Positions 1-64,000 of a DNA stretch of 64,000 nucleotides are shown one piece after another. Source of the stretch: Macrostomum lignano. Its lineage: Eukaryota. Each line of letters opens with the position of its first letter. The first letter of the stretch is position 1. The position numbers were made by a program, and so were the translations under genes. The DNA lies in NCBI GenBank assembly GCA_002269645.1, contig NIVC01002061.1, positions 77,838-141,837 of the forward strand. Reading direction: 5' to 3'. Below the pieces are notes generated by a model. It saw only the letters and a program-made list of their open reading frames with translations. It did no database searches and had not been told where the DNA came from.

Positions 1-1
1 C

Positions 2-931
2 GGAGCCGACGTGTTGCCAGTGCTTAGCCAAGCAAAGAGTGCTTCATCCGAGCCGCATTTTGATCGATTTAACTGTGCCATTCGTGACGCGTTTAGTACA
101 AACTCTACGCTAGGACTCCTTTATAGGGTGAAATACCGAATCACATTTCACAACTCAACGCAGGTCGTCATTCTAGGCTGCACAGTTGATGATTTATCTG
201 TGGCTCCAGGAAATCGAGTCATCGCGTCCTGCCCGTACGAAAAGATGCTAATGCCGCATTCGAACATCTACGGTGCAACACTGGAGTGCACCCTTCAGGC
301 AAAGTGCAACTCATCGGCGGAAGACTACATTTCCCAGGAGCTGGTTTCTGCTTCTCACCGACTTCTCTTTCAGTTAGTAGAGCCCTCCTCGTTGGTGCTC
401 ACAACGTCTAATCCGATCCAACTTTGCATCAACATTTCCAAGGTTCCAATCATTGGCGAGGTCACTCTGAGAGTTTCAGCACGACAGACAGCGGCTGTGC
501 CAAACGAAGTTCTGAAAGTAGAGATTAAAGCAGCTCAGTTTGGCCAATCGAAGTCGGGCATTGATGCTCTATCCGTCACTTTGAATGCAACGAATCGACA
601 CCCGGTCATCTGTTTAGAGTTGAGGTTGTTAATTTCGAATCAAGCAGCGGCGTTGACAGTGAATGGAACTCAAATTGAGGTGAGCGCCGGTTTCAACTCA
701 ACCGCTTCGAGCAGCGGTGTCTACACCGCTGGAAGATTGGTGACATTTATGTCCCTAAAGTTGATGGCCGACGGCTCTGCGTTGAATATGAGGTCGACTA
801 CGACTACTATGTCGTCACGTTTCTTGACGATCACTTTGTCAAGCACGCCAGGGTTGGTTTTGAAGCCCTACGAGAATTTGTCCATTGTTCTCGGCAGTGC
901 TATTTTGCTTCGCCTTTGTCTGCGTACATGA
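2..931 (+). CDS. Unknown beta-rich, N-glycosylation-rich protein; 3' part of an ORF/exon open to the left window edge
   Basis: Frame is open from position 2 to TGA at 929-931 (>300 codons); 8 N-x-S/T sequons (NST, NST, NSS, NIS, NAT, NGT, NST, NLS), alternating hydrophobic/polar strand-like pattern, hydrophobic C-terminus. No family recognised. Confidence 0.55.
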   Translation, partial: GADVLPVLSQAKSASSEPHFDRFNCAIRDAFSTNSTLGLLYRVKYRITFHNSTQVVILGCTVDDLSVAPGNRVIASCPYEKMLMPHSNIYGATLECTLQAKCNSSAEDYISQELVSASHRLLFQLVEPSSLVLTTSNPIQLCINISKVPIIGEVTLRVSARQTAAVPNEVLKVEIKAAQFGQSKSGIDALSVTLNATNRHPVICLELRLLISNQAAALTVNGTQIEVSAGFNSTASSSGVYTAGRLVTFMSLKLMADGSALNMRSTTTTMSSRFLTITLSSTPGLVLKPYENLSIVLGSAILLRLCLRT

Positions 932-1849
932 CTAGCATTAGAAACTGGAGTTTCACGGGTTTTTAAGGAGCTTTTCTTAAAGATTTGATTATTTTTACGG
1001 AACTGTGACGCTTGTTAACAATTATTTTGTAGACTTTCAGCACGTGGACTAAATTGTAAAGCTGAAAGAAATGCTAACCAGGAGTGAATGAGTGTGATTA
1101 TATGACGTAACGATTTCATGTATGAATTGTATTTATAAAGGCTAGATTTTTTGTTGTGGAAATTTCTATGCATCAGATAGTAGGTACATATTACTAAAGT
1201 ACAAAATTCTTGGTTTTTTGTACCCAACTGCTGATCCTATTACTTTGAGCTAATAGTAATTCAGTTTTATAATTTGCTCATGCCTAGAACGCAAAAGGAT
1301 AGTTGTTTTTTATTTATCCAGGCACTGAGTGTAAACAAGAAAATCATTTGTAGGTAATAGGTACAGTTTTAGTTTTTAGAGCTGAGCTAGAGTACCTTGT
1401 TTCCGTGATGTTGTTTGAAATTTAATATTAGCTTATTTTATTATGCTTACCTATCAAAGTTTTGTCCCCAAATATCTTCTTTACAGCAGAAACACCAATT
1501 CCGTTTACTTTTACAATCCTAAGCAGTTGTGCACAAGCAACAAAAATGTTTCAAATTCTGCAATGTAAGCAGCTGTGCTTAGAGAAATTTTTGCTTTACA
1601 GTAGTTTGCTTTTACTAAAATTTCTGTGGAAAACTCTGTCTTAAATAGAAAAAACGTTTCTCCTTTAATCGGTAAATTGTGGCTAAAATATATTTGATTT
1701 GAAACCTGTCTTTTTAAGCGATTAAAGCAGATAATCTCCAGTCCTAACTGACTGATTCTGGAAAATTTCGGAATATACAGCTGTCTGTTCGGGTTGACTT
1801 CCTAAACGATGTTCGTGAGGATATTAGGGTAGGCTCTGCCGCAGGTTAG

Positions 1850-2060
1850 GAAGTCTCCAACTGGAGACCTCAGTGAGTACCATCCGGTCAAAATCTTGTA
1901 GAATTTGAAGCAACCACCAGTTGATGAAAACATCAGATGCGTTGAGAGGTGCGGAAGAGGCCTTGGAGTCTGTGATTTCCGGCATGCTGTGATTGCTGCA
2001 AGGATCAGCGTTTGCAAAGGCGGTCTCGCGAGTACCGTCCATAAAACTCTGGTGTACATT
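1850..2060 (+). mobile_element. Possible degenerate non-LTR retrotransposon RT C-terminal fragment
   Basis: Reads RGLGVCDFRHAVIAARIS, resembling the GGLG...AA motif after the RT thumb of non-LTR elements; followed by a (TCAAAG)n microsatellite at about 2060-2078. Confidence 0.3.
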
Positions 2061-2338
2061 TCAAAGTCAAAGTCAAAGTCAAAGGTTCCACCAGTTGAGC
2101 ACTGCGTCTGTTAATAATCGCGCCTACAGAATAAAATAACGAGCGCAACAGCAAGATTAGCCATAAACCAGTCACGCATTCTGCTGTCTTGCACAGCCAT
2201 CAAACAGACAGATATCGATCTGGAACTCATTCATTGCTACCACTTCTTTCCCGGATGTGGAATCGAGTCTTCACCGCTACAGCAGCGGCGTTAATCACTC
2301 TTTACCTTTGATTGATAAATCCTCAGACTGCATCGGAA

Positions 2339-2550
2339 GGGGTTTATAGTCTAGTGGCCGTGGTTCAGGCTCGATTCCAGGCGAGTGGCACATCAATTTG
2401 GGGCTAAATTGGAATCTCGGCTTGGGTCTGAGTGGGCAATAAACGCTTTTGAGGGCCAACCCAACGATAAATAAGGATAGGGCCGCTGTACACTCCTATG
2501 TGAGCGCGTGCCTGCGCGTATGAATGCGTACGTACATGTATGCGTGTGTG
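2339..2550 (+). mobile_element. tRNA-derived SINE, family 1 copy (internally shortened)
   Basis: A-box-like TAGTCTAGTGG, B-box-like GGCTCGATTCC, and shared body motifs (GGAATCTCGG, GAGGGCCAAC, AGGGCCGCTGTACACTCCT) also found at 17.3-17.6, 38.4-38.7, 58.9-59.3 and 63.0-63.2 kb. Confidence 0.8.
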
Positions 2551-2965
2551 GGGGGGGGGTTGGTGGAATGGACAGTAATGCCGTTTTAAGTACACCAGGG
2601 TACACAGTTCCATTCCTCTAATACCAAAATAGACTACAATACTACATGTACATCAGACAGAAAGATAAGAACTCCTCTCAGATTCTGTTTTCGCAATTAG
2701 TAGGTTTTATACTACGAGTTTTGGATTGGTGCACTCGCTCTATTGTTGTGAAAGTGTCTTTTTGCAAAAAAATACCGCACTATCACAGGATGCTGCTACA
2801 CAGTTTTAAGTAACAAAACACGCGTTTATAAATTTAATTAATTACAGTAAGCCAGTCTGCCTCATTTAGTGCAAGTTTATATCCTGTTTCTGTTTGTTGT
2901 TTTCAGTTGCAAACCTTACGGATTTTGAAACCTAACGAAAGATATTTTATTCTGCTATTACAGGT

Positions 2966-3560
2966 TTATGCTGTGTGAAGCTGGGTAAAATGAGATTTAA
3001 GCTCTGCTGTTGAATCGTTACATGGTGGATGTGGATTGGTTATCTCGCTGGACAATGGACAATAAGCAGACAAATGTAAATATACAAGAATGAAGGTTAG
3101 ATCTATATATAGTTCGCATGTGTTGTGTCGGGTTGAATCTGCACTGCTTAGCATACACTCAGAAACATAGTTAAAGTTTCCACCCCGAAACCAGAGGTAA
3201 ACTGTCCTCAGATCTCGGCTCCAGGTGGCGCAACTCACACCACGCCCGCGGTTCTCATCTTAACTGTGGATGATGTAATTGACTCTTAGAAGCTCTCACT
3301 GCCAGAATTCGAGGGAACCCGCCCCTGCCGCCGCCATCGCAGTTGTGTGAAGACAAGAGTGAGTTGCGTTTCTTTCTCACTTGCGGGACTGGCTGGGTCT
3401 GATTTGTGCTATAGGGACGGGCTTATCAAGTCTCCTGACGCGATCCCACGCCCAGAGTCCGAAGTCAGTCCGGCCAGTTGACTGACGCCATCTCCGGGCT
3501 CGTCCACTGAGATAGCTAGAGTTGCGATACGGCCTTTTCACAGCGCATCGGCATCAGATC
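2966..3560 (-). mobile_element. Degenerate LINE endonuclease (APE)-like remnant
   Basis: One minus-strand frame with scattered stops reads YIIHS*DENRGRGV ... LHLSAYCP ... ELKSHFTQL, resembling APE motifs (G..RGVG; SAYAP...F...L). Confidence 0.35.
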
Positions 3561-5284
3561 AGGCCAATTTCTTGTGGTAACACACGGCTTGGGCATACCT
3601 GTTCTCTTGTCGCTCTGTACTTTAATATTATTTGACGGTTAATTATCAGATAGAAGAGCAGAAATGGAAAAGTTCATGCCCAAAAGCTTAAGTTAATCGC
3701 CCACCAGCCACCCGTTTGAGCCATAGACTATAGAAAGCAGGTGCCATTGGGTGCTCATTTCTGCCAATGTGGATCTCAATTCAATTCCCAATACCTCAAC
3801 GAGACGCAAAACGACACGAGGGCTCGAACATCTATTGTAGAGTGTTCTACTTCCCACAAAAATCATAAAAACTGTTAATTTACAGGTACAGGTTTATTCA
3901 TAGAAATGCTACTGTAAGTAGAGCAACGCACGCATGCGCTGTAGCGGGTGCTACAACTAAGAACAAAAGGCAGATAATTGCAGTGGAACGAAGTGTAAAA
4001 ACTAGCGGTGGGGAATGCCGCTCTGGCTTCTTAGCTTAGCGCTGTAGAACTGTATTTCACCGTTAACATCTGCCATAGATAATAGAATCGTACTTACACG
4101 AGCGTATGATCAACGGCTGTGTAGTGTTGTAGTGTTATATCTACAACACATAGTGCTATAGCGCACCAAAATTTTAACTATGAATCATATTACTATTTAT
4201 AACTAAAATGAGTCATGCTACTATTTATATCTTGCGAAAATTGTGTATAAATACAAGAGGTCCGAAGCGGACCGGAGCCTTATATCCTTTAAGAGAGAAG
4301 AAGAGCTTCGAATAAGGAAGCCAGCAAGATCCTTCAGACCAAGTCAACCGGGACTCGGCTGAGTTCTTTGCGGTAAGCCTTACTCATTTGCGCTACACTT
4401 GTTGAGTTGACTCGAGAGTGTTGTTGTGACTGAGTCTATCTGAGACTCCATTGGTAGTAGTCTTGACTTGTGTAAAGTCAAAGTCATTACTGGAGCTATA
4501 CCTAGAGTGGATTACTTCACTGCTAGAAGGAGTAGGCTTGTTTAAACCGCAGCGCGGCGCAGGGATCCCCATTGTTGATTCGAAGCTTCTTATTGGTTCG
4601 GACTACAGATACCGGACAGCGACATGCCCAAGGCAGTAAACTAGTATAGAAACTACCAGCATCAAGGCGTCTATACGAACTGACGACGAGGAATTCCAGA
4701 TCGACAAAGGGGTACTCATTACTGGTTACTGATTGCCTAGCAGTAGCTAGAAGTGATTTTCCTTGATTACTAAGAAAGTCTTAGTAAGGAACACATTAAT
4801 ATTTAAGGCTGACTAAGGCTATAAATTCGATTAAAAACGACTTCTGATCAGTGGATACCCATATTATTTAGTGAATTGATAGCAGCTTTAAGAAAAAAAT
4901 AAATCAAAGCAACATCGACATTTTCTTGTGAAGTTATACACTACAGCAAAACATTATATTTTATATACTCATTTGAAATATTATTTCATACAATTTAGAA
5001 ATATGCAAACGCCTATACACAAATTTTAAATCCTCTCAATAGGGACACCAAACATGATGAACGGCAAACTATACTACTGTATCCCAGTAGCAACTACATG
5101 TAGCTCACCTTGTGATTGAAGTTTCTTGATTAGCACGGCTTGTATTGTAATGGTTTTGTATCTTCTCGACTTTTTAATAATATTGATGACCTAAAGAAAC
5201 AGCTGTCTAGAATATTATTTGCACCAGCTTGCTTTGTTGAAAATATTTGGTTTTGTTATACTTTCTGACTTCCAGAAAAAAAAA

Positions 5285-5507
5285 TAATATTAATAATAAT
5301 AATAATTGATTACGCCTGCCCTAATGGGCAGATGTGCAACCGACAGCTCAGCCGCAGCTATTGCGCGGCGCATCTGAAGGCTGTGTACGGCTGTTCAGTC
5401 CAAGGACTGGGGGGGGAGGGTCACCACACACCCTCAATTACCCCAGCTAATGCTGGCACCCATTTTACAACTGGGTGAACTGAAGCAAAGCAGAGTTAAG
5501 CGTCTTG
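5285..5507 (-). mobile_element. 5'-truncated CORE-type SINE with (TTA)n tail
   Basis: Plus strand CCCATTTTACAACTGGGTGAACTGAAGCAAAGCAGAGTTAAGCGTCTTG resembles the antisense of the MIR/CORE domain; (AAT)n run at 5285-5306 is the tail on the minus strand. Confidence 0.55.
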
Positions 5508-5527
5508 TGATTGTTGATAAGCTCGGT

Positions 5528-5995
5528 TAGAGTGATACTGAGGGGGAGTGATGCTAAGGGGAGTGACGCTGAGGGGGAGTGATGCTAAGGGGAGTGACGC
5601 TGAGGGGGAGTGATGCTAAGGGGAGTGACGCTGAGGGGGAGTGATGCTAAGGGGAGTGACGCTGAGGGGGAGTGATGCTGAGGTGAGTGACGCTGAGGGG
5701 GAGTGATGCTGAGGTGATCGTGACGCTGAGGGGAGTGATGCTGAGGGGAGTGACGCTGAGGTGAGTGACGCTGAGGGGGAGTGATGCTGAGGTGAGTAAT
5801 GCTGAGGGGAGTGATGCTGAGGGGAGTGACGCTGAGGGGGAGTGATGCTGAGGTGAGTGACGCTGAGGGGAGTGATGCTGAGGGGAGTGACGCTGAGGGG
5901 GAGTGATGCTGAGGTGAGTGATGCTGAGGGGGAGTGATGCTGAGGAGAGTGACGCTGAGGGGAATGATGCTGAGGGTGCTGATACTGATTGGGAT
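5528..5995. repeat. 15-16 bp minisatellite GAGTGA(T/C)GCT(G/A)AGG(GG/T)
   Basis: About 30 tandem units read directly, with TGAT/TGAC alternation giving a 31-bp higher-order unit; the long ORFs here are repeat by-products. Confidence 0.95.
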
Positions 5996-7153
5996 GCTGA
6001 TAGGGAATGAGGAAGTGACTTTGAGGGCAAATGAATTTGAATTGTAACGATAGTGAAAAGGGACAGATCCATGCACGTAATTTTTTCGTCACACTGCATT
6101 TAAATGAATGTTCGCACATCCTTGCAGAAACTTTTTGGGGAATTAAAAAACTGTCGCTAAATAGCTATAAAGTCATTTCGCTCACTTGAGTGGAGTGAGT
6201 GGAGGTTAAAAGGCTGTTCTGAGTCGCAACAAAAAAACAAAAAATTACGAGTACCTCCCTCCACACCCTGATATAAGTACTCTAAGCATTCTGCTTTCAG
6301 ATTAGAAATGCCCCCTATAGAAATCCATTTGGGGTTGGAGGGACTCTCATTACTAAGGCTCTAAAATAACTTCGATTGTCGATGTGCAGAGAGCCAAATG
6401 CGAACTGAGGCTGCAGATTCAACTCGATTTGCTTGAGTTGAGTTTTGCTGTTAGGTTCTATTGTTCGGGCGATCTGATAGTTTAATCTGTTGTGGGTGGA
6501 TCGATTATTCTTAATTAAGGTTCAATGAATCAACCTGTCGAATCTAAATAGTTTGGCTAGATTTGTGTACTACGCTCGGATCTGTTCAAGTTAAGGATTA
6601 GCTAGGAGAAGAAACAAAAACTTCTTGCTTGGTTTTAATCTTGGCTTACATAGCAATTTCAGTCTTTAGCATTGGGGACTAATTTAGACTTTTAGATAGT
6701 ACCAAAGACCTTTGATAAAACTCAAAGATCGTGTAAATTTTAGGAGGTCGATTTCCTGAAATAAATACACTGCGGAGATAGGAAAAATATTTTTTTATCA
6801 CAAAATAAATGATTGCATCCTTAGAATGAGTGATCCTTGGATGGTACATGCCTACTTTTCATTGGTTGAGGCTGGGGTCGTGTCCTAAGCTTTTGCTTGT
6901 TGGAGCACATTGATTGGCTGGTAATACTGTAGCGGTTTATTCGTTCGTGTTCAGACGGCTAATTATATATTTAGTATAATGGATTTTATAGTATATTTAT
7001 ATAACAATTTGTTACTTTGACCAATCAGGAGGCGGGGCGAGACGGTCCGGGCGACGACGAGTACAAAATTGAATTCTACCCGCGGTTGAAATACTATACA
7101 GATTCTCGGAATCATACAGTAAAACAAAAGTAATAATCAATTGTACATATACA

Positions 7154-7342
7154 TGGGAGCACGAGAATTTCCCGCAGAAACTTCGACGGGAAAAACTCTC
7201 GCGGGAAAGCCTCGCCGCGGAAAAATCTCGTCGGGAAAAGCTCGGCGCGAAAACACCCAGCGGGGAAACCTCGCTGCGGGCAAAACTCGCGCGGGTAAAC
7301 CTTGGCGGGAAAAATTCCTGCGGGAAATTCTCATAGACCCCA
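7154..7342. mobile_element. 189-bp MITE with internal ~15-bp GC-rich tandem units
   Basis: Perfect 15-bp inverted repeats GAGAATTTCCCGCAG (7163-7177) / CTGCGGGAAATTCTC (7318-7332), imperfectly extending to TGGG...CCCA; flanked by TATACA direct repeats (7148-7153, 7343-7348). Confidence 0.85.
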
Positions 7343-7599
7343 TATACATACCGAAATAGCAAAATTTAATACAACTAAAAATACATAAAAATAAATACAC
7401 AATACACTGCTTCATAAAATAATTAAATCCACGTTACAGCACGTTCAAACTACTTCAGTAGATGGGAATTTTCAGAACCAAACACTTCGAAGCAAATTAG
7501 CATAATAGCACAGACAGAAGTACAGATTAAGAGAGAAAGTGAGAAAGAGACTATTTCTTTTTTCTTTTCTTTTCTTGATGGCAAACTATCCGTGGATAA

Positions 7600-8290
7600 A
7601 GTTGTGCACTGCTGATGCTGAAGCATTGATGATGCTGCAGACATTATATACATACATGTAACAGATCCCCAGCTGGACAGGACGCAAATGGTCGGAAGAG
7701 ATCAGACGCTAATTTACGCCGGTCTAAAACTGGACCAAAATCTGTAGACGGCCGGCACCAATAGCGATCGCAGAGTAGACAATGAGGGTATTGCAGCAGG
7801 GAAGATACATGTTGAGTGTAGCTACCACACCATATATATACGTATATATGATCGAGTAGTGTCCCAGGGTCCTCTGGTTCTGGTCCTTCTCCAAGAAGCT
7901 ACGAGTGAATCGTCACAGTATATCTATCCCCTAGAATTTAACTGTTACTTTAAGATTGAGTGGACTTTCACGTAAAGCACGGAATGTCCCAGTAGCGTAC
8001 AGCGTTGCGGCAAGACACATGATGTTACTACTCTGATGGTCCTGAGTCCTGTAGCGGTGTTTCCGCTGAATCGCGGTTGTCCGGTTTTTGTTACCCCAAC
8101 TCTCCTTTATATACTAGGATTGGCTATAAATGTCCATCTACGACTCGACACTGGCAAGTCTGATCAATTTTTTAACAAGAATGTAAAAATATTTTCTCCC
8201 TGCAATTGGCGAATAAATAATCTTTCCTTCTCTGCTCTCCGACAATTGGCTCCTTAGATTATTCGTCTGCACAAGCTGGTTCCTTCGTCC
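7600..8290 (+). repeat. Dispersed repeat family copy (homologous to 41390-41660)
   Basis: Two shared blocks: CCCCAGCTG.A..GGACGC...GTCGG.AG.GATCAGACGCT..TTTACGCCGGTC (7660-7750 vs 41440-41525) and ATTTTCTCCC...ACAATTGGCTCCTTA (8190-8257 vs 41585-41655). Confidence 0.7.
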
Positions 8291-11065
8291 AGCCAATAAG
8301 CATTCGCTTCACAATTATATGGTCCGACCGGGCGTAGCTTGGTTGGGTGTTAAACCAGTGGGGCGTGGCTCTTGTGCGTTGGTGCGGGGGTGGTGGGCCG
8401 GGCCTTGGTCACGTGCCCGCGGCCTGGGTGGCGTTTATTTAATACGGTGCGGGCTGTCGCTGACCCGCCAAGCGCTTATTGATTTTTTTCTCGCTTTTAA
8501 GTCTCCAAGGTTTTTATTTGGCTTTTAAGTCCGGTAAATTAAAGTTCATAAATACGCTCGAATACTCGTACAATAGGGCCAAGCTCGAACCTGCGCCTCT
8601 CGTGCCAACTGCCTTGACTTCGTCTCACGACCCTTTCTATTCGACCCTTTTCTGAGAGAGTGCAGGGGCAGTTCACAAAGCGTTGTGGGCGCCAAACTTT
8701 TGGGCTATATTTAGCTACACTAGTCAAAAATAAGGGTGAGGAGCAGAGTGTTAAAACAAATTGGCTTCTTATAAGGTACTCGTATTTTGACGGGAAATTT
8801 AACTGAATGAACCTCATCAGTTGCAAATAAAGGAAACGAACATTGAGAATAATGCAGGAGCAAGAGGAAAAGAGAGTAGAGAGTTATTTATCATGATGGG
8901 TTTCGACCTTCGGGCTCCTTGTTAGGGAAGCCTTCGGGCCTCAGGCTCAGAAATAAATCAATTAGAGACCTGGCCCCCCACTCCTGTCAGATGGTCAGCC
9001 CCATGGTAGCTACCATGGTACCATGGTAGCAGTCTAGGTCCTATAGCTAAGAGAGGGACAGCGAGAGACGAGCAGGGAGAATTTTGAAAGTAGAAATTAG
9101 CTAATCCGCAGATCAACTAACTTGCTGCCACCAGCCCGTGCGCCCTGGCTCACCACACCGGGACTCTCGAAATCGGGCTTCCGACTAGAAGGGGCTTTGC
9201 ACTTACCTGCCAACTAGTGTCTTTTTGCTGTCAATCTCGAAGTCATAGCCGATGATAAGGGACACTGCTGGGACTAGATCGCGTTGGCCATGCAGGTACA
9301 GAGGGGACTTGTGCAGGGGATTCTTGCGGTGGCGAGTCTATGGGGTAGCTACATGTACTATTACATTGCTAAATACGAAGATATGTACTTTTAGCCTTCA
9401 ACGCGCCAACTAGCCTCTCATAGCGCTGATGATAGGCTAACTCGAACTTCAGAGACCGCATGATTCATTTACCCGAGCCGCTTGGCTACCCTAGAGTGCA
9501 CAAAGTACATCTCTGGCGCCGATTCTGCACTTCTGGCAGTTTTGCTCACTGATTTGTTAGATTGGTCGACTGAGAACTGCCTTGCCATTGGTCCACTGTG
9601 ACCGGCGCCTACTAGCTTAGCTACTCATCTGAGCCATCGGCGAACAAAGAAATAAAGCCGACAAAGATAACTGTTAGATTTAACCTTCTCCTTAGTTCAC
9701 TTCACACTTTAGATTGAATTGGAGTCTTAGACTACTAGCAGTATTATTGAATGATTCCTGCCTCAGCAACAGCACTACTGAACAAAATGAGCAAAAGTGT
9801 GCGCCTAATTCAGCTACTGCAACAGGGGACAGAAAAGGGATCACCCAATCAAGCAAGTCTAGGTGGCCTCTCACCCAACCAATCAGAAACTCAACAGCCG
9901 GAGACCAGGTATTCCACAGTGACCGAATCGGCTCGATGCTCTGCAGCTGTAGACTCGGGATGATGCTGTCACAATCTTCGCTGTTAGCTAGCAGGTGATG
10001 CTCTTAACTGGATGTTCGCTGCTGTCGACCGGGGGACTCGTCCTTGATGATGATGGGGGAAGTTGCAATCCGGGGATCAAGAAACGACGGTCGTGCTCCG
10101 GGAACCAGAAGTTGCGCGCTGGGCCCGAGCCAAAGTAAGAAGAAGTTGCGTCCGAGCGGGCCAAAAACACCGGTTTAAATAGCCGCCAACTGGACCGCAG
10201 TTTGTTATAACGGAACACGACGATTCTGATTGGCTGAGCCGTTTTGTTAAAATGAGCGCCGAATTTTATGATTGGCTAAGCTCGTTGCTACCCAGAATCA
10301 CGTGACCGAGAGATCCTATCAGTTCCCACAGGGTCGTAAAAAGATGACAGGTGCGGCCATAAATCACTCAAAATCGCAACAAAATGATTTATGACTTTTC
10401 GCGTAGGATTGACAGAAATTAATGAAAAAATATACATTAGAAAGCTCTTATTAAATAGAAAGTGAAGATAATGAAGAGAAATCGCTAATCGCTAATCCCA
10501 AGGTACTTTTAGGGGTAAAACGCATAGCTGTCAAAGCTGTCACACGCTTGAGTGAATCCGAACAATAGGCTCTGACCTCATAAATCTTGATGGCCTGTCA
10601 AAATGATGAGAAAAAAGCTACCGCCCGCATCCTCTCAGACCATCTGGCGCCCGTCTCAACACTGAGTGAGGCGCAGGTGGCTGTCAGACCAACTTCGGAA
10701 GCGATGATTTACGACCCAAAAAGCTACGCCTATGTTATTATGACTACTAGTATGGCCAGACATTATATCTAGTATAGATTCTATGACAATTCGCAGAAAA
10801 AGGATAAAAATGCCCACTGCCCACTGTTAGTAGGCAAGTAAGTTTAGAGCCCATGTGCTAGCGCGGGATTTGGGAAAAAAGTGCGTCCTCATCAATCATA
10901 CTAGAAAAAGGGGAAATCTTAAAGGCAGAGAATGACTTTCTACCAAATCTGCTATAATTAGTAGCAATAAATGAAAATGAAAACCCGCCAATAAAAGAGA
11001 AGATATTTAAAATTAAGCTGTACATGTAGTTGGAAGGTGATGTACACAAATTTGCATAGCAGATA

Positions 11066-14000
11066 CCCGGTGTAAAATTCGACGTCGATTCTCTGTCGAA
11101 TCTAGGGAGAACATCGAATTTTCAGAGAGGGAACAAACGTTGGTCGAAACATGGTCGAAAAATGGCCGAACATTCTGTCAACTAATTTTTGCTTAGATAT
11201 TCGTCATTCTCTACTATTCTATATACCTAAGTAGTCAGCAAAGAATTTTTTAAAGTCATGGGGTAAAACCGAAAATTTGCAAGTAAATACTAACTGTTTT
11301 GAAATTCTAAAGCTCATACAGTTACAACCGTCACATTTTTGCGCAGCAAGCGCAGTAATAAACGAATAGGCCGGTACAGTTCTCTATTGGTCTGTTCTGA
11401 TCTTTATCGATGCTGACTGCTGCATGCAAAGTACAATCTTGCAGGAAATTCAATGCAACTGCATTACCCTATTCTGCTAGATATTCTGCTAGAAGTGTGT
11501 TAATTAAAGCCAATAAATATTTCTGGCACAATTAACCTTGTCTTATAGCCGCTTTACCTCGCCGTCCAACAAGCTATCCTAGAGTAATTATTATATAAGG
11601 CTGCTCGTTTAAGCACAGACCAAAAAAGTAACCCTAGGACCAGAACCTATCTTTCAGAATTACTCTCCATGAGCACACGTGACGGATTTTCTGGCGCCCC
11701 ATCCCATAGTCTATGTGGTGGGCGGCGTGGGCCGCACCTCCTCATATCAGCGCGAATTCGAATGCTGTGTGTGCGTCAGAATGGCAGAAATAAAGTAAAC
11801 AAAGGGAATTTTTCTGAATGGATCAGAGTTGGGTGAATAGAAATGGTAGCTAGGTGGCGGCCGGGCACAGCTATCGCAAACAATATTTATCCCAGACCAA
11901 AAAGTATCTATAGTATAGCTGCAGGCGGAGAGACTTTCCATTGTCATTTTGACAGATTCCAAGCCCTGGGTACGCAGTCCAGTTCAGTTTTTATTCAAGA
12001 TTTAGTTATATAGAAGATTTATGGCCGGAAAAATTCACGCCTGGAGCTGTGCGGGCAGTGGGTGGGCTCTTCTATCCAAGGTTTTTCTCAGTTAAATAGA
12101 AGGGGTGGCTAAAACAAAGTTTAATCAGAATCACACAAAGAGAGAATGAAAACAAAACAGGCAAAAGGCAAGGCAAGAAGGCAAAAGCAGTCCCCCCTAC
12201 GCAAATGCTAGCTTCATGGGAGTCTAAGATTCTTTAGCATTTAAAGTCTGAACGATCGATAAGCTCAAATTTATTCTCCATGAAAATGGTTTACTTGCTC
12301 TGTGTGCGGTTTTGTGCTCTACTAATCTAATTTTTTTCGTTTTCACTATCACTTGCTGACTGTTACTCGTAGTCGTATAAGTAATTGAGCAAATCTTTCA
12401 AACTTTGCCCTTTAATGTTGGTCAGAGGGTGAGAAATTGAGTATGAGCATTGAGGATTCCATATAAACTGTAGAAATATAAACCAATCTGGGGATATTTT
12501 ATTGCTAAACTCCGTCTTTCGAGTTTAATAGCTCTTTCGAGCTCTTTCGAGCTCTTTCGAGCTTACACTCTTTCGAGCTCGCTGGGACGGTTCACTGTTG
12601 CAAACTCGCTGTTTGAAAGCAGATAGGGTCTGGGGTCTGGGCAGTCATGTAGTCCACGATTAACTAGCTACACTTTACTGGGAGCACGGGAGCATGCTCC
12701 AACCTCCAACCCCTTGCGGACTACCCAAGTTAGAGCGTGCTCCAAGCTAGCTAGCTATCTGAGCCTAGGTGGGTCTGGGACCAAGATCATTATCTACATT
12801 TCAATGGAGCTGGCCAATTTTAGCAGAGGTTTTTTCCAATGCAGATCCAGAGGCGGAAGTTTTTAGCCTAGACATCCAAGTGGAGCGCCAAAATACACAG
12901 AATAACGAGGTCAAGACACTGAGACAGGGACTGTTTACTGTGATAAGAATATCTCTCTCTCATAGATCATATCGAAGTCAGAGCCTGGACGAAAAGCTTT
13001 GAATATGGGCGCCCGCAAGCGTTTTTTTCTCCACGAGGGGCTCCTCTTCATCCAATCAAATGAGTGACTGACATGCAACTGGCGATTTCGAGGGGAGGGG
13101 AACAGAGGAACAGGGGGAACAGCTGCTGGAGGGGGAGGGGATAACCCGAGTGGAGTTCTGTGAGTGAGAGCACAAAGCACGGAAGGCTTCCTCACAGCCA
13201 ACCGGTGCGCTGCATATTCTATTGCGCTCCCCGATCCCAAATAATTTTACCTAAAAGCGTCTTTGAAATATATATTTTTTACATCACGAACCCACATTGC
13301 TGCCGAGTTGTGCTTCCAATTCCTTTTAGCGAGTTTTGCAAGCTTGTAATCTTTAGAATTAGCTAGCTTGGACATGAACCCCGTAGTTTTAAGCGTCAAC
13401 TACCGTGTGGTCGATGGCGAGGCCAGACCGTATGACCGTGGTCATACAAGTAGGGAATACAAAGGAGGACTTAAAGCCGGCTAAGCTTTATGCCTGCAGA
13501 GAGCTGGCGTGCGCAGGTCTGCTGAAAGAAACGACAGAGTGAAGCAGCGCCGGAACTCATATCGCCCAGATGAAGTAAGTGTTTCATTTAATCGGCTTTG
13601 TCTTTGTGCAAGCTATGTTTTAGACATGCTAAAATTTATCGAAACTATATTTGAAATTTCAGCAAATATCGGCTGACTATCAGATTCAGACTGATGGATG
13701 GCGACATCAATTGTGATGCTGATTGTGTCTTCACAGGATGTTCTCAAAGAACGAACTGTTCCCTGAGGTATTCAAACAGCAGAAATGCTGAGTCTACATC
13801 AGCATAAAGCACAGAGACTGCATTCAAACCGAACCTTTTGTCAGCAGTATACGATGCCACTGTTAATCTGCAAAAGTCAGGAGCTCAGCAAGAACTCATC
13901 AGTAAGTTTCTAAATCCTGCTCTAGTCGGTCAGCACCACTTGTAGCACCACCTTACAATTTTTAAGGTGGCAAATATATCTTATATAGATTAATATTACG

Positions 14001-15353
14001 AGTACTTTATCTGATACGTTATAGTTTAGCCCACTTTCGACCATTGTGCGTGCTAAGAAAATCGCTTTAAGTATAATAAAGTGCTGAAATTAACGTATAT
14101 TGTACATTGTAGTTAGGCAACAGTCAAGCAAATTCATTGCGTGCATTCATAAATTCATCCCACTTGCCACAGGAGCGCTGAACGTGCAGGCCAGGATGCT
14201 GGCGTCAGTAATTTCCAGAAGCAATGAGTGGTGAGTTGATTTCGCTTGATGCCCTGCAGTTTTTTCTTGCAAAAACTTCTTGATCAGTTTAATGCTCTAA
14301 ATAAGATCATCGTTAACCACACATACTTCTACTTCCCACAGATACGAGAGCTCTGCATGCTGGAAGGGAAAGACTCCATCTCCAGTTTGACTTCAACCGC
14401 ACTGGAAATAACGGCAAGATAAGCTTCAGTGGCTTCGAGGCCGTAGTGAAAGGTGCGTTGCTGATATGAAATGACAATGAGTATAGATTACTTAGGTCTG
14501 AGATCATAACTTTATCTAGTTTAACGACTTAACGAACGCTACTATTGGTAGTAGGCTATAGAGACCTCGTGTTGCTAAATGAATTTCAATTTCATTTCAG
14601 AGGCAATCTCGAAAGGCCAAGTACAATTCTGCACGCCACGAAGGTGGAGGAGCGCATTTTTAACTTCCTCTCGGATGCCCCCCGTACGATCTGGCCTGCG
14701 CACTCCCCAGCAAAAGAGCTCCAGTGGTGGTCCTGCCGCCAGCGCAGAGTGACTGAGCGCTGCGAGGCGTGGCTTCTGTCTGTCTGCCTGCCTTTGCTAA
14801 AAGTAACCCGATCGCTGACTATTAAATTTTAGCAAATAATTGTAATGTAGTCTAATTAGCATAGTTTAATAGGAGCGTCTATAAGGAATATATTGTCATT
14901 CTCATCTCGAGTATAGTGCTTCATAAATTTGTGTTTTTCTGCTCAAAAATATCTTTCGTAACATGCAAACTTTCAGCACTGTCCGAAACCTTATTAGTCT
15001 TGTTATTATGCAATTTTTATGAAATTTAGAAGCTCTGATTTTTTAATACTGAAATTTCGCAACATAACAAGTTCTATGTAACTTTAAACTGTTTGATGAT
15101 CTAAATAGACAGAAATATACGTATCACAGCGATGGATACAATACAATTAAGTAATAATTAACTCATAAAAAAGCAGACGATTTTCTTTTTCTTTAGAACG
15201 ACTTTTATATATACTTGTAACACTACTAAAAGTAGCTGTGATAGCAGTAGTCGAATATTCGTCGAAATTTCGATGATCGAATTTCCAAAATTTCTGAGTG
15301 CACATTCGACATCGAATCGACACAGAATGTTCTGGGTCGAATTTTTCACCGGG
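11066..15353. mobile_element. Probable non-autonomous CMC/EnSpm-type DNA transposon (4.3 kb)
   Basis: Inverted termini ATACCCGGTGTAAAATTCGAC (11063-11083) / GTCGAATTTTTCACCGGGTAT (15336-15356), 20/21 match, CCC start flanked by TA; both ends carry dense TCGA-containing subterminal repeats; interior has splice-signal-bounded exon-like segments. Confidence 0.6.
14342..14700 (+). pseudogene. Spliced remnant resembling a DUF4806-type transposon accessory ORF
   Basis: Exon 14342-14452 (TTCCCACAG| ... |GTGCGT, 111 nt) reads QFDFNRTGNNGKISFSGFEAVVK; next exon from 14601 (TTCATTTCAG|) gives ATKVEERIFNFLSDAPR after a 1-nt shift; pattern recalls FN..G..GK..F and E..I..WL..A..R. Confidence 0.35.
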
Positions 15354-17274
15354 TATATGCACATTATAGGCTCGTTTTTATGATAAAATTTATGTATTTT
15401 ACTTTTCTACTAATCCAGAATGACAGATACTGGTAGGCAGCAGTAAACTTAAAAAATATACGGTGAAAAGGCTAAGGGGGTTCCGGTGTGACCTAGGGTT
15501 GACTTATTTGTGAATGTCATAGTTTTTACTGTCAGTAGACTAATACGTAAATATATTCTATATTGTATAACTTCTGTGTATATTTTAGCATCGGCTTTTA
15601 TATATCGGCAAGTGATAAATTTCTAGTAGTCAATCAATAATATTGCTTAGCGCCCACGTAACCTTCAACAAATCATAATTCGTTGCTAACATCCATAACG
15701 TTTTGATCCATTATTTATAACTTGTTTTTTCGTCCCTAGAATACTAAAAAATTTGGCCAACTCAGCATTAGCAAATTGTGCTTAAAGCTAAATATTGTAT
15801 ATCGCTTTCTTGGACTACATACATGCTGTTCTGTTCGTTCTTGAGTGTCGCCCGTCTGCTACTCTGCGCTAGATTTAACTCGTCACACTGAAAACAATAA
15901 ACAAAAAAATTTTCAAGTGTCCTACTTTAATTGTACCTTACTACCTAAAAATTCCAAAGTACAGAGACAAACACACATTTAATTACATGTAGTACTTTTG
16001 CGCTACATTCTCGAATAAATTAGAGAATAAGCTAATAGGTTTTTTTATTTTTGAAACAAAAAACTGTCGTACCAAATTAAATTACTTTGATTGGAAAATG
16101 ATAGCAAAAGTTTCAGTTGGCTCTATAATATTTGTAGAAACAAAGTCACACTAAAAATTGTAACAGAAAAGACTGATTAAAAACTTTGGTACACATCAAA
16201 CCTCCAAAACTCTAGAATATTTTTTATTTCAAAGTTAATTTTAAAATATTTAGTTATAACGTTAACTATAACGTAAGACAAGTTTTGTCGGTTCGATAAA
16301 CGTGGTTATAGGAAAAAGTGATATAATAAAGCTAATATAGCTAGCTCAGATTTTCCATACAGAAAAGCGGAATTAAACGTCAATATATCGCAATGGAAAT
16401 CTAGATAATTTGCCAACATCATATTACATAATTCATAATTGAACTTAATTCAGATGAAAAGATCAGCTGAGAATTAGAAAAAATGATGACATTATCCCCT
16501 CTCTAAACATTACGTATAGATCCCGAAATTGATTTCATTTAGTCTATTATTAACAATTCTCTTTAAACCAGCAATTCTCGAATCATTCAAATAGAATCAA
16601 AAGGCACCATCGTAGGAAACAAATTTGATTATTTTTCGCTTAGTCAAATGATTTTTTCGGACTGAACTAATCTAACACTGAACGAACCAGGAAAAAACGA
16701 GACTGGAATAAAAATATCGGAAACAGAGCTTCAAAGTTAGGGTAAAATTTTGAGTTAAAAATCGAAACGAGGCCGTCTGATACTGTATGTGAGCACCATT
16801 AATATGTACGTTATAATGGTCAGGAAGACATTATTAAGTTTAAAATTGTCGGAATCAAATAGAATTTAGTCGGTTAAGCTTGGCAAACACAGTTTTATAA
16901 AAATCATTTATGTTTAATGGAAACATAAAAAGTAGCTAAATATTAATAGACTACACATGTTTAAAACCAGTCAATTATCACTCAAGGGCAGTTTTTTCCA
17001 AAGTTTGGTTTAGTGATTGCGAAATGTAGATTTTGTAAAAACTGCACCCCACGTATACACTCTCAAACCTCAATTTATAGAATCTGCCATGATGCATGCT
17101 CTACTTTTGTTTTGCTGTTTAAAAATGTAACTTTTTGAATCTCAGAATAGCTAGTCTTAGCAACATCAGTTTGAGCATTCCTTCACAGCTTACATGTGGA
17201 GTCTGGCAGAAAATTATGAATACGTGGTTTGTTTTCCTTCATTCACATAGCTTAAATGATCTTTTAAAAAACTT

Positions 17275-17633
17275 TTATTTATTTTTTATTAGAGGCAGGG
17301 GGTTGTGTGCACCCTGGCGCACTTTAAGCGACAGGCACACAACCGGCGAGAGGCATTACTGCCGATCCGCCGACTCCCCTGAGCAGGCATACAAGCGCGC
17401 GGATACGTACGCAGGCACACACTCACACAGGAGTGTACAGCGGCCCTAACTTTATTTTATCGTCAGGCATGTACACTTCACTGCGCCTTGGAGGGTTGGT
17501 TCTCAAGGCCGTTAATTGCACGAGCAGAGCAAACCGAGATTCCATCAGCCAAAAATTAATGTGACTGCACTTGGAATCGAGCCTGGGTCGCTGGCACACC
17601 AGAGCAGCTGCGCTACCGCTGGCTACGGCCCCC
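17275..17633 (-). mobile_element. tRNA-derived SINE, family 1, most complete copy
   Basis: Minus strand starts GGGGCCGTAGCCAGCGGTAGC (A box) ... GGCTCGATTCC (B box), body shared with four other copies, A-rich tail immediately 3'; lies just downstream of GVIN-A. Confidence 0.88.
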
Positions 17634-17800
17634 TTTTGAAAAACTTTAGATTCATGTAAAAGTTTTACTGTTCAGCATGCACAAAAAATCAAACACACAA
17701 ACACACATGCACACAGATAATTAACCAGCTTTAACTCCAATCGATAAGTGTGCATTTAAAAGAGTGCATGTTTTCAGGTTCAACTCAAGTAACGAGCGAC

Positions 17801-20800
17801 TCAATCCAGCAAAAAGCGCAGACTGTCGATTGCCTCCTTCCTGGAAACCAGTTCCCAGGTCGGAGGCAACTTTTTGATTCCTTTTCGATACTTAGCCTGC
17901 AGCTTGTCCTTAAATGTCCATGAGAACCAGTGCCAGAACTTTGCCGAATCGTTTCCTGCGTCGGGATCAATCTCCCACTCTGGAAAGTACTTTTTGTACT
18001 CTTTGTAAGGGTGATAGACTTCTTGTTTGCTGTCGGCACGACAGTTTGACGTCTGCTTACCCCTTCGCTTGCAAAAACCACATGAAAATCTGCCATCACT
18101 ACTAATTTCAAATTCACAATTATTGAATGCTAGCTGATCAATTCTAATATAATAAACACCATCCACTCCAGGTGGTCTGTGCTGAATGCAGCAATGCGGG
18201 CTGCCGTCTTTTTCGTGGTGATTTTCCTGAGACTTGCAGCACGGCTCGCTACAGAAAGGGCAGCGTTCTTTGCAGCCCCAAAGGCTCTGAAGCACATCGG
18301 AGTAGAGAGTGGAGTCTCCGTGCCATCTGACTGTTGACTCGTTCATACTAGCGAAGTGCTTTATTAGTGTGGATTTGAGGTCGCCCAGGCCGCCTAAAAG
18401 ATGTTTCAGCATGTCTTCCACTTTTACATTAGATTCGTAAGTGCAAACATGATATAAGTTTTTAGGAAGCACGGCGAGCTCTTTTTCGGCTTCTTTACAG
18501 AATTCATCGATCCAAACTTTCAGTGAGGTGCACCGAGTTGCCGCCACTCTTGCCGCTTCTTCAGTCACCGCAATTGTCGGCGCAATGAGCGATGACTCGA
18601 GATGGCCTGAAAATACACTGTTGCCATCCGATGTTCTCTGAAACAGCTGACGGTTAATGAACTGCGTCAGCCATTTCAGAGCAGTAGTATGGGAATCTCT
18701 CACGTATTCAAGGATCGATTCTGCGTCACGTCTCTGTGCCATGTCCGTTAGCATGCGAACAATGAGCTGGTACTTTGTCCTGCCGATCTCGTTCCGCATT
18801 ACTCCTCTCAATTTACCTGCCATTCTTTCCTGGAAAGCCTGTTTCATCACCGAGTACAGATGGTCACGAATAAAATCAGCCACCATCTTGGCTTCGGCCT
18901 GTCGGCGGACAATGTTTTCAAATAAGTTCAACATCTTTGTCTTCGTATCGGCCAGCTTTGTTTTGATGCTGTTGGCTTCGTAAAAATTCCGCGTAATCTG
19001 CTCAAATGTTGGGTATGCAGTGCGTAGGGCGAGGACCACTACCTTGATTTCGAATGCACGCGTTGTGCGGATATGATTGCTCGATAGTCTGAGAGAGGAG
19101 TTTACTGCATCACACACGTATTTTTGTATTCGATTAACGTGAACCTTAGAAACTCCTGTCAAGCCCCCCCTCATATCCTCGCAAAGACTTTGGACGGCCT
19201 TGAGAATGTCAGATACAAAGTCTACCACTAGCTTGCGTTCTTCTTTTTCTGGCTTACTGGAAACATAACTTTTTAATTGTTTGATTTTCAAACGTTCTGG
19301 TATGATGAGCTGAACAGTGTCTCCTTTAGGAAACAGTATTTCAGGTAAGCTATCACTTCGACCCGCTGATTGTCTCTTTAATGGCGTTTGCTCCAAAAAT
19401 ATGCCCACATATTTTTTTTCATTATAATAGATCTCTCGCAGTTGATCTACCACTTGACTTTCGATACTTCCGAAGTCGACTGTTCTCTCAGGTGGCAGCT
19501 GCTGCGCGAACTCCTGCCACAGAGCTTCGAATTCCTGCAGAATTTTTTCTGTTGAGCTGCTCTTTAGCGTGGGTGCAAGTTCGGTGGCCCGTCTTATGAT
19601 CTTAGACTCCCACTCCTCCGTCCGTGAACCTTGTTGAAGCTCAACTTTTTGCCCATCGCACAAGATTTGGAGTTTCTGCCGAAGTGACTGCTCAAGACTT
19701 TTGATGCAATCCCTTAAGGACACTAACTTTCGCTCCTTCCATTGTATTGTGTACTCACCGTACTGGTTTTCATAAAAAAATACGTTTAAGGACTTCAGAC
19801 CTTGCTGCTGCCAAGTTTCAAGCATAGCACGAAGCTCACTTATAGCCCTTTGCTGCACATCCGCGACAGCACTGACCGTTTCGCATTTCCTAACGGGAAT
19901 CGCTGCCGATTTATAAAGCCAGTCTTCGCTCAACTCTTCAATGTAATTTGTCACTTCGAGAAATTTGTTCTCCAGCATGTTGTAAGCCTTGAGTTCGACA
20001 CTGCTTTTAAAGCTGAACACAAAGTCCTCAGAAAGTATTGCCTTCCACAAATCATTTACTCGCTGAGAAAAGTCGCTGAATCCTAGATAGCTTTTCTGTT
20101 CTTTATCAAGAATATGCAAAAGGTGCTGCTTAATCTCCTGAACACCCATCGAGTAACCCGGATTCACTGGAGCCATGGGAGGGTCGCCTTGTAACAGATC
20201 TGACATAAAGAAAATATCCGTGTCTCTGTTGAACTGCAGAATGTCTCCGAAACGCTTCACGTCATGGAGACCTTCTCCTTCTGCAGCTTCCTTCGTCATG
20301 TGGTCGAGTTTCTGTTGTATCTTGAATGTCGCTTCCTGCATCATCTCTTTTGCTCCAGCCGCTGCTACATTCTGGTGTATGAAGATGCAGTGTCTGTGCA
20401 GATCTCGATCTTTGTTTGCCATCTTCATCCTGATGAAGGCGTGAATCGCGATCTGCAGAATCTCATTCATCTCCGCAGCGTTCTCTCCTTTGATGTTGAT
20501 GATGGTCACGTCGCCCAGTCCGATGACCAGTGTAGCCAGCTCGTTGTCATGATGATGCTTGTCCAGACCCAGCTCCGGAGCTCTCAGACCCTCGGTGTCG
20601 AGCACAGCGACATAGTCGAAAGGCATTCCCGACTCCACAGGAACTAGCTGCAGAAATGCGCCTCGAGTGCAGCGACCTGCGCTCACTGCGAACTTCAGTC
20701 CGAACATGGTGTTGAGCAGAGTGGACTTGCCTGAGCTCTGCAGACCGAGCACAGAGATCACGTAGATCTTCTTGTCACCGACCAGCTCCTGGCAGGTCTT

Positions 20801-23008
20801 GAGGATAGCAGAGATCCAGGCAGACGGGATGTTTCCAGCGTCGCCATCGAGAATCTCTAGAGGAACTCCGCACAGCAAGAGTTTGGCCATCACGCGTGGG
20901 ATCAGATTGATGTCAAGCGCTCGGAAAGTCTTTGTACTTTCTGAAGAGGCAGCTAAAATGGCCTCGTAGAATTGGCCCGCCTCTCTGAATATGTTTTCGA
21001 GGCCAATTGAAGCAAGCAGTATTTGATGGCCAAGTTCGGTGAGCTGATCATCAATTGCGGTCTGTGATGATTCATCCGCAATTTCTTTACGCTGCCGCAA
21101 TTCCTTCTGCATTTTTCTAAGCCTTGGCAAATGCTCTCTAGAAGAAGTGTCGAAGAAAGATCGAATGCACTGAAGCCAAAGCTTAACCAGAAGCTCATTG
21201 TCAGCAATCTTTGTCAGTGTGGTAAGAAACTCCTCCATAATGGGACTGAGTTGATTGCAGAGACCCATTTGCTGACGTCTGGCATTGAGACGCTGATGCT
21301 GAGCTTCCAACTTGTCTTCATCTGTTGCCTTAGAAGAGTTTTCTTTTTTGTAGTGGCGACTGTAGTCCATCCATTTTTCTTGCAAAGGAAGATGTTCTTT
21401 CCTTAAGTTCATCATTCCGCTCTTCGATACTTCCCCAAAGATGGAGCTGCAAAGCTGGCTTGCCTGAGAAACGAGAGAGCCGTCATCAAAGTCAACTTTG
21501 ATTTCTCCGATAGGTTTCTGCTCGGCGCCAACCTTTGCCAATGTCTCTGAAAGTCTTTGTTGAATTTCGCCAACTATTTCACGCTCTGGTTTTTTTTTCT
21601 TTGTGTCAACGCAGGAAAATGATTTAAGGGTACTCAACAACTCGCTGCTCAGCGGATTTGCGAGTGTCTGAGATCTGTAGAGAACCACTATCACTTCTAA
21701 TTCCTTCATTTTTGACATGCTTTGAAGCTGACTAAAGCACTCGGGCTGTGAAAGGGTGCTGACGTCCACAAAGACAACCACAACTTCGGAAGCTGAAGTT
21801 AAAACATGAGATTTATCTGCAAAATCCAGCAAGTCACCTCTGAGGTTTGTTGCCAAGAAGGCTCGAGTCAGTTTAATGTTTCTGGACGGCAGAAACACGG
21901 TGGCCTCAACGAGTCCGTTGCTGCAGACTCTGCGCGCGTGGCCGTTGGTGCAGTCTCTGTGGAAGAACGTCTCATGACTGCTGCCATTGAGTAGGGAGTT
22001 CAGCAACTTGGACTTCGACACAGGCAAATCTCCGATCCTCACAAATGATACCACCGGGAAATGATAGTCTGACATCAGGCTGGTCTCTATGTACTGGCCA
22101 TTTTCGTTTATGAACTGAACTACAATGTCTTTCAGGCTCCAGCTGCTCATGACCAGAGGCTTGTCAACAGTTGAATAGATGAATGGGAAAGCCAGCTTGC
22201 AAGCAAACAGAGCTTTGCAGAGCATTTGTTGCACCTCTTTGTCACAGCAGAGGTAGCTCGCAAGCAAAATATCTATCGGGTTCAGCTCATTCTCAGAGCT
22301 GCCTTCTTCATCGTCCTCGAGGTTTAAAAGTGACATTTCATCTGATGCCGTCGTCTCTGGAACCAAATTTCTTCCCTGTGCGTCGCAGCTGAGGAGTGCG
22401 CGGATGACTTGCCAGGCAACGGAGTTTTCCTTCAAATTTTTGCGCTCGTCCTGGCTTCTTTTGACGAAAAGAACGTCCTTGCGCGGGATTCTCTCTGGAT
22501 AATAAGACTCCAGCTCGAGACGTTCAACAGTTTCTTGAACTGATCCAAATTTTATTGGCTTTCTCGGTTCTGCAACTCCTGAGGTCGTTGGCTGTGGGTT
22601 GACAGTTGGTTCATCTGGCATCGAGCCTTGTCTTTTTGAATGTGTAGGAAATGGTGCTGGTGTTTCAAGTCTTGGCATTGGTCTTGGGGATAGCGATGGT
22701 TGAGTAGTCGACGATGGACCCGAGTCTTTCTGTACAATTTTATGCAGCTTATTAAAGAGGTCCGTCAAGGCTTGGTTGCTTTCTTCATCTCCCGCAAGCC
22801 TCCTCACCAGCGCATAGTCGATAGCTTCTAATGAGTCCAAGGTAGCAATATTTTTCTCTCTTAAGTACAGCTCTATAATGTTCAGAAACTCAGTGGATGC
22901 AAATTCGGGATGCTTTTCCGAAAGCATTTCCTTGGCGTTCAATGCAGCACTTGATAGACCGACTTCTTCTACATCTAAAATTGTCAAATGGAAATTTCTG
23001 ATTGGCAT
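17801..23008 (-). CDS. GVIN1-like: Very large inducible GTPase (VLIG/GVIN family), GVIN-A; main exon probably starts at the phase-1 acceptor 22974
   Basis: 1735-codon ORF with G1 GLQSSGKSTLLN, G2 RCT, G3 DTEG, HQNV, URGCP/GVIN-type FFHRDC...NGLVE region and C-terminal CPFCSEPC/HCCIQHRP. Two candidate acceptors: TTTTATACAG|c-ATG (23010) and TTGACAATTTTAG|AT (22975). Confidence 0.95.
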   Translation of the reverse strand: MPIRNFHLTILDVEEVGLSSAALNAKEMLSEKHPEFASTEFLNIIELYLREKNIATLDSLEAIDYALVRRLAGDEESNQALTDLFNKLHKIVQKDSGPSSTTQPSLSPRPMPRLETPAPFPTHSKRQGSMPDEPTVNPQPTTSGVAEPRKPIKFGSVQETVERLELESYYPERIPRKDVLFVKRSQDERKNLKENSVAWQVIRALLSCDAQGRNLVPETTASDEMSLLNLEDDEEGSSENELNPIDILLASYLCCDKEVQQMLCKALFACKLAFPFIYSTVDKPLVMSSWSLKDIVVQFINENGQYIETSLMSDYHFPVVSFVRIGDLPVSKSKLLNSLLNGSSHETFFHRDCTNGHARRVCSNGLVEATVFLPSRNIKLTRAFLATNLRGDLLDFADKSHVLTSASEVVVVFVDVSTLSQPECFSQLQSMSKMKELEVIVVLYRSQTLANPLSSELLSTLKSFSCVDTKKKKPEREIVGEIQQRLSETLAKVGAEQKPIGEIKVDFDDGSLVSQASQLCSSIFGEVSKSGMMNLRKEHLPLQEKWMDYSRHYKKENSSKATDEDKLEAQHQRLNARRQQMGLCNQLSPIMEEFLTTLTKIADNELLVKLWLQCIRSFFDTSSREHLPRLRKMQKELRQRKEIADESSQTAIDDQLTELGHQILLASIGLENIFREAGQFYEAILAASSESTKTFRALDINLIPRVMAKLLLCGVPLEILDGDAGNIPSAWISAILKTCQELVGDKKIYVISVLGLQSSGKSTLLNTMFGLKFAVSAGRCTRGAFLQLVPVESGMPFDYVAVLDTEGLRAPELGLDKHHHDNELATLVIGLGDVTIINIKGENAAEMNEILQIAIHAFIRMKMANKDRDLHRHCIFIHQNVAAAGAKEMMQEATFKIQQKLDHMTKEAAEGEGLHDVKRFGDILQFNRDTDIFFMSDLLQGDPPMAPVNPGYSMGVQEIKQHLLHILDKEQKSYLGFSDFSQRVNDLWKAILSEDFVFSFKSSVELKAYNMLENKFLEVTNYIEELSEDWLYKSAAIPVRKCETVSAVADVQQRAISELRAMLETWQQQGLKSLNVFFYENQYGEYTIQWKERKLVSLRDCIKSLEQSLRQKLQILCDGQKVELQQGSRTEEWESKIIRRATELAPTLKSSSTEKILQEFEALWQEFAQQLPPERTVDFGSIESQVVDQLREIYYNEKKYVGIFLEQTPLKRQSAGRSDSLPEILFPKGDTVQLIIPERLKIKQLKSYVSSKPEKEERKLVVDFVSDILKAVQSLCEDMRGGLTGVSKVHVNRIQKYVCDAVNSSLRLSSNHIRTTRAFEIKVVVLALRTAYPTFEQITRNFYEANSIKTKLADTKTKMLNLFENIVRRQAEAKMVADFIRDHLYSVMKQAFQERMAGKLRGVMRNEIGRTKYQLIVRMLTDMAQRRDAESILEYVRDSHTTALKWLTQFINRQLFQRTSDGNSVFSGHLESSLIAPTIAVTEEAARVAATRCTSLKVWIDEFCKEAEKELAVLPKNLYHVCTYESNVKVEDMLKHLLGGLGDLKSTLIKHFASMNESTVRWHGDSTLYSDVLQSLWGCKERCPFCSEPCCKSQENHHEKDGSPHCCIQHRPPGVDGVYYIRIDQLAFNNCEFEISSDGRFSCGFCKRRGKQTSNCRADSKQEVYHPYKEYKKYFPEWEIDPDAGNDSAKFWHWFSWTFKDKLQAKYRKGIKKLPPTWELVSRKEAIDSLRFLLD

Positions 23009-23364
23009 GCTGTATAAAAGTTAATTACGTAACTGTGAGTAATTTATTTTTATGAATTATACAATCCCAGACTTGGATTTGGCATGCAGAAAGGTCCAGC
23101 AGTCCACTCTACCATAGACGAAACTCGGGTAGCTCAGTCTTGGCTAGTCGCGTCTTACTTTGGTATGCTTAAAAATTTTGACTATCTAGACTGGTCTAGG
23201 CAAAAACCTAGCCTACTACTGAGCTGACTTGGTCAATGCTTTTTGATAGTTTTCTAGTGACTGCTACTGCCACTGAAAGATCGCTCGTTGCATTAGCTTG
23301 GATTTAGTCGAGACCGACCTTGAGAGAGTGACTCCTATGCTTTAACTATGCTTGACACTCTCGT

Positions 23365-23775
23365 ATCTTGGTACGGGTAGCTTTCAGCAGAACCTGGCTG
23401 CCCTTGGAGGGATCAACCAGAGCACTCTGTCTCGATGCTACTGGGAAGTGGCATTGAATCACATGATTGAGTTTACGACTGGATAATATCAGCTTTCCAG
23501 GCTCAGGCGTCGAGCTGGAACGCATCTCAATGGGGTTTTACCAAATTTGTCCACTGCCCCATGTAATCGGTAATATTTCTATTCAATTTCTGGACGAATT
23601 TGTCAACTAAAAAATCTACGATTCGATTAATTCCCGATCTTGAGGTCAAGTGCGCGGTGGATTGGGTCAGTTCATGACTCGAAGGATTTTCTGCAACAGT
23701 GATCTATCTCTACAGTTTTCTTCTAGATACGCAATGGAGCGGCTGGCTGTCTTCTTGATTCTTGCTATCTACTTA
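23365..23775 (+). mobile_element. Harbinger/PIF transposase (HARBI1-like) remnant
   Basis: Degenerate translation LGTGSFQQNLAALGGINQSTLSRC ... GTHL ... FYSI ... ARWIGSVHDS ... CLLDSCY matches ATGSFQ, SQ.SVSR, DGTHI, WPGS.HD and LLGDSGY motifs of Harbinger DDE nucleases. Confidence 0.85.
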
Positions 23776-24035
23776 TCTGCATGTCTCTACAAGAAATGAA
23801 TCCCTTAAAAATGGCGCCTAAGTGGGGCGGACTAGCCTAGACTATTCTAGCCTAGATTAATATCGATAGCTAGTCTCGACTAGGTTTGTGCACTTTAAGA
23901 CCTGAACTATCCAGTCCGGACTAGCTAGTCTGGACCACAGATTCTAATATACACTAGGTGGGCCACTCTCTTAAAAAGCTGTCTCTTTTGCTTACTGTCT
24001 ATGATATAGAATCTGTGGTCTGGGCTACGCTTTCT

Positions 24036-24458
24036 CATGGATGAAGGAATAGAAAGGATCGCTCATCTGAAAGCGAGTCTATGGCCAAAACCTCCTAAAA
24101 ATTGGGATATTCCCCCCATGAATTTAATGGAATTGATGGAATTTAATAATAGTCCCCCCTAAGCTCCTACTGACTGAAGCTTCTACGCGAGGGAAATTCC
24201 AAAGTCACGATTAACGTTAGACATTTTTTGCTTCCTCTGGGCCACGACCATTCTATTCTTACCTCCATGGCCATGACGGCATAAGGAAAAGAAATTAGCA
24301 TTCCACCGCGTACAAGCCTCTGCCATTAAGAATTTAGTTGGGACTATTATTAAATTACATCAGCCAATGAAATTCATGGGGGGACATCCCCATTTTTAGG
24401 AGGTTTTAGCCATAGACTCGCTTTCAGATGAGCGATCCTTTCGATTCCTTCATCCATG
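24036..24458. mobile_element. 423-bp MITE, P-element-like (long TIRs, 8-bp TSD)
   Basis: About 90-bp imperfect TIRs beginning CATGGATGAAGGAAT; perfect 8-bp TSD CGCTTTCT at 24028-24035 and 24459-24466. Confidence 0.9.
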
Positions 24459-24769
24459 CGCTTTCTGCGTACGTCCTCACGAGTGCGCGTTGCTATGCAC
24501 TCGTGAGTACACGAGTGTCTATGGAATTATTGCAAAATCAAGCCGTGCATCTATCAAATTGCCGACGGGTATAGCCCATCGTGGAGAAGACCATAGACAA
24601 AGTTCAATTAGCGTGAATTATTTCGCAATCGTCTACCTCCAAAACCATATACAAAATCTGCCGTTGTCCCATGAATCTTATATTTTTAGTAGCCTTAATA
24701 ATGATTTTGAAGCGTTGAATAATGAGCGTACAGCATGACACAATGACAATACAGAACAACATAATCTAC

Positions 24770-24919
24770 CGGCTTGAAAGTTGACCCTCTTAACGTCGGC
24801 CGCCGTCGTCCTCTTGAGTCCAATTTTGTTTCCAAACTTAGCGCTGTAGCACCTCTCGCAGAAGATGTCGCCCTGCGCTACGAACAATTTTGTCACTTGA
24901 AGCTGTGCGTTGCATTCTC
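24770..24919 (-). CDS. LIM-domain exon 2 (second zinc finger), phase 1-1
   Basis: Acceptor CCTTTCACAG|; reads (G)ECNAQLQVTKLFVAQGDIFCERCYSAKFGNKIGLKRTTAADVKRVNFQA, i.e. CRP/CRIP-like C..L.......G.IFC..CY..KFG; candidate donor GCCG|GTAGAT (weak, 3' boundary less certain). Confidence 0.85.
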
Positions 24920-25125
24920 CTGTGAAAGGAAACACGATAATAGCGGTTTTACCCACAGATAAAATAAAAACAATCATATTTTAAAGATTGAGACTTTTTA
25001 AAACAGTGCTGCATATCGACTATACCGGTTTAAGTAAAGTGTGCGGTATGATTCGTTCCGATGCCAAATATATTTCTGCCAATTGAAAGCTCGCCAGTCA
25101 GACTGCCAAGAGCTGGTTCACTTAC

Positions 25126-25249
25126 CGTTACCGCACCGCAGGCAGCGTTTGTGCCAGCTCTTGCCGGCTGCGCACTGAGCCTCAGCAGGGAACACCTGTT
25201 CGCTGCACCGAGGGCACCCGAGGCACCGGGGTGGATGCCCTTCTTCCAT
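25126..25249 (-). CDS. LIM-domain exon 1 (start codon and first zinc finger)
   Basis: Acceptor AAAACAG|GCAC-ATG; reads MEEGHPPRCLGCPRCSEQVFPAEAQCAAGKSWHKRCLRCGN(G); strong donor G|GTAAGT; splices in frame across a 206-nt intron to exon 2 to complete a C2-H-C-C-C-C2 LIM pattern. Confidence 0.9.
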
Positions 25250-26282
25250 GTGCCTGTTTTGACTTTTTAATGCGATTAAAAAGCATGCATTTCATGGTTT
25301 TGAGGTACTTTCGGTTCGGTTAAATTTAACAAAAATGAACCTCGTTTTCTAATTGTTAATAAATCTATATGCATAACGAATAAAATGTAAACTTTGCCTT
25401 ACTAAATTAAAGGTATACAATAAAATAAATAAACAAAATGAACACATTGAAACACTTGACTAAGGACTTCTTTTGAAATTAGATCATAATTTAGACACTA
25501 AAAATTGTAGCAGCAATTAAGAAAGCGGTATATAGTGCATATACGAGCGTACAGAAGGCTATCATTGTCATTGGATTAAAAGTTTGTAGTGCAATTACTG
25601 TACTCGTATAATCATGTCCTAATTGTCCGTAAAACAAGTATAATTAACAAATTAATAAATATTTGTTAAAGTAGATGATCAAGATTATGAAAATACTTCA
25701 GAGCTTTTATCAATGCTAAATTTAGTTTAAATTGCAGCTATATGACTGTGAACGGAAGTTCGCTGGATTTTTAATAGAAAAATAAAAGACGATATAGCTA
25801 CTAGAAGGAATACTTCTGATAACTACGCAGCTACGTACAGTATAAGAATCAACAAGCTACTAAACATGAGTAAGTAGAAAAATTTCTCTTTAGTTTACCT
25901 GTGTCTTATTAGTACATGCTTTAAGTTTGAAAGATAGTTCGTAAACTGACATGAGAATATAAAAGCTTGCTCAGTAGTTGGCATTTGAACTAAAAATGAT
26001 ATTGTAGCTCCGCCATACTATATAGAGTGCAGGGCGGGCATATTCAGTAAAAAGCAGAGCGTTAAGAAGATGCTGAATACATAACTCGATATCGTTCAGG
26101 TCCGCTTTTATAGTCTAAAATTTAATTACTTCAATTGGAAAACAGCGAATAGAAAAAAGTCAGCATGGCCTCTAGGGCCTATCTAGGGTCCATTTTACAA
26201 GTTTCAAATAACAAGTGAAAATTGCCAATATTCCGAGAACTTTTACACAGCTCTTCGCTTTTTCCATGAACAGGCACGCACC

Positions 26283-26665
26283 CGGGGGTGTTTTATAAAG
26301 CTAAGCTTGATCTTAAGTGCCAACTTACACATTAACTTAGGGGTAAGGGGGTCATACTATAAAGCTGTCGTAGCGTAAGTTCGATCGTACGTCGGAACTT
26401 TTACACTGCGGAGAATCTAAGAACCATCTTATCTTACGATGGCTTTATAGAACGGGCCCGACATGTTTTATAAAGATAAATGTAAGTCTTAGCTGGGAAC
26501 CAACTTAGGTACGACCTAAGATAAGATTGAACTTATGGTCATTGGGCCCGTTTTATAAAGCCATCGTAAGATAAGATCGTTCTTCATCGTAAGATAAGAT
26601 AAAATCTTCATGAAAATACTATTAATTTGTCAAGGCACTTTCGGATTTCTCATGAAATGGACCCC
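26283..26665. mobile_element. Cluster of short nested Harbinger-like MITEs
   Basis: Inverted pair ATCTTATCTTACGATGGCTTTATAGAACGGGCCC (about 26427-26459) / GGGCCCGTTTTATAAAGCCATCGTAAGATAAGAT (about 26544-26578); further related termini (GG..TGTTTTATAAAG, CATGAAATGGACCCC). Confidence 0.65.
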
Positions 26666-26808
26666 AAAATTTATTAAAAGTCCCTTACTCGGCGCAAAAA
26701 TTAGCTATTGATATGAAAAACAGCCTAATCATTAAAAGATTAAACTTGAAATAAAAAATAAAAGTGCGTGTTAGCTACTGTAGGGCTTTTTAATGACCAA
26801 TGTAAATT

Positions 26809-29800
26809 TTAAATAAGACCTTGAAGACTTTCAATGGCAGCACACTTTGAAACCAATCGCCATTCTGGCGGAATCCGATCCATCCTGATTCCTTTGGTTC
26901 GTTCCAGCTCCTCCTTGAAGCGCCACACGAACCATTTCCAAAACACTGCGTCCGAATTTCTCTCGTCTGGGGGGATATCCCAGTCTGGGAAGTACCTTCG
27001 GTAAGCAGAATAGCGGTGTTGGTAGTTTGGATCGAAATTGCGCTGGACGCAGTTCTCCGATGGCTTAGTGCTATATTGGCACGCTGAGCAGGAAAACGTG
27101 ATTCTTCGAGGTCCAGTGTCAAGATGCAGCCAGGATCCGCAAGTTTGAGCCATAAACTCCCTTGTTGCCACCCAGTGCCAGCCGGAGACTCCCTGTGGTC
27201 TGTGCTGCACGCAGTGATGCGGACTGCCATCAATGTCAAAATGGTGCAACAAAGACTTGCAGCACGGCTCTCTGCAGAATGGGCATTGCTCCTTGCAGCC
27301 CCAAATTTTGCTGAGCACAGATGAGCACAAATCTGTTTCACCGCAAACAACTTCTTTAACATTCCGGACATTTGAATAGTGTTGCATCAGACGACTTTTC
27401 AGATTGCTTATTTCAGAGACTACAGTGCGAACAACTTCCTCCAAATTTGCTGATTTATAACTTTTCAGCTGAACCAGATCATTTGAACCAAACTGAATGT
27501 CAGCTGGCATGAGGGAAGGAAGCTTTTCAATCCACTCTTGAAAACTTTTCGATTGAGCTGCAGAATCTTGTATCGATCTTTTTGCACTTTCCAGCTGCGG
27601 GTCAATCAGTGACTTAACTATTGTTATAAGTTCAATGCCAGCCTGGCTACTGTGCCCTAGAAATGTAGCATTAATGTACTGATCAAGCCAGTAGAAAGCA
27701 CTTTCATATGGTACAGCGATGTATTTAGCCAGTGAGTCGAAGTCCTCTCTATCTGCCATGTCTTTCAGCATGCACACAATCAGATGGTATTTTGTCCTCC
27801 CCAAATCATTCAAGATCCTGCTTCGTAGGTCAGCTCCGACTTTCCAATCAGTCAACCGAATCACCAAAGCGCGCAGATGGCCCATGAAATACTCAGCCAC
27901 GATTTCACTGTCGCATTTTCCTTGGACTGTGCTCTCAAACAGTCTCCACATTCGTTCTTTTGAGTCTGCGAGTTTTGCTTTCTGACCGCTTTTATCAACA
28001 AACCTTCTGTCCATTGCGACAAGGTGTGGAAAGGCGAATCTGAATGCAATGACTGTCAGTCTTATTTCCAACTCGTTAGTGAGTCCAATCCACTGCTCTC
28101 TAAACTTCTCTGACGCTAGTTTTTGCAAACCAACACGAATCATTTGATGAATTGTTGGGATGTCTGAGCCCTTCTTTGCAAGTTCAACAACTGCTTTAAC
28201 TAGTTCTTTGCTTTCGGTCAGTACTGTGACAGACCTGTTCTTTTTTGCATCTGCTGCGTTTGATAACGGTTTAGTTCCGCATTTCGAGTCGCCTTCTATC
28301 GATGCGTAAAGGGTAGATCGATTTGGCACAAGACTATGTTCCACTACATTTTCGATTGACTCATCAGGTTTCAATGAAATTGGGGATTCCCGAAGAACAT
28401 CGTCGAGGGTGCGACCCTCGCTTGAGTAAAATTGCTTTAGGTGGTCTACTATCATTTTTTCTATCACAAGTCGTTTATTTTTTGGCTGAGATGCAAACTG
28501 ACTTTCTAATTGCTTCCAAAGTTTGTCAAACTCTTCGCGAATTTGTTTAGCTGAAACGTTCTTTTGTCTTTTAGTCAATTCATTCCCTCTTGCCACCACC
28601 ATCTGTTCCCATTTCTGCTGCTGAAAACCCTGCTCTAACTCCTCTCTCTGCTCGCTGCACATCGCTTCCATTTTTCTGTGTGTCTCAAGTTCAAGGTTGC
28701 GAAAGCTGTGTTTGAGATTCTCCAACGTTTTTTCTTGGAAATGCAGCACGTACTCTCGGTATGGGCTTTCGTTGAAAAACCTTTTTAAAATGTCCGACGT
28801 GTCCTTAAATTCTTTCATGAGAAATTCTGTCAGATTCGCTTTGGATCTTGCTAAAGTCTCAGCAATCAACTCGCATGTTGAACACACTCGAATGGCATTG
28901 GCTACGGTACTCTGCAGCCATTCCTCTAAGCGGTCTTCAACATCGCCCATTGTTTTTAGGAGTCTTTTTTCAAGTCTGATATATGCTTTCCGCTCAATGC
29001 TATTCCTAAAACTGAACACAAAGTCCTCAGACAGTATTGCCTTCCACAAATCATTTACTCGATGAGAAAAGTCGCTGAATCCCAGATAGCTCTTCTGTTC
29101 TCGATCAAAAATGTGCAAAAGGTGCTGCTTAACCTCCTGAACACCCATCGAGTAGCCTGGATTCACTGGAGCCATGGGAGGGTCGCCCTTTAACAGATCT
29201 GATATGAAGAAAATATCCGTGTCTCTGTTGAACTGCAGAATGTCTCCGAAACGCTTCACGTCATTGAGACCTTCTCCCAATGCAGTTTCTTTCGTCATGT
29301 CGTCAAGGGTTTGATGCATTTTGAATGTCGCTTCCTGCATCATCTCTTTTGCTCCAGCCGCTGCTACATTTTGATGAGCAAAAATGCAACGCCGTTTTAT
29401 GTTAATCATTCTGTTTGCCATCTTCATCCTGATGAAAGCGTGAATCGCAATCTGTAGGATATCCTTCATCTCTGCAGCGTTCTCTCCTTTGATGTTGATG
29501 ATGGTCACGTCTCCAAGTCCGATGACCAGTGTAGCCAGCTCGTTGTCATGGTGATGCTTGTCTAGACCCAGCTCGGGAGCTCTAAGACCCTCGGTGTCGA
29601 GCACAGCGACATAGTCGAACGGCATTCCCGACTCCACCGGAACCAGCTGCAGAAATGCGCCTCGAGTGCAGCGACCCGCACTCACTGCGAACTTCAGTCC
29701 GAACATGGTGTTGAGCAGAGTGGACTTGCCTGAGCTCTGCAGACCGAGCACGGAGATCACGTAGATCTTCTTGTCACCGACCAGCTCATGGCAGCTCTTG

Positions 29801-32312
29801 AGGATGGCAGAGATCCAGGCAGACGGGATGTTTCCAGCGTCGCCATCGAGAATCTCTAGAGGAACTCCTAGCATCAGAAGATTTGCAAAGCACTTTGGTA
29901 AGTTGTTTACTAAAGGCCTTTTATCGGTTAAAATGTCGATTTCGGCTTCTTGAAGGGCTTCAAAAAGTTGACCCTCTTCTCTAAAAAGATGTTCCAGTCC
30001 TACGGAGCAGCTCCGCAGTTTTTTTTCGAGCTTTTTTAGCTGCTGTTCAGTTCTTAGTCTCTCTTGCATTTGCTTTGTTCCCAGTTTGTCTACCAGCTCT
30101 CTTTTGCGTTCTAACAAAGCCGGGAAGGTTTTCCTTGACTTCTCATCAAGCTTCAGCTTTATGCATTGTACATACAGCTTTGCTAGTAAGAAATTGTCGT
30201 TGCAATCACTGGCTGCGTTCAATACTTTTGCAAACGTTAGGGCAAGTGTCTTTGATGCCTTCAGTATTTCGATTTGCTTATTTCGAATGCCAGCTCTTCT
30301 TAACGAGCTGACCTCAATTTCTTCAGGAGATTTAATATTGTACTCCTTTCTCAGTAGTTGACTGTATTCTAGCCACAGAGCCGTCAGGGGCAAGCATTCT
30401 TGTGCCAAGTTCGTCTGGTCTCCCGCGTCAATTTTAATCAGCAGTGCGACGGCACTTTTCATAGTTCCACCTGGGAAACTATCGAAATCGGACTGCTGGA
30501 GTTGCTGCGCGAACGGAATTTCTCTATTTAAATTTTCATTAACCAGCTTTTGAGCGAGCTCGCGACTTAGGTCACTGAGAAGCTCCCGTTCCGCTTTTGG
30601 TCTCCTTCCACTAAAAGCTGTTACTGTTGGCAACGATGCAACAATTTCTTTTTCCTCTTCGGTGTATTCTTGAGACTTGCTTTTAGTAGATCTGACCATT
30701 TCTTTGAACACAACGAGAATGATTTCAGCTTTTTCTCTCAGATTCCGAAGACTTTGCAAGCACTCTTGCCCTCTAAGTATTTCCAACTCGACAAAAACTA
30801 CAATGACATGGGAGACTTCGGCCAATAGGCGAGCTTGCTCATCGAACTCTAAAACGTTTCCTCGAAGATTTGCTGTCAAGAATGGCCGGGCCATGCCGGC
30901 CGAAGTGCTTGTCTTCGACGGCAGAAACACTGTGGCCTCAACCAGACCGTTGCTGCAAAGCCTTCGAGTTTGTCCGCCGAAGCAGTCTCTGTGAAAGAAT
31001 GTCTCATGACTGCTGCCATTGATAAGAGAGTTCAGCAGCTTGGACTTGGACACAGGCAGCTCTCCGATCCTCACAAAGGACACCACTGGAAGCGGGTAAT
31101 CTGAAACTAGACTGGTCTCGACGTACTGACCGTTCGGATCTCGAAATTGGAGAATGATGTCTCTCAGGCTCCAGTTGCTCATCACTAATGAGTCCTTCTC
31201 ATCTCGGTAGATAAGTGGAAAAGCCAACTTGCAGGCAAACAGAGTCTTGCACAGGATTTGCTGCACCTCCTGGTCGCAGCAGAGGTAGCAGCAGAGAAGA
31301 GCATCGATTGGGTTGACTCCTTCCTCCGAATTATCCTCTTCTTCCTCTTGCAAACTAATTTTTGATTGCAAAAGGATGCTGGAATCCGGCCTAACAGCTC
31401 GTCCGTCATAATTAAAAAGCTGTCTTAGTAGATACCAGGACGTTTGAGTTGGCTCCAGGCTCTCTGGTGCCTCAATGTTAGATGCTACGACTTTAATTAT
31501 TTGCGTGAAAGGTATGGACATTGGAAACCAGTCACTCATTCCTATTTTAGTCACCATTTCTCTCAAACCAGAGTTTTCCGTGTAAGTTTCTTGAGTCTGC
31601 CTATCTTTTTGTGCTTCAATTTCGTGCGAGTCAACTTCAAGAGATTTCTTATGAGTTGTCTCGACATCTTCAGCCTCACTTTCCGATTCGGACCTCTCAG
31701 AGCGCTGCGCTTCGTCATCATTGCCTGGCTCAGTAGCTGGAGAGTCAGTAGCCGTGTTGGAGTGTCCAGCTTGGTTTTCTTGGCTGTCGAGTTCATCGCA
31801 CTGCATGGCAGCTCCCTTTTCGTCATCAGTCTCTTGATCCGAACAGTTGTTAGGAACTCTCACACAGGCTTCGGGTTGAATCTGGATGTCTCCTGACTGT
31901 AGAGTCAACAGGTACTCCAAGAGAGCATTAATATCCACTGAGCAGCATTTTCCGGGTTCCTGGTTATGCATCTTCTTTCCTGGCAAATTTCCTTCTATAT
32001 CTTTTCTGGTGCTTTCCTTTTTTGTCTGATATTTCTGAACTTTCGCTATAGCATCTCTGTTTTCAACAAAAAGAGATTTTATTTCATCCAGTTGTCTTAA
32101 AACACGGTCTGCCATTTCTTTGTCCTCTTGGCTGTCTTGTTGCTGAGCGAGACTCTCGTGGTCGTTTTTAAAGGTCAGATGAAAAACGCTGGGTACGGTT
32201 TTCACGGACATGCAGTACTTTTGAAGTTTGTTTTTCCACTTTTCTGCGTCTGCCTCAACCAGAAACTGACGAAGAGCGACTTCAATGGCCCTGTTCATTG
32301 ATGGCGGCTCAT
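26809..32312 (-). CDS. GVIN1-like: Very large inducible GTPase GVIN-B, main coding exon
   Basis: Uninterrupted ORF with the same G1/G2/G3 motifs, FFHRDC...NGLVE and C-terminal CPFCREPC; polypyrimidine acceptor TTTTTCATTCCAG|AT at 32313-32314 (phase 1). In-exon ATG at 32298 is an alternative start. Confidence 0.95.
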
Positions 32313-32781
32313 CTGGAATGAAAAATGGCAAAGCCAGTGGGCCAGCTGCTAGTTGCTACTAATATCAGATTAACAATTGGTCAGTTCACGTGCCTATATT
32401 TTCCATAAAAACCTGGTGCAAAAGGTATTGAACATTGATTTTGATTTCTACGACAAAAGGCGGTGCTAAAATTGTTTTAGCAATTTCAGCGCCAATTACA
32501 CAATTTTATACATCAGAGGGCTATGCGCTGGAAACAGAATCTTTCAATTATCCCATCTTCTGATCAAATGAATTGATGAAATTAATTCGAAACTTTGAAG
32601 CTTCCAAACTGGTACAACTGCGCTTGTGCCAGTGTGTGCCTGTCAAACTGCGCGTGTCCATGTGTAAAAATTAAAATTTGCGCTTGTGGATGTGTCTTTC
32701 TGTGTCTATTTCCAGGAAATATGTCTATATTTTTATAGAGAAGTCTTTACTATTGCTTTCGACCTTAAGTCTACATCTAAC

Positions 32782-33300
32782 TACATCTGAAGTCATACTC
32801 TAAGAAAAAACTTGCTATTACTAGTTTGGAGTAATAGAAATTGGAGTAAAATTGTAGTAAATAAAGATTTGAGGCAAGCATTGATCTTGTTGGTTGGGGT
32901 GCCGCACGGAATGACAGACGTCTGTCTAAAAGCATGCGTTGAAAACTCTGGCTTCTGGCCTCTCTCCGGCATTCAGGTGGTTCGAAACAACTCTGCCCTC
33001 CTCTCTCTCCTCTCTGTCTCTCTCTTCTCTCTCCTCTCTTTTTTCTACTCTTCTCTCTCCTCTTCTCTTCTCTTCTTTCCTGTCTCCCCCTTTCTCTCTG
33101 CTCTCTCCTCTATTCTCTCTTCTCACTCTTCTCTTCTTGCTACTAGCTATCTCATATCTCCTATTTTCTCTCTACTCTCTACTCTCTCTCTTCTTTACTC
33201 TCTCGCCTCTCCTCTTCTCTTCTATCTTGTCTCTCATCCCATATCTCTCACCTCTCCTCTCTTCTCTAATTTTCTATTCCTTCTATTTTCCACTCTCATC
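32782..33300 (+). repeat. CT-microsatellite-bearing dispersed element, copy 1
   Basis: TACATCTGAAGTCATACTCTAA ... GCAAGCATTGATCT ... CACGGAATGACA ... CATGCGTTG followed by a long degenerate CT tract; inverted homologue at 34270-34764, partial copy at 35760-36070. Confidence 0.8.
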
Positions 33301-34179
33301 TGGCCCTTAATTTAAAAAGATTTCCGACCCCAGCCTTAATAAGTGCTTCTAAAGCCAGTTTTAAGGAAATGGTGCTCTCAATCTCTAGCTCCACTGCAGA
33401 AGTCAAATAACTTGATAAGTTTTTCCTTGGGGGCATTTTAAATTTTAAGAGCCTTTGACTTAAGCAAAACTTTAATTGCTAATATTTCCATATGTGAATA
33501 GGGTTTGGTAGGATTGTACGAGCTATTGCATCTCTCCAACCGATCAATTTCGCTTTTACAAACCATGCCGCATTGCCAGTCTAATTCGCAGAGTTCCTCA
33601 TCCACTGTAAACTGCAAGCTGTACAGATAGATTAGAATTTCTCAATAAACTGTCATAGCTGCCATTCTGAGGCGCAGAGAACGCCATAAGTGAAGTTATT
33701 CCAAAACACTGTGTATTGCTATGCGCGATGAGGCTCTTACTCCCTCCCTGTTCTGGCACCTATTAAAAGCAGTAACTTAGTGAGTGGCCCAACACCAAGA
33801 AAAAAAGAAAAAGTTTATTGTCAATCGCTTCATGTGGAGCAAGCTCATGGCAGCCGAAAGTTAACCAATTTTAAAATCCATTTACGCTCTACACTACACA
33901 TTTGGCCAGATAAGGAAAGGAAAGAGAGGCAAGCGGAGATTGGGGCGGCTGTCTCGCTGACAAAAAGCAGATCAACTTTGAAAGCGCACAGCGCCGTTCA
34001 GGATTATCTCAAAGACTCAAGCTTTTACAGGATTGCGACAAAGTAGTTGAAAAAGATTGAATGAAAAATGACACTTTTAGCCGTTTTTTTATTTTAGATA
34101 AGAAAACTTGAATTCAGGATACTTTAAGATAGCCTAAAATCTTCTCCGTAGTGAGTTTAAAGTAGTGCAAAATTTAATG

Positions 34180-34764
34180 CAATTTGGTTGAGCGGTTTGG
34201 GAGTCCATAGCGACCAAATTTGTACACACACAGAGGGCAGACAGACATAGTTTCAATTTTATGCCCTTATAAAAAAGAAAAGAGAAAAATAAGAGAAATA
34301 AGAGAGTAAGTATGAGAGACGAGAGATAAAAAACAAAGAGAAGTAAGAATAGATATGAGATATGAGAGAGTAGAGAAGAGAGGAGAGAGGAGAGGAGACA
34401 TAAAAAAGAGGAAACAGGAGAGAGTAGAGGGGGATCGAGAAGACACGAGAGGAGAGAAAAATATATAGAGATAAGAGAAAAGAGAGTAGAGAGTAGAAAG
34501 AAGAGAAGAGTTGAGGAGAGAGGAGAGAGAGAAGAGTGCAGAGAGGTTTCAAACGACCCGAATGACGGAGAGAGAGAGAGAGGCAGAGGCCAGAGGCCAG
34601 AATTTGCAACGCATGGTTTAGACAGACATTGCTTGTCATTCCGTGTTGCATTGACGAGATCAATGCTTGCTCTGAATTTATTTTTAAACGAATTTAATCC
34701 TATTTTTGTCTACCTCTATCCTAAGCATTAACAAGGTTTTTGTTAGAGTATGACTTCAGATGTA
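34180..34764 (-). repeat. CT-microsatellite-bearing element, copy 2 (inverted), adjoining a Helentron/DINE-1-like motif
   Basis: Reverse complement matches copy 1 block by block; adjacent plus-strand TTTGGTTGAGCGGTTTGGGAG...ACAGACAGACA resembles non-autonomous Helentron cores. Confidence 0.7.
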
Positions 34765-35054
34765 CGAATGTTTGCAAAATAGTTCCAGGGATTGGAATTC
34801 AGCGGGTTCAAAGTCCGCGGGTATCCACAGCTTGAGTTCATATGAAAGGCATTAAATTTGTAAAACAAATCCTAGCCGTCTGTAAATTTTCACCTCATAA
34901 AATAGATTACTGCAAAACCGAAAATTCACGAATTGTATCCACATTTCGCAGCAAGTGGGTAGGAGAAAGAGAGAATTATTTTTACGTGTAATCTTAGGTA
35001 ATGACAGTGTAATACGTTGCAACTTTGTGAGTTAGTTATTGTCCCTTTTCAAAC

Positions 35055-35520
35055 GTTACCGTGACAAGAATAGCTAAAAAAGTCACGAGCGCATTAGGTG
35101 AGTTTCAAAATCGTAAAGTCGCAAAAAGTCGTCCCAGAGTTGTTGTCTTAACGCTTAGCTTTCTACGAGCTACGAACGCACGTAGACTACATAATAGAGT
35201 TAGTACAAATGCAAAATGCGATTATAATTCATAAGTGACGCAGATGCGCTATAGACACAACTCAGTGATATTCTACAGCGACTCTGGCACGCCTAAAATG
35301 CGACTATACGTCCCCAGAGTCACTTGCGTCGCCCCAGAGTCGTTTCAGAGTTGCAGACAATAAAATGCCTTAAACAGACTATTAGGCGACTCTTTCTTGA
35401 ATTTTCGGGCGACTTTTACCGCCACGTCTCGTCGTTTTAGAGTTGTCTACAGTTAAACCAATCTTACCTATTCTACCGTGTTACCTGAAACTAAGCGGGG
35501 ACGACGCAAGTGACGATTAT
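35055..35520. mobile_element. MITE-like element with repeated GTCGC/CCCAGAGT motifs
   Basis: Repeated AGTCG/CCCAGAGT motifs in both orientations; internal inverted pair GTCACTTGCGTCGCCCC (about 35320) / GGGACGACGCAAGTGAC (about 35498). Termini not resolved. Confidence 0.4.
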
Positions 35521-36229
35521 TAGTCTGGGTACCTTTTTCATCAAAACTTGATTGGTGCAGCTTCCCTTGAGGCAAATTGTACATCTTTTTGATTATCGTG
35601 CATCTTTGACTCTTTTCCTTGATATGCAAAAAATTTGCAGCGTTCTTTTTAGCAAGAACGTAAGAACGAATAAGAACGTTCTCACAGCAAAAACTTTAGG
35701 CAATAGCCCGTCATTTCTTGGTTTTCTAGCGCGCTTTTGCCTAGAACATGGTTGGCAAACTCCTCTTCCTCTCTCCAGCGCTCGGTCCTTTGAAACTTCA
35801 AAATAGCAATCCCGCCCGCTCAAGGTTCGCGACGCTTCTCAACTCCCCTTCTCCCTGCTCTCCTCTCCTCTTCCTTCTTTCCTCTTCTCTCCCTTCCACT
35901 TTCCCTTCCTTTCTCTCCCCTCCTATTTTATCCCTCTTCTCTTCTCGTATCTTTTCTTTTCCCGTTCCCTCAACTTTCCTTTCTCACATCTCTTTTCTCT
36001 CTTTTCTATTCCCTTTCCTCTCTTCCCCTCCTCTGGCCCGCATTCATGCGCTAGGTTCTCTGTCTGGCCCTTAAAAGGTAAAACTTTTGTCGACCCTTTC
36101 CTTAGAAAATATGGCTATGAAAAAACATACAGCTGGACGGAATAAGAACGTAACATTATAACACATATGAATTATAAGACATTTATTATATGAAGATTGA
36201 CCCTCTTAATTGCCAAAGTTTCAACTCAC

Positions 36230-36289
36230 CTTCGTCACGCCCTTCGGCCATTTCGCTGCTCGCTCAGCCACCTGCAGCGCTTTCCAGGC
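36230..36289 (-). CDS. Start-codon mini-exon of GVIN-B (ATG at 36251, MAEGRDE, phase 1)
   Basis: Strong acceptor TTTTACTTTTTTGCACAG| and donor GAAG|GTGAGT; ATG in good context (GAAATGG) with in-frame upstream TGA; G|AT joins to 32312 in frame (MAEGRDE-D-EPPSMNR), giving 5526 nt / 1841 aa. Confidence 0.75.
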
Positions 36290-36379
36290 CTGTGCAAAAA
36301 AGTAAAACGGTTTCCGCGTGTAGTTAAATGATCTTTGTAGAAGTAAACTAGCTATTTATATGTCTATCTCCGCTTGAAC

Positions 36380-36650
36380 AGTTGCACCGACTACAGGCAG
36401 ACCCACTCTGCGATGCCAAACCTAAACAGGAAAGTCTTTGAATATCTGATCTCACTCTTAACAGAACCGACCTCAGGGAGATGAGTGTGGTCCTAACCGG
36501 CCATGGATTGTTTAAGAGACATATCTTGCTTTAAACCGGCTGCCATACCACTTGTCTCATCATAGAAGAGAAGAGAAGACCACGAAGCATCACGCTACCT
36601 TCTGCCCTTACTTCAATAAGGCGCGACACAAACAACTCGACTAAAGATTT
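36380..36650 (+). mobile_element. LINE (I/R1/LOA-like) ORF2 C-terminal zinc-knuckle remnant
   Basis: Degenerate translation [22 protein letters not shown] ... C ... EE/TTKHHATFCPYFNKAR matches the LLTGH...C..C..E..ET..H....CP signature. Confidence 0.75.
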
Positions 36651-37479
36651 TATCTATCAAAATCCGCATGAATGAGCCACACAAAAAGCCAAAGTAAAAA
36701 GAAGTCCAAGCGAGATAAGACTAGTTTACAGAGGCAAAAAGTAAAGATAAGAGATAAGACGCTTAAAGGAGACGATTAGAGGTTGGTAGTGGAAACATAA
36801 GGTGATAAGAGTTTAACAGCCACACTTCATTCGAGATAGCAGTCAACATCAAGGTCAGCAGAGGTACCAGGCAAAGCCAGTCGGTGCGGTGCGGCCACCA
36901 AGACGGCGAGATAGCACGACTGGTGGGCGAGATAAAGCAATGGTCTGAGCGCAAAAATTCGGCCGACTGAAGAGGGAGAAGCAGCGGCCCCGCCCAACAC
37001 CCATGACCGATGGCCTGGATGGGGTGGTCTGATGGGCGCAAAGATCAGAAAATGGACTCCAGACTTCTTCTAATCACCCTGACTCAACCTAAACTAAAAT
37101 AACATATTCCAGACACGAAATAATTTATCTCACCCCGTAGCAACCCGCTAGTTTAGTGTAAAAAATGTTGCTGCGTCTGTTTATTTGAACCCTGCGTTGC
37201 TAAGAGGGAATTCACCCCCTCCAGCGGCAGGGACGTGTCTTGACATAAAAAATACTTCAGTAGACACGGCCTCGGCCCTTGAGCGGGACCTCTCGCTTTG
37301 TGCTGGAACTCTGTTCAGTAGGTCTCCCAAACACTTGATTTTTATTGTTTATCCTATATACTAAAAATTTATGCTAAAGCCACGGAAAGAATTTAACTAA
37401 AGAGATCTCTATCGTAAGCCATCTATCTAAAAATTCAATCAATATATCTCAACCACAAACTTCACGATTCCCGCTTTAC

Positions 37480-37930
37480 GGGACTGTGGACATAAAGCAG
37501 AAGCTCATCACCTTGCTGAGCACTTTGGCACCTGCAGGCTTAATTAATGTTAACAGTAACAGGAGTGCTTGCATACCAATTGTGCTTTCATTCACGGACC
37601 ACTCTGCCAATATTGTGTACAAAATACGCGCAACTACAAGTATCTTCGATCAAACTGCCTTTCCTATATCCAAAGGTACAAATGAACCACCTTTCAGGCG
37701 ATAAAGTGTACATATTAGTCGAACTGTGTACGACGTTGATTTTCCCGATTTACCAAAGGGATTCCAGCACAAGCAGCGAGTCAAGTCAGCGGTGCATCCG
37801 ACAGCTCATCGGTTGCGCAGCCTAAGAGATTCGATGCAAAAAGACATCGACCAACTGCAGCAGCAAGGCATCATCGAGGAATTCAAGGCCCTGGATTGAG
37901 TGTGAAACCTAGTTGTGGTGCCAAAGTCTA
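37480..37930 (+). mobile_element. Degenerate Ty3/Gypsy protease-RT junction fragment
   Basis: Reads ...HRLRSLRDSMQKDIDQLQQQGIIEEFKALD*V*NLVVVPK, matching the RT N-terminal ELD.L...GIIE...SEW.SPLVVVPK motif; has stops. Confidence 0.75.
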
Positions 37931-38114
37931 GACTCTAGACCAACAAAAAGGAACAACTCATTCTTTTACATTAACCTATACTTCTTATTCACTACTTTCA
38001 ATAGTATCTAAATTAAAACTAATTCTTAGAAGTGAAAAAATTTACTGTAACCAGATTTGGAAACGTTCCGTTGCATAACTCAATTTTGAACGAAAAGAAA
38101 TGATAGTCACTTAC

Positions 38115-38164
38115 CGATATTTGCCGATTCGTCTTTTGATTATTCTTTGTGGATTCTCAGTAAC
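38115..38164 (-). other. Putative 5'UTR exon of GVIN-B (50 nt)
   Basis: Acceptor TTTCTACTTTTACAG| and donor ATCG|GTAAGT on the same strand as GVIN-B. Confidence 0.55.
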
Positions 38165-38361
38165 CTGTAAAAGTAGAAATAAAAAGTACTGTAGATAACT
38201 TTTAGCTCTTGTACTCTCATATTCGGTGATGATAACTCCTGAGCTTTAGAATACCCAGCCATTGAAATTAAAGTACCTACATGTATCCTTTCTATTCTCG
38301 AGAAAGCATGCAAATTTATAATAATTTTGCCAATCTACGAGCGTAGCATGCATGCACGAAG

Positions 38362-38697
38362 CGGAGCAGTTCAAGATCAGACGCGCCTGACTCGATCGCA
38401 CCGCGCGACGTGGTTCAATTCCGTGCGCGGTCATATTTATTTGGGGCTTGTGCACGACATTTGGACTTGAGGACCAACCCCTCCCCCCAAAGCACATGAG
38501 AGTGTACATGCCTGACGGTTAGAAAGTAAGGGCTGCTATACACCCTGTGTGAGCGTGTGCATGAGTGCGTGTCTGTGTACAGTATTGGCGCGCTTGCGTG
38601 TGCTCAGAAATCAGCTAAGAATTGCCTCACCGCTTGCTATGCGACGATGCCCTCCTGTTATTATTGTTGTTATTATTATTAATTATTATTATTACCA
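38362..38697 (+). mobile_element. tRNA-derived SINE, family 1 variant with (TTA)n tail
   Basis: B box GGTTCAATTCC at 38412-38422; body shares TTTGGGGCT, GTGTACATGCCTGACG, AGGGCTGCTATACACCCTGTGTGAG; ATT-repeat tail. Confidence 0.75.
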
Positions 38698-39139
38698 TTT
38701 TAATATTGTTGGTACACATGTGTACACGTATTGGGCCTCTCTGATAACCAATACACACTGACTTTTCCACTTTTCCACGTGGTACATGGCATGCTGTAGT
38801 AAGGGACAGAGTTGCAGATCACAGCTTAAGCAATTATGTTTATCTGCAACATACTCTGATTCGTTGCTGATACCTGACAACTGCTGTGCAACGCAACAAC
38901 AACTACGGCTCGTACAGTAACATGACTATATGTCAAAAATGTCTGCACTTACACAGCAAAATTAAACTAACTTCCCATTTTGAATTAACTTCGAACTCCT
39001 TTTTGTCCTACATGAATTATACATGTACTGAAGTACTATTCAACACGTCTGAATTTGTTAAATATAAACTGACATAAAGTGATCAAAGCCATTCCGAAAT
39101 TAAATATCCAAACAAAATAGTCAGACTACCTTCACTTAC

Positions 39140-39200
39140 CTTCTCTGTCGGTAGTGTGCAGTTCGCTAGACTAACCAGTATTGAAACCGGTTTTGAAGCA
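39140..39200 (-). other. Putative first (non-coding) exon of GVIN-B; 5' boundary approximate
   Basis: Strong donor GAAG|GTAAGT at 39139; Inr-like TTAGTC nearby; no ORF. Confidence 0.4.
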
Positions 39201-40529
39201 GCGCATTTTTATTCTCAATTGGTATATCCTATTTATACACAGATTGTAGTATGGGTTGGTTCAACATGGACGCACTTGCACTGGGGAGATAGGCGGCAAT
39301 GATAAAGGATGTGGCGCAGCACCACAGCAATCTATAGGCCCAGGGGAGAGATAAGGGTTGTAATTTGCGGAGAGATAGGGTGAGAGCGAGCACTTGCGCG
39401 AGGGTTTTCACAAACTCAAAATTTCACAACGCCGAAAACTACTGCATGGTTCTTGTTACAGTAAGTTTTCTGCGTTGTAAAAAGGTCCGCGGCAAGCTGG
39501 CGTAAGGCTCAGCCATGGATGTTGCTAAGCAGCGCTCGAACTTGTTGAGCCGGGTAAATAATAGCGTCATTCGCACGAAAAGTGCAGGTGCAGGCTTTTA
39601 GTTCGCTTTGCGCTCAGAGGGCGGTAGGCTATATCAGCTCTAGCCCCCACCCTTAGCCAACTTTGTCTGACGGCTTCTTACTCTCCGCTCTTCATGTACC
39701 TGTGTGCAACGTTAGTTGTCTAATCGCCAAACTGCTGCCACAAAATGCCTCTGCGTTAACTGCCTTTACTTCTCCCCCCCCCTGCGTGGTCTTTAGGTGC
39801 GTCCCTGTTAGACTTAGGCAAGCGAGGGCTTAGGGTGTTACCTGGGTTTTTTAATTAAAACAAAAAAGTGCAAAAATGAACTAGTTTCTTCATCAACATT
39901 AATATAGGCTTTCAATTGCTCGCAAGTGTATACAAAATGGGGTAGCTGAATTTTACCGTCCCACTCTGCCATTTGATACGGTGTGCGATCCATTCAAGTT
40001 TCTGCAAAAAAACATTTGATAGAGCCAATTTTAAAGCAAAAGCTCGGTAAAGAAGAAAAGTAGCCAATTTCGCATCAGGATGCCAGGAAGACAAATATAT
40101 CAGCACATTATTTCAATAAATTCATACAGTCTCAGACATGTTGACTGGTGGCTTTAGCAGTTGAATGGTTATTAGATCATGGTTGAAAACTAAATACCAA
40201 CGGAAGCGGTTGGGTCGTAGCGAAAATCTGTTAGATTGATCTGTGCCTTTTACTCCCAGTAGGTGAGCGACTCAGATACTATAATGCCTGCCGCATTGCC
40301 AAATTTGAGCTGCCTCTGCCCTGAAAGCCAAAAAGGCTGTCATCAACTCTCCAACCTTGTTTCTTGTATGCCTGCCTTACAGTGCAGTACGGCAGCCATG
40401 CTCAGAGTCAGTTCCCGCAGCTGGGCTCCCCTGCCACCACCCAGTTTCAGTTTCAGATTGAGATTTCAAAGAAAAAACAAAGTAACAAAAAGAAAATGGG
40501 TAACTTAAAAACACATGAATTGTTAGTAT

Positions 40530-40895
40530 GGGAGTGATGCTAAGGGAATGATGCTGAGGGGAGTGATGCTGAGTGGATAATGCAGAGGGGATGATGCTGA
40601 GTGGATAATGCTGAGCGGATAATGCTGAGCGGATGATGCTGGGGGAGTGATGCTGAGGGGATGATGCTGAGTGGATAATGCTGAGGGAATGATGCTGAGG
40701 GGATGATCCTGAGGGGAGTGATGCTGAGGGAAGTGATGCTGAGGATATGATGCTGAGGGGATGATGCTGGGGGAGTGATGCTGAGGGAAGTGATGCTGAG
40801 GATATGATGCTGAGGGGATGATGCTGGGGGAGTGATGCTGAGGGAAGTGATGCTGAGGATATGATGCTGAGGGGATGATGCTGAGCGGGAATGAT
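40530..40895. repeat. 15-16 bp minisatellite GATGATGCTGAGGGG family (related to 5528-5995)
   Basis: Same core TGATGCTGAGG unit; flanking right-hand sequence GGGAATGA...AACGAT.GTG is also shared with the 5.5-kb array. Confidence 0.92.
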
Positions 40896-41685
40896 GTTGA
40901 GTTGGAACGATGGTGCGGAGGGAGCGATTTCAGCCCGGTAGCCATTTTATAGCTTGCTAGCTCCAGTTAGCTCATGTTCGTCTCAGTATGCACTGCGATT
41001 ACGGTACGCAATTCCCTTCCACATTCAATTTAAACTATATGTGCAAAAGAGAACCATCGAGACAAACCAGATGTTTTCAGCAGGACTGCAACACTTCCGG
41101 TCTCAGATCTCAGCTGACAGATCTCTACCACTCTCACACAGTCGCACGCACGGTTCCGCCAGCTCACAGCCTGCTCACTGCCTGCTTACAGCTATATTTA
41201 TCCACAGCTTCCCATGCATCGCCGTTCAAGAAGCACCTCGGGGAGCCATTGGAGTTCTAAGAGAGCGAAGAAAATTAGCACATACAGGAGTACAGACTTA
41301 TTGGAGGCGGCGACACAGAGAGACAGAAAGAGACAGGCGCAGGCGGGCGGGGGGAAGCAGGCGGGGAGGTTTCTGATTGAGAACTATCCGTAAATGAAGT
41401 TGATGAAGCCTTGATGAAGCTGCTGACATGATATACATGCAACAGTTCCCCAGCTGAAGGGACGCGAGAAGTCGGGAGCGATCAGACGCTTTACGCCGGT
41501 CAAAAAGCAGATAAAATCTGTAGGCCTGTAAATCTGTACGAATTTTCATTGATGGGTCTCAATTTTTAGAAAAATTGTTACGATATTTTCTCCCCTGCAT
41601 TTAACAAATAATGCGTCTTTGCGTCTTCTCAGCTTTTCCACAATTGGCTCCTTAAAACCTCTTCAGGCTGGGCCCAAAAGTTTTC

Positions 41686-41877
41686 ATCTCCGTTCCAGTC
41701 GGATGGTGAGCAATGCAAACCATAGACTATTGGCTCAGAACTTGACCACAGATATTTTCTATCTCCGTTCCGGTCGGCATGGTAAGCAATGCAAACCATA
41801 GACTATTGGCTCAGAACTTGACCACAGATATTTTCTATCTCCGTTCCGGTCGGCATGGTAAGCAATGCAAACCATAG
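41686..41877. repeat. 75-76 bp tandem duplication (about 2.5 copies)
   Basis: ATCTCCGTTCC starts at 41686, 41761, 41837; units near-identical. Confidence 0.9.
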
Positions 41878-43668
41878 AGAGTTCTGAAAGATCTAGCGCT
41901 CACAAAAACGCTGGCAGAATAGAAGGCTGATTCCACAGCTATAGATGGGCTATGGCCTCTAATAGACAAAATTTGCCACTGTTTGTCTATCAATCTGTCA
42001 ATCAAGAGCAACATCGCATGAGTAGCCAACTGTTAAATTGAGTTCATCTTATGATTTGCCACAACTTTAGGTAATCCGTTTAAAATATTTTCCAAAACAA
42101 TCTGGTATTTCGTTTCTTAGATCTCCCAGATCGAGCTTTCACTGTTGTCCATTTGAGTTTTCCCTTTTTTCATTGAAATTGCAACTTGTCCCCGAATAAT
42201 TTTATAAGAAACTCCAAGAGAGCGCTTGCGACTGCTGCTCTCTAATTCTTGAAGAGGCTGTTGTCCTTCTTTTGTGAATGCTAGCGACTACTGGTTGTCA
42301 GGTCTGAGACTGACATTAGCGGCAAATCCTGTGATTCTGAGAAGACACCTGGCGCATCCCTTCTTTTGTTGCAATTCAAAATATCCCGTTCTTTGGACTA
42401 CTCTTGTACCCAGGCAAAGCGTTTAACAACTAGCAGAGATCACCTTAGGTAGCAACTCGGTATTCGCTAATACTAATTGTCGCAGGTGAAAAATAAAAGT
42501 GTAAAGATGAGTGTCTTCTGGCTGGACTCCTGACCCGGTTGTTCGGTGGCTTAGGCCTGGGTGAAATCAATAATATACGATATTTGTGCCAAGCTATCAG
42601 TACAGCTCCAAAGCTACTTTGCAATGCAATCAGGCGAACGGGATGGTTAAACATGGTTCTCCTGCATCCAAGCAATTAAGTTGCAGTCAAGGCTGTTGAG
42701 ATATTCTGCGACTTCTTTTAGAAATATTGTATTTCCACGTTTCCACTGATTCCAAGGAAATTCTTGCAAGCACAACTAACACAGGCCTTCGATTTGCAGA
42801 GCCTTGCAGCCTTGCAGCTGAAGTCAAATACGTATTTGAGCTTCAATTCAGCTAAAAACTTGTCACCCAAGCTGATATTCAGGACCTTCGACACGTTGTA
42901 GAAAACTTGAGAATCTGCGTAGGAAGTTGGCTCATTTTGCCACAAACTTAAAAAACCCCACTAACCTCAAATGCTAGTGACATTACATGCTGGTGGTGAC
43001 CTAATTAAAGCTCTTCTGCTGTTCATTGTGGTCATGATTGAAGGTTAAAGAAGGCCATGTTAAAGAATTTCGGTCACACGAGACATGGCATCAAGGCAGC
43101 TGGAAGGTAAGCGGGCTCCTGCTGGCTGACCGAGTTTCTGCTGACCCAGGTGATCCTCTGAAATTCACGATCTCAGTTAACCAATTCATTAGGAATAGAG
43201 GGTGGCCCGGCGTTCTGAAAATACCTCGAGGGGGTTGCTTTCATAAACGCAAAACTTCACAACCGCTAAATCACTACTTCCATAAGCGCTGAATTTCATA
43301 AACACGAAACAGTTTCTGCTGCGTGGTAAAACTTCATGTTAATGAAACTTAGTTTTCTGCAAGAGGCTGAAAATCAATTATTCGGATTTATAAAACTACG
43401 GTCTATAAAAGCTATGAAGTGTTGGTGGTTTGAACGATTGAAGATCCAAGTCGAAGTTCCCGTCTCTCAAATGAACGCACTGTTGCACTGTACTTGTACG
43501 GAACTAAATAAACAGAATACGACAAAACAGGCGGCCAATTAAGTCTCTTTGAAATATTTACCAATTTTATAACCCATAGAATTTGATCCCTGTAGCACTG
43601 TTTATTCGGCAACAAACTATACTTTTTGAACATTCCCCGTTTCTTCACACCCACCCTTTTATCGTTAC

Positions 43669-43939
43669 TGTTGGAAATGACAAGCTAAGGCGAGCAATTG
43701 CTATGAGACGAGAATACGATAGCTCTGAGCCAATGCTCCGTGCGAAACTATTTATTATCAACGATAAAGCACGAACCCGCGACAACCCCCCAACCCAGGA
43801 CTAAAACTCACCGCACTGCACATTAGAGCACGATGACAATAATAACTTGATACGTACACTCAGACTGAACAAAAGTACAAGCACCAGTGAAATAAGCAAT
43901 CAAATAATAAACAGTGCGAAGCCCCGCCCAAGCCTAACA
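43669..43939 (-). repeat. 3' LTR
   Basis: TGTTGGAAATG...CCTAACA; preceded on the minus strand by purine-rich GTGGGGAGCAG (PPT candidate, 43940-43950). Confidence 0.97.
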
Positions 43940-44008
43940 CTGCTCCCCACAAAAAGCAGACAAAATTCAAAGACAGTCACTTGAAATCCCCACAGTCAAT
44001 TTCACTCA

Positions 44009-45480
44009 TCAGTCCTTGTAGCAAACAGGCTGCCGAGGGCGAAACTCGTACGGCTCCCGGTGGCAAATGTTTCCGGGCTCCTGGCGCTCCAGGTCGAGCC
44101 GCGGGTCGTCTTCCATGGCAACCACCGGGTCAGTCAGCGCACCATCGGGTTCAGGTGTCTCAAGCCGCTTAGGAGAGTCCGGCCGGCCGGTCCACTGATT
44201 TGAGAGCGCCAGCCGCAGGCCACCGCCAGGCTGATTGGCCGGAGTGACAAGCGCCGTGTTCAGGCCGTGCTGCACCACGAACTTGGCTGGCACCGGAGGA
44301 GTTCCAGGTCGCATCCTCAGCCAGATTGGATCGCCAGCTTGCTCCGTCATTGTCAGCGGGTGTCGAAGCCGACGGCCCCACATGAGGATGTCTGGAGAGG
44401 CTGCGCGATTGCCGCTTGGCCGGCTGGTCCTTATCGTCAGCAACAGCTTTTGCAGAAAATGGTCGAACGGCACCACCTTAGTCCACGCTCTGAGACCATC
44501 CTTAATGATTCGCACCAGTCTCTCAGCTTGACCATTCGAGGCGGGATGATACGGCGGGGTGTGCAGTTCACGACAACCAATGCTGCGCAGCCACTGCGAG
44601 ACCTTCTCCGACTTAAACTCCGGCGCATTGTCCGACACCAGCGTCTGAGGCACTCCATTCCTCGCAAAAACCGCTCTTAGAACACGCAGTACACTTTCTG
44701 CAGATCGATCAGGCACCTGAATCGCCTCAGGCCACCCTGAATAGGAGTCGGACAACAGCAGGAGCAGCCCAGCACCAGAGATCTCACAGTGGTCCATGTG
44801 AACTCGCGCCCATGGCTCACTCTCGGCTGGCCAGATGTCGATTTTCCGCTGAAGCACCGGTCGAGTTTCTGAGCACTGCCGACAGCGCTCTACAAAAGTC
44901 CGCACCTCGCGATCCAGGCCAGGCCACCAGAATTCCTTGGAGATGTGCGCCTTGGTGTTGTCAGCACTCGGGTGTACTTCGTCATGGGCCGCCTCCAGGA
45001 TGCGCCTGCGGAGAATGGGTGGCGGCACAATTCTGGTTCCATGGATCACCAGGCCATCTTCGACTGACAGAGCCTCACGACACGCCTTGTACGGTCTCTC
45101 CACCTGCGACACCTGGCCCCACCTGCCGGTTCTGATTCTCTGCCGGAGCCGTGTCAACAGCGAACACCTCCGAGTTCCTTCACGTAACTCTTGCAAGGTC
45201 ACCAGAGCCCCTTCAGTGACGACCTCAGACTCCAGCTGGTGAATTAAATCATTCTGTGCATCTTGCTCGGCAAAGCTCAAGCGTGACAAAGCATCAGCAT
45301 CCGTCATCAGCCTCCCAGGCACGTACTCGACCACGTAATCGAAAGCCGACAGTCTCAAAGCCCAGCGCATTAGTCTTGCTGACACCGTTTTGGGGAGGTT
45401 TTTGCTCGGATTGAAAATATACTTTAGCGGCTCATGGTCGGTCTGGAGAGTAAACCTCTTGCCTAGCAGCATCTTGCAGA
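44009..45480 (-). pseudogene. Gypsy RNase H C-terminal remnant plus integrase (out of frame with RT)
   Basis: LLGKRFTLQTDHEPL...RLMRWALRL (RNase H tail); HHCC zinc finger (H..VH...WWPGL...C..C); DDE core VHMDH / VSDNAPEF / QAERLV. Confidence 0.92.
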
Positions 45481-47589
45481 ACTCCACTCGAACACCCCGT
45501 CCGCCCGGCGAAGTTCCTGCAAAGGCCGGCACTTCTCAGCAAAATTGGGGACCAACCGACCGTAAAACTGGGCCAGTCCCAGAAACCGCTCGAGGTCCTT
45601 CTTGTTCTTTGGAGCTTCCACATCCTGAATCCGCTGAACCATGCCAGGATCTGGCTTGATCCCTTCCTCATCTATTATGTGGCCAAGAAACTTCAAACTG
45701 GGTGCTTCCATGATGCACTTTGCTTCATTGACTTTAACATTTGCCGCTCTCAGCTTGTCGAGTATTCCTGTGCGAATGTTCTCCAGCTCTGCCTTCGTCA
45801 CCGCGCCCATGAGGACGTCATCTTGGTACACAATGACACCTGGATGTTCGCCTAGCAGCTTCTCTATCTCACGCTGGAACACAGACGGAGAGACTTTGAT
45901 GCCGTACGGCAGCCTATTGAAGCGATAACAGCCAAATGGAGTGTTGATGGTGGTGATGTCTTTAGACTCACTGTCCAGCGGTATTTGATAATAGGCATCA
46001 GAAAGGTCAAGACGGCAAAACAGCTTGTTGTTGGCCATCTTGGAAAACGCTGTCTCTATTGATGGAGTCAGGTATGTCTGATCCTGCACCCACTGATTGA
46101 TTGCTGTGTAGTCTCCGCAAATCCTCACTGACGTCTTGTCTGACTTAACCGTCACCACAATCGGGCTGCCCCACTCCGACGATGTCACTCTCTCGACTAT
46201 TCCCGCCTTCTCCATCAAGTCCAGCTCCTTTTTTACTAACGGACGCAGCGCCGATGGCAGCTCTCTGGCTGGCTGGAAGATCGGCCCGGCTCCTGTCTTC
46301 AACCGAATCTCTCCGACTGCTCCCTTAATACCCAGTAAGCTCTCATACCTGTTGCTGCTGGGTGCCTTGGCCTCATCAGAATGGTGAGCTGGCGGCGAGT
46401 TGAGCAAATCCCGGCCTAGCAGTCCAAACTTTTGCTGGCAGTCGATGACAGGCAACTCAGCGGCAATGAAGTGACCGTCCGTGCCGTCAGTCTCCACCAG
46501 GCACTCCAGGATGCCGAGCTGCTTCATCACATGACCGTCGTAGGCCAGCATCCGGGACTTCGCCGATTTCAGTGGCGGTCTGCCAAGATCTTCCCAGATC
46601 TTTCTTGATATCAGCGAGCACGCCGCACCGCTATCCTTCTCCATCTTCACCTGCTTGTCGTTGATCTTGACCATGCAGAAAGCAGCCGGGGTGCCCTCAC
46701 CGCAGTGGAAGACGGGCTCATAACTGGTAGAATCTGCAGACATTGCTTTTTCTGCGGCGAAGTGAGTTTTGGCGCTCCTGCAGACTCGGGCGAAGTGTCC
46801 GAGTTTTCCGCACTGACGACAGGTGGCTTTCAGCGCCCAGCAGTCAGTTGGCTTGCGATGAGACTTCTGGCCGCAGCGCTGGCAGATCTGGCTTCCACTC
46901 AAATTCGGTCTCGACTTCTCCACCGCATTGACACCGGCCGCGTCTTCGAGGTCCCGGCGTGGCGCATCGTGGCTAGGCGCCGTCTGGTGCACCACTGAAC
47001 CAACTTGAGCCTGGCCTAACGCAGTCAGCGGCCCAGTCAAGAAGGTGCTCACCATCTGTAGCTGCTGCACATAGTCTGAAATCTGGTCCACCGAAAGCTC
47101 CGACGAAACCTCACGTTCGAGCACTTTGCTTCTGATGTCCTGATTGCTGAGGCCAGCAATCAGTCGCATTTTGATCAGCTGCTCTGCTGGGTTCGCACCC
47201 TCGTCCTTTAGCTTCTCGAACTCACACACCACTGCCTGTTCTCGAAGACGGGCAGCGAAGCCGGTGATGCTCTCACCCTCGCCCTGGCGCATGGACATGA
47301 AGGCCGCCCGCACCGAAATTAGCAGCCTTTTCTGGGGTTCCAGAAATCGAACCAGGCACGCTTTGATGTCGGCCCACTTCATCTTAGAAAGCTGGCTCGG
47401 TGCCACCAGCTGCTTCACTTTGATTAGCTGAGCCACGCCCAGACAGCCCAGAAAAGCGTCTGTCAGTGCCAGGTTTCCGTCGGTGTCCTGCACTCCTTTT
47501 GACCTCGCTTGAGCATCGAAGACTTCGACCCGTGCCCACAGCTCTTCAATACTTTCCAGTGGCAGTGGGTCTCGTAGCTTGATAGACAT
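45463..47589 (-). CDS. Gypsy gag-protease-RT polyprotein (ATG at 47589), terminates prematurely after the RT thumb
   Basis: Two CCHC knuckles (CQRC..SH, CRQCGKLGHFARVC), protease DSG (MEKDSGAACS), RT LDLSDAYYQ / RLPYGI / YQDD, then FEWS followed by a frameshift stop. Confidence 0.93.
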   Translation of the reverse strand: MSIKLRDPLPLESIEELWARVEVFDAQARSKGVQDTDGNLALTDAFLGCLGVAQLIKVKQLVAPSQLSKMKWADIKACLVRFLEPQKRLLISVRAAFMSMRQGEGESITGFAARLREQAVVCEFEKLKDEGANPAEQLIKMRLIAGLSNQDIRSKVLEREVSSELSVDQISDYVQQLQMVSTFLTGPLTALGQAQVGSVVHQTAPSHDAPRRDLEDAAGVNAVEKSRPNLSGSQICQRCGQKSHRKPTDCWALKATCRQCGKLGHFARVCRSAKTHFAAEKAMSADSTSYEPVFHCGEGTPAAFCMVKINDKQVKMEKDSGAACSLISRKIWEDLGRPPLKSAKSRMLAYDGHVMKQLGILECLVETDGTDGHFIAAELPVIDCQQKFGLLGRDLLNSPPAHHSDEAKAPSSNRYESLLGIKGAVGEIRLKTGAGPIFQPARELPSALRPLVKKELDLMEKAGIVERVTSSEWGSPIVVTVKSDKTSVRICGDYTAINQWVQDQTYLTPSIETAFSKMANNKLFCRLDLSDAYYQIPLDSESKDITTINTPFGCYRFNRLPYGIKVSPSVFQREIEKLLGEHPGVIVYQDDVLMGAVTKAELENIRTGILDKLRAANVKVNEAKCIMEAPSLKFLGHIIDEEGIKPDPGMVQRIQDVEAPKNKKDLERFLGLAQFYGRLVPNFAEKCRPLQELRRADGVFEWSSARCC

Positions 47590-47596
47590 GCATGCA

Positions 47597-47614
47597 ATCC
47601 TGCTTGCGACGCCA
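47597..47614 (-). promoter_or_regulatory. Primer binding site, probably tRNA-Ser
   Basis: TGGCGTCGCAAGCAGGAT 3 nt after the 5' LTR; complement ATCCTGCTTGCGACGCCA has T-stem CCTGC, 7-nt acceptor strand, G discriminator and CCA. tRNA identity is inference. Confidence 0.75.
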
Positions 47615-47617
47615 AAA

Positions 47618-47888
47618 TGTTGGAAATGACAAGCTAAGGCGAGCAATTGCTATGAGACGAGAATACGATAGCTCTGAGCCAATGCTCCGTGCGAAACTAT
47701 TTATTATTAACGATAAAGCACGAACCCGCGACAACCCCCCAACCCAGGACTAAAACTCACCGCACTGCACATCAGAGCACGATGACAATAATAACTTGAT
47801 ACGTACACTCAGACTGAACAAAAGTACAAGCACCAGTGAAATAAGCAATCAAATAATAAACAGTGCGAAGCCCCGCCCAAGCCTAACA
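47618..47888 (-). repeat. 5' LTR
   Basis: 271 bp, differs from the 3' LTR at two C/T sites (TATCAAC/TATTAAC, CATTAG/CATCAG). Confidence 0.97.
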
Positions 47889-48549
47889 GTTACCTTCACC
47901 CTAGCCTGAACGGCATCCGTTTCCTGTGCCACCACTTTCTGAACTTGCTGTAACTTCCCTTGGCTTCAATCTCCTGATGCGTCTTGTCTGGACTGATCCT
48001 CCGTGACTGCAGCGCCGCCACAACTATCCGACGACCACAGTGTCAAACAGCCCTGCCAGTCGGCCGCCTCTGTAAGATATTTCTTTCTCTGTTGCGTCGC
48101 CCTTGAGTTTTGTCAGCCCGGTCTCAATCTCTACCCCAATTGCTTATCATTTCCTAACTTTTCAATCTTAACGTACTAATTCCGGCTTAATAATTAACTG
48201 AGCGTTTAAGGCGAAAATTAGGGCCAGTAATTATCTGATAAGGGCATTAGATATTCAACTCGTTTGCTTCTTTCTATGTACTTATTTAATATGAGACATG
48301 GTATGAAATTCGAGTAGTGAGTGGATGGAATTAAAGCTTAAGATCAGAATGGAAGATCACCGAGTATGAGCCTAATTTAACCAAACACGAGCAATCATAT
48401 AGTTTTAGCGGCTTGCGAAAAACTAAGTAAGTTGCAAGCGAGAAAAGTGAAAGTTTATTTGCGTTATGCGTCGGGTATAAATAAGCACGCGATCACATGG
48501 AGAGGTGCGCCAAAAGGCGGCACGATTGAAAGCCAACCCTCCCCCGACC

Positions 48550-49595
48550 TAGCACATTGACTGTCCCAGTACACCAGTTGTCCTAGCTGTCCTAGCTTGG
48601 CGGGCAGAGGGCTTCAGTGCAGGTGTACTCGCAATCGCTGGCTACGTGCTGATTGGGCCGCCACACAGCTCCCCCCAGCACCGAGCTGTGTCGAAAACCG
48701 TTGGGCGGCACCGGCGAGGCGGCTGCCGGTGGCTGGAAATGCCGGTGGCTGGAAAGAGCGGCAGCGCTTCCTGGGGTTGCTGGCTGTCGGCGGCGGCCGA
48801 CGACGGTGCAGGCCGCTTAGGCGGGCGGCCTCTCGTTCGTACAAATGGCAGCGGGACCGGCTCTCACGAGTCGATGATGGCCGGCTTCAGCCTGTCGATC
48901 GTCACGCGGTGCTGGCGCGTCCCCAGGTCAAGCAAGAAGGTCTTGGCGTCCCGCTTGAGGACCTTAAACGGGCCCTCATGCGGCTTCGATGAACACGAAC
49001 GGGCAGGCATCGAGTGCGGCGGGCCAGGCGGCCCGGCGACAGCCGTGATGCGCCGTACGTGTCGGCCGGAACGCCTGGACGCCTGAACGCCGAAAGAGAA
49101 ACTGGTCGTGGCCTTCGGTCGCCGGGCCGGGCTGCAGGCACTCGCCGGGCACGCAGAGGGGCGCTCCGTAGACCAGCTCAGCCGATGATGCCGGCAGGTC
49201 CTCCTTGTGGGCCGTCCGGATGCCGAGCAACACCCAGGGCAGCTCGCTAACCCAGGCCGGTCCCACCAGCCGTGCCTTCAGCTGCCAATGGAACCGCTCG
49301 ACCAGCCCTTTCGCCTGCGGGTGGAAGGCCGTAGTCCGGTGCAGCTGCATGCCGAGCTGCCGGGAGACGTTGGATCAGAGCTGCGACGTGAACTCCGAGC
49401 CGCGGTTTGAGGAGAGGTCACCCAGCACGCCGAATCGGGAAGTCAATCTTGCTGCGGCCGAACTCGAACTTCGCCGGGTCGACGATCAGACCTTTGTCCG
49501 CCAGGCGTTGTATTCTAACAGCGTGCGCAGGTGCTCCAGGTGCTTCTGCGGGCTGCGGCTGGCGACTAGGAAATCGTCAATGTAGACACACACAC
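48550..49595 (-). mobile_element. Internally deleted GC-rich Gypsy fragment (RT end fused to integrase core, PPT, partial 3' LTR)
   Basis: CVYIDDFLV...KFEFGRSKIDF joined at about 49438 directly to RFGVLGDLSSNRGSEFTSQL; then HRTTAFHPQAKGLVERFH...GPFKVL...IDRLKPA*; GGGGGGAGC then TGTGTGGCGG at 48667. Confidence 0.9.
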
Positions 49596-50285
49596 TGATA
49601 TTCCGATATATCTCTCTAACTTTGATCCGCACTATTGCAGAAAGCTTTGACTCACCTGAATTGTTGAATTTTGACGTTCATCGAAATCAGAAGCTTTCGG
49701 AACTTTTTTAAAATACAGAAATGCACTTAAGTCTTAATCGACAATGGACGTCTCGGTCATCATTGGCATGAGGCATCAAGAGTGTATTAAACGTACGTAG
49801 ACCTTATTTAGACAATATAGAACCAGGCTGGAAAAGTAAAAAGAAGTTGGCCCTTTGCCCCGTATGAAAATGGGCTGCTTCATTGATTAGTCAGTTTAAT
49901 TCTATACAACGTACGTCTGTGTAAACTTCTTGCAAATATTTGCAATGGTATCATGACTTCAAATGCCACATCTATGCGATCGTTAGCTAGGTGCTTGGTA
50001 ATCCTTTTCATTTAACTGCCCTAGCTGCTTTGAGCTGTGAGCCACTTGTCTGCTATTTATTATTGTTTTTCCATCTTTAATTGTTTTCTTCTGTTTTTAC
50101 AGTAGTTTATTCTTTGCTGTGAATAAATTCGTTCCTCTACAAGGCTCGCTTGCTCGTAGGTTTTGCATCGCCCCACCAAATGCCACGTCTGCTTAGCCCG
50201 TATTTCCCAACTGAATGCATGCAAACAATCTGTACAATTTGAACACACCCCGAACTAAATCCTGACTCCATTTCAGTAACGGAAA

Positions 50286-51110
50286 ATGCAAGCGCAAAGC
50301 TTGCAGTCCAAGGCGCAGATTCGAGAGCTACTGCGCCAGTTCGCCCCGGATCTAGACTCGTCTGAGTGGGCAGGTACTCTCTTTGGGCATCTAAAAAGGC
50401 ATAAGATCAATGAGCTGTCACTGCTGTCTCCCGAGTCCGACTACAGCACTCTCGAAGAGAATGCAGAGACAGAGGAAGAAGCCAGAGCGTTAATTGCTTT
50501 TCTAGAAGCCATGCGTACCAGTGCTGGGGAACGGCAAGCGGGCGCCAGCCAGGTAGATTCTGCAATTCCAAGCGGAAAAACTCCTTCAGCGCCACCGGTG
50601 CAAACAGATTTTATTCACTGGAATCCCCAAGCAAACCAGCCATACTGGCCCACCGGTATGCACGGCTATCACCCAAATATGCCGATGGGCCCGCCGTTTC
50701 ACCAGCCATTTCCAATGGACTGGCAACGTTTCAACTTTCCAGCTCAACAGCCAGCACCTGCAGGAAAAAATGAGGGCGAATCAACTGGACAGCAGGTCCC
50801 TGTGGGTCAGCAGTTCTACCACCTAGGCCACCTAGGGACTATGCGACAGCATGGCCAACCAACTGGACAGCAGGTTCCTGTGGGTCAGCAGTTCTACCAC
50901 CAAGGCCAGCTAGGGACTATGCGACAGCATGGCCAACCAACTGGACCGCAGGTTCCTGCTGTTCCACTTTCTTCCACAATGCCGCTACCATTTTCTGGAC
51001 ATCCAGACAATCATCACTACATGCATCCACAGTTGAACTACTTTGGCCAGCAGCCTTACTTGGAATCGCAGTTCCACGGTCAAATGAATCATCAAATGCA
51101 GCAGAGTCAA

Positions 51111-51145
<35 letters not shown>

Positions 51146-54100
51146 ACAAATATTCGTCAAAAGCAATGAACAACGTCATAAGGCAGAAGTTTTTGAAGAT
51201 AGCTCAGAAACCTGCATCCCTGACAGCGATCCGAAGCTTTCTGAGCAGTCCGTAGCTCTCAAGAAGCCTGGTTATCAGACAGGACACGTTCCTGCAGGCT
51301 TAGAATATTCAAGTAAGCAAGTGGCACCACTAGAAACGCCCTCTCAGTCGGACCAATTTCAACAGTATCAAGAACAGACGGCAAAATTTGCGACTGAATC
51401 GTCAAAAGGCAGTCTATACCCGCAAATTAATCCAGAAAGAACTGACGAAAGGGAGGTCACCAGTGCTGGGGAAGATCGTCAAGAAGAAGTATTCGATGAT
51501 AGTCAGCCGCAAAGTAATGAGGCAGTGTCAAAGCCAGAAAAGCCAAAGAAAACTAAATTTCCCCTGTTTAAACGATTTTCGAAGAAATCGAAAAAAGAAG
51601 AGGCAACAGATGAGCAAGGCACAGAACAGCAAGAAGCTGTCAGTAAATCTTGTACTGGTAATCAACTGGACGAAATGACTAGGTCTGGCCGTCGATCCTT
51701 AGTTGAAAGCGGCAGTCTGCCCACTGAAAAATCAAAGAACGAAAGAGGCTCGACAATAGAGAGGAATGGTCAAGCTCAATCCCGTCGAAGTCAAGTAAAA
51801 ACACACCAGAGAAACCTGGTTTCCGAGCTGTACTTGACTGAGTATTTCCCAGAGAAAATTCGTCTGTGCCAATTAGCCAAAATTGTCGATATAAAACCAA
51901 TGGACCAACCGGTTGAAGTAAAGAAACAACGGAGCATCTTCAAAAGCCTTCTACGAGCCTCTATTCGAGCAAAAAAGAAGAAAGGGGACAATGCGCTTGC
52001 ATGGAGCTTGCTAAGAGGACTGATGAGCTATGATGGGACAGTCAGAGACCTGGTCCCGAAAACTAATTCACCGAATAAGCCGTCCGCCAGCAGAATGCTG
52101 CTGGAAGAAGATGATGATGCTGATTTGGATGACGCCTTGAATCCAATAGATATTCTCATAACATGTTACCAGTGCTGTGATAAAGAGGTGCAACAGGTTC
52201 TGTGTAAAATTTTGTTTGCCTGCAAACTGGCATTTCCATTCATTTTTTACAATGGAAAATCGCTGACAATGAGCCACTGGAGCTTAAGAGACATTGTTGT
52301 GGAGTTTCGCGACCAAAACGACACTTACGTATCCACAAGTCTCATATCTGATCAAAAGTTTAAAGTCGTTTCCTTTGTTAGAATCGGAGAGCTGCCCGAG
52401 TCAAAATCTCGCCTGCTCAACTCTCTCCTGAACGGAAATGACCATGCAACATTTTTTCACAGGGACTGCACCGGTGGGCATAGTCGCAGAGTTTTAAGCA
52501 ACGGGCTTGTCGAAGCAACAGTCTTTCTGCCCGTTTCCAGCCGCAAGTCATTTGAAGCACCGTTTCTAGCGGCAAACTTGCGGGGCGACTTGCTTCAGTT
52601 TAGCCAACAAGCGGGGATCTTGAGTGAAATTTCACAAATAGTGGTTGTGTTTATCGATGCGCAGAGCTTTGTTAATCCTGAGTGCTTTACGCTGCTACAA
52701 AAACTCGAAACAAGACTTACGCTTCTCCTTGTCTTGTACAAGACAGAAGCAACCACAATTTCGAAGGCTGAGTTTCGCACCGAGCACGAAGCTTTTCTGC
52801 AGCGCAACGGTAGTGTTTTTGCGTTTAGAAAAAAGGGCAGGAAGAGTGAAAGAGAGGTGTGCTCAGAAATAGAACTCATTCTGAACGCCCAAATTTGCAA
52901 ATGCGAGGGTTTTCAGATGGAAAAACTCGAAATTCGGCGCGCAAACTTGGATGAGAGCGAAAAAGTATCGCAAACAAAGCGTTTGTCTCTGGAAATAATG
53001 AAATATTTTGTCTCTGAGAAATCAGCTCAATTTAAACAGAAGCATCTGCCATTGCAAACCTTATGGCTGGAGGTCAGCAAGCTCTACAAGGTGGAGAACG
53101 CTGCAAAAACAGCTCAAACAGATCAACTGATTAGCCAAAAAATGAGAATGGAAAAGAGAAGTGCACAGCTTAGGATTTGTGAAAGACTGAGCGAGTTCAT
53201 CATCGTTTTTGTGAAATCCTTGTTAAATTTAATAAAAAGCGAAGATGCTGAACTCGCAGTAAAACTTCTGCTGCAATGGATGAAACTAACGTTCGACAAT
53301 AAGTCAAGGAAACTATTGCCTCAGCTGCAGAAGAAATGCAACGAGCTTCGGGATCATACGCAAAATAGACGAAAGCTGGATTCTGATCCTATAGTCACAT
53401 TAGCCTCTGTACAGAAAATTACACTAGATGCTTCAGTCGGACTCGAAAATGTGTTTCGAGAAGTTGGCCAAATTTTTGAAGCCTCTAGTGGAAATCCAAA
53501 CCGTGTTCCTCGAAGTCTCCTAAATTTTGTACAGCCGCTACCGAAATTGTTTGCTCAGTTGCTTCTTTGGGGAGTCCCCTTGGAGTTTTTGGATGGCGAC
53601 GCTGGAAACATCCCGTCTGCCTGGATCTCTGCTATCCTCAAGAGCTGCCAGGAGCTGGTCGGTGACAAGAAGATCTACGTGATCTCCGTGCTCGGTCTGC
53701 AGAGCTCAGGCAAGTCCACTCTGCTCAACACCATGTTCGGACTGAAGTTCGCAGTGAGCGCAGGTCGCTGCACTCGAGGCGCATTTCTGCAGCTGGTTCC
53801 GGTGGAGTCGGGAATGCCGTTCGACTATGTCGCTGTGCTCGACACCGAGGGTCTGAGAGCTCCGGAGCTGGGTCTGGACAAGCATCACCATGACAACGAG
53901 CTGGCTACACTGGTCATCGGACTGGGCGACGTAACAATAATTAACATCAAGGGCGAAAACTCAGCCGAGATGAAGGATATCCTACAGATCGCGATTCACG
54001 CCTTTATCAGAATGAAGATGGCTAACAGGATGAGGATTTGCACAGGCACTGCATCTTCATCCACCAAAATGTTCCTGCAGTTGGAGCTAAAGAGCTGATG

Positions 54101-56685
54101 CAGGAGGCAGCATTCAAAATGCAGCAGACACTGGACACTATCACGAAAGAGGCAGCTGAGGGAGAAGGTTTGCGTGGTGTCTGCGGCTTCACTGACATTA
54201 TTTCATTTGAAAAAGAGTCCGACATTTTTTACATGTCAGACCTTTGGCAGGGCGACCCTCCGATGGCTCCAGTGAACCCTGGATACGCACAGAAGGTGTC
54301 GGCTATCAAAGACTATTTGCTACATCTTCTTGAAGGGGAAAGAAAGCACTTTCTCAGCTTTCCCGAATTCTCCTGCCGTCTCGCCGATCTTTGGAAAGCA
54401 ATCCTATCTGAGGATTTCGTCTTCAGTTTCAAGAACACCATACAGCTAAAGCCTACAGCCAAATGGAAGCAGAGTTTTTCGAGGCAAAAAATCTCATGGA
54501 ACAAGCTGCAGAAGAATGGCTTAACAGGGAGGCGTCAATTCAGATAAAAAAGTGCCGTGATGTTACCGAGCTTTGCAAAGTTCGGGAGCAAAATTTGAGT
54601 GAACTTCAAGGCCTCGTCAGTAAACACCTGGAAAGTAGCCGAAGCCGACTTGAGAAGTTTTTCGAGGAGGGCCAATACAGCGAGTATGCAATTGAGTGGA
54701 AGGAACGAAAAATTATTGCTTTGCAAAACTTCTCCAAGGATCTGCAACAAGAAATGAAGAAAAAGCTTTTCATCATGACGGAGCGCCACAAAGCTGACAC
54801 CGAAAGGGAGCGGAAAAATGCAGAGATGGAGCGTCGGATCCTCGCAAAAGCAAAAAATCTAGCAAAGCAGTTTCGAGGTCAAAACTTGGATGTGCAGTTT
54901 TTGAAACGAGGGTTTGAAAGGGAATGGCAAATGTTCATGGATGACCTGCCTGTTGAGTCAACCGACGAGACACAGCGTATCGAAACGCAAATTGTTTTAT
55001 GTCTGGAGGAACTTTATGAAACCAACATTAAGATGTTGCGCTATTATCTTGAAAAAAAACCAATAAATTCTGGTGAAGATAGACTTGCTGTTTTGACGGA
55101 GTTTTTAAATGAAGAAGAGAATTCTTTTCAGTTGATTCAGGTCCAACCTTCAAGTGTTCAACGTTTCACTCAAGGAGTTAAAAATTTGTTATCTGGAGCT
55201 GAAAATCGTTTGGATGAAGCAGATGAAGCTACAAAACAGGAAGTTCAAAAGTCCTGCAACAATATTTTGACATCAATCGCTCCAATTATAGATGATATGA
55301 AGAAACAGACCACAGGGTTTCAGAGACAGTTCGTTGTAGCGATTCAGAAAGCCATTCGGCTAGGAGTCGAGGAGCAAGTAAATGGAAAACTAGACAAGCG
55401 CGGCATTAGCTCAACACCAGCCCTTGAAATCAAACTTGTGACTCACGCACTGAGATTCACTTATCCAATTTTCATCGAAATGGATGAAAAATTTCACGAG
55501 GGGCAAAGTCTCAAAGCCAAATTGGCGCTGTCAAAAGATCAGATGTGGAACTTGTTTCAAAACATTGTTCAGCAGCACAACCATTCTAAAATTTCAGCAG
55601 ACTTTTGCCGAGATCATCTGGCCGTCGTTATCAAAGATGCTGTCAAAGCGCGAATGGAGAGAATCCTAAAAAGGCAAATAATTACCAATATCGGCACAAC
55701 AAAATACCAATTAATCGTCACGGTGCTCACTGACAAGGCTCGGAATGATGATTTCGATTCTATTATTCAGTACAGTCAGAATCCACACTCGTCAGCTCTT
55801 AAATGGGTAACGGATTTCGCAGAAAAGAGGCTATTTCACAAGAAGCGAACAGACAAAGATTCATTATTCTGTCATCTTATTCTATCCGAACTGGTGGATC
55901 CAATCTTAGAATCAATTAAAACTGCCGCAGAACTTTCAGCCAGCAGTTCAAAGAATCTTTCATCGTGGATCGATGGATTTTGCAAGGCCGCAGGAAATGA
56001 GCTTGCAGTTCTGCCTCGAAACCTGCAAAACATGTTGCAGTTCAAATCGGCCACCACTGGCGATATGAAAAGTTATTTGCTTGACGGTTTATTTAAGCTG
56101 AGATCGGATCTGCATTCCCACTACAATGCTGTCACTGAGAATTCTGTAGAGTGGCATGGAGAGAAAACTCTCTATGCAGACGTGATTCAGACTCTGTGGG
56201 GCTGCAAAGAGCAGTGCCCCTTCTGTAGAGAGCCGTGTCAGAAAGCTGACCCGAATCACTGCGAAACCGATGGAAGCCCTCATTGCTGCATTCAGCATCG
56301 ACCTAAGGCTGTTTGTGGGACGTATAAAATCAGTAACGATGAATTAAGCTTTAAAACATGTGAAAATTCTGTTAAAGGTGAATCTAAATTCACTTGTAAT
56401 GTGTGCAAACGAGAAGGGAAGACATCTGAATCATGTTCTTCCGACACAAGTCGCGCCGCACGTCGAGAAGTTCGGCATCCGTACAAGGAATACAAGAAGC
56501 AATTTCCAGATTGGGAGATCGTACCGGACGCAGCCAATGACTCGGCAAAATTCTGGATGTGGTTCTGCTGGACATATCAGCGGCAGCTACAGGAGAAGTG
56601 GCAGAAAGGACTCGGCCAGATCCCGCCCGCTTGGCAGGACGTCTCAAAGGAAGACGCCATCAACAGTCTTCGAGGTCTTCTGTAA
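50286..56685 (+). CDS. GVIN1-like: Very large inducible GTPase GVIN-C (2133 aa if two 1-bp deletions at about 54027 and 54450 are corrected)
   Basis: Three overlapping ORFs join into one VLIG: Q/P-rich N-terminus, FFHRDC...NGLVE, G1 GLQSSGKS, DTEG, then ANxDEDLHRHCIFIHQNV and LKAYSQMEAEF after adding one base each; C-terminal CPFCREPC. Acceptor CCATTTCAG| 9 nt before ATG. Confidence 0.88.
50782..50960 (+). repeat. In-frame 78-bp (26-aa) tandem repeat, about 2.3 copies
   Basis: CAACTGGAC starts at 50782, 50860, 50938; encodes TGQQVPVGQQFYH(L/Q)G(H/Q)LGTMRQHGQP; a (CAG)n poly-Q run follows at about 51113-51142. Confidence 0.93.
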
Positions 56686-58854
56686 GGTTATCGCAGTTTT
56701 TAAAACTACTGTAAAGTGTTAGCTACGAGTACAATGTTCTTTATGAAGGGATACGAGCTATGATTTTCACTTAGTTTTATTCAATGGAATCAGAATGCCT
56801 TCACATCAACATGACTTTTTGACAGATTATCCAGGTTTTGAACTGCTTAGCTGCCAGAAAAGATCTAAAATTTAGTTTAAGTATGAAATTTTAATTTTAA
56901 TACTAATAATTGAATCTACCAGCTAGAAGACGTTTTCTTCAAATTGAATGTGTCTAAAAATTAATGGACGTGGAATTCTTACAGACTATCGGTCTGATCT
57001 TTGTTTCAAAGACTGTTGATAATTTGTGTTTGAGCTGGGCTCGGTGGTGTTCAGGTCTCTAAAACAGTTTTAAATAGCTACTAAAACCTAAAACGAAATA
57101 AAAAATTGTCGCTTTTTGTCTTACATGTACATCCGGTCGAACTATATTTTTATTAGCTATCTTGTTACGAGCTATTTTTCACTCTTAGTTAAAAAATCGG
57201 ACTTTAAATTACGAGTAACAATACCCAAAGTATAGCTAGCTACTATTGGTTTAATGAAGTAAATGTACGACAAACATTTAAAATAGAGAAAAATTTGGCC
57301 TTCAAATAAAATTATTTGGCATTTTCAACTCGTAGTTTTTAGCTTTTACAACTTCATCCATGCAACCCCTTATAATGTACGATGTCCAATCGATACTTAC
57401 GAATGAACTACGTAGTTTATGTTGTAGCTAATTTTTGTCTTGCCGTGATTTATGTGTTCATTAAAAATTTTAATTGAGAATATTTTAATTATTGTAGTAG
57501 TCTTCAAGTCTGTCAGTATAGCACTACAGTAGATTTTATTTTTTAATTAGAATAGCTACATGTAAATCGCTCTATTCATCCACCAGCTTCCGCAAGTTAC
57601 TTAAAAATATTTTCGCTACAGAAATCTTACATGCAATTAAAAGGGACGTGGTGGCATACCTAATTTGGAGACACGGGAAAAGTTGGAGACACGGAAAAAA
57701 TCGTCTTAAAACCGGGAAATTCAGACTTAATGATTTCGAAATTCATTTCTTAAGTTTTAAAAGTATTTGAAAACGATCGAAGGAAGTTCGGGCTTTTTAG
57801 CACCAACCTATAGACAAAAGACTTCAAGGATTTAGGCAAACTCTTACTAAAGAAATAAAGAAACTACAGTGCAAATAGCCCACTCTGACTTTTATTTAAA
57901 AAATCTATGGAAACCAGCGATGTAGCAAATAATACCCGAGCACGAAAGATAAAAACAAACCCAAATTTAATTTTTTTTAGTTAAACTTGTTAATTTTTTC
58001 TTCTTTACATTCCTTTTTGGTGGAGAAGAGCGAGCTTTACATGTATTTTTTGGACTAGCTACCACAGATACATGATCTCTCGAAAATTTTCCTGGAAATA
58101 AAGTGTGTTTAAATTGAGCCTCATTTTTAGCTTGTAAGCTATTTTGTTTGTTTTTGCTTATTCCAGATTCCACTCCTTAACCAATTAAATATAGCTACTT
58201 TGTAACAATAGCTAACGGCGCCCAACCTATATATCTTACCTTGAGTCTAGTTATAATTTGTTATAAATAGCTAGCTACCTGTTTTTTTACATATTTACGC
58301 AAGGCTTTTTTATAAAAGCTGCTTTGTTCTGCTTTTAATCCTTTTAAAACGTTTTTTATCTAAATTAAAATCTTCAAACGAGCCATGTCTACCTATCGTC
58401 GGTAGCTAATAAAAATTTACGATATACCAATTCATGTTGAAGTTTTAAATACATACATGTACTTCGAAGTACTTTATTTAATCATTTCAATTATTTATCT
58501 ATAGTAATAAGTGCCTACTGAATAGAAACCAAGAAAAGTGGTTTGAATGTTCGTTTTTTCTAAAAATCAGAGGGTTCAGAATCAGAATCAAAATCAGAAT
58601 CAATCAAAATCAGAGGGTTTGGAGTAGAGACGCAAATTAAAGTGCTCCAATAAGCAGGACGCGGTCCTAACTTGCGAAGCTGCTTAAAAAGTGAATCATA
58701 TATTCTAATTATTGCGCAAATATTGTCACCAATTAGCATTTGATTCACTGGTAGCATTTTGTCTTTTAATTTTGCTCCTATTTTGCGGTATCAATAAAGT
58801 TTAATTTCTTATACATTTTTTAAGTTTACCGATCAACAGATGCGTCATTTTAGT

Positions 58855-59319
58855 TAGAGGCTGGGGGCTGTGTACATCCTGTTGCACTTTAAGCGACATT
58901 GTCACACAACCTGCGAGAGGCATTAGCTAGCTACTACCCATTCCGCCAACTATGGCCTGAGCAGGCACACAAGCCGGCCGCGGATACATACGCAGTCTCC
59001 TTACCACGGACCACTAGAATTCTAGTGGTCCTTGCTACTTACAGGCCCACACTCACACAGGTGTACGAGCCCTTACCATTGATTAAATTCACGTCTCTTT
59101 TAAAGCCATGTTGCACCTGCGAAGGGGCTGTAGCCCAGTGGTCCAGCCCGGCTCTCTTATGGGCCAGCGAACCAGGCTCGATTCCAAGTGCAGACTTAGT
59201 CACTTCAAGTCACAGTAATTTGGGGCTCTACAAGTTATTTGGAATCTCGGCTCGGGTCCGCTCGTGCGATTAACGCCCTTGAGGGCCAACCTCCAAGCTA
59301 CAGTGAAGTGTAAATGCCT
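58855..59319. mobile_element. SINE family 1 copy with its 5' half inverted
   Basis: 3' half on the minus strand (58855-59075) and 5' half with A/B boxes on the plus strand (59124-59319); breakpoints are adjacent in the intact 17.3-17.6 kb copy. Confidence 0.8.
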
Positions 59320-59958
59320 AAAATCTGGAATATCCGTTGGTCTAGTTCTGTGATAAAAGCATTGAAAATTAAAATATCCTTTGGCTGGGGTCACAGGTGC
59401 GTCGATAAAGATGGAAGGAGATGCCCTCCCACGTTAAAGTTATCCGGGCATGCTCGTATATCAGCTATATTTGCTTGTGCCACTTGTAAAAACTTCCAAA
59501 AAGCATAATCGACGTCTAAAGAAACAAAATTCTACATACAAATATTGAACCAAGAATTCCTTACGGTAAATTAAACTTAGGCAAGCTGCATTAGAAATTT
59601 TAATTACTCTATGAAACATTGTAACAATTACAATTAGGTTCAGATTTTGTCAGTGATCAGATTCACAGACAACTGAACTACATGTAAAAGAACGCTGCAC
59701 TTCACTTTCTTAGAAATGATCTGGAGGCCGGTAAGGAACTCATGCTCATAACCGTAGAATTGCTACTGCCTTTAGTGTGATATAGAGAAATCGATATTTC
59801 GCAACCGAATTTGCTATGGCGTGACCTCATTGCGTTCTTAAGAGCATACTACAAATGAACTAGCGATACAAAAAAATACACGTTCCGTATCGGCTTCATT
59901 TCTAAGAAAGTCGACTGTAGCGTCCTACTGCTTCAGTTGTCCATGATCGGATTATGCA

Positions 59959-60504
59959 TCACTTCTTGCCACCGCGCCACCGCCTGCCAGTTCCCGGCGG
60001 CCAGTTCATGGTCTGCCCGGCAAACACGTGCATGTGCAAATGTGGCACAGCCTGGAGTGCATCATCTCCATTATTCAGCACCATCCGGTATCCGTGCTCA
60101 ACACCTCTCTGCTTAGCAACTCGCCTAGCAACCATGAACAGGTGGCCCAACAATTGTTCGTCGCAATCCTGAGCCTCTTCAAGCGTGGCGAGCTGCTTCT
60201 TCGGCACCACCAGAAACTGGATCGGCACCACCTGGTTGAGTCCCAGGAAAGCGATGGCCTGCTCGTCCTCGTACAGGATGGTGGCCGGCGCCTTGCGCTG
60301 GATGATTCGCGTAAAAATCGACGGTCGCCTGCTCGCCAGCTCGTTTGATAAGGCGCAACGATCGCCGCGTCGGTCGGTGTAGCGAGATGACGAGGCGCTG
60401 ATGAAGGAGGCTGCAAGGCCGAGTAGAAGCAGCAGGCAGAGTCCCGCAGACAAACAGACGCTGTGCCGGTGTAGCACTCGGTAGTATATGTACGAGAACT
60501 GCAT
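59959..60504 (-). CDS. HINT: Histidine triad nucleotide-binding protein (HINT family), intronless, with hydrophobic N-terminal leader
   Basis: SIFTRIIQRKAPATILYEDEQAIAF...FLVVPKK...LLGHL...GYRMVLNNG...VPHLHMHVFAG...WPPG; HIT motif HxHxHxx intact. Confidence 0.93.
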   Translation of the reverse strand: MQFSYIYYRVLHRHSVCLSAGLCLLLLLGLAASFISASSSRYTDRRGDRCALSNELASRRPSIFTRIIQRKAPATILYEDEQAIAFLGLNQVVPIQFLVVPKKQLATLEEAQDCDEQLLGHLFMVARRVAKQRGVEHGYRMVLNNGDDALQAVPHLHMHVFAGQTMNWPPGTGRRWRGGKK

Positions 60505-61014
60505 TCTGTTTATTCTTAAACTCTCCGGCTGAGGCAGCTTTGACTTGAGCTCGGTAGCAATTCTTACCGAATAAAGGCGTAGATATATTAAGCTATGGAG
60601 ACATTATGAAGCACAGTGAGCAATCGATTTTGTTTGAGCTTGCCTGCACCAACTCTGCAGAGCTCAGTTGCACCGCTGTATAAGCAGCTGTTTGCCGTGT
60701 GCCCAGCGTGAGCACTTTGTGAGCCACGTCAAGTCTAGCTGCTGCCTATATGCTCGTATTGAGTTGCAATGCTCTGTGCATTTGCCAACAGTACGCTTGG
60801 CTTTCTATTTTTAGTTTTCAGTCTCGTAATTCATTCTGAGTAGTTGCTAATACTCTAGGGTCTATGGAGCATATACAATACGAGTAATATACTCGGTCAG
60901 TTTATACTCAGCAACAGTAAAACGTTCCACCTTCCAAGCGAGATGAATTTTTCTCTCTTTTTTTCTCTTGCAAGTGACGCAGCTTACGACACGCGCGAAG
61001 CTTATTGCCACTTG

Positions 61015-61328
61015 GGGGTTGTCCAGGAAGACAGCGCGCCGCCACACCAAGCCGATGCTGTTAGTCAACTGAAAGAACAGCTACAGCTGCGCACTCTGGG
61101 CTGGCCTTCTCGGTCCCCAGACATGAATCCCATCTAGCATGTCTGGGACTTCCTAAAACGCAGTATTCATTCGAAAAGAGAATCCACCACAGATTGTTGC
61201 GAAGCTGCGTCATGCCATTGAAAACGCTTGGCAGCAGCTTCCCCTGGATTTGTTGCGCCGCGTCATCCAGGATGCCACGCAGAGTCTCCACACTTCCGCG
61301 TGCGAGGGGTTCCTACATGTTTATTAGG
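61015..61328 (+). mobile_element. Tc1/mariner transposase C-terminal remnant
   Basis: QEDSAPPH...WPSRSPDMNPI*HVWDFLKR...AW..LP...MPRRV..RARGSY, the classic QDNAPxH / WPxxSPDLNPIE signature; catalytic E mutated to TAG at 61135-61137. Confidence 0.92.
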
Positions 61329-61699
61329 CATCGCGATTCTAACGGCATATTGCATAAAAATAAATGTCATGATTTTGTGCGACTGGCGTTTATTATTGAT
61401 TCAATCAACTTTCCTTTCCTCGCGGCGGCCTAGTTGCGTAACTTGAGGGTGGAATTGTTAGTGAGAAGTTGTCGCAATAATGCATCGGTTTGCGCGAGCC
61501 CGCGAGGACTAACCGCCTTTAGTGCAAGGGGGCTGTTTGGGTGTTGGCTGTCTGGTGGGGTGGTGGGTGCGTTGTACACGCCGTGTGCCTATTTGGGCCG
61601 CCACCTTTGTGGCTACTGGGGTTTGCTCGCGTTAGGAATTTTTTTCTCGCTAATCTATATATTTTTAAATCCTGTCTAATCAATTTGTTTCGACAATAC

Positions 61700-62760
61700 A
61701 CGAAAGAAATACTATCGACTGAATTGGGGTGCATCCCTAGCTTTTTGTTGCCTCGCCGTCGCCACACTCGGTTTGTCTTTGCCTCGCCTTCACTAAGTGA
61801 GAAAATTTTCATCTCGATGGCACTAAGAATGAAGCTGCTTTTATCCAGCCACCGCTACCAAGACGAAAAGCAGGAGCTGGCCAGGATCTACGGAGAAAAG
61901 GAAAACACTTTTTGCCCCATGTCCACGTTCGAGAGCCGGAAGTGGCGCCAAGGAGAGGCGCTGAGGGAACTGTGTTAAGCGCTTATGCTTCTCTATAGAA
62001 AGGCACGCTCTGAGCACGACGAGACACTGAAAGGTGACTGTCGTGCTATCTGTGTGCAGCCGCTGTTCAGGCAAAGGACACCCCAGCTGAGCTTTGACCG
62101 ACACCGGCTTCGGAAAACTTCTGAGGACTGGTGAGTGCGGGCCATCACCAGCCCTGTCTAGCAAGACCCAAACTGTCTCGATCTATCTGCCATCTTTCTG
62201 CCAGCATCGCTGACCGGTTCTGATGGTGGCTGTTCGACACGGCTTACAGGTAACGCTGGTATCAGGTGCACTGCTATGACTTCTGGGAGTCGCCAATCAG
62301 CTTCATCCACCGCTCAGCACACCAGTCGAAATCTATGATCGACGTTTGGAGTCTCCAGCGAGCGCAACGCTGCCGCCCATGGAGCACCAGGTGACGCTGG
62401 TTTCTGGCATTCAGCCAGAATGCATGCTCAGCATGGATACTATCGGAAAAGTGTGGTCAACTTTTTTAGTGTCAATTTCTAGCCGTCTTCTAGTCTTTTA
62501 TTCAACTAGGGTCAACCAGGGTTGCAATCCTGCGGGATAGGAGCTCCACGTAGGTCTGCAGAGTAGTGCCCACCGTTGTGATCGCCCGAGTTGCCAGCAC
62601 AGTGTCCATCCCAGCCCGCAGCCGCGTCATCATCCCAGTCAAGGGGCCATCGTATGTCGAGCAGAGTCTGTTCGAGCCCAACTCAGATTTCATCGACAAC
62701 ACTGGTCTGCTGCCACAACAGGGCTCTGGTGGACTCCAGCGCGGACGAAAACCTCTCAGT
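61700..62760 (+). mobile_element. Degenerate Gypsy gag/protease remnant
   Basis: FESRKWRQGEALREL..L..LYRKARS (gag capsid-like), eroded knuckle, and CMLSMDTI ... VSIPARSRVIIPV (protease tail-like); several stops. Confidence 0.5.
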
Positions 62761-62954
62761 GGCAGTCTGCACCAAGGATCACTAGAAGTTACCTCTTCTT
62801 CTAGACTTCCAGTCTAGTGATCCTTGCGTCTAAAACCTGAGTACAGATCAAGTTTTGTTCTACCAGAACCAGGCGATCCGCAACTTTGACGTTGCCATAA
62901 TAAATGAACCGAGCGGTGAATCTGCCGACGACGAGGCTAAGCCTCAACATGAAC

Positions 62955-63170
62955 CCAGAGCTGAGCAAATAGCCACCCGAGCGCTAGGGTGTACAGCGGC
63001 CCTGACTTTCGAATCATGACATGTACACTCTCTGTACTTTGGGGGCTGACCCTTATGAATTCGAATCGGACGACAAGCCACGGCCATTTTCGTGCTCACA
63101 AGCCCCAAATTAATGCGGCCACGCACGGGATCCAACCGGAGGTCGTGACGCGAGAGTCAGACGCGCCCCT
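62955..63170 (-). mobile_element. SINE family 1 copy (head like the 38.4-kb variant)
   Basis: Minus strand GGGGCGCGTCTGACTC...GGTTGGATCCCGTGCG...TTTGGGGCTTGTG...AGGGCCGCTGTACACCC. Confidence 0.7.
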
Positions 63171-63773
63171 TTACTACATATGAAAAAGATAGAAATAATA
63201 TTGTACTGGCTCTATATTCTTGTAGATCGAGCAATACTGCCAATCAATTCGTCGATACATAATTCCGGCATAACTTCAGCATAATTTGTACCGAAAACAA
63301 GGATGCTATAAATTTACAGATCAAGGACATACATGTATTATCACAATAGCCGCTTGGACATTATATGCTAATGAAATTTCTACGTGTGTAAATTAATTTA
63401 CAAGAAAAAATGTGTGCTCTAACATCCAGTGGCTGGACTTCAAAGGGGTTCGTACGCTTGAGTCAACCTATTAGCTACCATAGACTTGCGGCAAAAGTTA
63501 AAGACAGCCAACCTGCTTGCATAACCTCCTACAGCGCTCTTGGCCACAGACAGAAGGCCTGCAAGTTTAAGTGCATCAATTTGTCCTAATACTGGTAGAA
63601 TTAACATAGGAATTCTCAAGGTACAGTCAGTAAAAATAATAAAGAGCTGCTAATTCTGCTGACAACTTTCGCACTTGGCTCAGTGAACCCAGAGGATTTC
63701 GCATCGGTCTAAATAATTCAACAAGAGCGCCCCAGATTGCTGCACGGTATAAAATTCAAATTTACCGAATAAA

Positions 63774-63830
63774 ATGCGCGAAATTGTTCACATCCAAGCT
63801 GGGCAGTGCGGCAATCAAATCGGTGCCAAG
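63774..63830 (+). CDS. TUBB: Beta-tubulin exon 1
   Basis: MREIVHIQAGQCGNQIGAK followed by AAG|GTAAGC at the conserved codon-19 intron position. Confidence 0.97.
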
Positions 63831-63909
63831 GTAAGCCTTTTGTTGTGTATAAATATTCTATTTTTAGTGAATGTAGCCAATACAGCCAGATTTTCATCTG
63901 TTCCGACAG

Positions 63910-64000
63910 TTCTGGGAGGTGATCTCAGACGAGCACGGTATTGACCAACCGGCACCTACCACGGAGACTCGGACCTGCAGCTGGAGCGAATCTCGGTCTA
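63910..64000 (+). CDS. TUBB: Beta-tubulin exon 2 (runs off the window; 1-bp deletion at 63945-63946)
   Basis: After a 79-nt intron ending CCGACAG|, reads FWEVISDEHGID, then with one extra C PTGTYHGDSDLQLERISV. Confidence 0.95.

Follow-up and report, generated by a model that had tools for sequence, protein, structure and literature searches.

The 64-kb window of the Macrostomum lignano genome analysed here (positions are counted from its first nucleotide) very probably harbours a small cluster of three genes, products of ancient duplication, that encode giant dynamin-like GTPases of the VLIG/GVIN/URGCP family, with a GVIN1-like layout and a converted G-core. Invertebrate members of this family have been annotated before, and the cluster is ordinary among them except for two details, namely a G-core that is near-identical through gene conversion and a LIM domain gained by one copy. 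The three paralogues, referred to as A, B, and C, are located as follows:

17801..23008, minus strand, giant ORF A (1735 aa)
26809..32331, minus strand, giant ORF B (1840 aa)
50286..56685, plus strand, coding stretch of C, in three frames

A and B are arranged in tandem, B lying upstream of A, and C is oriented divergently (head-to-head) from B, with a gap of about 14 kb between B exon 1 (36251) and the start codon of C (50286). All three copies matched the Pfam models URGCP_GTPase (PF25683; E 1.6e-112, 5.7e-109, and 3.8e-89) and URGCP (PF25496; E 2.5e-48 to 1.4e-54), and GVIN1_C (PF26772) was found among the precomputed matches. In GenBank, A corresponds to Mlig019641.g2 (100% identical to model P0001) and B to Mlig019641.g1 (model P0003), and both carry the UniRef label 'VLIG-type G domain-containing protein'. 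The annotation of the genome is RNA-based, and the g1/g2 naming is explained there (PMC5730564); B and A are g1 and g2 within one RNA-defined transcriptional unit. A literature search for Mlig019641 gave no match. Outside the cores, the copies share about 20-40% amino acid identity, and dS is saturated.

An earlier note on this DNA had proposed three strongly diverged VLIG/GVIN giant GTPases in an invertebrate, two in tandem and one head-to-head, all of which is borne out by the ORFs and Pfam matches, the strands, the host, and the divergence values. Its description of VLIGs as vertebrate proteins is outdated, as homologues are annotated in mussel (Mytilus) and krill (Meganyctiphanes) and VLIG1/2 are known from prawn (PMC6805343). 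The locus was also described as TE-dense. It is indeed rich in repeats, comprising one young LTR element, an integrase fragment, foldback/MITE-like elements, and minisatellites, but this is not distinctive, since more than 50% of the Macrostomum lignano genome is repetitive (PMC5730564) and such density is the norm genome-wide.

Architecture of the three copies

The main exons and domains were assigned as follows:

17801..22974, minus strand, A exon 3 (Mlig019641.g2): N-domain, P/S/T-rich linker, LG1, G domain, helical region, and Cys/His-rich GVIN1_C
22718..22972, minus strand, helical N-domain of A (alignment)
~21533..22285, minus strand, URGCP (LG1) domain of A
~20150..21346, minus strand, VLIG G domain of A
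36230..36251, minus strand, B exon 1: 7-codon leader MAEGRDE, donor GTGAGT (GenBank model P0003)
26809..32312, minus strand, B exon 2 (Mlig019641.g1): N-domain, acidic linker, URGCP domain, G domain, and C-terminal region
32041..32310, minus strand, helical N-domain of B (alignment)
~30532..31317, minus strand, URGCP domain of B
~29149..30237, minus strand, G domain of B
50286..50540, plus strand, helical N-domain of C (alignment, AF2 model)
50775-50958, plus strand, 78-bp x2.4 tandem repeat of C
51113-51143, plus strand, (CAG)10 run of C
~52137..52982, plus strand, URGCP domain of C

In each copy, a helical N-domain is followed by a disordered linker, the URGCP domain, a helical region, the VLIG G domain, a long helical region, and GVIN1_C. 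The VLIG G domain is canonical (GLQSSGKS, DTEG). The URGCP domain is a degenerate G-fold in which GxxxxSKS and NLRG, both invariant in the alignment, replace GxxxxGKS and DxxG. With an AF2 model of this domain (pLDDT 71.5), the best PDB matches obtained by Foldseek were an interferon-inducible antiviral protein (7e59), GBP1, and the G domains of Rab and EF-Tu (E 3e-5 to 1e-3).

The N-domain of about 85 amino acids is homologous in A, B, and C according to the alignment and consists of four helices, as modelled by AF2 for the C copy (pLDDT 80). No relatives outside Macrostomum were detectable by a profile search against 1.8 billion representatives, and a fold search yielded no significant match. 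The linkers differ in length and composition, as the earlier note had described for the N-terminal regions. That of A comprises about 75 variable amino acids and is P/S/T-rich, that of B comprises about 165 amino acids and is acidic (net charge -27), and that of C comprises about 440 amino acids and is Q/P/G/H-rich with tandem repeats. The mini-leader noted for B is the MAEGRDE exon, separated from exon 2 by an intron of 3.9 kb, and the Q/P/G-rich repeats noted for C correspond to the 78-bp repeat and the (CAG)10 run in its Q/P/G/S-rich linker. A 'YYPE/FPEK...W..LR' block is conserved before the URGCP domain in all three copies.

The G1-G3 core and the reading frame of C

Approximately 350 bp encoding G1-G3 are 92-100% identical in all copies, including those on another contig. 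The corresponding tracts are:

20512..20869, minus strand, conversion tract in A, from the G1 P-loop to past G3 DTEG (the A-B tract reaches 20017)
29520..29868, minus strand, conversion tract in B (the A-B tract reaches 29016)
53592..53928, plus strand, conversion tract in C

Among A, B, and C, dS amounts to 0.07-0.28 within the tract and is saturated elsewhere. At codons specifying identical amino acids, A and C use the same codon in 104 of 109 cases (95%) in the tract versus 274 of 668 (41%) outside (Fisher p 8e-30). GC3 is 0.66-0.73 in the tract versus 0.45-0.49 elsewhere, and the 5' boundary is sharp, with nucleotide identity rising from about 50% to about 97% across a few codons. Within the tract, A and C are at least as similar in nucleotide sequence as A and A2, a 90%-identical copy of A. 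This pattern indicates that the G1-G3 core has been homogenised by GC-biased gene conversion, which may persist merely because the core is the sole stretch similar enough for recombination. Thus, the 'conserved engine' of the earlier note stands with respect to conservation of the G core, but not as the product of selection alone.

It is highly improbable that the near-identity stems from extreme purifying selection or from mis-polishing of the assembly with short reads. No part of the family is more conserved than the G-core, which reaches 86% protein identity even in the unlinked paralogue P0004, and paralogous segments can become homogenised by polishing. However, identity extends to synonymous codons and changes abruptly at the boundary, the raised GC3 is expected under biased conversion, and dS of these ancient paralogues in the tract is similar to or lower than the whole-gene dS of the young A-A2 pair (0.205). 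Moreover, 3-9% of the tract positions differ among copies in a mosaic pattern, which collapse or polishing would not yield.

C aligns with A and B as a family member, as proposed, but its frame is broken twice. Because of two 1-bp deletions, it is read through three frames and not as one ORF:

50286..54026, plus strand, segment 1 (frame 1): N-domain, Q/P/G/H-rich linker, URGCP domain, and first part of the G domain
54027..54028, plus strand, frameshift 1: 1-bp deletion relative to A and B after ...IRMKMAN (three-frame translation)
54029..54451, plus strand, segment 2 (frame 2): remaining G domain, PF25683 positions 315-396
54452..54453, plus strand, frameshift 2: 1-bp deletion after ...FKNTIQLK (three-frame translation)
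54454..56685, plus strand, segment 3 (frame 3): helical region and Cys/His-rich C-terminus, about 740-743 codons, no stop

An in-frame TAA and a TTTCAG acceptor lie 5' of the ATG. C may have become a pseudogene recently or may owe its broken frame to assembly error; a pseudogene is likely. It is somewhat doubtful that C functions as an intact third gene with both frameshifts introduced by the assembly. The three segments stay open over 1247, 141, and 743 codons and align with A and B throughout without a stop, each deletion affects a single base at a dinucleotide run, and the assembly is PacBio-based (PMC5730564). On the other hand, the Mlig_3_7 assembly was polished using Illumina and 454 data (PMC5730564), read mis-mapping is unlikely at the second deletion, as its surroundings match the other copies at only about 70% identity, and a protein for C is absent from the RNA-based GenBank annotation.

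The LIM domain of A and the N-terminal regions

A LIM domain at the N-terminus of A had been predicted in the earlier note and was found on two small upstream exons with GT-AG borders, taken from the RNA-based model P0001:

25126..25249, minus strand, A exon 1: ATG (MEEGHPP...) and first half of LIM, donor GTAAGT (tblastn of P0001, splice sites, Pfam LIM)
24770..24919, minus strand, A exon 2: second half of LIM and CRP-like Gly-rich tail, acceptor CAG, donor GTAGAT (tblastn of P0001; CRP1/CSRP best PDB match)

Two lines of evidence join these exons to exon 3: the GenBank model, which carries the mark 'partial', and canonical splice sites. The domain scored above the Pfam cut-off (E 2.8e-8), its closest solved structure is CRP1 (E 4.5e-21), and it has an unusual C-x4-C spacing where the exons join (C5-C6). 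A third copy set (P0126) repeats the order B, LIM, A and has an intact LIM. At the A2 locus, LIM is degenerate: one zinc ligand is changed from Cys to Arg, and LIM exon 2 was not found there. About 40 linker residues of A2 and A3 are absent from A. A CRP/CRIP-type LIM domain was gained by the A lineage, and the N-terminal differences among the copies are in-place divergence of low-complexity linkers plus this one addition.

Between A and A2, dN/dS is 0.31 overall, 0.06-0.09 in the G domain, and highest along the gene in the linker (0.85); no window of the A-A2 comparison exceeded 1.

Possible function and comparison with known systems

The A, B, and C proteins would act as GTP-dependent self-assembling GTPases similar to GBPs and GVIN1. 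Mixed G-G dimers between paralogues may be possible because of the identical G-core, but this step is purely conjectural, and the lack of other sequence similar enough for recombination may by itself explain why conversion persists. The N-domain, linker, and LIM may determine localisation or partners. Human GVIN1 has been reported to be antibacterial in human cells, where it forms a coat on bacteria, and transcripts of prawn VLIG1 and VLIG2 rise after nodavirus infection (PMC6805343). By homology only, a cell-autonomous defence role is plausible, and the immune-effector reading is a reasonable one.

The earlier note went further in likening the locus to diversifying innate-immune arrays, with a conserved engine and interchangeable N-termini. 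Spelled out, this proposal would make the LIM, acidic, and Q/P/G-rich N-termini alternative targeting heads under positive selection. The prawn and GVIN1 data, the strongly unlike N-termini, the varying LIM status, the linker indel, and the peak of dN/dS in the linker are in line with this proposal, which we nevertheless consider improbable. The N-domain and the block preceding the URGCP domain are common to all three copies, and the variable part is a disordered linker and not a module; only the LIM of A is added. There is no sign of exchange of N-termini between copies, dS being saturated in the N-terminal part, and the linker ratio and indels fit near-neutral drift of a disordered region; diversification is not shown by the A-A2 comparison, in which no window exceeded 1. 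In addition, C, one of the three 'arms', is frameshifted. A housekeeping, non-immune role in membrane or cytoskeleton remodelling or in proliferation control, as proposed for vertebrate URGCP, with the GVIN1 likeness reflecting common ancestry only, appears rather unlikely, though less so than the array. The best Pfam models carry the URGCP name, purifying selection prevails overall and particularly in the G domain, the nearest solved G domains include membrane fusogens of the Sey1/atlastin type, A and B lie within an ordinary transcriptional unit, and flatworms are not known to have an interferon system. Yet the proteins have GVIN1_C and the complete GVIN1-like layout, multi-copy clusters with conversion, partial remnants, and a likely pseudogene fit birth-and-death families better than they do single-copy housekeeping genes, and invertebrate relatives respond to infection (PMC6805343).

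For human GVIN1, a layout of N-terminal domain, unstructured linker, LG1, helical region, LG2, and C-terminal domain has been reported. The flatworm proteins share with it the URGCP, URGCP_GTPase, and GVIN1_C domains in the same order, the giant size, and an ORF located almost wholly on a single exon, and their G domain is about 45-50% identical to that of vertebrate members. In contrast to GVIN1, they occur in a host not known to have an interferon system; the flatworm N-domain is equivalent by position only, because it has neither detectable relatives beyond Macrostomum nor a significant fold match. URGCP (up-regulator of cell proliferation) is the non-interferon vertebrate member of the family. 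PF25496 and PF25683, the best-scoring models, are built around it, but the flatworm proteins have about double its length and possess GVIN1_C. By sequence, the nearest solved G domains are those of Sey1 (E 8.5e-6), GBP1, and GBP2. With the GBP/atlastin/Sey1 group, the flatworm proteins share the DTEG G3 motif, and their URGCP model matches a GBP-like structure and hGBP1; they differ in having two G-fold domains (one degenerate) and another, Cys/His-rich C-terminal domain, and in lacking both a CaaX box and a transmembrane anchor. CRP1, CRP2, MLP, and CRIP come closest to the LIM of A, the similarity including the Gly-rich tail. Unlike these LIM-only proteins of the CRP/CSRP and CRIP type, A combines just one LIM with a giant GTPase in a fusion, with a C5-C6 spacing of x4 instead of x2 that spans the exon junction. 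None of the approximately 300 relatives listed shows a LIM domain. VLIG/GVIN-like genes of other invertebrates (Mytilus, Meganyctiphanes, prawn VLIG1/VLIG2, and sea cucumber Gvin1-like) belong to the same family, exist without interferon, and have G domains at most 55% identical to those of the flatworm; in the literature examined, neither LIM fusion nor G-core conversion is described for them.

Gene structures and domain architecture of A, B and C

Three very long ORFs are located where the earlier note had placed them, and its arrangement of two tandem genes (A and B, minus strand) with a third head-to-head (C, plus strand) was confirmed. The GenBank models P0001 (BOX15_Mlig019641g2, 100% identical to A) and P0003 (BOX15_Mlig019641g1, which is B) come from the same contig, and the exons of A and B were assigned accordingly.

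Gene features of A, B and C
17801..23008, minus strand, long ORF of A, 1735 aa
25249..25126, minus strand, A exon 1 (GenBank model mapped back), ATG (MEEGHPP...) and first half of the LIM domain
24919..24770, minus strand, A exon 2, second half of the LIM domain and Gly-rich tail
22974..17801, minus strand, A exon 3 (GenBank model mapped back)
26809..32331, minus strand, long ORF of B, 1840 aa
36251..36230, minus strand, B leader exon, 7 codons, MAEGRDE
32312..26809, minus strand, B main exon, past a 3.9-kb intron
50286..54098, 54038..54547 and 54463..56685, plus strand, three overlapping ORFs of C
54027/28, plus strand, C frameshift 1, 1-bp deletion after ...IRMKMAN compared to A and B
54452/53, plus strand, C frameshift 2, 1-bp deletion after ...FKNTIQLK compared to A and B

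All exon borders of A and B are GT-AG and in phase, and the 7-codon exon of B is the mini-leader that had been proposed for this gene. The coding region of C begins at 50286, since this start codon comes after an in-frame TAA and after TTTCAG, which resembles a splice acceptor. The main exons measure 5.2, 5.5 and 6.4 kb; nearly the whole ORF is located on a single exon, and the proteins exceed 1,600 aa. The Mlig_3_7 annotation is RNA-seq-based, and the suffixes g1 and g2 denote genes that trans-splicing and poly(A) evidence separates within one 'transcriptional unit' (PMC5730564). The names thus place B and A in a single RNA-defined unit. A literature search on Mlig019641 yielded nothing.

All three genes match URGCP_GTPase (PF25683; Pfam E 1.6e-112 for A, 5.7e-109 for B, and 3.8e-89 and 7.1e-19 in two pieces for C) and contain the canonical G1 motif GLQSSGKS and G3 motif DTEG. 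The URGCP domain (PF25496) is located N-terminal to the G domain, with E values of 2.5e-48, 6.7e-52 and 1.4e-54 for A, B and C. Both sets of matches are far above chance; lesser Pfam matches were to RHD3, dynamin and GBP G domains. GVIN1_C (PF26772) occurs among the precomputed Pfam matches of P0001, P0003, A2 (P0002, a close copy of A on another contig) and the unlinked paralogue P0004, while this domain was assessed in C by alignment alone, comparing its Cys/His-rich end with those of A and B. The URGCP domain, modelled with 12 family sequences, reached a pLDDT of 71.5. Its best PDB matches in Foldseek (E 3e-5 to 1e-3) were an interferon-inducible antiviral (GBP-like) protein, hGBP1, and the G domains of Rab, EF-Tu and atlastin. 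Where G-x4-GKS and DxxG would be expected, it invariantly carries G-x4-SKS and NLRG. The G-fold matches of the model together with the altered motifs identify the URGCP domain as a degenerate G-fold whose position corresponds to that of LG1.

The wider VLIG family was recovered with a G-domain query. VLIG/GVIN-like genes appear in many invertebrate transcriptome papers. The premise of the earlier note that these proteins are interferon-induced GTPases of vertebrates is outdated, because such genes are annotated in molluscs and crustaceans and both A and B had previously been deposited in GenBank and UniRef, P0003 under the UniRef name 'VLIG-type G domain-containing protein'.

Each of the two deletions in C shifts the reading frame by one. 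The resulting segments of 1247, 141 and 743 codons are free of stops when read in the homologous frame, and their alignment with A and B continues right to the end. The lesions must accordingly be very recent if they are not errors of the assembly, and we lean towards real lesions. No C-type protein was found in the RNA-based GenBank annotation or in the searched databases, and the search for C orthologues returned no Macrostomum protein.

The locus had also been described as TE-dense. The density is evident in the window; it has no special meaning for the cluster, as such density is normal for a genome in which repeats make up more than half of the sequence and LTR elements 21% (PMC5730564).

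Repeats and other features of the window
2-928, plus strand, 309-codon open frame running off the window start, no Pfam match
24036-24458, A intron 2, palindromic MITE-like element, 81-nt arms (94%)
26419-26584, between the B 3' end and the A LIM exon, palindromic MITE-like element, 41-nt arms (95%)
32782-34764, B intron 1, foldback/TIR-like element of about 2 kb, 41-nt terminal inverted repeats (88%); long CT-rich/GA-rich inverted arms give spurious ORFs on both strands
40530-40901, B-C intergenic, 14/28/57-nt minisatellite, about 26 copies of GGGAATGATGCTGA
41681-41878, B-C intergenic, 76-nt repeat in 2.6 copies, 96-99% identical
43669..47888, B-C intergenic, LTR retrotransposon, 271-nt LTRs, 99% identical
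45463..47646, minus strand, gag/zinc-knuckle-protease-RT ORF of the LTR element
44009..45532, minus strand, RNase H tail and integrase ORF of the LTR element
48979-49374, minus strand, B-C intergenic, just beyond the LTR element, short retroelement integrase core fragment (rve_3, E 0.006) in GC-rich sequence
59962-60603, minus strand, downstream of C, HIT-domain ORF (PF01230, E 4e-21; DcpS_C, E 1.7e-15)

The LTR element is young. Its RNase H profile was matched in the last third only, so the stretch from RT to integrase has either lost an internal segment or changed frame. The neighbouring integrase fragment is probably the remnant of a second insertion. Judging by its Pfam matches, the ORF downstream of C is a HINT/DcpS-like gene unrelated to the cluster. 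Neither Rfam families nor tRNAs were detected in scans of the window.

N-terminal regions and related loci

The first 85 or so residues past the acceptor (A, B) or the start codon (C) align mutually and with A2, and share a common hydrophobic pattern. An AlphaFold model from this four-sequence alignment gave a compact four-helix domain (mean pLDDT 80), referred to as the N-domain. A profile search against 1.84 billion representative proteins yielded only the Macrostomum-type copies P0126 (a fused gene model), P0002 and P0003, and no wider N-domain family emerged from it. No PDB entry was matched significantly by Foldseek (best E 2.1); SAM domains reached just TM 0.4-0.5 at E above 3, a weak hint on which we do not claim a SAM-like fold. 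At a threshold of E <= 10, neither the three N-domains nor the last 740 aa of C had Pfam matches above noise. The N-domain is followed by a low-complexity linker that extends to the URGCP domain.

Linkers between N-domain and URGCP domain
A, 150 aa, P/S/T/E-rich
B, 251 aa, net charge -27
C, 541 aa, Q/S/P/G-rich, with a 26-aa repeat in 2.4 copies and a polyQ run

The final 75-100 residues of each linker form a conserved block (…YYPERI…W.VIRALL…), and the truly variable part is thus shorter. The 'interchangeable N-termini' of the earlier note accordingly give way to an alignable N-domain and a variable linker in all three genes, and the LIM domain of A is the sole genuinely added domain.

This LIM domain, which had been predicted, scored 34.3 bits against a gathering cut-off of 22.9 (PF00412, profile positions 1-58 of 58) on the two upstream exons of the GenBank model, and PF00412 is a precomputed match of P0001 as well. 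The nearest solved structures are CRP1 (E 4.5e-21), CSRP, MLP and CRIP. All eight zinc ligands are present (C-x2-C-x17-H-x2-C-x2-C-x4-C-x17-C-x2-C), the x4 spacing being atypical. The junction to A is a predicted one, made through in-phase GT-AG splice sites in an RNA-seq-based model marked 'partial'; the independent model P0126 likewise joins a LIM domain to an A-type gene, the third copy. None of the approximately 300 relatives with Pfam content listed has a LIM fusion.

A2 is 85% identical to A at the amino acid and 90% at the nucleotide level, and its linker is about 40 residues longer. Between A and A2, dS was 0.205 and dN 0.064, corresponding to an overall dN/dS of 0.31. By region, the G domain had a ratio of 0.06-0.09, part of the helical region one of 0.45-0.54, and the linker, which also has indels, one of 0.85. 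No 100-codon window exceeded 1 in this pairwise test, which has little power. These values correspond to purifying selection on A and A2, with a nearly neutral linker, and do not show the cluster to be 'diversifying'.

Copies of the cluster occur elsewhere. P0126 is a 3625-aa fused model comprising a B-type gene (88% to B), an intact LIM domain and an A-type gene (77-87% to A and A2); we infer the species and assembly of this copy set. A second set is located around A2 on contig NIVC01001902.1 (locus L001).

Features of locus L001
1-1891, plus strand, upstream, gene with a candidate HMG box in its first ORF and long polyQ/polyP tracts
6553..7188, plus strand, isolated 211-aa ORF coding for the G-core alone, remnant of a B-type gene upstream of A2
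7676-7792, plus strand, LIM exon 1 homologue upstream of A2, with Cys-to-Arg at a zinc ligand (CLRRGNG) and a 4-residue deletion
17058-18542, plus strand, downstream of A2, THAP/P-element-transposase-like gene (weak precomputed Pfam matches)

The THAP-like gene and the gene with the candidate HMG box make the surroundings unlike those of the window. No LIM exon 2 homologue was found at L001, where the LIM domain is decaying, while it is intact in the window and in P0126. As the order B-LIM-A recurs in P0126 and, with decay, at L001, it is ancestral to several paralogous clusters. Several such clusters are expected, because M. lignano is a hidden polyploid with a duplicated large chromosome (PMC5730564).

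Gene conversion at the G-core

Synonymous divergence among A, B and C is saturated nearly throughout and falls to 0.07-0.28 at ORF-A residues 712-832, where the three proteins are 100% identical and closer to each other than A is to its twin A2. Codon identity was compared inside and outside this tract by Fisher test, restricted to codons at which the two copies share a degenerate amino acid.

Conversion tracts and codon identity
20869..20512, minus strand, tract in A; the longer A-B tract reaches 20017
29868..29520, minus strand, tract in B; the longer A-B tract reaches 29016
53592..53928, plus strand, tract in C
A-C, identical codons 104/109 inside and 274/668 outside, p 8e-30
B-C, identical codons 100/106 inside and 236/577 outside, p 2e-27
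A-B (longer, 850-bp tract), identical codons 214/248 inside and 194/437 outside, p 6e-29

The tract spans the P-loop (GLQSSGKS), switch I and the G3 motif DTEG. Its 5' boundary at GVPLEILDGD is abrupt, with nucleotide identity rising from about 50% to about 97% within a few codons. In the remainder of the gene, identity to A is about 90% for A2 and about 50% for B and C; inside the tract, A-C and A-B identity is 55-60/60 per window, equal to or above that of A-A2 (55-58/60). GC3 is 0.66-0.73 in the tract compared to 0.45-0.49 in the remaining gene. The tract is also present in A2 and in the G-core remnant at L001. The local collapse of dS, the sharp boundary, the conflicting relationships and the raised GC3 strongly indicate recurrent, GC-biased ectopic gene conversion at the G-core; protein-level constraint or a polishing artefact would not give such marks.

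The G-core ORF at L001 is 96.7% identical to A and 92% to B at the nucleotide level, with a B-like 5' flank and an A-like 3' part. It is a truncated B-type gene, still in frame, that belongs to the conversion network, and it may be both donor and recipient. Frameshift 1 of C coincides exactly with the end of an ungapped match to A (53565-54027, 93%). This coincidence suggested that it marks the end of the conversion tract, but the codon-defined tract stops at about 53928, some 100 bp earlier; the proximity is therefore unproven, and the deletion may or may not have arisen in a conversion event.

Possible function and relation to known systems

The nearest solved G domains to LG2, the VLIG-type G domain of A, B and C, are those of the dynamin-superfamily large GTPases GBP and atlastin/Sey1. 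Human GVIN1 coats Burkholderia, and coat formation is known for human GVIN1 only. By analogy with these proteins, A, B and C may dimerise through their G domains in a GTP-dependent manner and build larger assemblies on membranes or on the surface of microbes, with the N-domain, linker and LIM domain setting partners or location. A defence role of the flatworm VLIG genes is plausible by comparison with prawn, in which VLIG1/2 rise 2.9-3.9 log2-fold upon nodavirus infection (PMC6805343). A housekeeping role like that of URGCP remains a live rival.

Identical G-cores might further permit mixed assemblies of the paralogues. In its full form, this idea holds that the G-core is kept identical for heterotypic G-dimers in mixed polymers carrying different N-terminal adaptors, a combinatorial, interferon-independent GVIN-type defence. 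A would contribute its CRP-type LIM domain as adaptor, B its acidic linker and C its Q/P/G-rich, prion-like linker; the LIM domain would link the coat to actin structures, and conversion would be selectively retained, preserving interface compatibility. We consider this full scheme improbable. A simpler reading is that conversion persists at the G-core because it is the sole stretch still similar enough to recombine.

Current views are not overturned by these results, as invertebrate VLIGs were annotated before and the virus response of prawn VLIG is known. In the papers that we read, we found no description of the CRP-type LIM fusion, the Macrostomum-specific N-domain or a conversion tract restricted to the G-core. 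The GC-biased conversion and the LIM fusion provide testable leads on paralogue cooperation and targeting. Both transgenesis and RNAi are available in M. lignano, and A, B and C could therefore offer a tractable system for giant-GTPase function. An interferon-independent VLIG is not a new idea, and a similar case for a pre-interferon or interferon-independent origin has reportedly been made recently for Mx. Compared to human GVIN1, the flatworm proteins display the same layout of N-domain, unstructured linker and LG1, the N-domain being matched by position. Thus, the complete GVIN1-type architecture, comprising N-domain, disordered linker, degenerate LG1, LG2 and GVIN1_C, appears to occur in a lophotrochozoan without interferon, and the locus supports an origin of the family before interferon.

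Follow-up and report, generated by a model that had tools for sequence, protein, structure and literature searches.

The joining of two LIM-encoding exons to the giant GTPase gene GVIN-A of Macrostomum lignano is real at the transcript level: both junctions (25126|24919 and 24770|22974) are found in a transcript-derived gene model, GenBank PAA61198.1 (BOX15_Mlig019641g2; 1826 aa, 5'-partial). The two exons are, in our judgement, quite likely genuine 5' coding exons of GVIN-A, giving a LIM-GTPase fusion of about 1815 aa. The window was a stretch of 64,000 nucleotides of contig NIVC01002061.1, to which positions refer unless another contig is named; GVIN-A lies on the minus strand.

Transcript model and exon structure

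PAA61198.1 is the exact translation of 25282-25126, 24919-24770 and 22974-17801 (CDS span 25282-17801, 7482 bp on NIVC01002061.1), and the fusion, used as query, matched it with 100% identity across 100% of its length. Both junctions are visible in the protein, as ...CLRCGNGECNAQ... and ...RVNFQADVEEVGLSS...; the protein carries PF00412, PF25683 and PF25496, with PF26772 (GVIN1_C) precomputed. The Mlig_3_7 annotation drew only on RNA-seq (StringTie/TACO), on trans-splice and poly(A) sites located by experiment, on a de novo transcriptome and on TransDecoder, and TBONE splits a transcriptional unit wherever a spliced-leader (SL) trans-splice site has been mapped (PMC5730564). The deposited GVIN-A model is uncut at 22975. 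An earlier note, made from the DNA letters of the window, had predicted the LIM-to-GVIN-A splice at 24770|22974, and its junction is identical to that of the deposited model; its coordinates, phases and frame were correct to the base on spliced translation. The exons had also been called hidden, which does not hold, as PAA61198.1 already contains them: the gene is annotated in GenBank as 'hypothetical protein', and it is the domain combination that is unusual and undiscussed. No expression data for Mlig019641 or Mlig027448 were found in the literature text and supplements searched.

The annotated mRNA opens with a 5' leader (25250..25282, minus strand) in which the reading frame is open up to the transcript end. 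The residues FLIALKSQNRH thus precede the Met in PAA61198.1 (protein start FLIALKSQNRHM), whence the '5'-partial' flag; an in-frame genomic TGA, read from the window sequence, lies at 25294-25292, 4 codons upstream of the leader. LIM exon 1 (25126..25249, minus strand; start ATG 25249) codes for MEEGHPPRCLGCPRCSEQVFPAEAQCAAGKSWHKRCLRCGN plus one extra base, contains the first zinc finger (C-x2-C-x17-H-x2-C) and Cys5, and ends at the phase-1 donor ACG|GTAAGT. A second phase-1 donor, TGCG|GTAACG, overlooked in the earlier note, lies 6 nt upstream; its use would place the exon end at 25132 and remove the six bases GTAACG (25126..25131, minus strand). Intron 1 (24920..25125, minus strand; 206 nt, GT..AG) is followed by LIM exon 2 (24770..24919, minus strand; 150 nt), which is symmetric (phase 1 on both sides; acceptor TTTCACAG|GA, donor GCCG|GTAGAT) and encodes the second zinc finger and a CRP-like tail with the peptide CYSAKFGNKIGLKR...RVNFQA. 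Intron 2 (22975..24769, minus strand; 1795 nt) includes the large ORF's own ATG (23008-23006), and the giant exon (17801..22974, minus strand; stop codon included) follows the acceptor TTTTAG|ATGTA. Joined, the exons (25249-25126, 24919-24770 and 22974-17801) form 5448 nt or 1815 codons, with a sole, terminal stop.

The preferred motifs are GT[G/A]AG for the donor and CAG for the acceptor (PMC8629364). The exon-2 donor GTAGAT is without GT[G/A]AG, and the acceptor is TAG, not the preferred CAG; the weakness of this donor had been rightly flagged, and the deposited model still uses it. As to the content of intron 2, described before as debris of transposable elements, a foldback of 423 bp is present at 24036-24458, and no further copies of it were found in the DNA examined. 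An Rfam scan of 22000-27000 gave no match.

The neighbouring gene GVIN-B has the same design. Its 5' mini-exon (36230..36251, minus strand) encodes MAEGRDE plus G and ends at the phase-1 donor AAG|GTGAGT; its giant exon (26809..32312, minus strand) begins at the phase-1 acceptor TTCCAG|AT, which completes GAT (Asp). The GVIN-B protein model (P0003) is the exact translation of 36251-36230 and 32312-26809, and its junction is placed just before the N-terminal helical region, equivalent to that of GVIN-A, AT leading to Asp at both acceptors. Since GVIN-B shares the phase-1 G|AT acceptor, the acceptor at 22975 belongs to the common design of the family and ATG 23008 falls within the intron, so that the LIM exons are the normal 5' coding exons of the gene; the view of the LIM as an optional add-on was overstated. 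On exact look-up, no annotated protein corresponded to the 1735-aa ORF from ATG 23008, which is consistent with this ATG being unused. Homology between the MAEGRDE exon and the beginning of LIM exon 1 (MEEGH; MAEGH in the paralogue DNA L001) was considered and rejected, no DNA similarity being detected; the likeness of MAEGRDE and MEEGH is treated as coincidence.

In the proposed arrangement, transcription would begin near 25283 and translation at ATG 25249, both introns (206 nt and 1795 nt, each GT-AG) would be spliced out, and the product of about 1815 aa would consist of one CRP-type LIM, a short linker and a full VLIG/URGCP giant GTPase.

The LIM domain and the GTPase part

The spliced 91-aa peptide matches the Pfam LIM profile PF00412 over positions 1-58 of 58 (41.7 bits, E=1.4e-10; gathering cut-off 22.9 bits). 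With the alternative donor 25132 the score rises to 48.4 bits, and a 2-residue insertion would be dropped, giving the canonical C-x2-C-x2-C spacing. Compared with the ligand consensus C-x2-C-x16-23-H-x2-C-x2-C-x2-C-x16-21-C-x2-C/H/D, all eight zinc ligands are present in GVIN-A (CPRC...H-KR-C-LR-C-GNGE-C...C-ER-C); the Cys5-Cys6 spacing in the deposited isoform is x4, unusual for LIM, and is the canonical x2 only with donor 25132. Both PAA61198.1 and UPI0007A154EE, the model of another locus, retain GNGE, i.e. without removal by the alternative donor. The closest solved structures are the second LIM domains of CRP1 and CRP2 (1b8t, 1ctl, 1ibi; E=4.7e-21 for the whole 1b8t chain with both LIM domains), and the assignment of exons 25249-25126 and 24919-24770 to a CRP-type LIM domain was borne out. 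In a test for the FGPKG-type tail, the alignment to the CRP LIM extended through ...CYSAKFGNK. An AlphaFold single-sequence model of residues 1-177 was uninformative (mean pLDDT 40), and a word-index homology search with the 89-aa LIM peptide gave no match although PAA61198.1 is in the database, a limit of the index.

The large ORF encodes a GTPase of the VLIG/URGCP type (PF25683, E=1.6e-112, positions 8-396 of 396; PF25496, E=2.5e-48), with the G-domain motifs GLQSSGKS (G1 P-loop) and DTEG (G3). The giant exon comprises a helical N-terminal region together with the URGCP domain, a VLIG-type G domain and the GVIN1_C region; a Pfam search with the 205 aa of the N-terminal part after the junction found no family.

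Paralogues and alternative readings

At a third locus, the merged model UPI0007A154EE (P0071) matches query residues 2-175 continuously (77% identity, E=1.1e-78, exhaustive HMMER). All eight zinc ligands are kept, substitutions being at non-ligand positions; the first 21 residues of exon 2 are identical, and the intact LIM adjoins the GVIN N-terminus directly. As this is a merged, probably ab initio model, it shows an intact adjacent LIM and is no proof of splicing. No contig encoding it is on record, and a homology search with its LIM and N-terminal segment gave no match at E<=1e-5, low-complexity words having probably swamped the candidates. A fourth A-type copy, on contig NIVC01001902.1, has a decayed LIM exon 1 only (12-nt deletion, Cys5 to Arg, exon 2 absent); the CDS of its model (P0002) starts no more than 2 nt from the corresponding acceptor (L001 9998|9999) and not at the conserved upstream ATG. 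Because the LIM is lost at this locus, the domain is, on sequence comparison, dispensable in at least one copy and not essential to the family. We infer that the LIM-GVIN arrangement would be ancestral to the A-type copies, with secondary loss in one of them. An N-terminal LIM was absent from the other 69 GVIN homologue matches and from the long matches tested. In the proposed check on co-occurrence of LIM and VLIG, a LIM ahead of the GVIN N-terminus was found again in UPI0007A154EE; among the best 150 representatives of 50% clusters, no other protein combined LIM and URGCP.

It is conceivable that the fusion is a minor isoform, the main GVIN-A mRNA being SL trans-spliced at 22975 (or 23010), translated from an internal Met and lacking the LIM. 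The LIM exons would then be the relic of a separate CRP/CRIP-like gene, and the rare read-through product would have no function of its own. This would fit the LIM-less paralogue model on NIVC01001902.1, which opens right at the corresponding acceptor, the decay of the LIM there, the weak exon-2 donor, and the share of M. lignano genes that are trans-spliced (about 30-39%; PMC5730564, PMC8629364); in addition, an acceptor-like TATACAG|C, conserved in L001, sits immediately before ATG 23008. TBONE, however, cuts at mapped SL sites, yet left the model intact across 22975; a second locus, only about 77% identical, keeps every LIM ligand, and GVIN-B shows a phase-1 coding 5' exon to be the normal design. 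A stand-alone LIM mRNA would moreover be without a canonical poly(A) signal: neither AATAAA nor ATTAAA was found in the roughly 500 nt that follow the LIM read-through stop (about 24680), which speaks against the polyadenylation near 24678 by which the earlier note would have disproved the fusion. We regard a minor isoform as unlikely. The same missing signal weighs on the idea of a stand-alone LIM gene, in which exon 2 would read through its donor into a protein of about 120 aa and the link with GVIN-A would have arisen when neighbouring transcripts were assembled into a chimera. The read-through ORF exists (30 further codons to a TAA near 24680, ...NFQAGRLCCSVLSLCHAVRSLFNASKSLLRLLKI*), and its size and tail resemble the single-LIM proteins of the CRIP/CRP type; a chimera, though, would not join in frame precisely at a GT donor and an AG acceptor, exactly the junction that PAA61198.1 has, and no LIM-only protein from the GVIN-A locus turned up in protein database searches. 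This reading is very improbable.

A real fusion mRNA might still encode a LIM that is non-functional, its C-x4-C knuckle no longer folding or binding zinc and the exons serving as a mere start-codon leader. The 2-residue insertion is found relative to every CRP LIM, one paralogue has lost the domain, and a 7-residue leader exon suffices for GVIN-B, all of which is compatible with such decay; yet eight ligands are kept in two loci about 23% diverged in protein sequence, the first 21 residues of exon 2 have not changed between GVIN-A and UPI0007A154EE, and the tandem donor could restore canonical spacing. We hold a non-functional LIM to be improbable, and favour the reading of the LIM exons as genuine coding exons of the fusion.

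Possible role and comparison with known systems

To our knowledge, no other large immune GTPases are as poorly understood as the VLIG/GVIN proteins, and flatworms are without an interferon system. Because CRP-type LIM domains bind actin-associated partners, cytoskeletal targeting by the LIM would be the most natural guess; that it brings the giant GTPase to actin structures, as the earlier note proposed, or to some factor of host or pathogen that binds LIM, is speculative and improbable. By analogy, we infer that the LIM may be an N-terminal module for targeting or interaction, much like the CARD, PYD and Ig of vertebrate VLIGs. If the LIM were such a localisation module, a cytoskeleton-anchored, cell-autonomous defence GTPase would be present in an interferon-less invertebrate. 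A cellular activity of human GVIN1 was shown only recently: the protein forms a coat on cytosolic Burkholderia and prevents both actin-tail formation and actin-based motility (bioRxiv 10.1101/2025.03.24.645074). Human GVIN1 belongs to the same GTPase family as GVIN-A and has no LIM; given its actin-tail blockade, as described there, an accessory domain related to the cytoskeleton is of thematic interest, the parallel being by analogy only, and a LIM-dependent localisation would, if true, be a GVIN-actin link independent of it. The fusion, in a flatworm capable of transgenesis, offers a simple system for how N-terminal accessory domains direct these GTPases.

The LIM of GVIN-A is best matched by CRP1 LIM2 among the CRP/CSRP and CRIP structures (1b8t, 1ctl, 1ibi, 1iml), with GCPRC, AGKSWHK.C.RC and a C..CY...FG.K tail in common; no LIM representative outside the GVIN group exceeds 53% identity to it, and most fall at 30-45%. 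In contrast to CRP/CRIP proteins, it has the 2-residue Cys5-Cys6 insertion (annotated isoform), a degenerate glycine-rich repeat and a 1700-aa GTPase attached; only one LIM is present, CRP/CRIP proteins being single- or double-LIM. Within the VLIG/GVIN1/URGCP family of giant, dynamin-superfamily-related GTPases (PF25683, PF25496, PF26772), GVIN-A matches URGCP and URGCP_GTPase full-length, plus GVIN1_C; it is 30-35% identical to vertebrate and cnidarian GVIN1-like proteins, and as in the VLIG family one giant exon codes for nearly all of the protein, and the gene belongs to a multi-copy tandem cluster. Unlike the other family matches examined, it has an N-terminal LIM; no paper on a LIM-VLIG architecture was found in the literature searches, in agreement with the earlier statement that none was described. 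Vertebrate VLIG/URGCP proteins with accreted CARD (PF00619; P0039, P0044, P0054), PYD (PF02758; P0056) or Ig (P0052/P0053) domains among the matches likewise carry a small interaction domain, encoded by short 5' exons, ahead of the giant exon; the domain accreted in GVIN-A is a zinc-binding CRP-type LIM, whereas vertebrate VLIGs carry death-fold or Ig domains. A zinc-finger module joins the domains recruited by this rapidly evolving family, and the LIM-VLIG arrangement is an addition to the known habit of VLIG N-termini of gaining domains (CARD, PYD, Ig).

Exon structure and deposited model of GVIN-A

The coding sequence of GVIN-A, a VLIG/URGCP giant GTPase gene, was assembled from three minus-strand exons: LIM exon 1 (25249-25126; ATG...TGC GGT AAC G, donor GTAAGT), LIM exon 2 (24919-24770; acceptor TTTCACAG|GA, donor GCC G|GTAGAT) and the giant exon (start 22974; acceptor TTTTAG|AT GTA GAA). 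Joined, they give 5448 nt with one stop, at the end; coordinates, donors, acceptors and frame predicted in the earlier note were all correct by sequence and translation. A protein search with this fusion construct returned the deposited GVIN-A protein (PAA61198.1, 'hypothetical protein BOX15_Mlig019641g2, partial [Macrostomum lignano]', 1826 aa) at 100% identity over 100% of the query; its gene covers 7482 bp on contig NIVC01002061.1 (assembly GCA_002269645.1), its precomputed Pfam domains are LIM and URGCP, and its junctions (...CLRCGNGECNAQ... and ...RVNFQADVEEVGLSS...) are identical to the two predicted ones. The LIM exons, previously described as hidden, were thus already embodied in GenBank. 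Translation of 25282-25126, 24919-24770 and 22974-17801 reproduces this protein exactly; its 11 extra N-terminal residues (FLIALKSQNRH) are 5' leader, translated because the ORF is open up to the transcript end, and a genomic in-frame TGA lies four codons upstream of them.

The M. lignano annotation draws on RNA-seq reads aligned by STAR, from which StringTie and TACO built transcripts, on a de novo transcriptome placed with BLAT, and on TBONE, a pipeline that uses spliced-leader (SL) and poly(A) sites located by experiment to split transcriptional units; TransDecoder then supplied the ORFs, and no ab initio predictor was used (PMC5730564). Since the annotation is transcript-only, the in-frame GT-AG junction in the deposited model implies spliced transcripts, and hence that the LIM-GVIN-A fusion exists at the transcript level, abundance aside.

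The N-terminal 91 aa of the spliced product form a complete LIM domain (PF00412, 41.7 bits against a Pfam cut-off of 22.9 bits, E=1.4e-10); its nearest relatives among solved structures are CRP1 and CRP2, in each case the second LIM domain (1b8t, 1ctl, 1ibi). In alignment with CRP LIM domains, CLRC-GNGE-C replaces C-x2-C-x2-C, a 2-residue insertion precisely at the exon 1/2 junction. A tandem phase-1 donor, TGCG|GTAACG, 6 nt upstream of the GTAAGT donor (exon end 25132), would delete this insertion and raise the Pfam LIM score to 48.4 bits; the deposited model uses the downstream GTAAGT, the stronger of the two. The giant exon encodes a VLIG/URGCP-type giant GTPase (Pfam PF25683, E=1.6e-112; PF25496, E=2.5e-48) with P-loop GLQSSGKS and DTEG in its G domain.

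The large GVIN-A ORF has an ATG of its own at 23008, upstream of the 22975 acceptor; exact protein look-up found no recorded protein beginning there, consistent with its intronic position. Immediately before it stands an acceptor-like TATACAG|C (23006-23011, minus), a candidate alternative (trans-)splice site that could yield a LIM-less protein. Intron 2 also holds a MITE-like foldback of 423 bp (24036-24458; outer arms 81 nt, 94% complementary).

Paralogues and other genes in the window

Two further GVIN genes are present. Its first coding exon being a 22-nt mini-exon of 7 codons (36251-36230, minus; ATG GCC GAA GGG CGT GAC GAA G, donor GTGAGT), spliced to a giant exon that begins 3.9 kb further downstream (32312-26809, minus; acceptor TTCCAG|AT), GVIN-B translates to precisely the deposited protein (Mlig019641g1). 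Both the GVIN-A and the GVIN-B giant exons are entered in phase 1, just before the N-terminal helical region, with an initial 'AT' completing an Asp codon; this shared entry marks the 22975 acceptor as a family feature. In GVIN-C (50286-56685, plus) the N-terminus is extended by a long Q/P-rich stretch, and an ATG of its own follows 12 nt past the acceptor TTTCAG|TAACGGAAAATG; its frame is broken near 54030-54100 and again near 54455, reflecting either a pseudogene or long-read assembly indels.

A G-domain tract of ~400 nt (GVIN-A 20869-20470; GVIN-B 29868-29470; GVIN-C 53571-53970) is 93-100% identical in DNA across the three paralogues, against 66-78% for the rest of the genes. This pattern points to gene conversion or else to exceptionally strong constraint that also covers synonymous sites. 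Elsewhere in the window are a Ty3/gypsy-type retrotransposon (44009-47646, minus; gag-protease-RT-RNaseH-integrase in two overlapping ORFs; 54-56% GC, about 43% elsewhere) and a 181-aa HIT-domain ORF (59959-60504, minus; PF01230, E=2.9e-21, also DcpS_C), which probably belongs as an exon to a HINT or DcpS-like gene.

Retention and decay of the LIM domain at related loci

In an exhaustive HMMER search over 1.8 billion cluster representatives, the best match was UPI0007A154EE (P0071, 3625 aa), continuous over query residues 2-175 (77% identity, E=1.1e-78); the other closest LIM representatives reach at most about 53% identity, mostly 30-45%. P0071 is a merged model: a GVIN-B-like part (88-94% identical to GVIN-B); an intact LIM domain with the eight ligands and GNGE as in GVIN-A and the first 21 exon-2 residues identical; immediately thereafter an A-type GVIN (72-83% identical to GVIN-A); and downstream an unrelated protein. 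UniParc entries in this range presumably include earlier M. lignano ML2 gene predictions.

The A-type paralogue P0002 (contig NIVC01001902.1; 86% identical; CDS 5'-partial) starts at most 2 nt from the equivalent acceptor (9998|9999 of its locus DNA, L001), not at the conserved upstream ATG; the TATACAG|C site and ATG are conserved at L001 9960-9968, and the P0002 model does not use that site. Upstream lies a LIM exon 1 relic (L001 7676-7792) retaining ATG and tandem donor, with a 12-nt in-frame deletion, Cys5 changed to Arg, and amino-acid differences at 12 of 37 aligned codons. LIM exon 2 was not detectable in L001; its expected place is taken by ~1.8 kb of GC-rich DNA (~7930-9700) unrelated to the window intron, probably a transposon insertion tied to exon 2 loss. 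The relic begins MAEGH and GVIN-B begins MAEG; no DNA homology was detectable between the GVIN-B 5' exon and LIM exon 1. Between window and L001, identity is 74-75% in surrounding non-coding DNA, 83% in the decayed exon and 85% in a 46-nt block (25340-25385, minus, containing TATAGATTTATTAAC) upstream of LIM exon 1. This block lies ~60-100 nt before the annotated start of the transcript and may represent a promoter element common to both loci.

LIM-GVIN is thus intact at two or more loci and lost at one. An insertion of ~40 residues is common to P0071 and P0002 and absent from GVIN-A; the simplest history would make the B-LIM-A arrangement ancestral to the A-type copies, with secondary LIM decay at the P0002 locus.

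Alternative readings, function and relation to known VLIGs

Less probably, the fusion could be a rare isoform, the main mRNA being SL trans-spliced at 22975 or before ATG 23008: the P0002 model is LIM-less, and judged by M. lignano splice-site motifs (PMC8629364) the exon-2 donor GTAGAT is weak and the acceptor is TAG, but TBONE left the deposited model uncut at 22975. It is highly improbable that exon 2 instead reads on to the TAA near 24680 as a stand-alone LIM gene; the nearest AATAAA/ATTAAA is ~530 nt further downstream (24147), so that a LIM-only mRNA would have no nearby poly(A) signal, and the exact GT-AG junction would be left unexplained. A non-functional LIM domain within the fusion, to which the C-x4-C spacing might point, is unlikely, all ligands being kept at two loci ~23% different.

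The LIM-GVIN-A protein should, by analogy, be a nucleotide-dependent, oligomerising giant GTPase, to which the LIM domain would lend partner or location specificity. CRP-type LIM domains associate with actin-binding partners. A preprint describes human GVIN1 coating cytosolic Burkholderia and blocking actin tails (bioRxiv 10.1101/2025.03.24.645074), which makes a cytoskeletal link for LIM-GVIN-A attractive, if speculative.

Apart from the deposited GVIN-A protein, PF00412 was found in none of the 69 other VLIG homologues from the fusion-construct search, and Pfam gave no URGCP domain in the longest LIM matches of the HMMER search that were scanned (1232-2062 aa). Full-text literature searches found no paper on LIM combined with VLIG, GVIN or URGCP as an architecture, as the earlier note had supposed, and no mention of Mlig019641; the architecture appears undescribed and confined to Macrostomum. 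Vertebrate VLIGs among the homologues from the fusion-construct search carry added CARD, PYD and Ig domains; GVIN-A carries LIM instead; a small N-terminal interaction domain is thus typical of the family, of which LIM is a new instance.

What the first reader, a model, noticed from the sequence alone, without database searches (positions are those of the whole stretch)
53592..53932. Sharp 341-bp GC-rich conversion cassette homogenising GTPase motifs G1-G3 in all three paralogues
By eye, C 53592-53932 differs from A (20508-20848) at about 6 sites and from B (29507-29847) at about 9, nearly all synonymous, while the proteins are only distantly similar elsewhere. C equals the consensus at every variable site and switches abruptly to AT-rich synonymous codons on both sides (GTC CCC TTG GAG TTT TTG | ... 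| GTA ACA ATA ATT). This indicates recent gene conversion, including between inverted genes more than 20 kb apart, keeping the catalytic/dimer interface identical while specificity regions diverge.
Basis: partly seen in the sequence, partly recalled or inferred. Interest (0 to 1): 0.75.

Follow-up and report, generated by a model that had tools for sequence, protein, structure and literature searches.

The report
Gene-conversion tract in flatworm immune GTPases
Three very diverged giant immune-type GTPase (VLIG/GVIN-like) genes of the flatworm Macrostomum lignano share a 341-bp stretch that is 97-98% identical, which is best explained by one paralogue copying from another (gene conversion), a process already documented in other immune GTPase families.

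Summary
C 53592-53932 (+) matches the reverse complement of A 20508-20848 with 6 differences and of B 29507-29847 with 9. C has no private difference. Flanking DNA is about 50% identical and the proteins are 44-51% identical.

Where the amino acid is the same, the codon is also the same in 93-95% of tract codons. That figure is 51% in the next 100 codons and 34-45% elsewhere. Tract dS is 0.06-0.17. It is saturated in the adjacent 33 codons, where the protein is just as conserved. A silent-site permutation test places the significant fragment exactly on the tract (p<=1e-4).

The window is from Macrostomum lignano. Four more copies on two other contigs carry the tract at 95-98.5% identity, two of them in 600-bp orphan gene fragments. 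A distant paralogue shares only a run of 21 identical codons around the P-loop.

Shared variants are reticulate, and the tract is the GC3 peak of each gene. No RNA family or RNA structure signal was found.

Best explanation: repeated non-allelic gene conversion, with the 341-bp event into C the most recent.

Corrections to the finding: A and B share a longer block of 866 bp, and C carries two frameshifts. This is a new member of a known kind; MxA/MxB and IFIT1/IFIT1B are the precedents.

The parts
53592..53932 (+). Conversion tract in gene C (341 bp). It encodes DGDAGN...GLGDV, which includes G1 GLQSSGKST, the switch I Thr (RCTRG) and G3 DTEG. It has no private variant among the 7 high-identity copies.
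20508..20848 (-). The same tract in gene A, with 6 differences from C (5 synonymous).
29507..29847 (-). The same tract in gene B, with 9 differences from C (8 synonymous).
20010..20875 (-). Longer block of gene A shared with B (about 90-100% identity in 30-bp windows). It is interrupted by a diverged patch at about 20370-20429. This reflects older or separate A-B exchange.
29009..29874 (-). The B counterpart of the 866-bp A-B block (ungapped offset 8999).
53688..53758 (+). 71-bp core around the P-loop with no variable site in any of the nine copies examined. It includes the 21-codon run (53697-53759) shared with the distant paralogue E.
17801..23008 (-). Gene A main exon (1735-aa ORF; BOX15_Mlig019641g2). 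It carries the URGCP and URGCP_GTPase domains. Annotated upstream LIM exons lie at 24771-24920 and 25103-25282.
26809..32331 (-). Gene B (1840-aa ORF; BOX15_Mlig019641g1), a VLIG-type GTPase.
50286..56685 (+). Gene C, a VLIG-type GTPase read in three frames (3, 2, 1) because of 1-bp deletions near 54033 and 54447. It is either a young pseudogene or carries assembly indels.

Best explanation
The tract is the footprint of repeated non-allelic (interlocus) gene conversion among VLIG/GVIN-type GTPase paralogues of Macrostomum lignano.

Shown: anciently diverged genes (synonymous sites saturated, proteins 44-51% identical) carry a segment whose synonymous sites are nearly identical. The segment has different lengths in different pairs: 341 bp into C, about 395 bp common to A, B, D and F, 866 bp for A-B, and about 63-85 bp in the distant paralogue E. 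Variants inside it are shared in incompatible combinations. It occurs on at least three contigs and in both orientations.

Inferred: each event was a repair of a DNA break that used a paralogue as template, copying a few hundred bp without crossover. The 341-bp event in C is the youngest, because C sits at the hub of the star with 0 private changes. Its donor was an unsampled consensus-like copy. The G1-G3 core is where events pile up because strong protein constraint keeps enough nucleotide identity there to start heteroduplex formation. Conversions that reach into the diverged flanks are either aborted or selected against. The raised GC3 of the tract, and the excess of GC-to-AT changes among minority alleles, fit GC-biased repair acting on a frequently converted segment. 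After each event the protein stays under purifying selection (tract dN 0.004-0.02).
For: Tract versus flank: dS is 0.060 (A-C), 0.100 (B-C) and 0.169 (A-B) in the tract. In the adjacent 33 codons dS is not computable (saturated), although dN there is only 0.013-0.052.
Same-codon fraction: 0.93-0.95 in the tract against 0.51 and 0.34-0.45 outside, with Fisher p about 1e-12. The ceiling from codon bias alone is 0.52.
Permutation test on silent sites: p<=1e-4, with endpoints on the tract.
Mosaic structure: A, B, D, D2, F and F2 agree with each other and against C at all 17 flanking sites just outside the tract. The A-B block is 866 bp. E shares 21 identical codons in a row (P about 2.5e-8).
Reticulation: 26 of 78 informative site pairs fail the four-gamete test. 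The shared variants 53651, 53855, 53916 and 53924 are transversions.
Fragment F is B-like on its left flank and A/D-like on its right flank.
C is the hub of the star: A-B = 15 = 6+9, and the probability that C has 0 of the 15 differences is 0.002.
GC3 is 0.68-0.73 in the tract against 0.46-0.51 outside, and the tract is the GC3 maximum in A, B, C and D. Minority alleles run 23 S>W against 6 W>S.
There is no Rfam match, and RNA folding is no better than shuffled sequence (z +1.9 and +1.1).
An independent assembly supplies a protein model containing the F copy (P0089).
Precedents: localised conversion of the GTPase/P-loop region between MxA and MxB (PMC4687636) and of the 5' two-thirds of IFIT1/IFIT1B (PMC4887208).
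Against: No sequence from another Macrostomum species could be obtained. The classic test, paralogues within a species being closer than orthologues between species, was therefore not done.
No sampled copy is identical to C, so the donor is not identified.
A tract that equals the consensus at every site is also what short-read polishing with cross-mapped reads would produce. The '0 private changes' of C may therefore be partly technical.
The A-D and D-D2 tract divergences are no lower than their flanks. There is thus no sign of conversion since those duplications in those pairs.
The 71-bp core that is invariant in all nine copies could reflect a nucleotide-level constraint in addition to conversion.
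Confidence: 0.85

Rival explanations
1. Conversion is real but is actively favoured by selection. Under this reading, homogenising the G1-G3 nucleotide-binding/dimerisation surface keeps paralogues able to co-assemble or be co-regulated, or spreads escape variants, while the other domains diversify.
For: The tract covers the P-loop, switch I and switch II. In dynamin-superfamily GTPases these form the G-G dimer interface (established knowledge for GBP, atlastin and Sey1). dN in the tract is very low (0.004-0.02). The same idea has been proposed for Mx (PMC4687636).
Against: Nothing here separates 'favoured' from 'tolerated'. The adjacent 33 codons are equally conserved in protein without being homogenised in C. 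C may be a pseudogene, and F is a fragment, yet both carry the tract. The intact paralogue E is not homogenised apart from about 63-85 bp.
Confidence: 0.2
2. There is no conversion. Instead the tract is held identical by purifying selection on the nucleotide sequence itself, for example a structured RNA, a shared small-RNA target, or extreme codon optimisation.
For: A 71-bp core (53688-53758) is invariant in all nine copies, including the distant E. GC3 is also raised in the E tract (0.64 against 0.54).
Against: There is no Rfam hit, and folding energy is worse than shuffled sequence on both strands. Codon bias explains at most a 0.52 same-codon fraction against 0.95 observed. E is intact but only 78% identical over the tract. 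Block lengths differ between pairs, and variants are shared reticulately. The edges in C fall inside protein-conserved sequence.
Confidence: 0.05
3. The tract is an assembly or polishing artefact, produced by collapse or by cross-contamination of paralogues during consensus calling.
For: C equals the consensus at every variable site. C also has two 1-bp indels close by, which may be assembly errors. The assembly is long-read based with many near-duplicate loci.
Against: Polishing cannot turn sequence that is about 50% identical into sequence that is 98% identical over 341 bp with codon-exact edges. A, B, D, D2 and F keep their own private variants. The tract recurs on three contigs. It also appears in a protein model from a different assembly (P0089). 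All copies stay in frame and their changes are mostly synonymous.
Confidence: 0.04
4. The shared segment was inserted into each gene as a mobile or captured cassette, by a transposon-borne gene fragment or by template-switch filler DNA, rather than exchanged by homologous conversion.
For: Isolated 600-bp copies (F, F2) exist outside any full-length gene, and dispersed repeats abut their left ends.
Against: The tract replaces homologous codons exactly, with no length change and no target duplications or terminal repeats. The downstream flank of F is collinear with the B-A intergenic region of the window (69-74% identity). F is therefore best read as a deletion remnant of a B-like gene upstream of D.
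Confidence: 0.02

Closest known systems
[quoted passage not shown] 2015, PMC4687636
   Same: The paralogues are immune-type large GTPases. Conversion is restricted to the part of the GTPase domain that includes the P-loop (G1), while other regions diverge. The same open question applies: hotspot, tolerated conversion or favoured conversion.
   Different: The GTPase family differs (VLIG/URGCP rather than Mx), and the host is an invertebrate flatworm. More than two partners take part, at least 7 copies on 3 contigs and in both orientations. The flanks are far more diverged, with saturated dS. The evidence here comes from within one genome only, without cross-species phylogenies.
IFIT1/IFIT1B partial gene conversion in mammals, Daugherty et al. 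2016, PMC4887208
   Same: The signature is the same: about 97-98% identity in one part of the gene against about 62% in the rest. It also holds at synonymous sites and has a recurrent breakpoint.
   Different: In IFIT about two-thirds of the gene (around 950 bp) is homogenised between two tandem genes. Here the segment is a short internal one (341-866 bp) shared among many copies.
VLIG/GVIN1/URGCP family of very large inducible GTPases
   Same: A, B and C match the Pfam URGCP and URGCP_GTPase domains far above threshold. The best non-flatworm relatives are named interferon-induced very large GTPase 1. Each coding region is essentially one very large exon.
   Different: No paper was found that describes conversion in this family. 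Flatworms have no known interferon system (my own knowledge), so inducibility and immune role are assumed, not shown.

Membership tests
VLIG / GVIN / URGCP large GTPases (genes A, B, C) | URGCP_GTPase (PF25683) and URGCP (PF25496) domains above the Pfam gathering score | tested here: met
   PF25683 scores 376.6, 364.9 and 299.6 bits against a cut-off of 55. PF25496 scores 165-186 bits against a cut-off of 27.
VLIG / GVIN / URGCP large GTPases (genes A, B, C) | Canonical G motifs: P-loop GxxxxGKS/T, switch I Thr, DxxG | tested here: met
   GLQSSGKST, RCTRG and DTEG lie in the tract. They align to the corresponding motifs of the Sey1p and GBP1/2 G domains.
VLIG / GVIN / URGCP large GTPases (genes A, B, C) | Induction by infection or interferon-like signals, and an antimicrobial function | not testable with these tools
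   No expression or functional data were available.
Interlocus gene conversion tract | A discrete segment of near-identity between paralogues, bounded by diverged homologous sequence, with no length change | tested here: met
Interlocus gene conversion tract | Synonymous divergence in the segment far below that of the flanks, controlling for protein conservation | tested here: met
   dS is 0.06-0.17 in the tract and saturated outside. The adjacent 33 codons have equal dN but saturated dS.
Interlocus gene conversion tract | Significant fragment in a GENECONV-type permutation test on silent sites | tested here: met
   using my own implementation of Sawyer's maximal-fragment test with 10,000 permutations: A-C and B-C p<=1e-4, A-B p=3e-4.
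Interlocus gene conversion tract | Incongruent relationships in the tract versus the flanks, with reticulate variants | tested here: met
   In the flanks A groups with D and D2 (dS about 0.2) while B, C and E are saturated. In the tract all seven copies form a star around C, and 26 of 78 site pairs are incompatible.
Interlocus gene conversion tract | Concerted evolution: paralogues within a species are more alike than orthologues between species | not testable with these tools
   No other Macrostomum sequence was retrievable.
Interlocus gene conversion tract | Read-level confirmation that each copy is assembled correctly | not testable with these tools
   No reads were available. The only indirect support is a protein model from another assembly (P0089).
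GC-biased gene conversion footprint | Local GC3 peak on the converted segment | tested here: met
   GC3 is 0.68-0.73 in the tract against 0.46-0.51 outside. The tract is the GC3 maximum in A, B, C and D.
GC-biased gene conversion footprint | Fixation bias towards G/C beyond what mutation bias gives | tested here: inconclusive
   minority alleles run 23 S>W against 6 W>S. This shows the tract lies above its mutational GC equilibrium, but the same pattern would follow from selection on codons. Polymorphism data are needed.
Structured or catalogued RNA element inside the tract | An Rfam match, or folding energy better than shuffled sequence | tested here: not met
   0 Rfam matches at E<=1, and z-scores of +1.9 and +1.1.

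The most novel reading that the evidence does not exclude
The homogenised core may be more than a passive conversion footprint. The 71-bp P-loop segment is invariant in all nine copies, including a 42%-identical paralogue on another contig. Orphan 600-bp fragments (F, F2) consist of essentially only the convertible region, stay in an open 282-codon frame, and are retained upstream of gene D in two loci. Together these could mean a maintained donor cassette or conversion-initiation site, or a shared nucleic-acid target (for example for small RNAs) that co-regulates the whole VLIG family.
Probability: 0.08. Interest if true: 0.65.

Novelty: new member of a known kind. Interest (0 to 1): 0.4.

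Why it matters
The tract is a clean, quantifiable example of short-tract conversion between paralogues that are otherwise saturated at silent sites. It occurs in a family (VLIG/GVIN) and a phylum (Platyhelminthes) for which my three full-text searches found no paper describing conversion.

Practically, phylogenies or orthology calls for Macrostomum VLIG genes that include the G1-G3 region will be misleading. Short-read mapping and polishing across this segment are also unreliable.

Biologically, it extends to an invertebrate the pattern seen in Mx and IFIT genes. In that pattern the enzymatic core of immune paralogues is homogenised while the other domains diverge. The system also gives tract endpoints defined to within about 3 bp, which is useful for estimating conversion tract length and GC bias in a flatworm.

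Tried and rejected
- Protein database search with the 113-aa tract alone: it returned only proteins under 200 aa, all at most 75% identical and none from Macrostomum, so it was useless for finding paralogues. The full-length query and the domain alignment found only M. lignano copies plus distant animals.
- No other Macrostomum species could be found. The one Logan contig (L003, 33% protein identity, organism unknown) has no tract match.
- An exact 32-mer scan of metagenome contigs gave 0 hits.
- Look-ups of the two C reading frames as annotated proteins found nothing on record. There is therefore no independent copy of C.
- RNA-element explanation: rejected.
- Antisense ORF overlapping the tract in A (20264-20647, +): there is no counterpart of at least 100 aa at the B or C tract. 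I read it as a by-product of GC-rich codons.
- Codon-bias explanation: rejected quantitatively.
- I first read fragment F as proof that a dead sequence is kept fresh by conversion. I downgraded this. F-B identity (92%) is close to what the A/D duplication age alone predicts, and F lies in an open frame. F remains suggestive through its chimeric flanks and only 5 differences from C, but it is not decisive.
- Literature: no paper was found on conversion in VLIG/GVIN genes or on this locus.

Full report
WHAT IS THERE

The window holds three large genes of the VLIG/GVIN/URGCP GTPase family.
- A: 17801-23008 (-), an intact 1735-aa ORF.
- B: 26809-32331 (-), an intact 1840-aa ORF.
- C: 50286-56685 (+).

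All three match the Pfam URGCP and URGCP_GTPase domains far above threshold. C is read in three successive frames because of two 1-bp deletions relative to A and B, near 54033 and 54447. Each piece stays open in the homologous frame. C is therefore either a very young pseudogene or carries assembly indels.

A database search identifies the source as Macrostomum lignano, assembly GCA_002269645.1, contig NIVC01002061.1. A is BOX15_Mlig019641g2 and B is Mlig019641g1. The proteins are 44% (A-B), 40-68% (A-C) and 28-61% (B-C) identical.

THE OBSERVATION

C 53592-53932 aligns without gaps to the reverse complement of A 20508-20848 and of B 29507-29847.
- There are 6 A-C differences (5 synonymous) and 9 B-C differences (8 synonymous).
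- The repeat finder picked up the same pairs independently as inverted repeats 23.6 and 32.7 kb apart.
- In 100-bp windows identity is 0.97-0.99 inside the tract and 0.4-0.6 over most of the genes.
- Immediately outside the tract, C differs from A and B at 8 of 21 positions on the left and 9 of 31 on the right. Almost all are third codon positions, while the protein continues unchanged (GVPLE.. on the left, VTIINIKGEN on the right).

IS IT MORE THAN PROTEIN CONSTRAINT OR CODON BIAS?

- Same-codon fraction among codons with the same amino acid is 104/109 (A-C) and 101/109 (B-C) in the tract. In the next 100 codons it is 36/71 and 34/67, and over the rest of the genes 0.34-0.45. Fisher p is 1.5e-12 and 3.5e-10.
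- Drawing codons independently from the tract's own codon usage predicts at most 0.52.
- Nei-Gojobori dS in the tract is 0.060 (A-C), 0.100 (B-C) and 0.169 (A-B). In the adjacent 33 codons dN is as low (0.013-0.052), but dS for A-C and B-C is too saturated to compute.
- A Sawyer-type maximal-fragment test used only codon columns where A, B, C and E have the same amino acid. It gives p<=1e-4 for A-C and B-C, with fragment ends exactly on the tract. For A-B it gives p=3e-4 for a longer fragment.

MORE COPIES AND A MOSAIC

Two other contigs carry related loci.
- L001 and L005 each hold a close paralogue of A (D and D2, 85-88% protein identity). Their tracts are 96.8% and 95.3% identical to C.
- About 5.5 kb upstream of each lies an isolated 600-bp VLIG fragment (F and F2), whose tract is 98.5% identical to C.
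- A distant paralogue, E (42% protein identity; L002, with a near-copy E2 in L006), is only 78% identical over the tract. It nevertheless shares a run of 21 identical codons at 53697-53759 (P about 2.5e-8 given the background).
- No variable site occurs between 53688 and 53758 in any of the nine copies.

The blocks have different lengths in different pairs.
- A, B, D, D2, F and F2 agree with each other and against C at all 17 variable sites in 53567-53591 and 53933-53963. Their common block is therefore about 395 bp.
- A and B are about 90-100% identical over 866 bp (A 20010-20875), apart from a patch of about 60 bp where B differs.

Inside the tract the seven high-identity copies form a star with C at the hub. 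Differences from C are A 6, B 9, D 11, D2 16 and F 5, and A-B = 15 = 6+9. Of 78 informative site pairs, 26 fail the four-gamete test. Four of the five shared variants that cause this are transversions, which are unlikely to recur.

F is B-like on its left flank and A/D-like on its right flank. Its downstream flank is collinear with the B-A intergenic region of the window at only 69-74% identity. F is therefore best read as a deletion remnant of a B-like gene that once stood upstream of D.

A UniProt protein model from a different M. lignano assembly (P0089) contains the F copy joined to a LIM exon. This gives some independent support that these copies are real.

COMPOSITION

GC3 is 0.68-0.73 in the tract and 0.46-0.51 in the rest of each gene. 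In A, B, C and D the tract is the GC3 maximum. Minority alleles within the tract run 23 GC>AT against 6 AT>GC. The segment therefore sits above its mutational GC equilibrium. This fits GC-biased conversion but does not prove it.

ALTERNATIVES TESTED

- There is no Rfam family at E<=1 in 53000-54600. Both strands of the tract fold worse than shuffled sequence (z +1.9 and +1.1).
- The antisense ORF over the tract in A has no counterpart in B or C.
- Polishing artefacts cannot create 341 bp of identity from flanks that are about 50% identical, and the copies keep private variants. Polishing could, however, contribute to C being exactly the consensus.

MECHANISM (INFERENCE)

The best explanation is repeated repair-templated copying between non-allelic VLIG genes, in several events.
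1. An older A-B exchange of about 0.9 kb. dS in its right part is about 0.3-0.5.
2. Homogenisation of the 395-bp core at about the time of the duplication that produced D and F. Tract dS is about 0.14-0.17, against about 0.14-0.23 for the flanking regions of A versus D/D2.
3. A micro-tract in E.
4. A most recent 341±3-bp event into C. C has no private change (P=0.002 under equal rates). Its donor is not among the sampled copies.

The tract encodes the P-loop, the switch I Thr and DTEG. This is shown by alignment to the Sey1p and GBP G domains. Strong protein constraint there probably preserves the homology needed to start conversion. Whether homogenisation is merely tolerated or is favoured was not tested.

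COMPARISON WITH KNOWN CASES

The closest precedent is the localised, recurrent conversion of the BSE-GTPase/P-loop region between MxA and MxB (PMC4687636). A second is the partial conversion of IFIT1/IFIT1B, which shows the same pattern of about 97% against about 62% identity (PMC4887208). No paper describing conversion in VLIG/GVIN genes or in Macrostomum was found.

VERDICT

It is a clear new example of a known process rather than a new kind of system.

Noticed in passing
window ~54033 and ~54447: Gene C has two 1-bp deletions relative to A and B, shifting the frame from 3 to 2 to 1. All three pieces remain open in the homologous frame (1270, 169 and 740 aa). C is either a very young pseudogene or has long-read assembly indels. 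Neither deletion lies in a long homopolymer.
   Followed up: partly
L001 6499-7104 (open frame 6343-7188); L005 9052-9702 (open frame 8896-9741): These are orphan 600-bp VLIG fragments (F, F2) that contain little more than the convertible G1-G3 region. They sit in a conserved 282-codon open frame about 0.6 kb upstream of the LIM exon of gene D. The left flank is B-like and the right flank A/D-like. A UniProt model from another assembly (P0089) splices the fragment to the LIM exon.
   Followed up: partly
window 53688-53758: This 71-bp stretch around the P-loop has no variable site in any of the nine copies. That includes paralogue E, which is otherwise 42% identical in protein.
   Followed up: partly
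window 29369-29428 (B), equivalent to A 20370-20429: Inside the 866-bp A-B block there is a patch of about 60 bp where B differs from A, D and F. At the protein level B resembles C and E there (ANRM...). This points to a further small exchange or a retained ancestral patch.
   Followed up: no
window 43669-47888: A Gypsy-type LTR retrotransposon lies on the minus strand between B and C. Its 271-bp LTRs are 99% identical, and it has open protease-RT and RNaseH-integrase frames (44009-45532, 45463-47646). It is likely a recent insertion.
   Followed up: partly
window 24771-24920 and 25103-25282 (-): The annotated gene A has two small upstream exons encoding a LIM zinc-finger domain, fused N-terminally to the VLIG body (P0079). 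This is an unusual domain combination for this family.
   Followed up: no
window 5530-5976 and 40530-40901: Two G-rich minisatellites have related 14-15-bp units (GAGTGATGCTGAGGG). They cause the strong local GC-skew peaks.
   Followed up: no
window 50286-52140, with a tandem repeat at 50775-50958: C has an N-terminal extension of about 475 aa ahead of its first similarity to A (about 375 aa more than A ahead of the URGCP domain). The first 618 aa of C have no Pfam match. The extension contains a 78-bp repeat present in 2.4 copies.
   Followed up: no
window 59959-60504 (-): An ORF with a HIT/DcpS_C domain (Pfam E=2.9e-21), apparently an unrelated neighbouring gene.
   Followed up: no
window 33001-36000: GC skew swings sharply over three consecutive 1-kb windows (-0.31, +0.32, -0.23). 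The cause was not examined.
   Followed up: no
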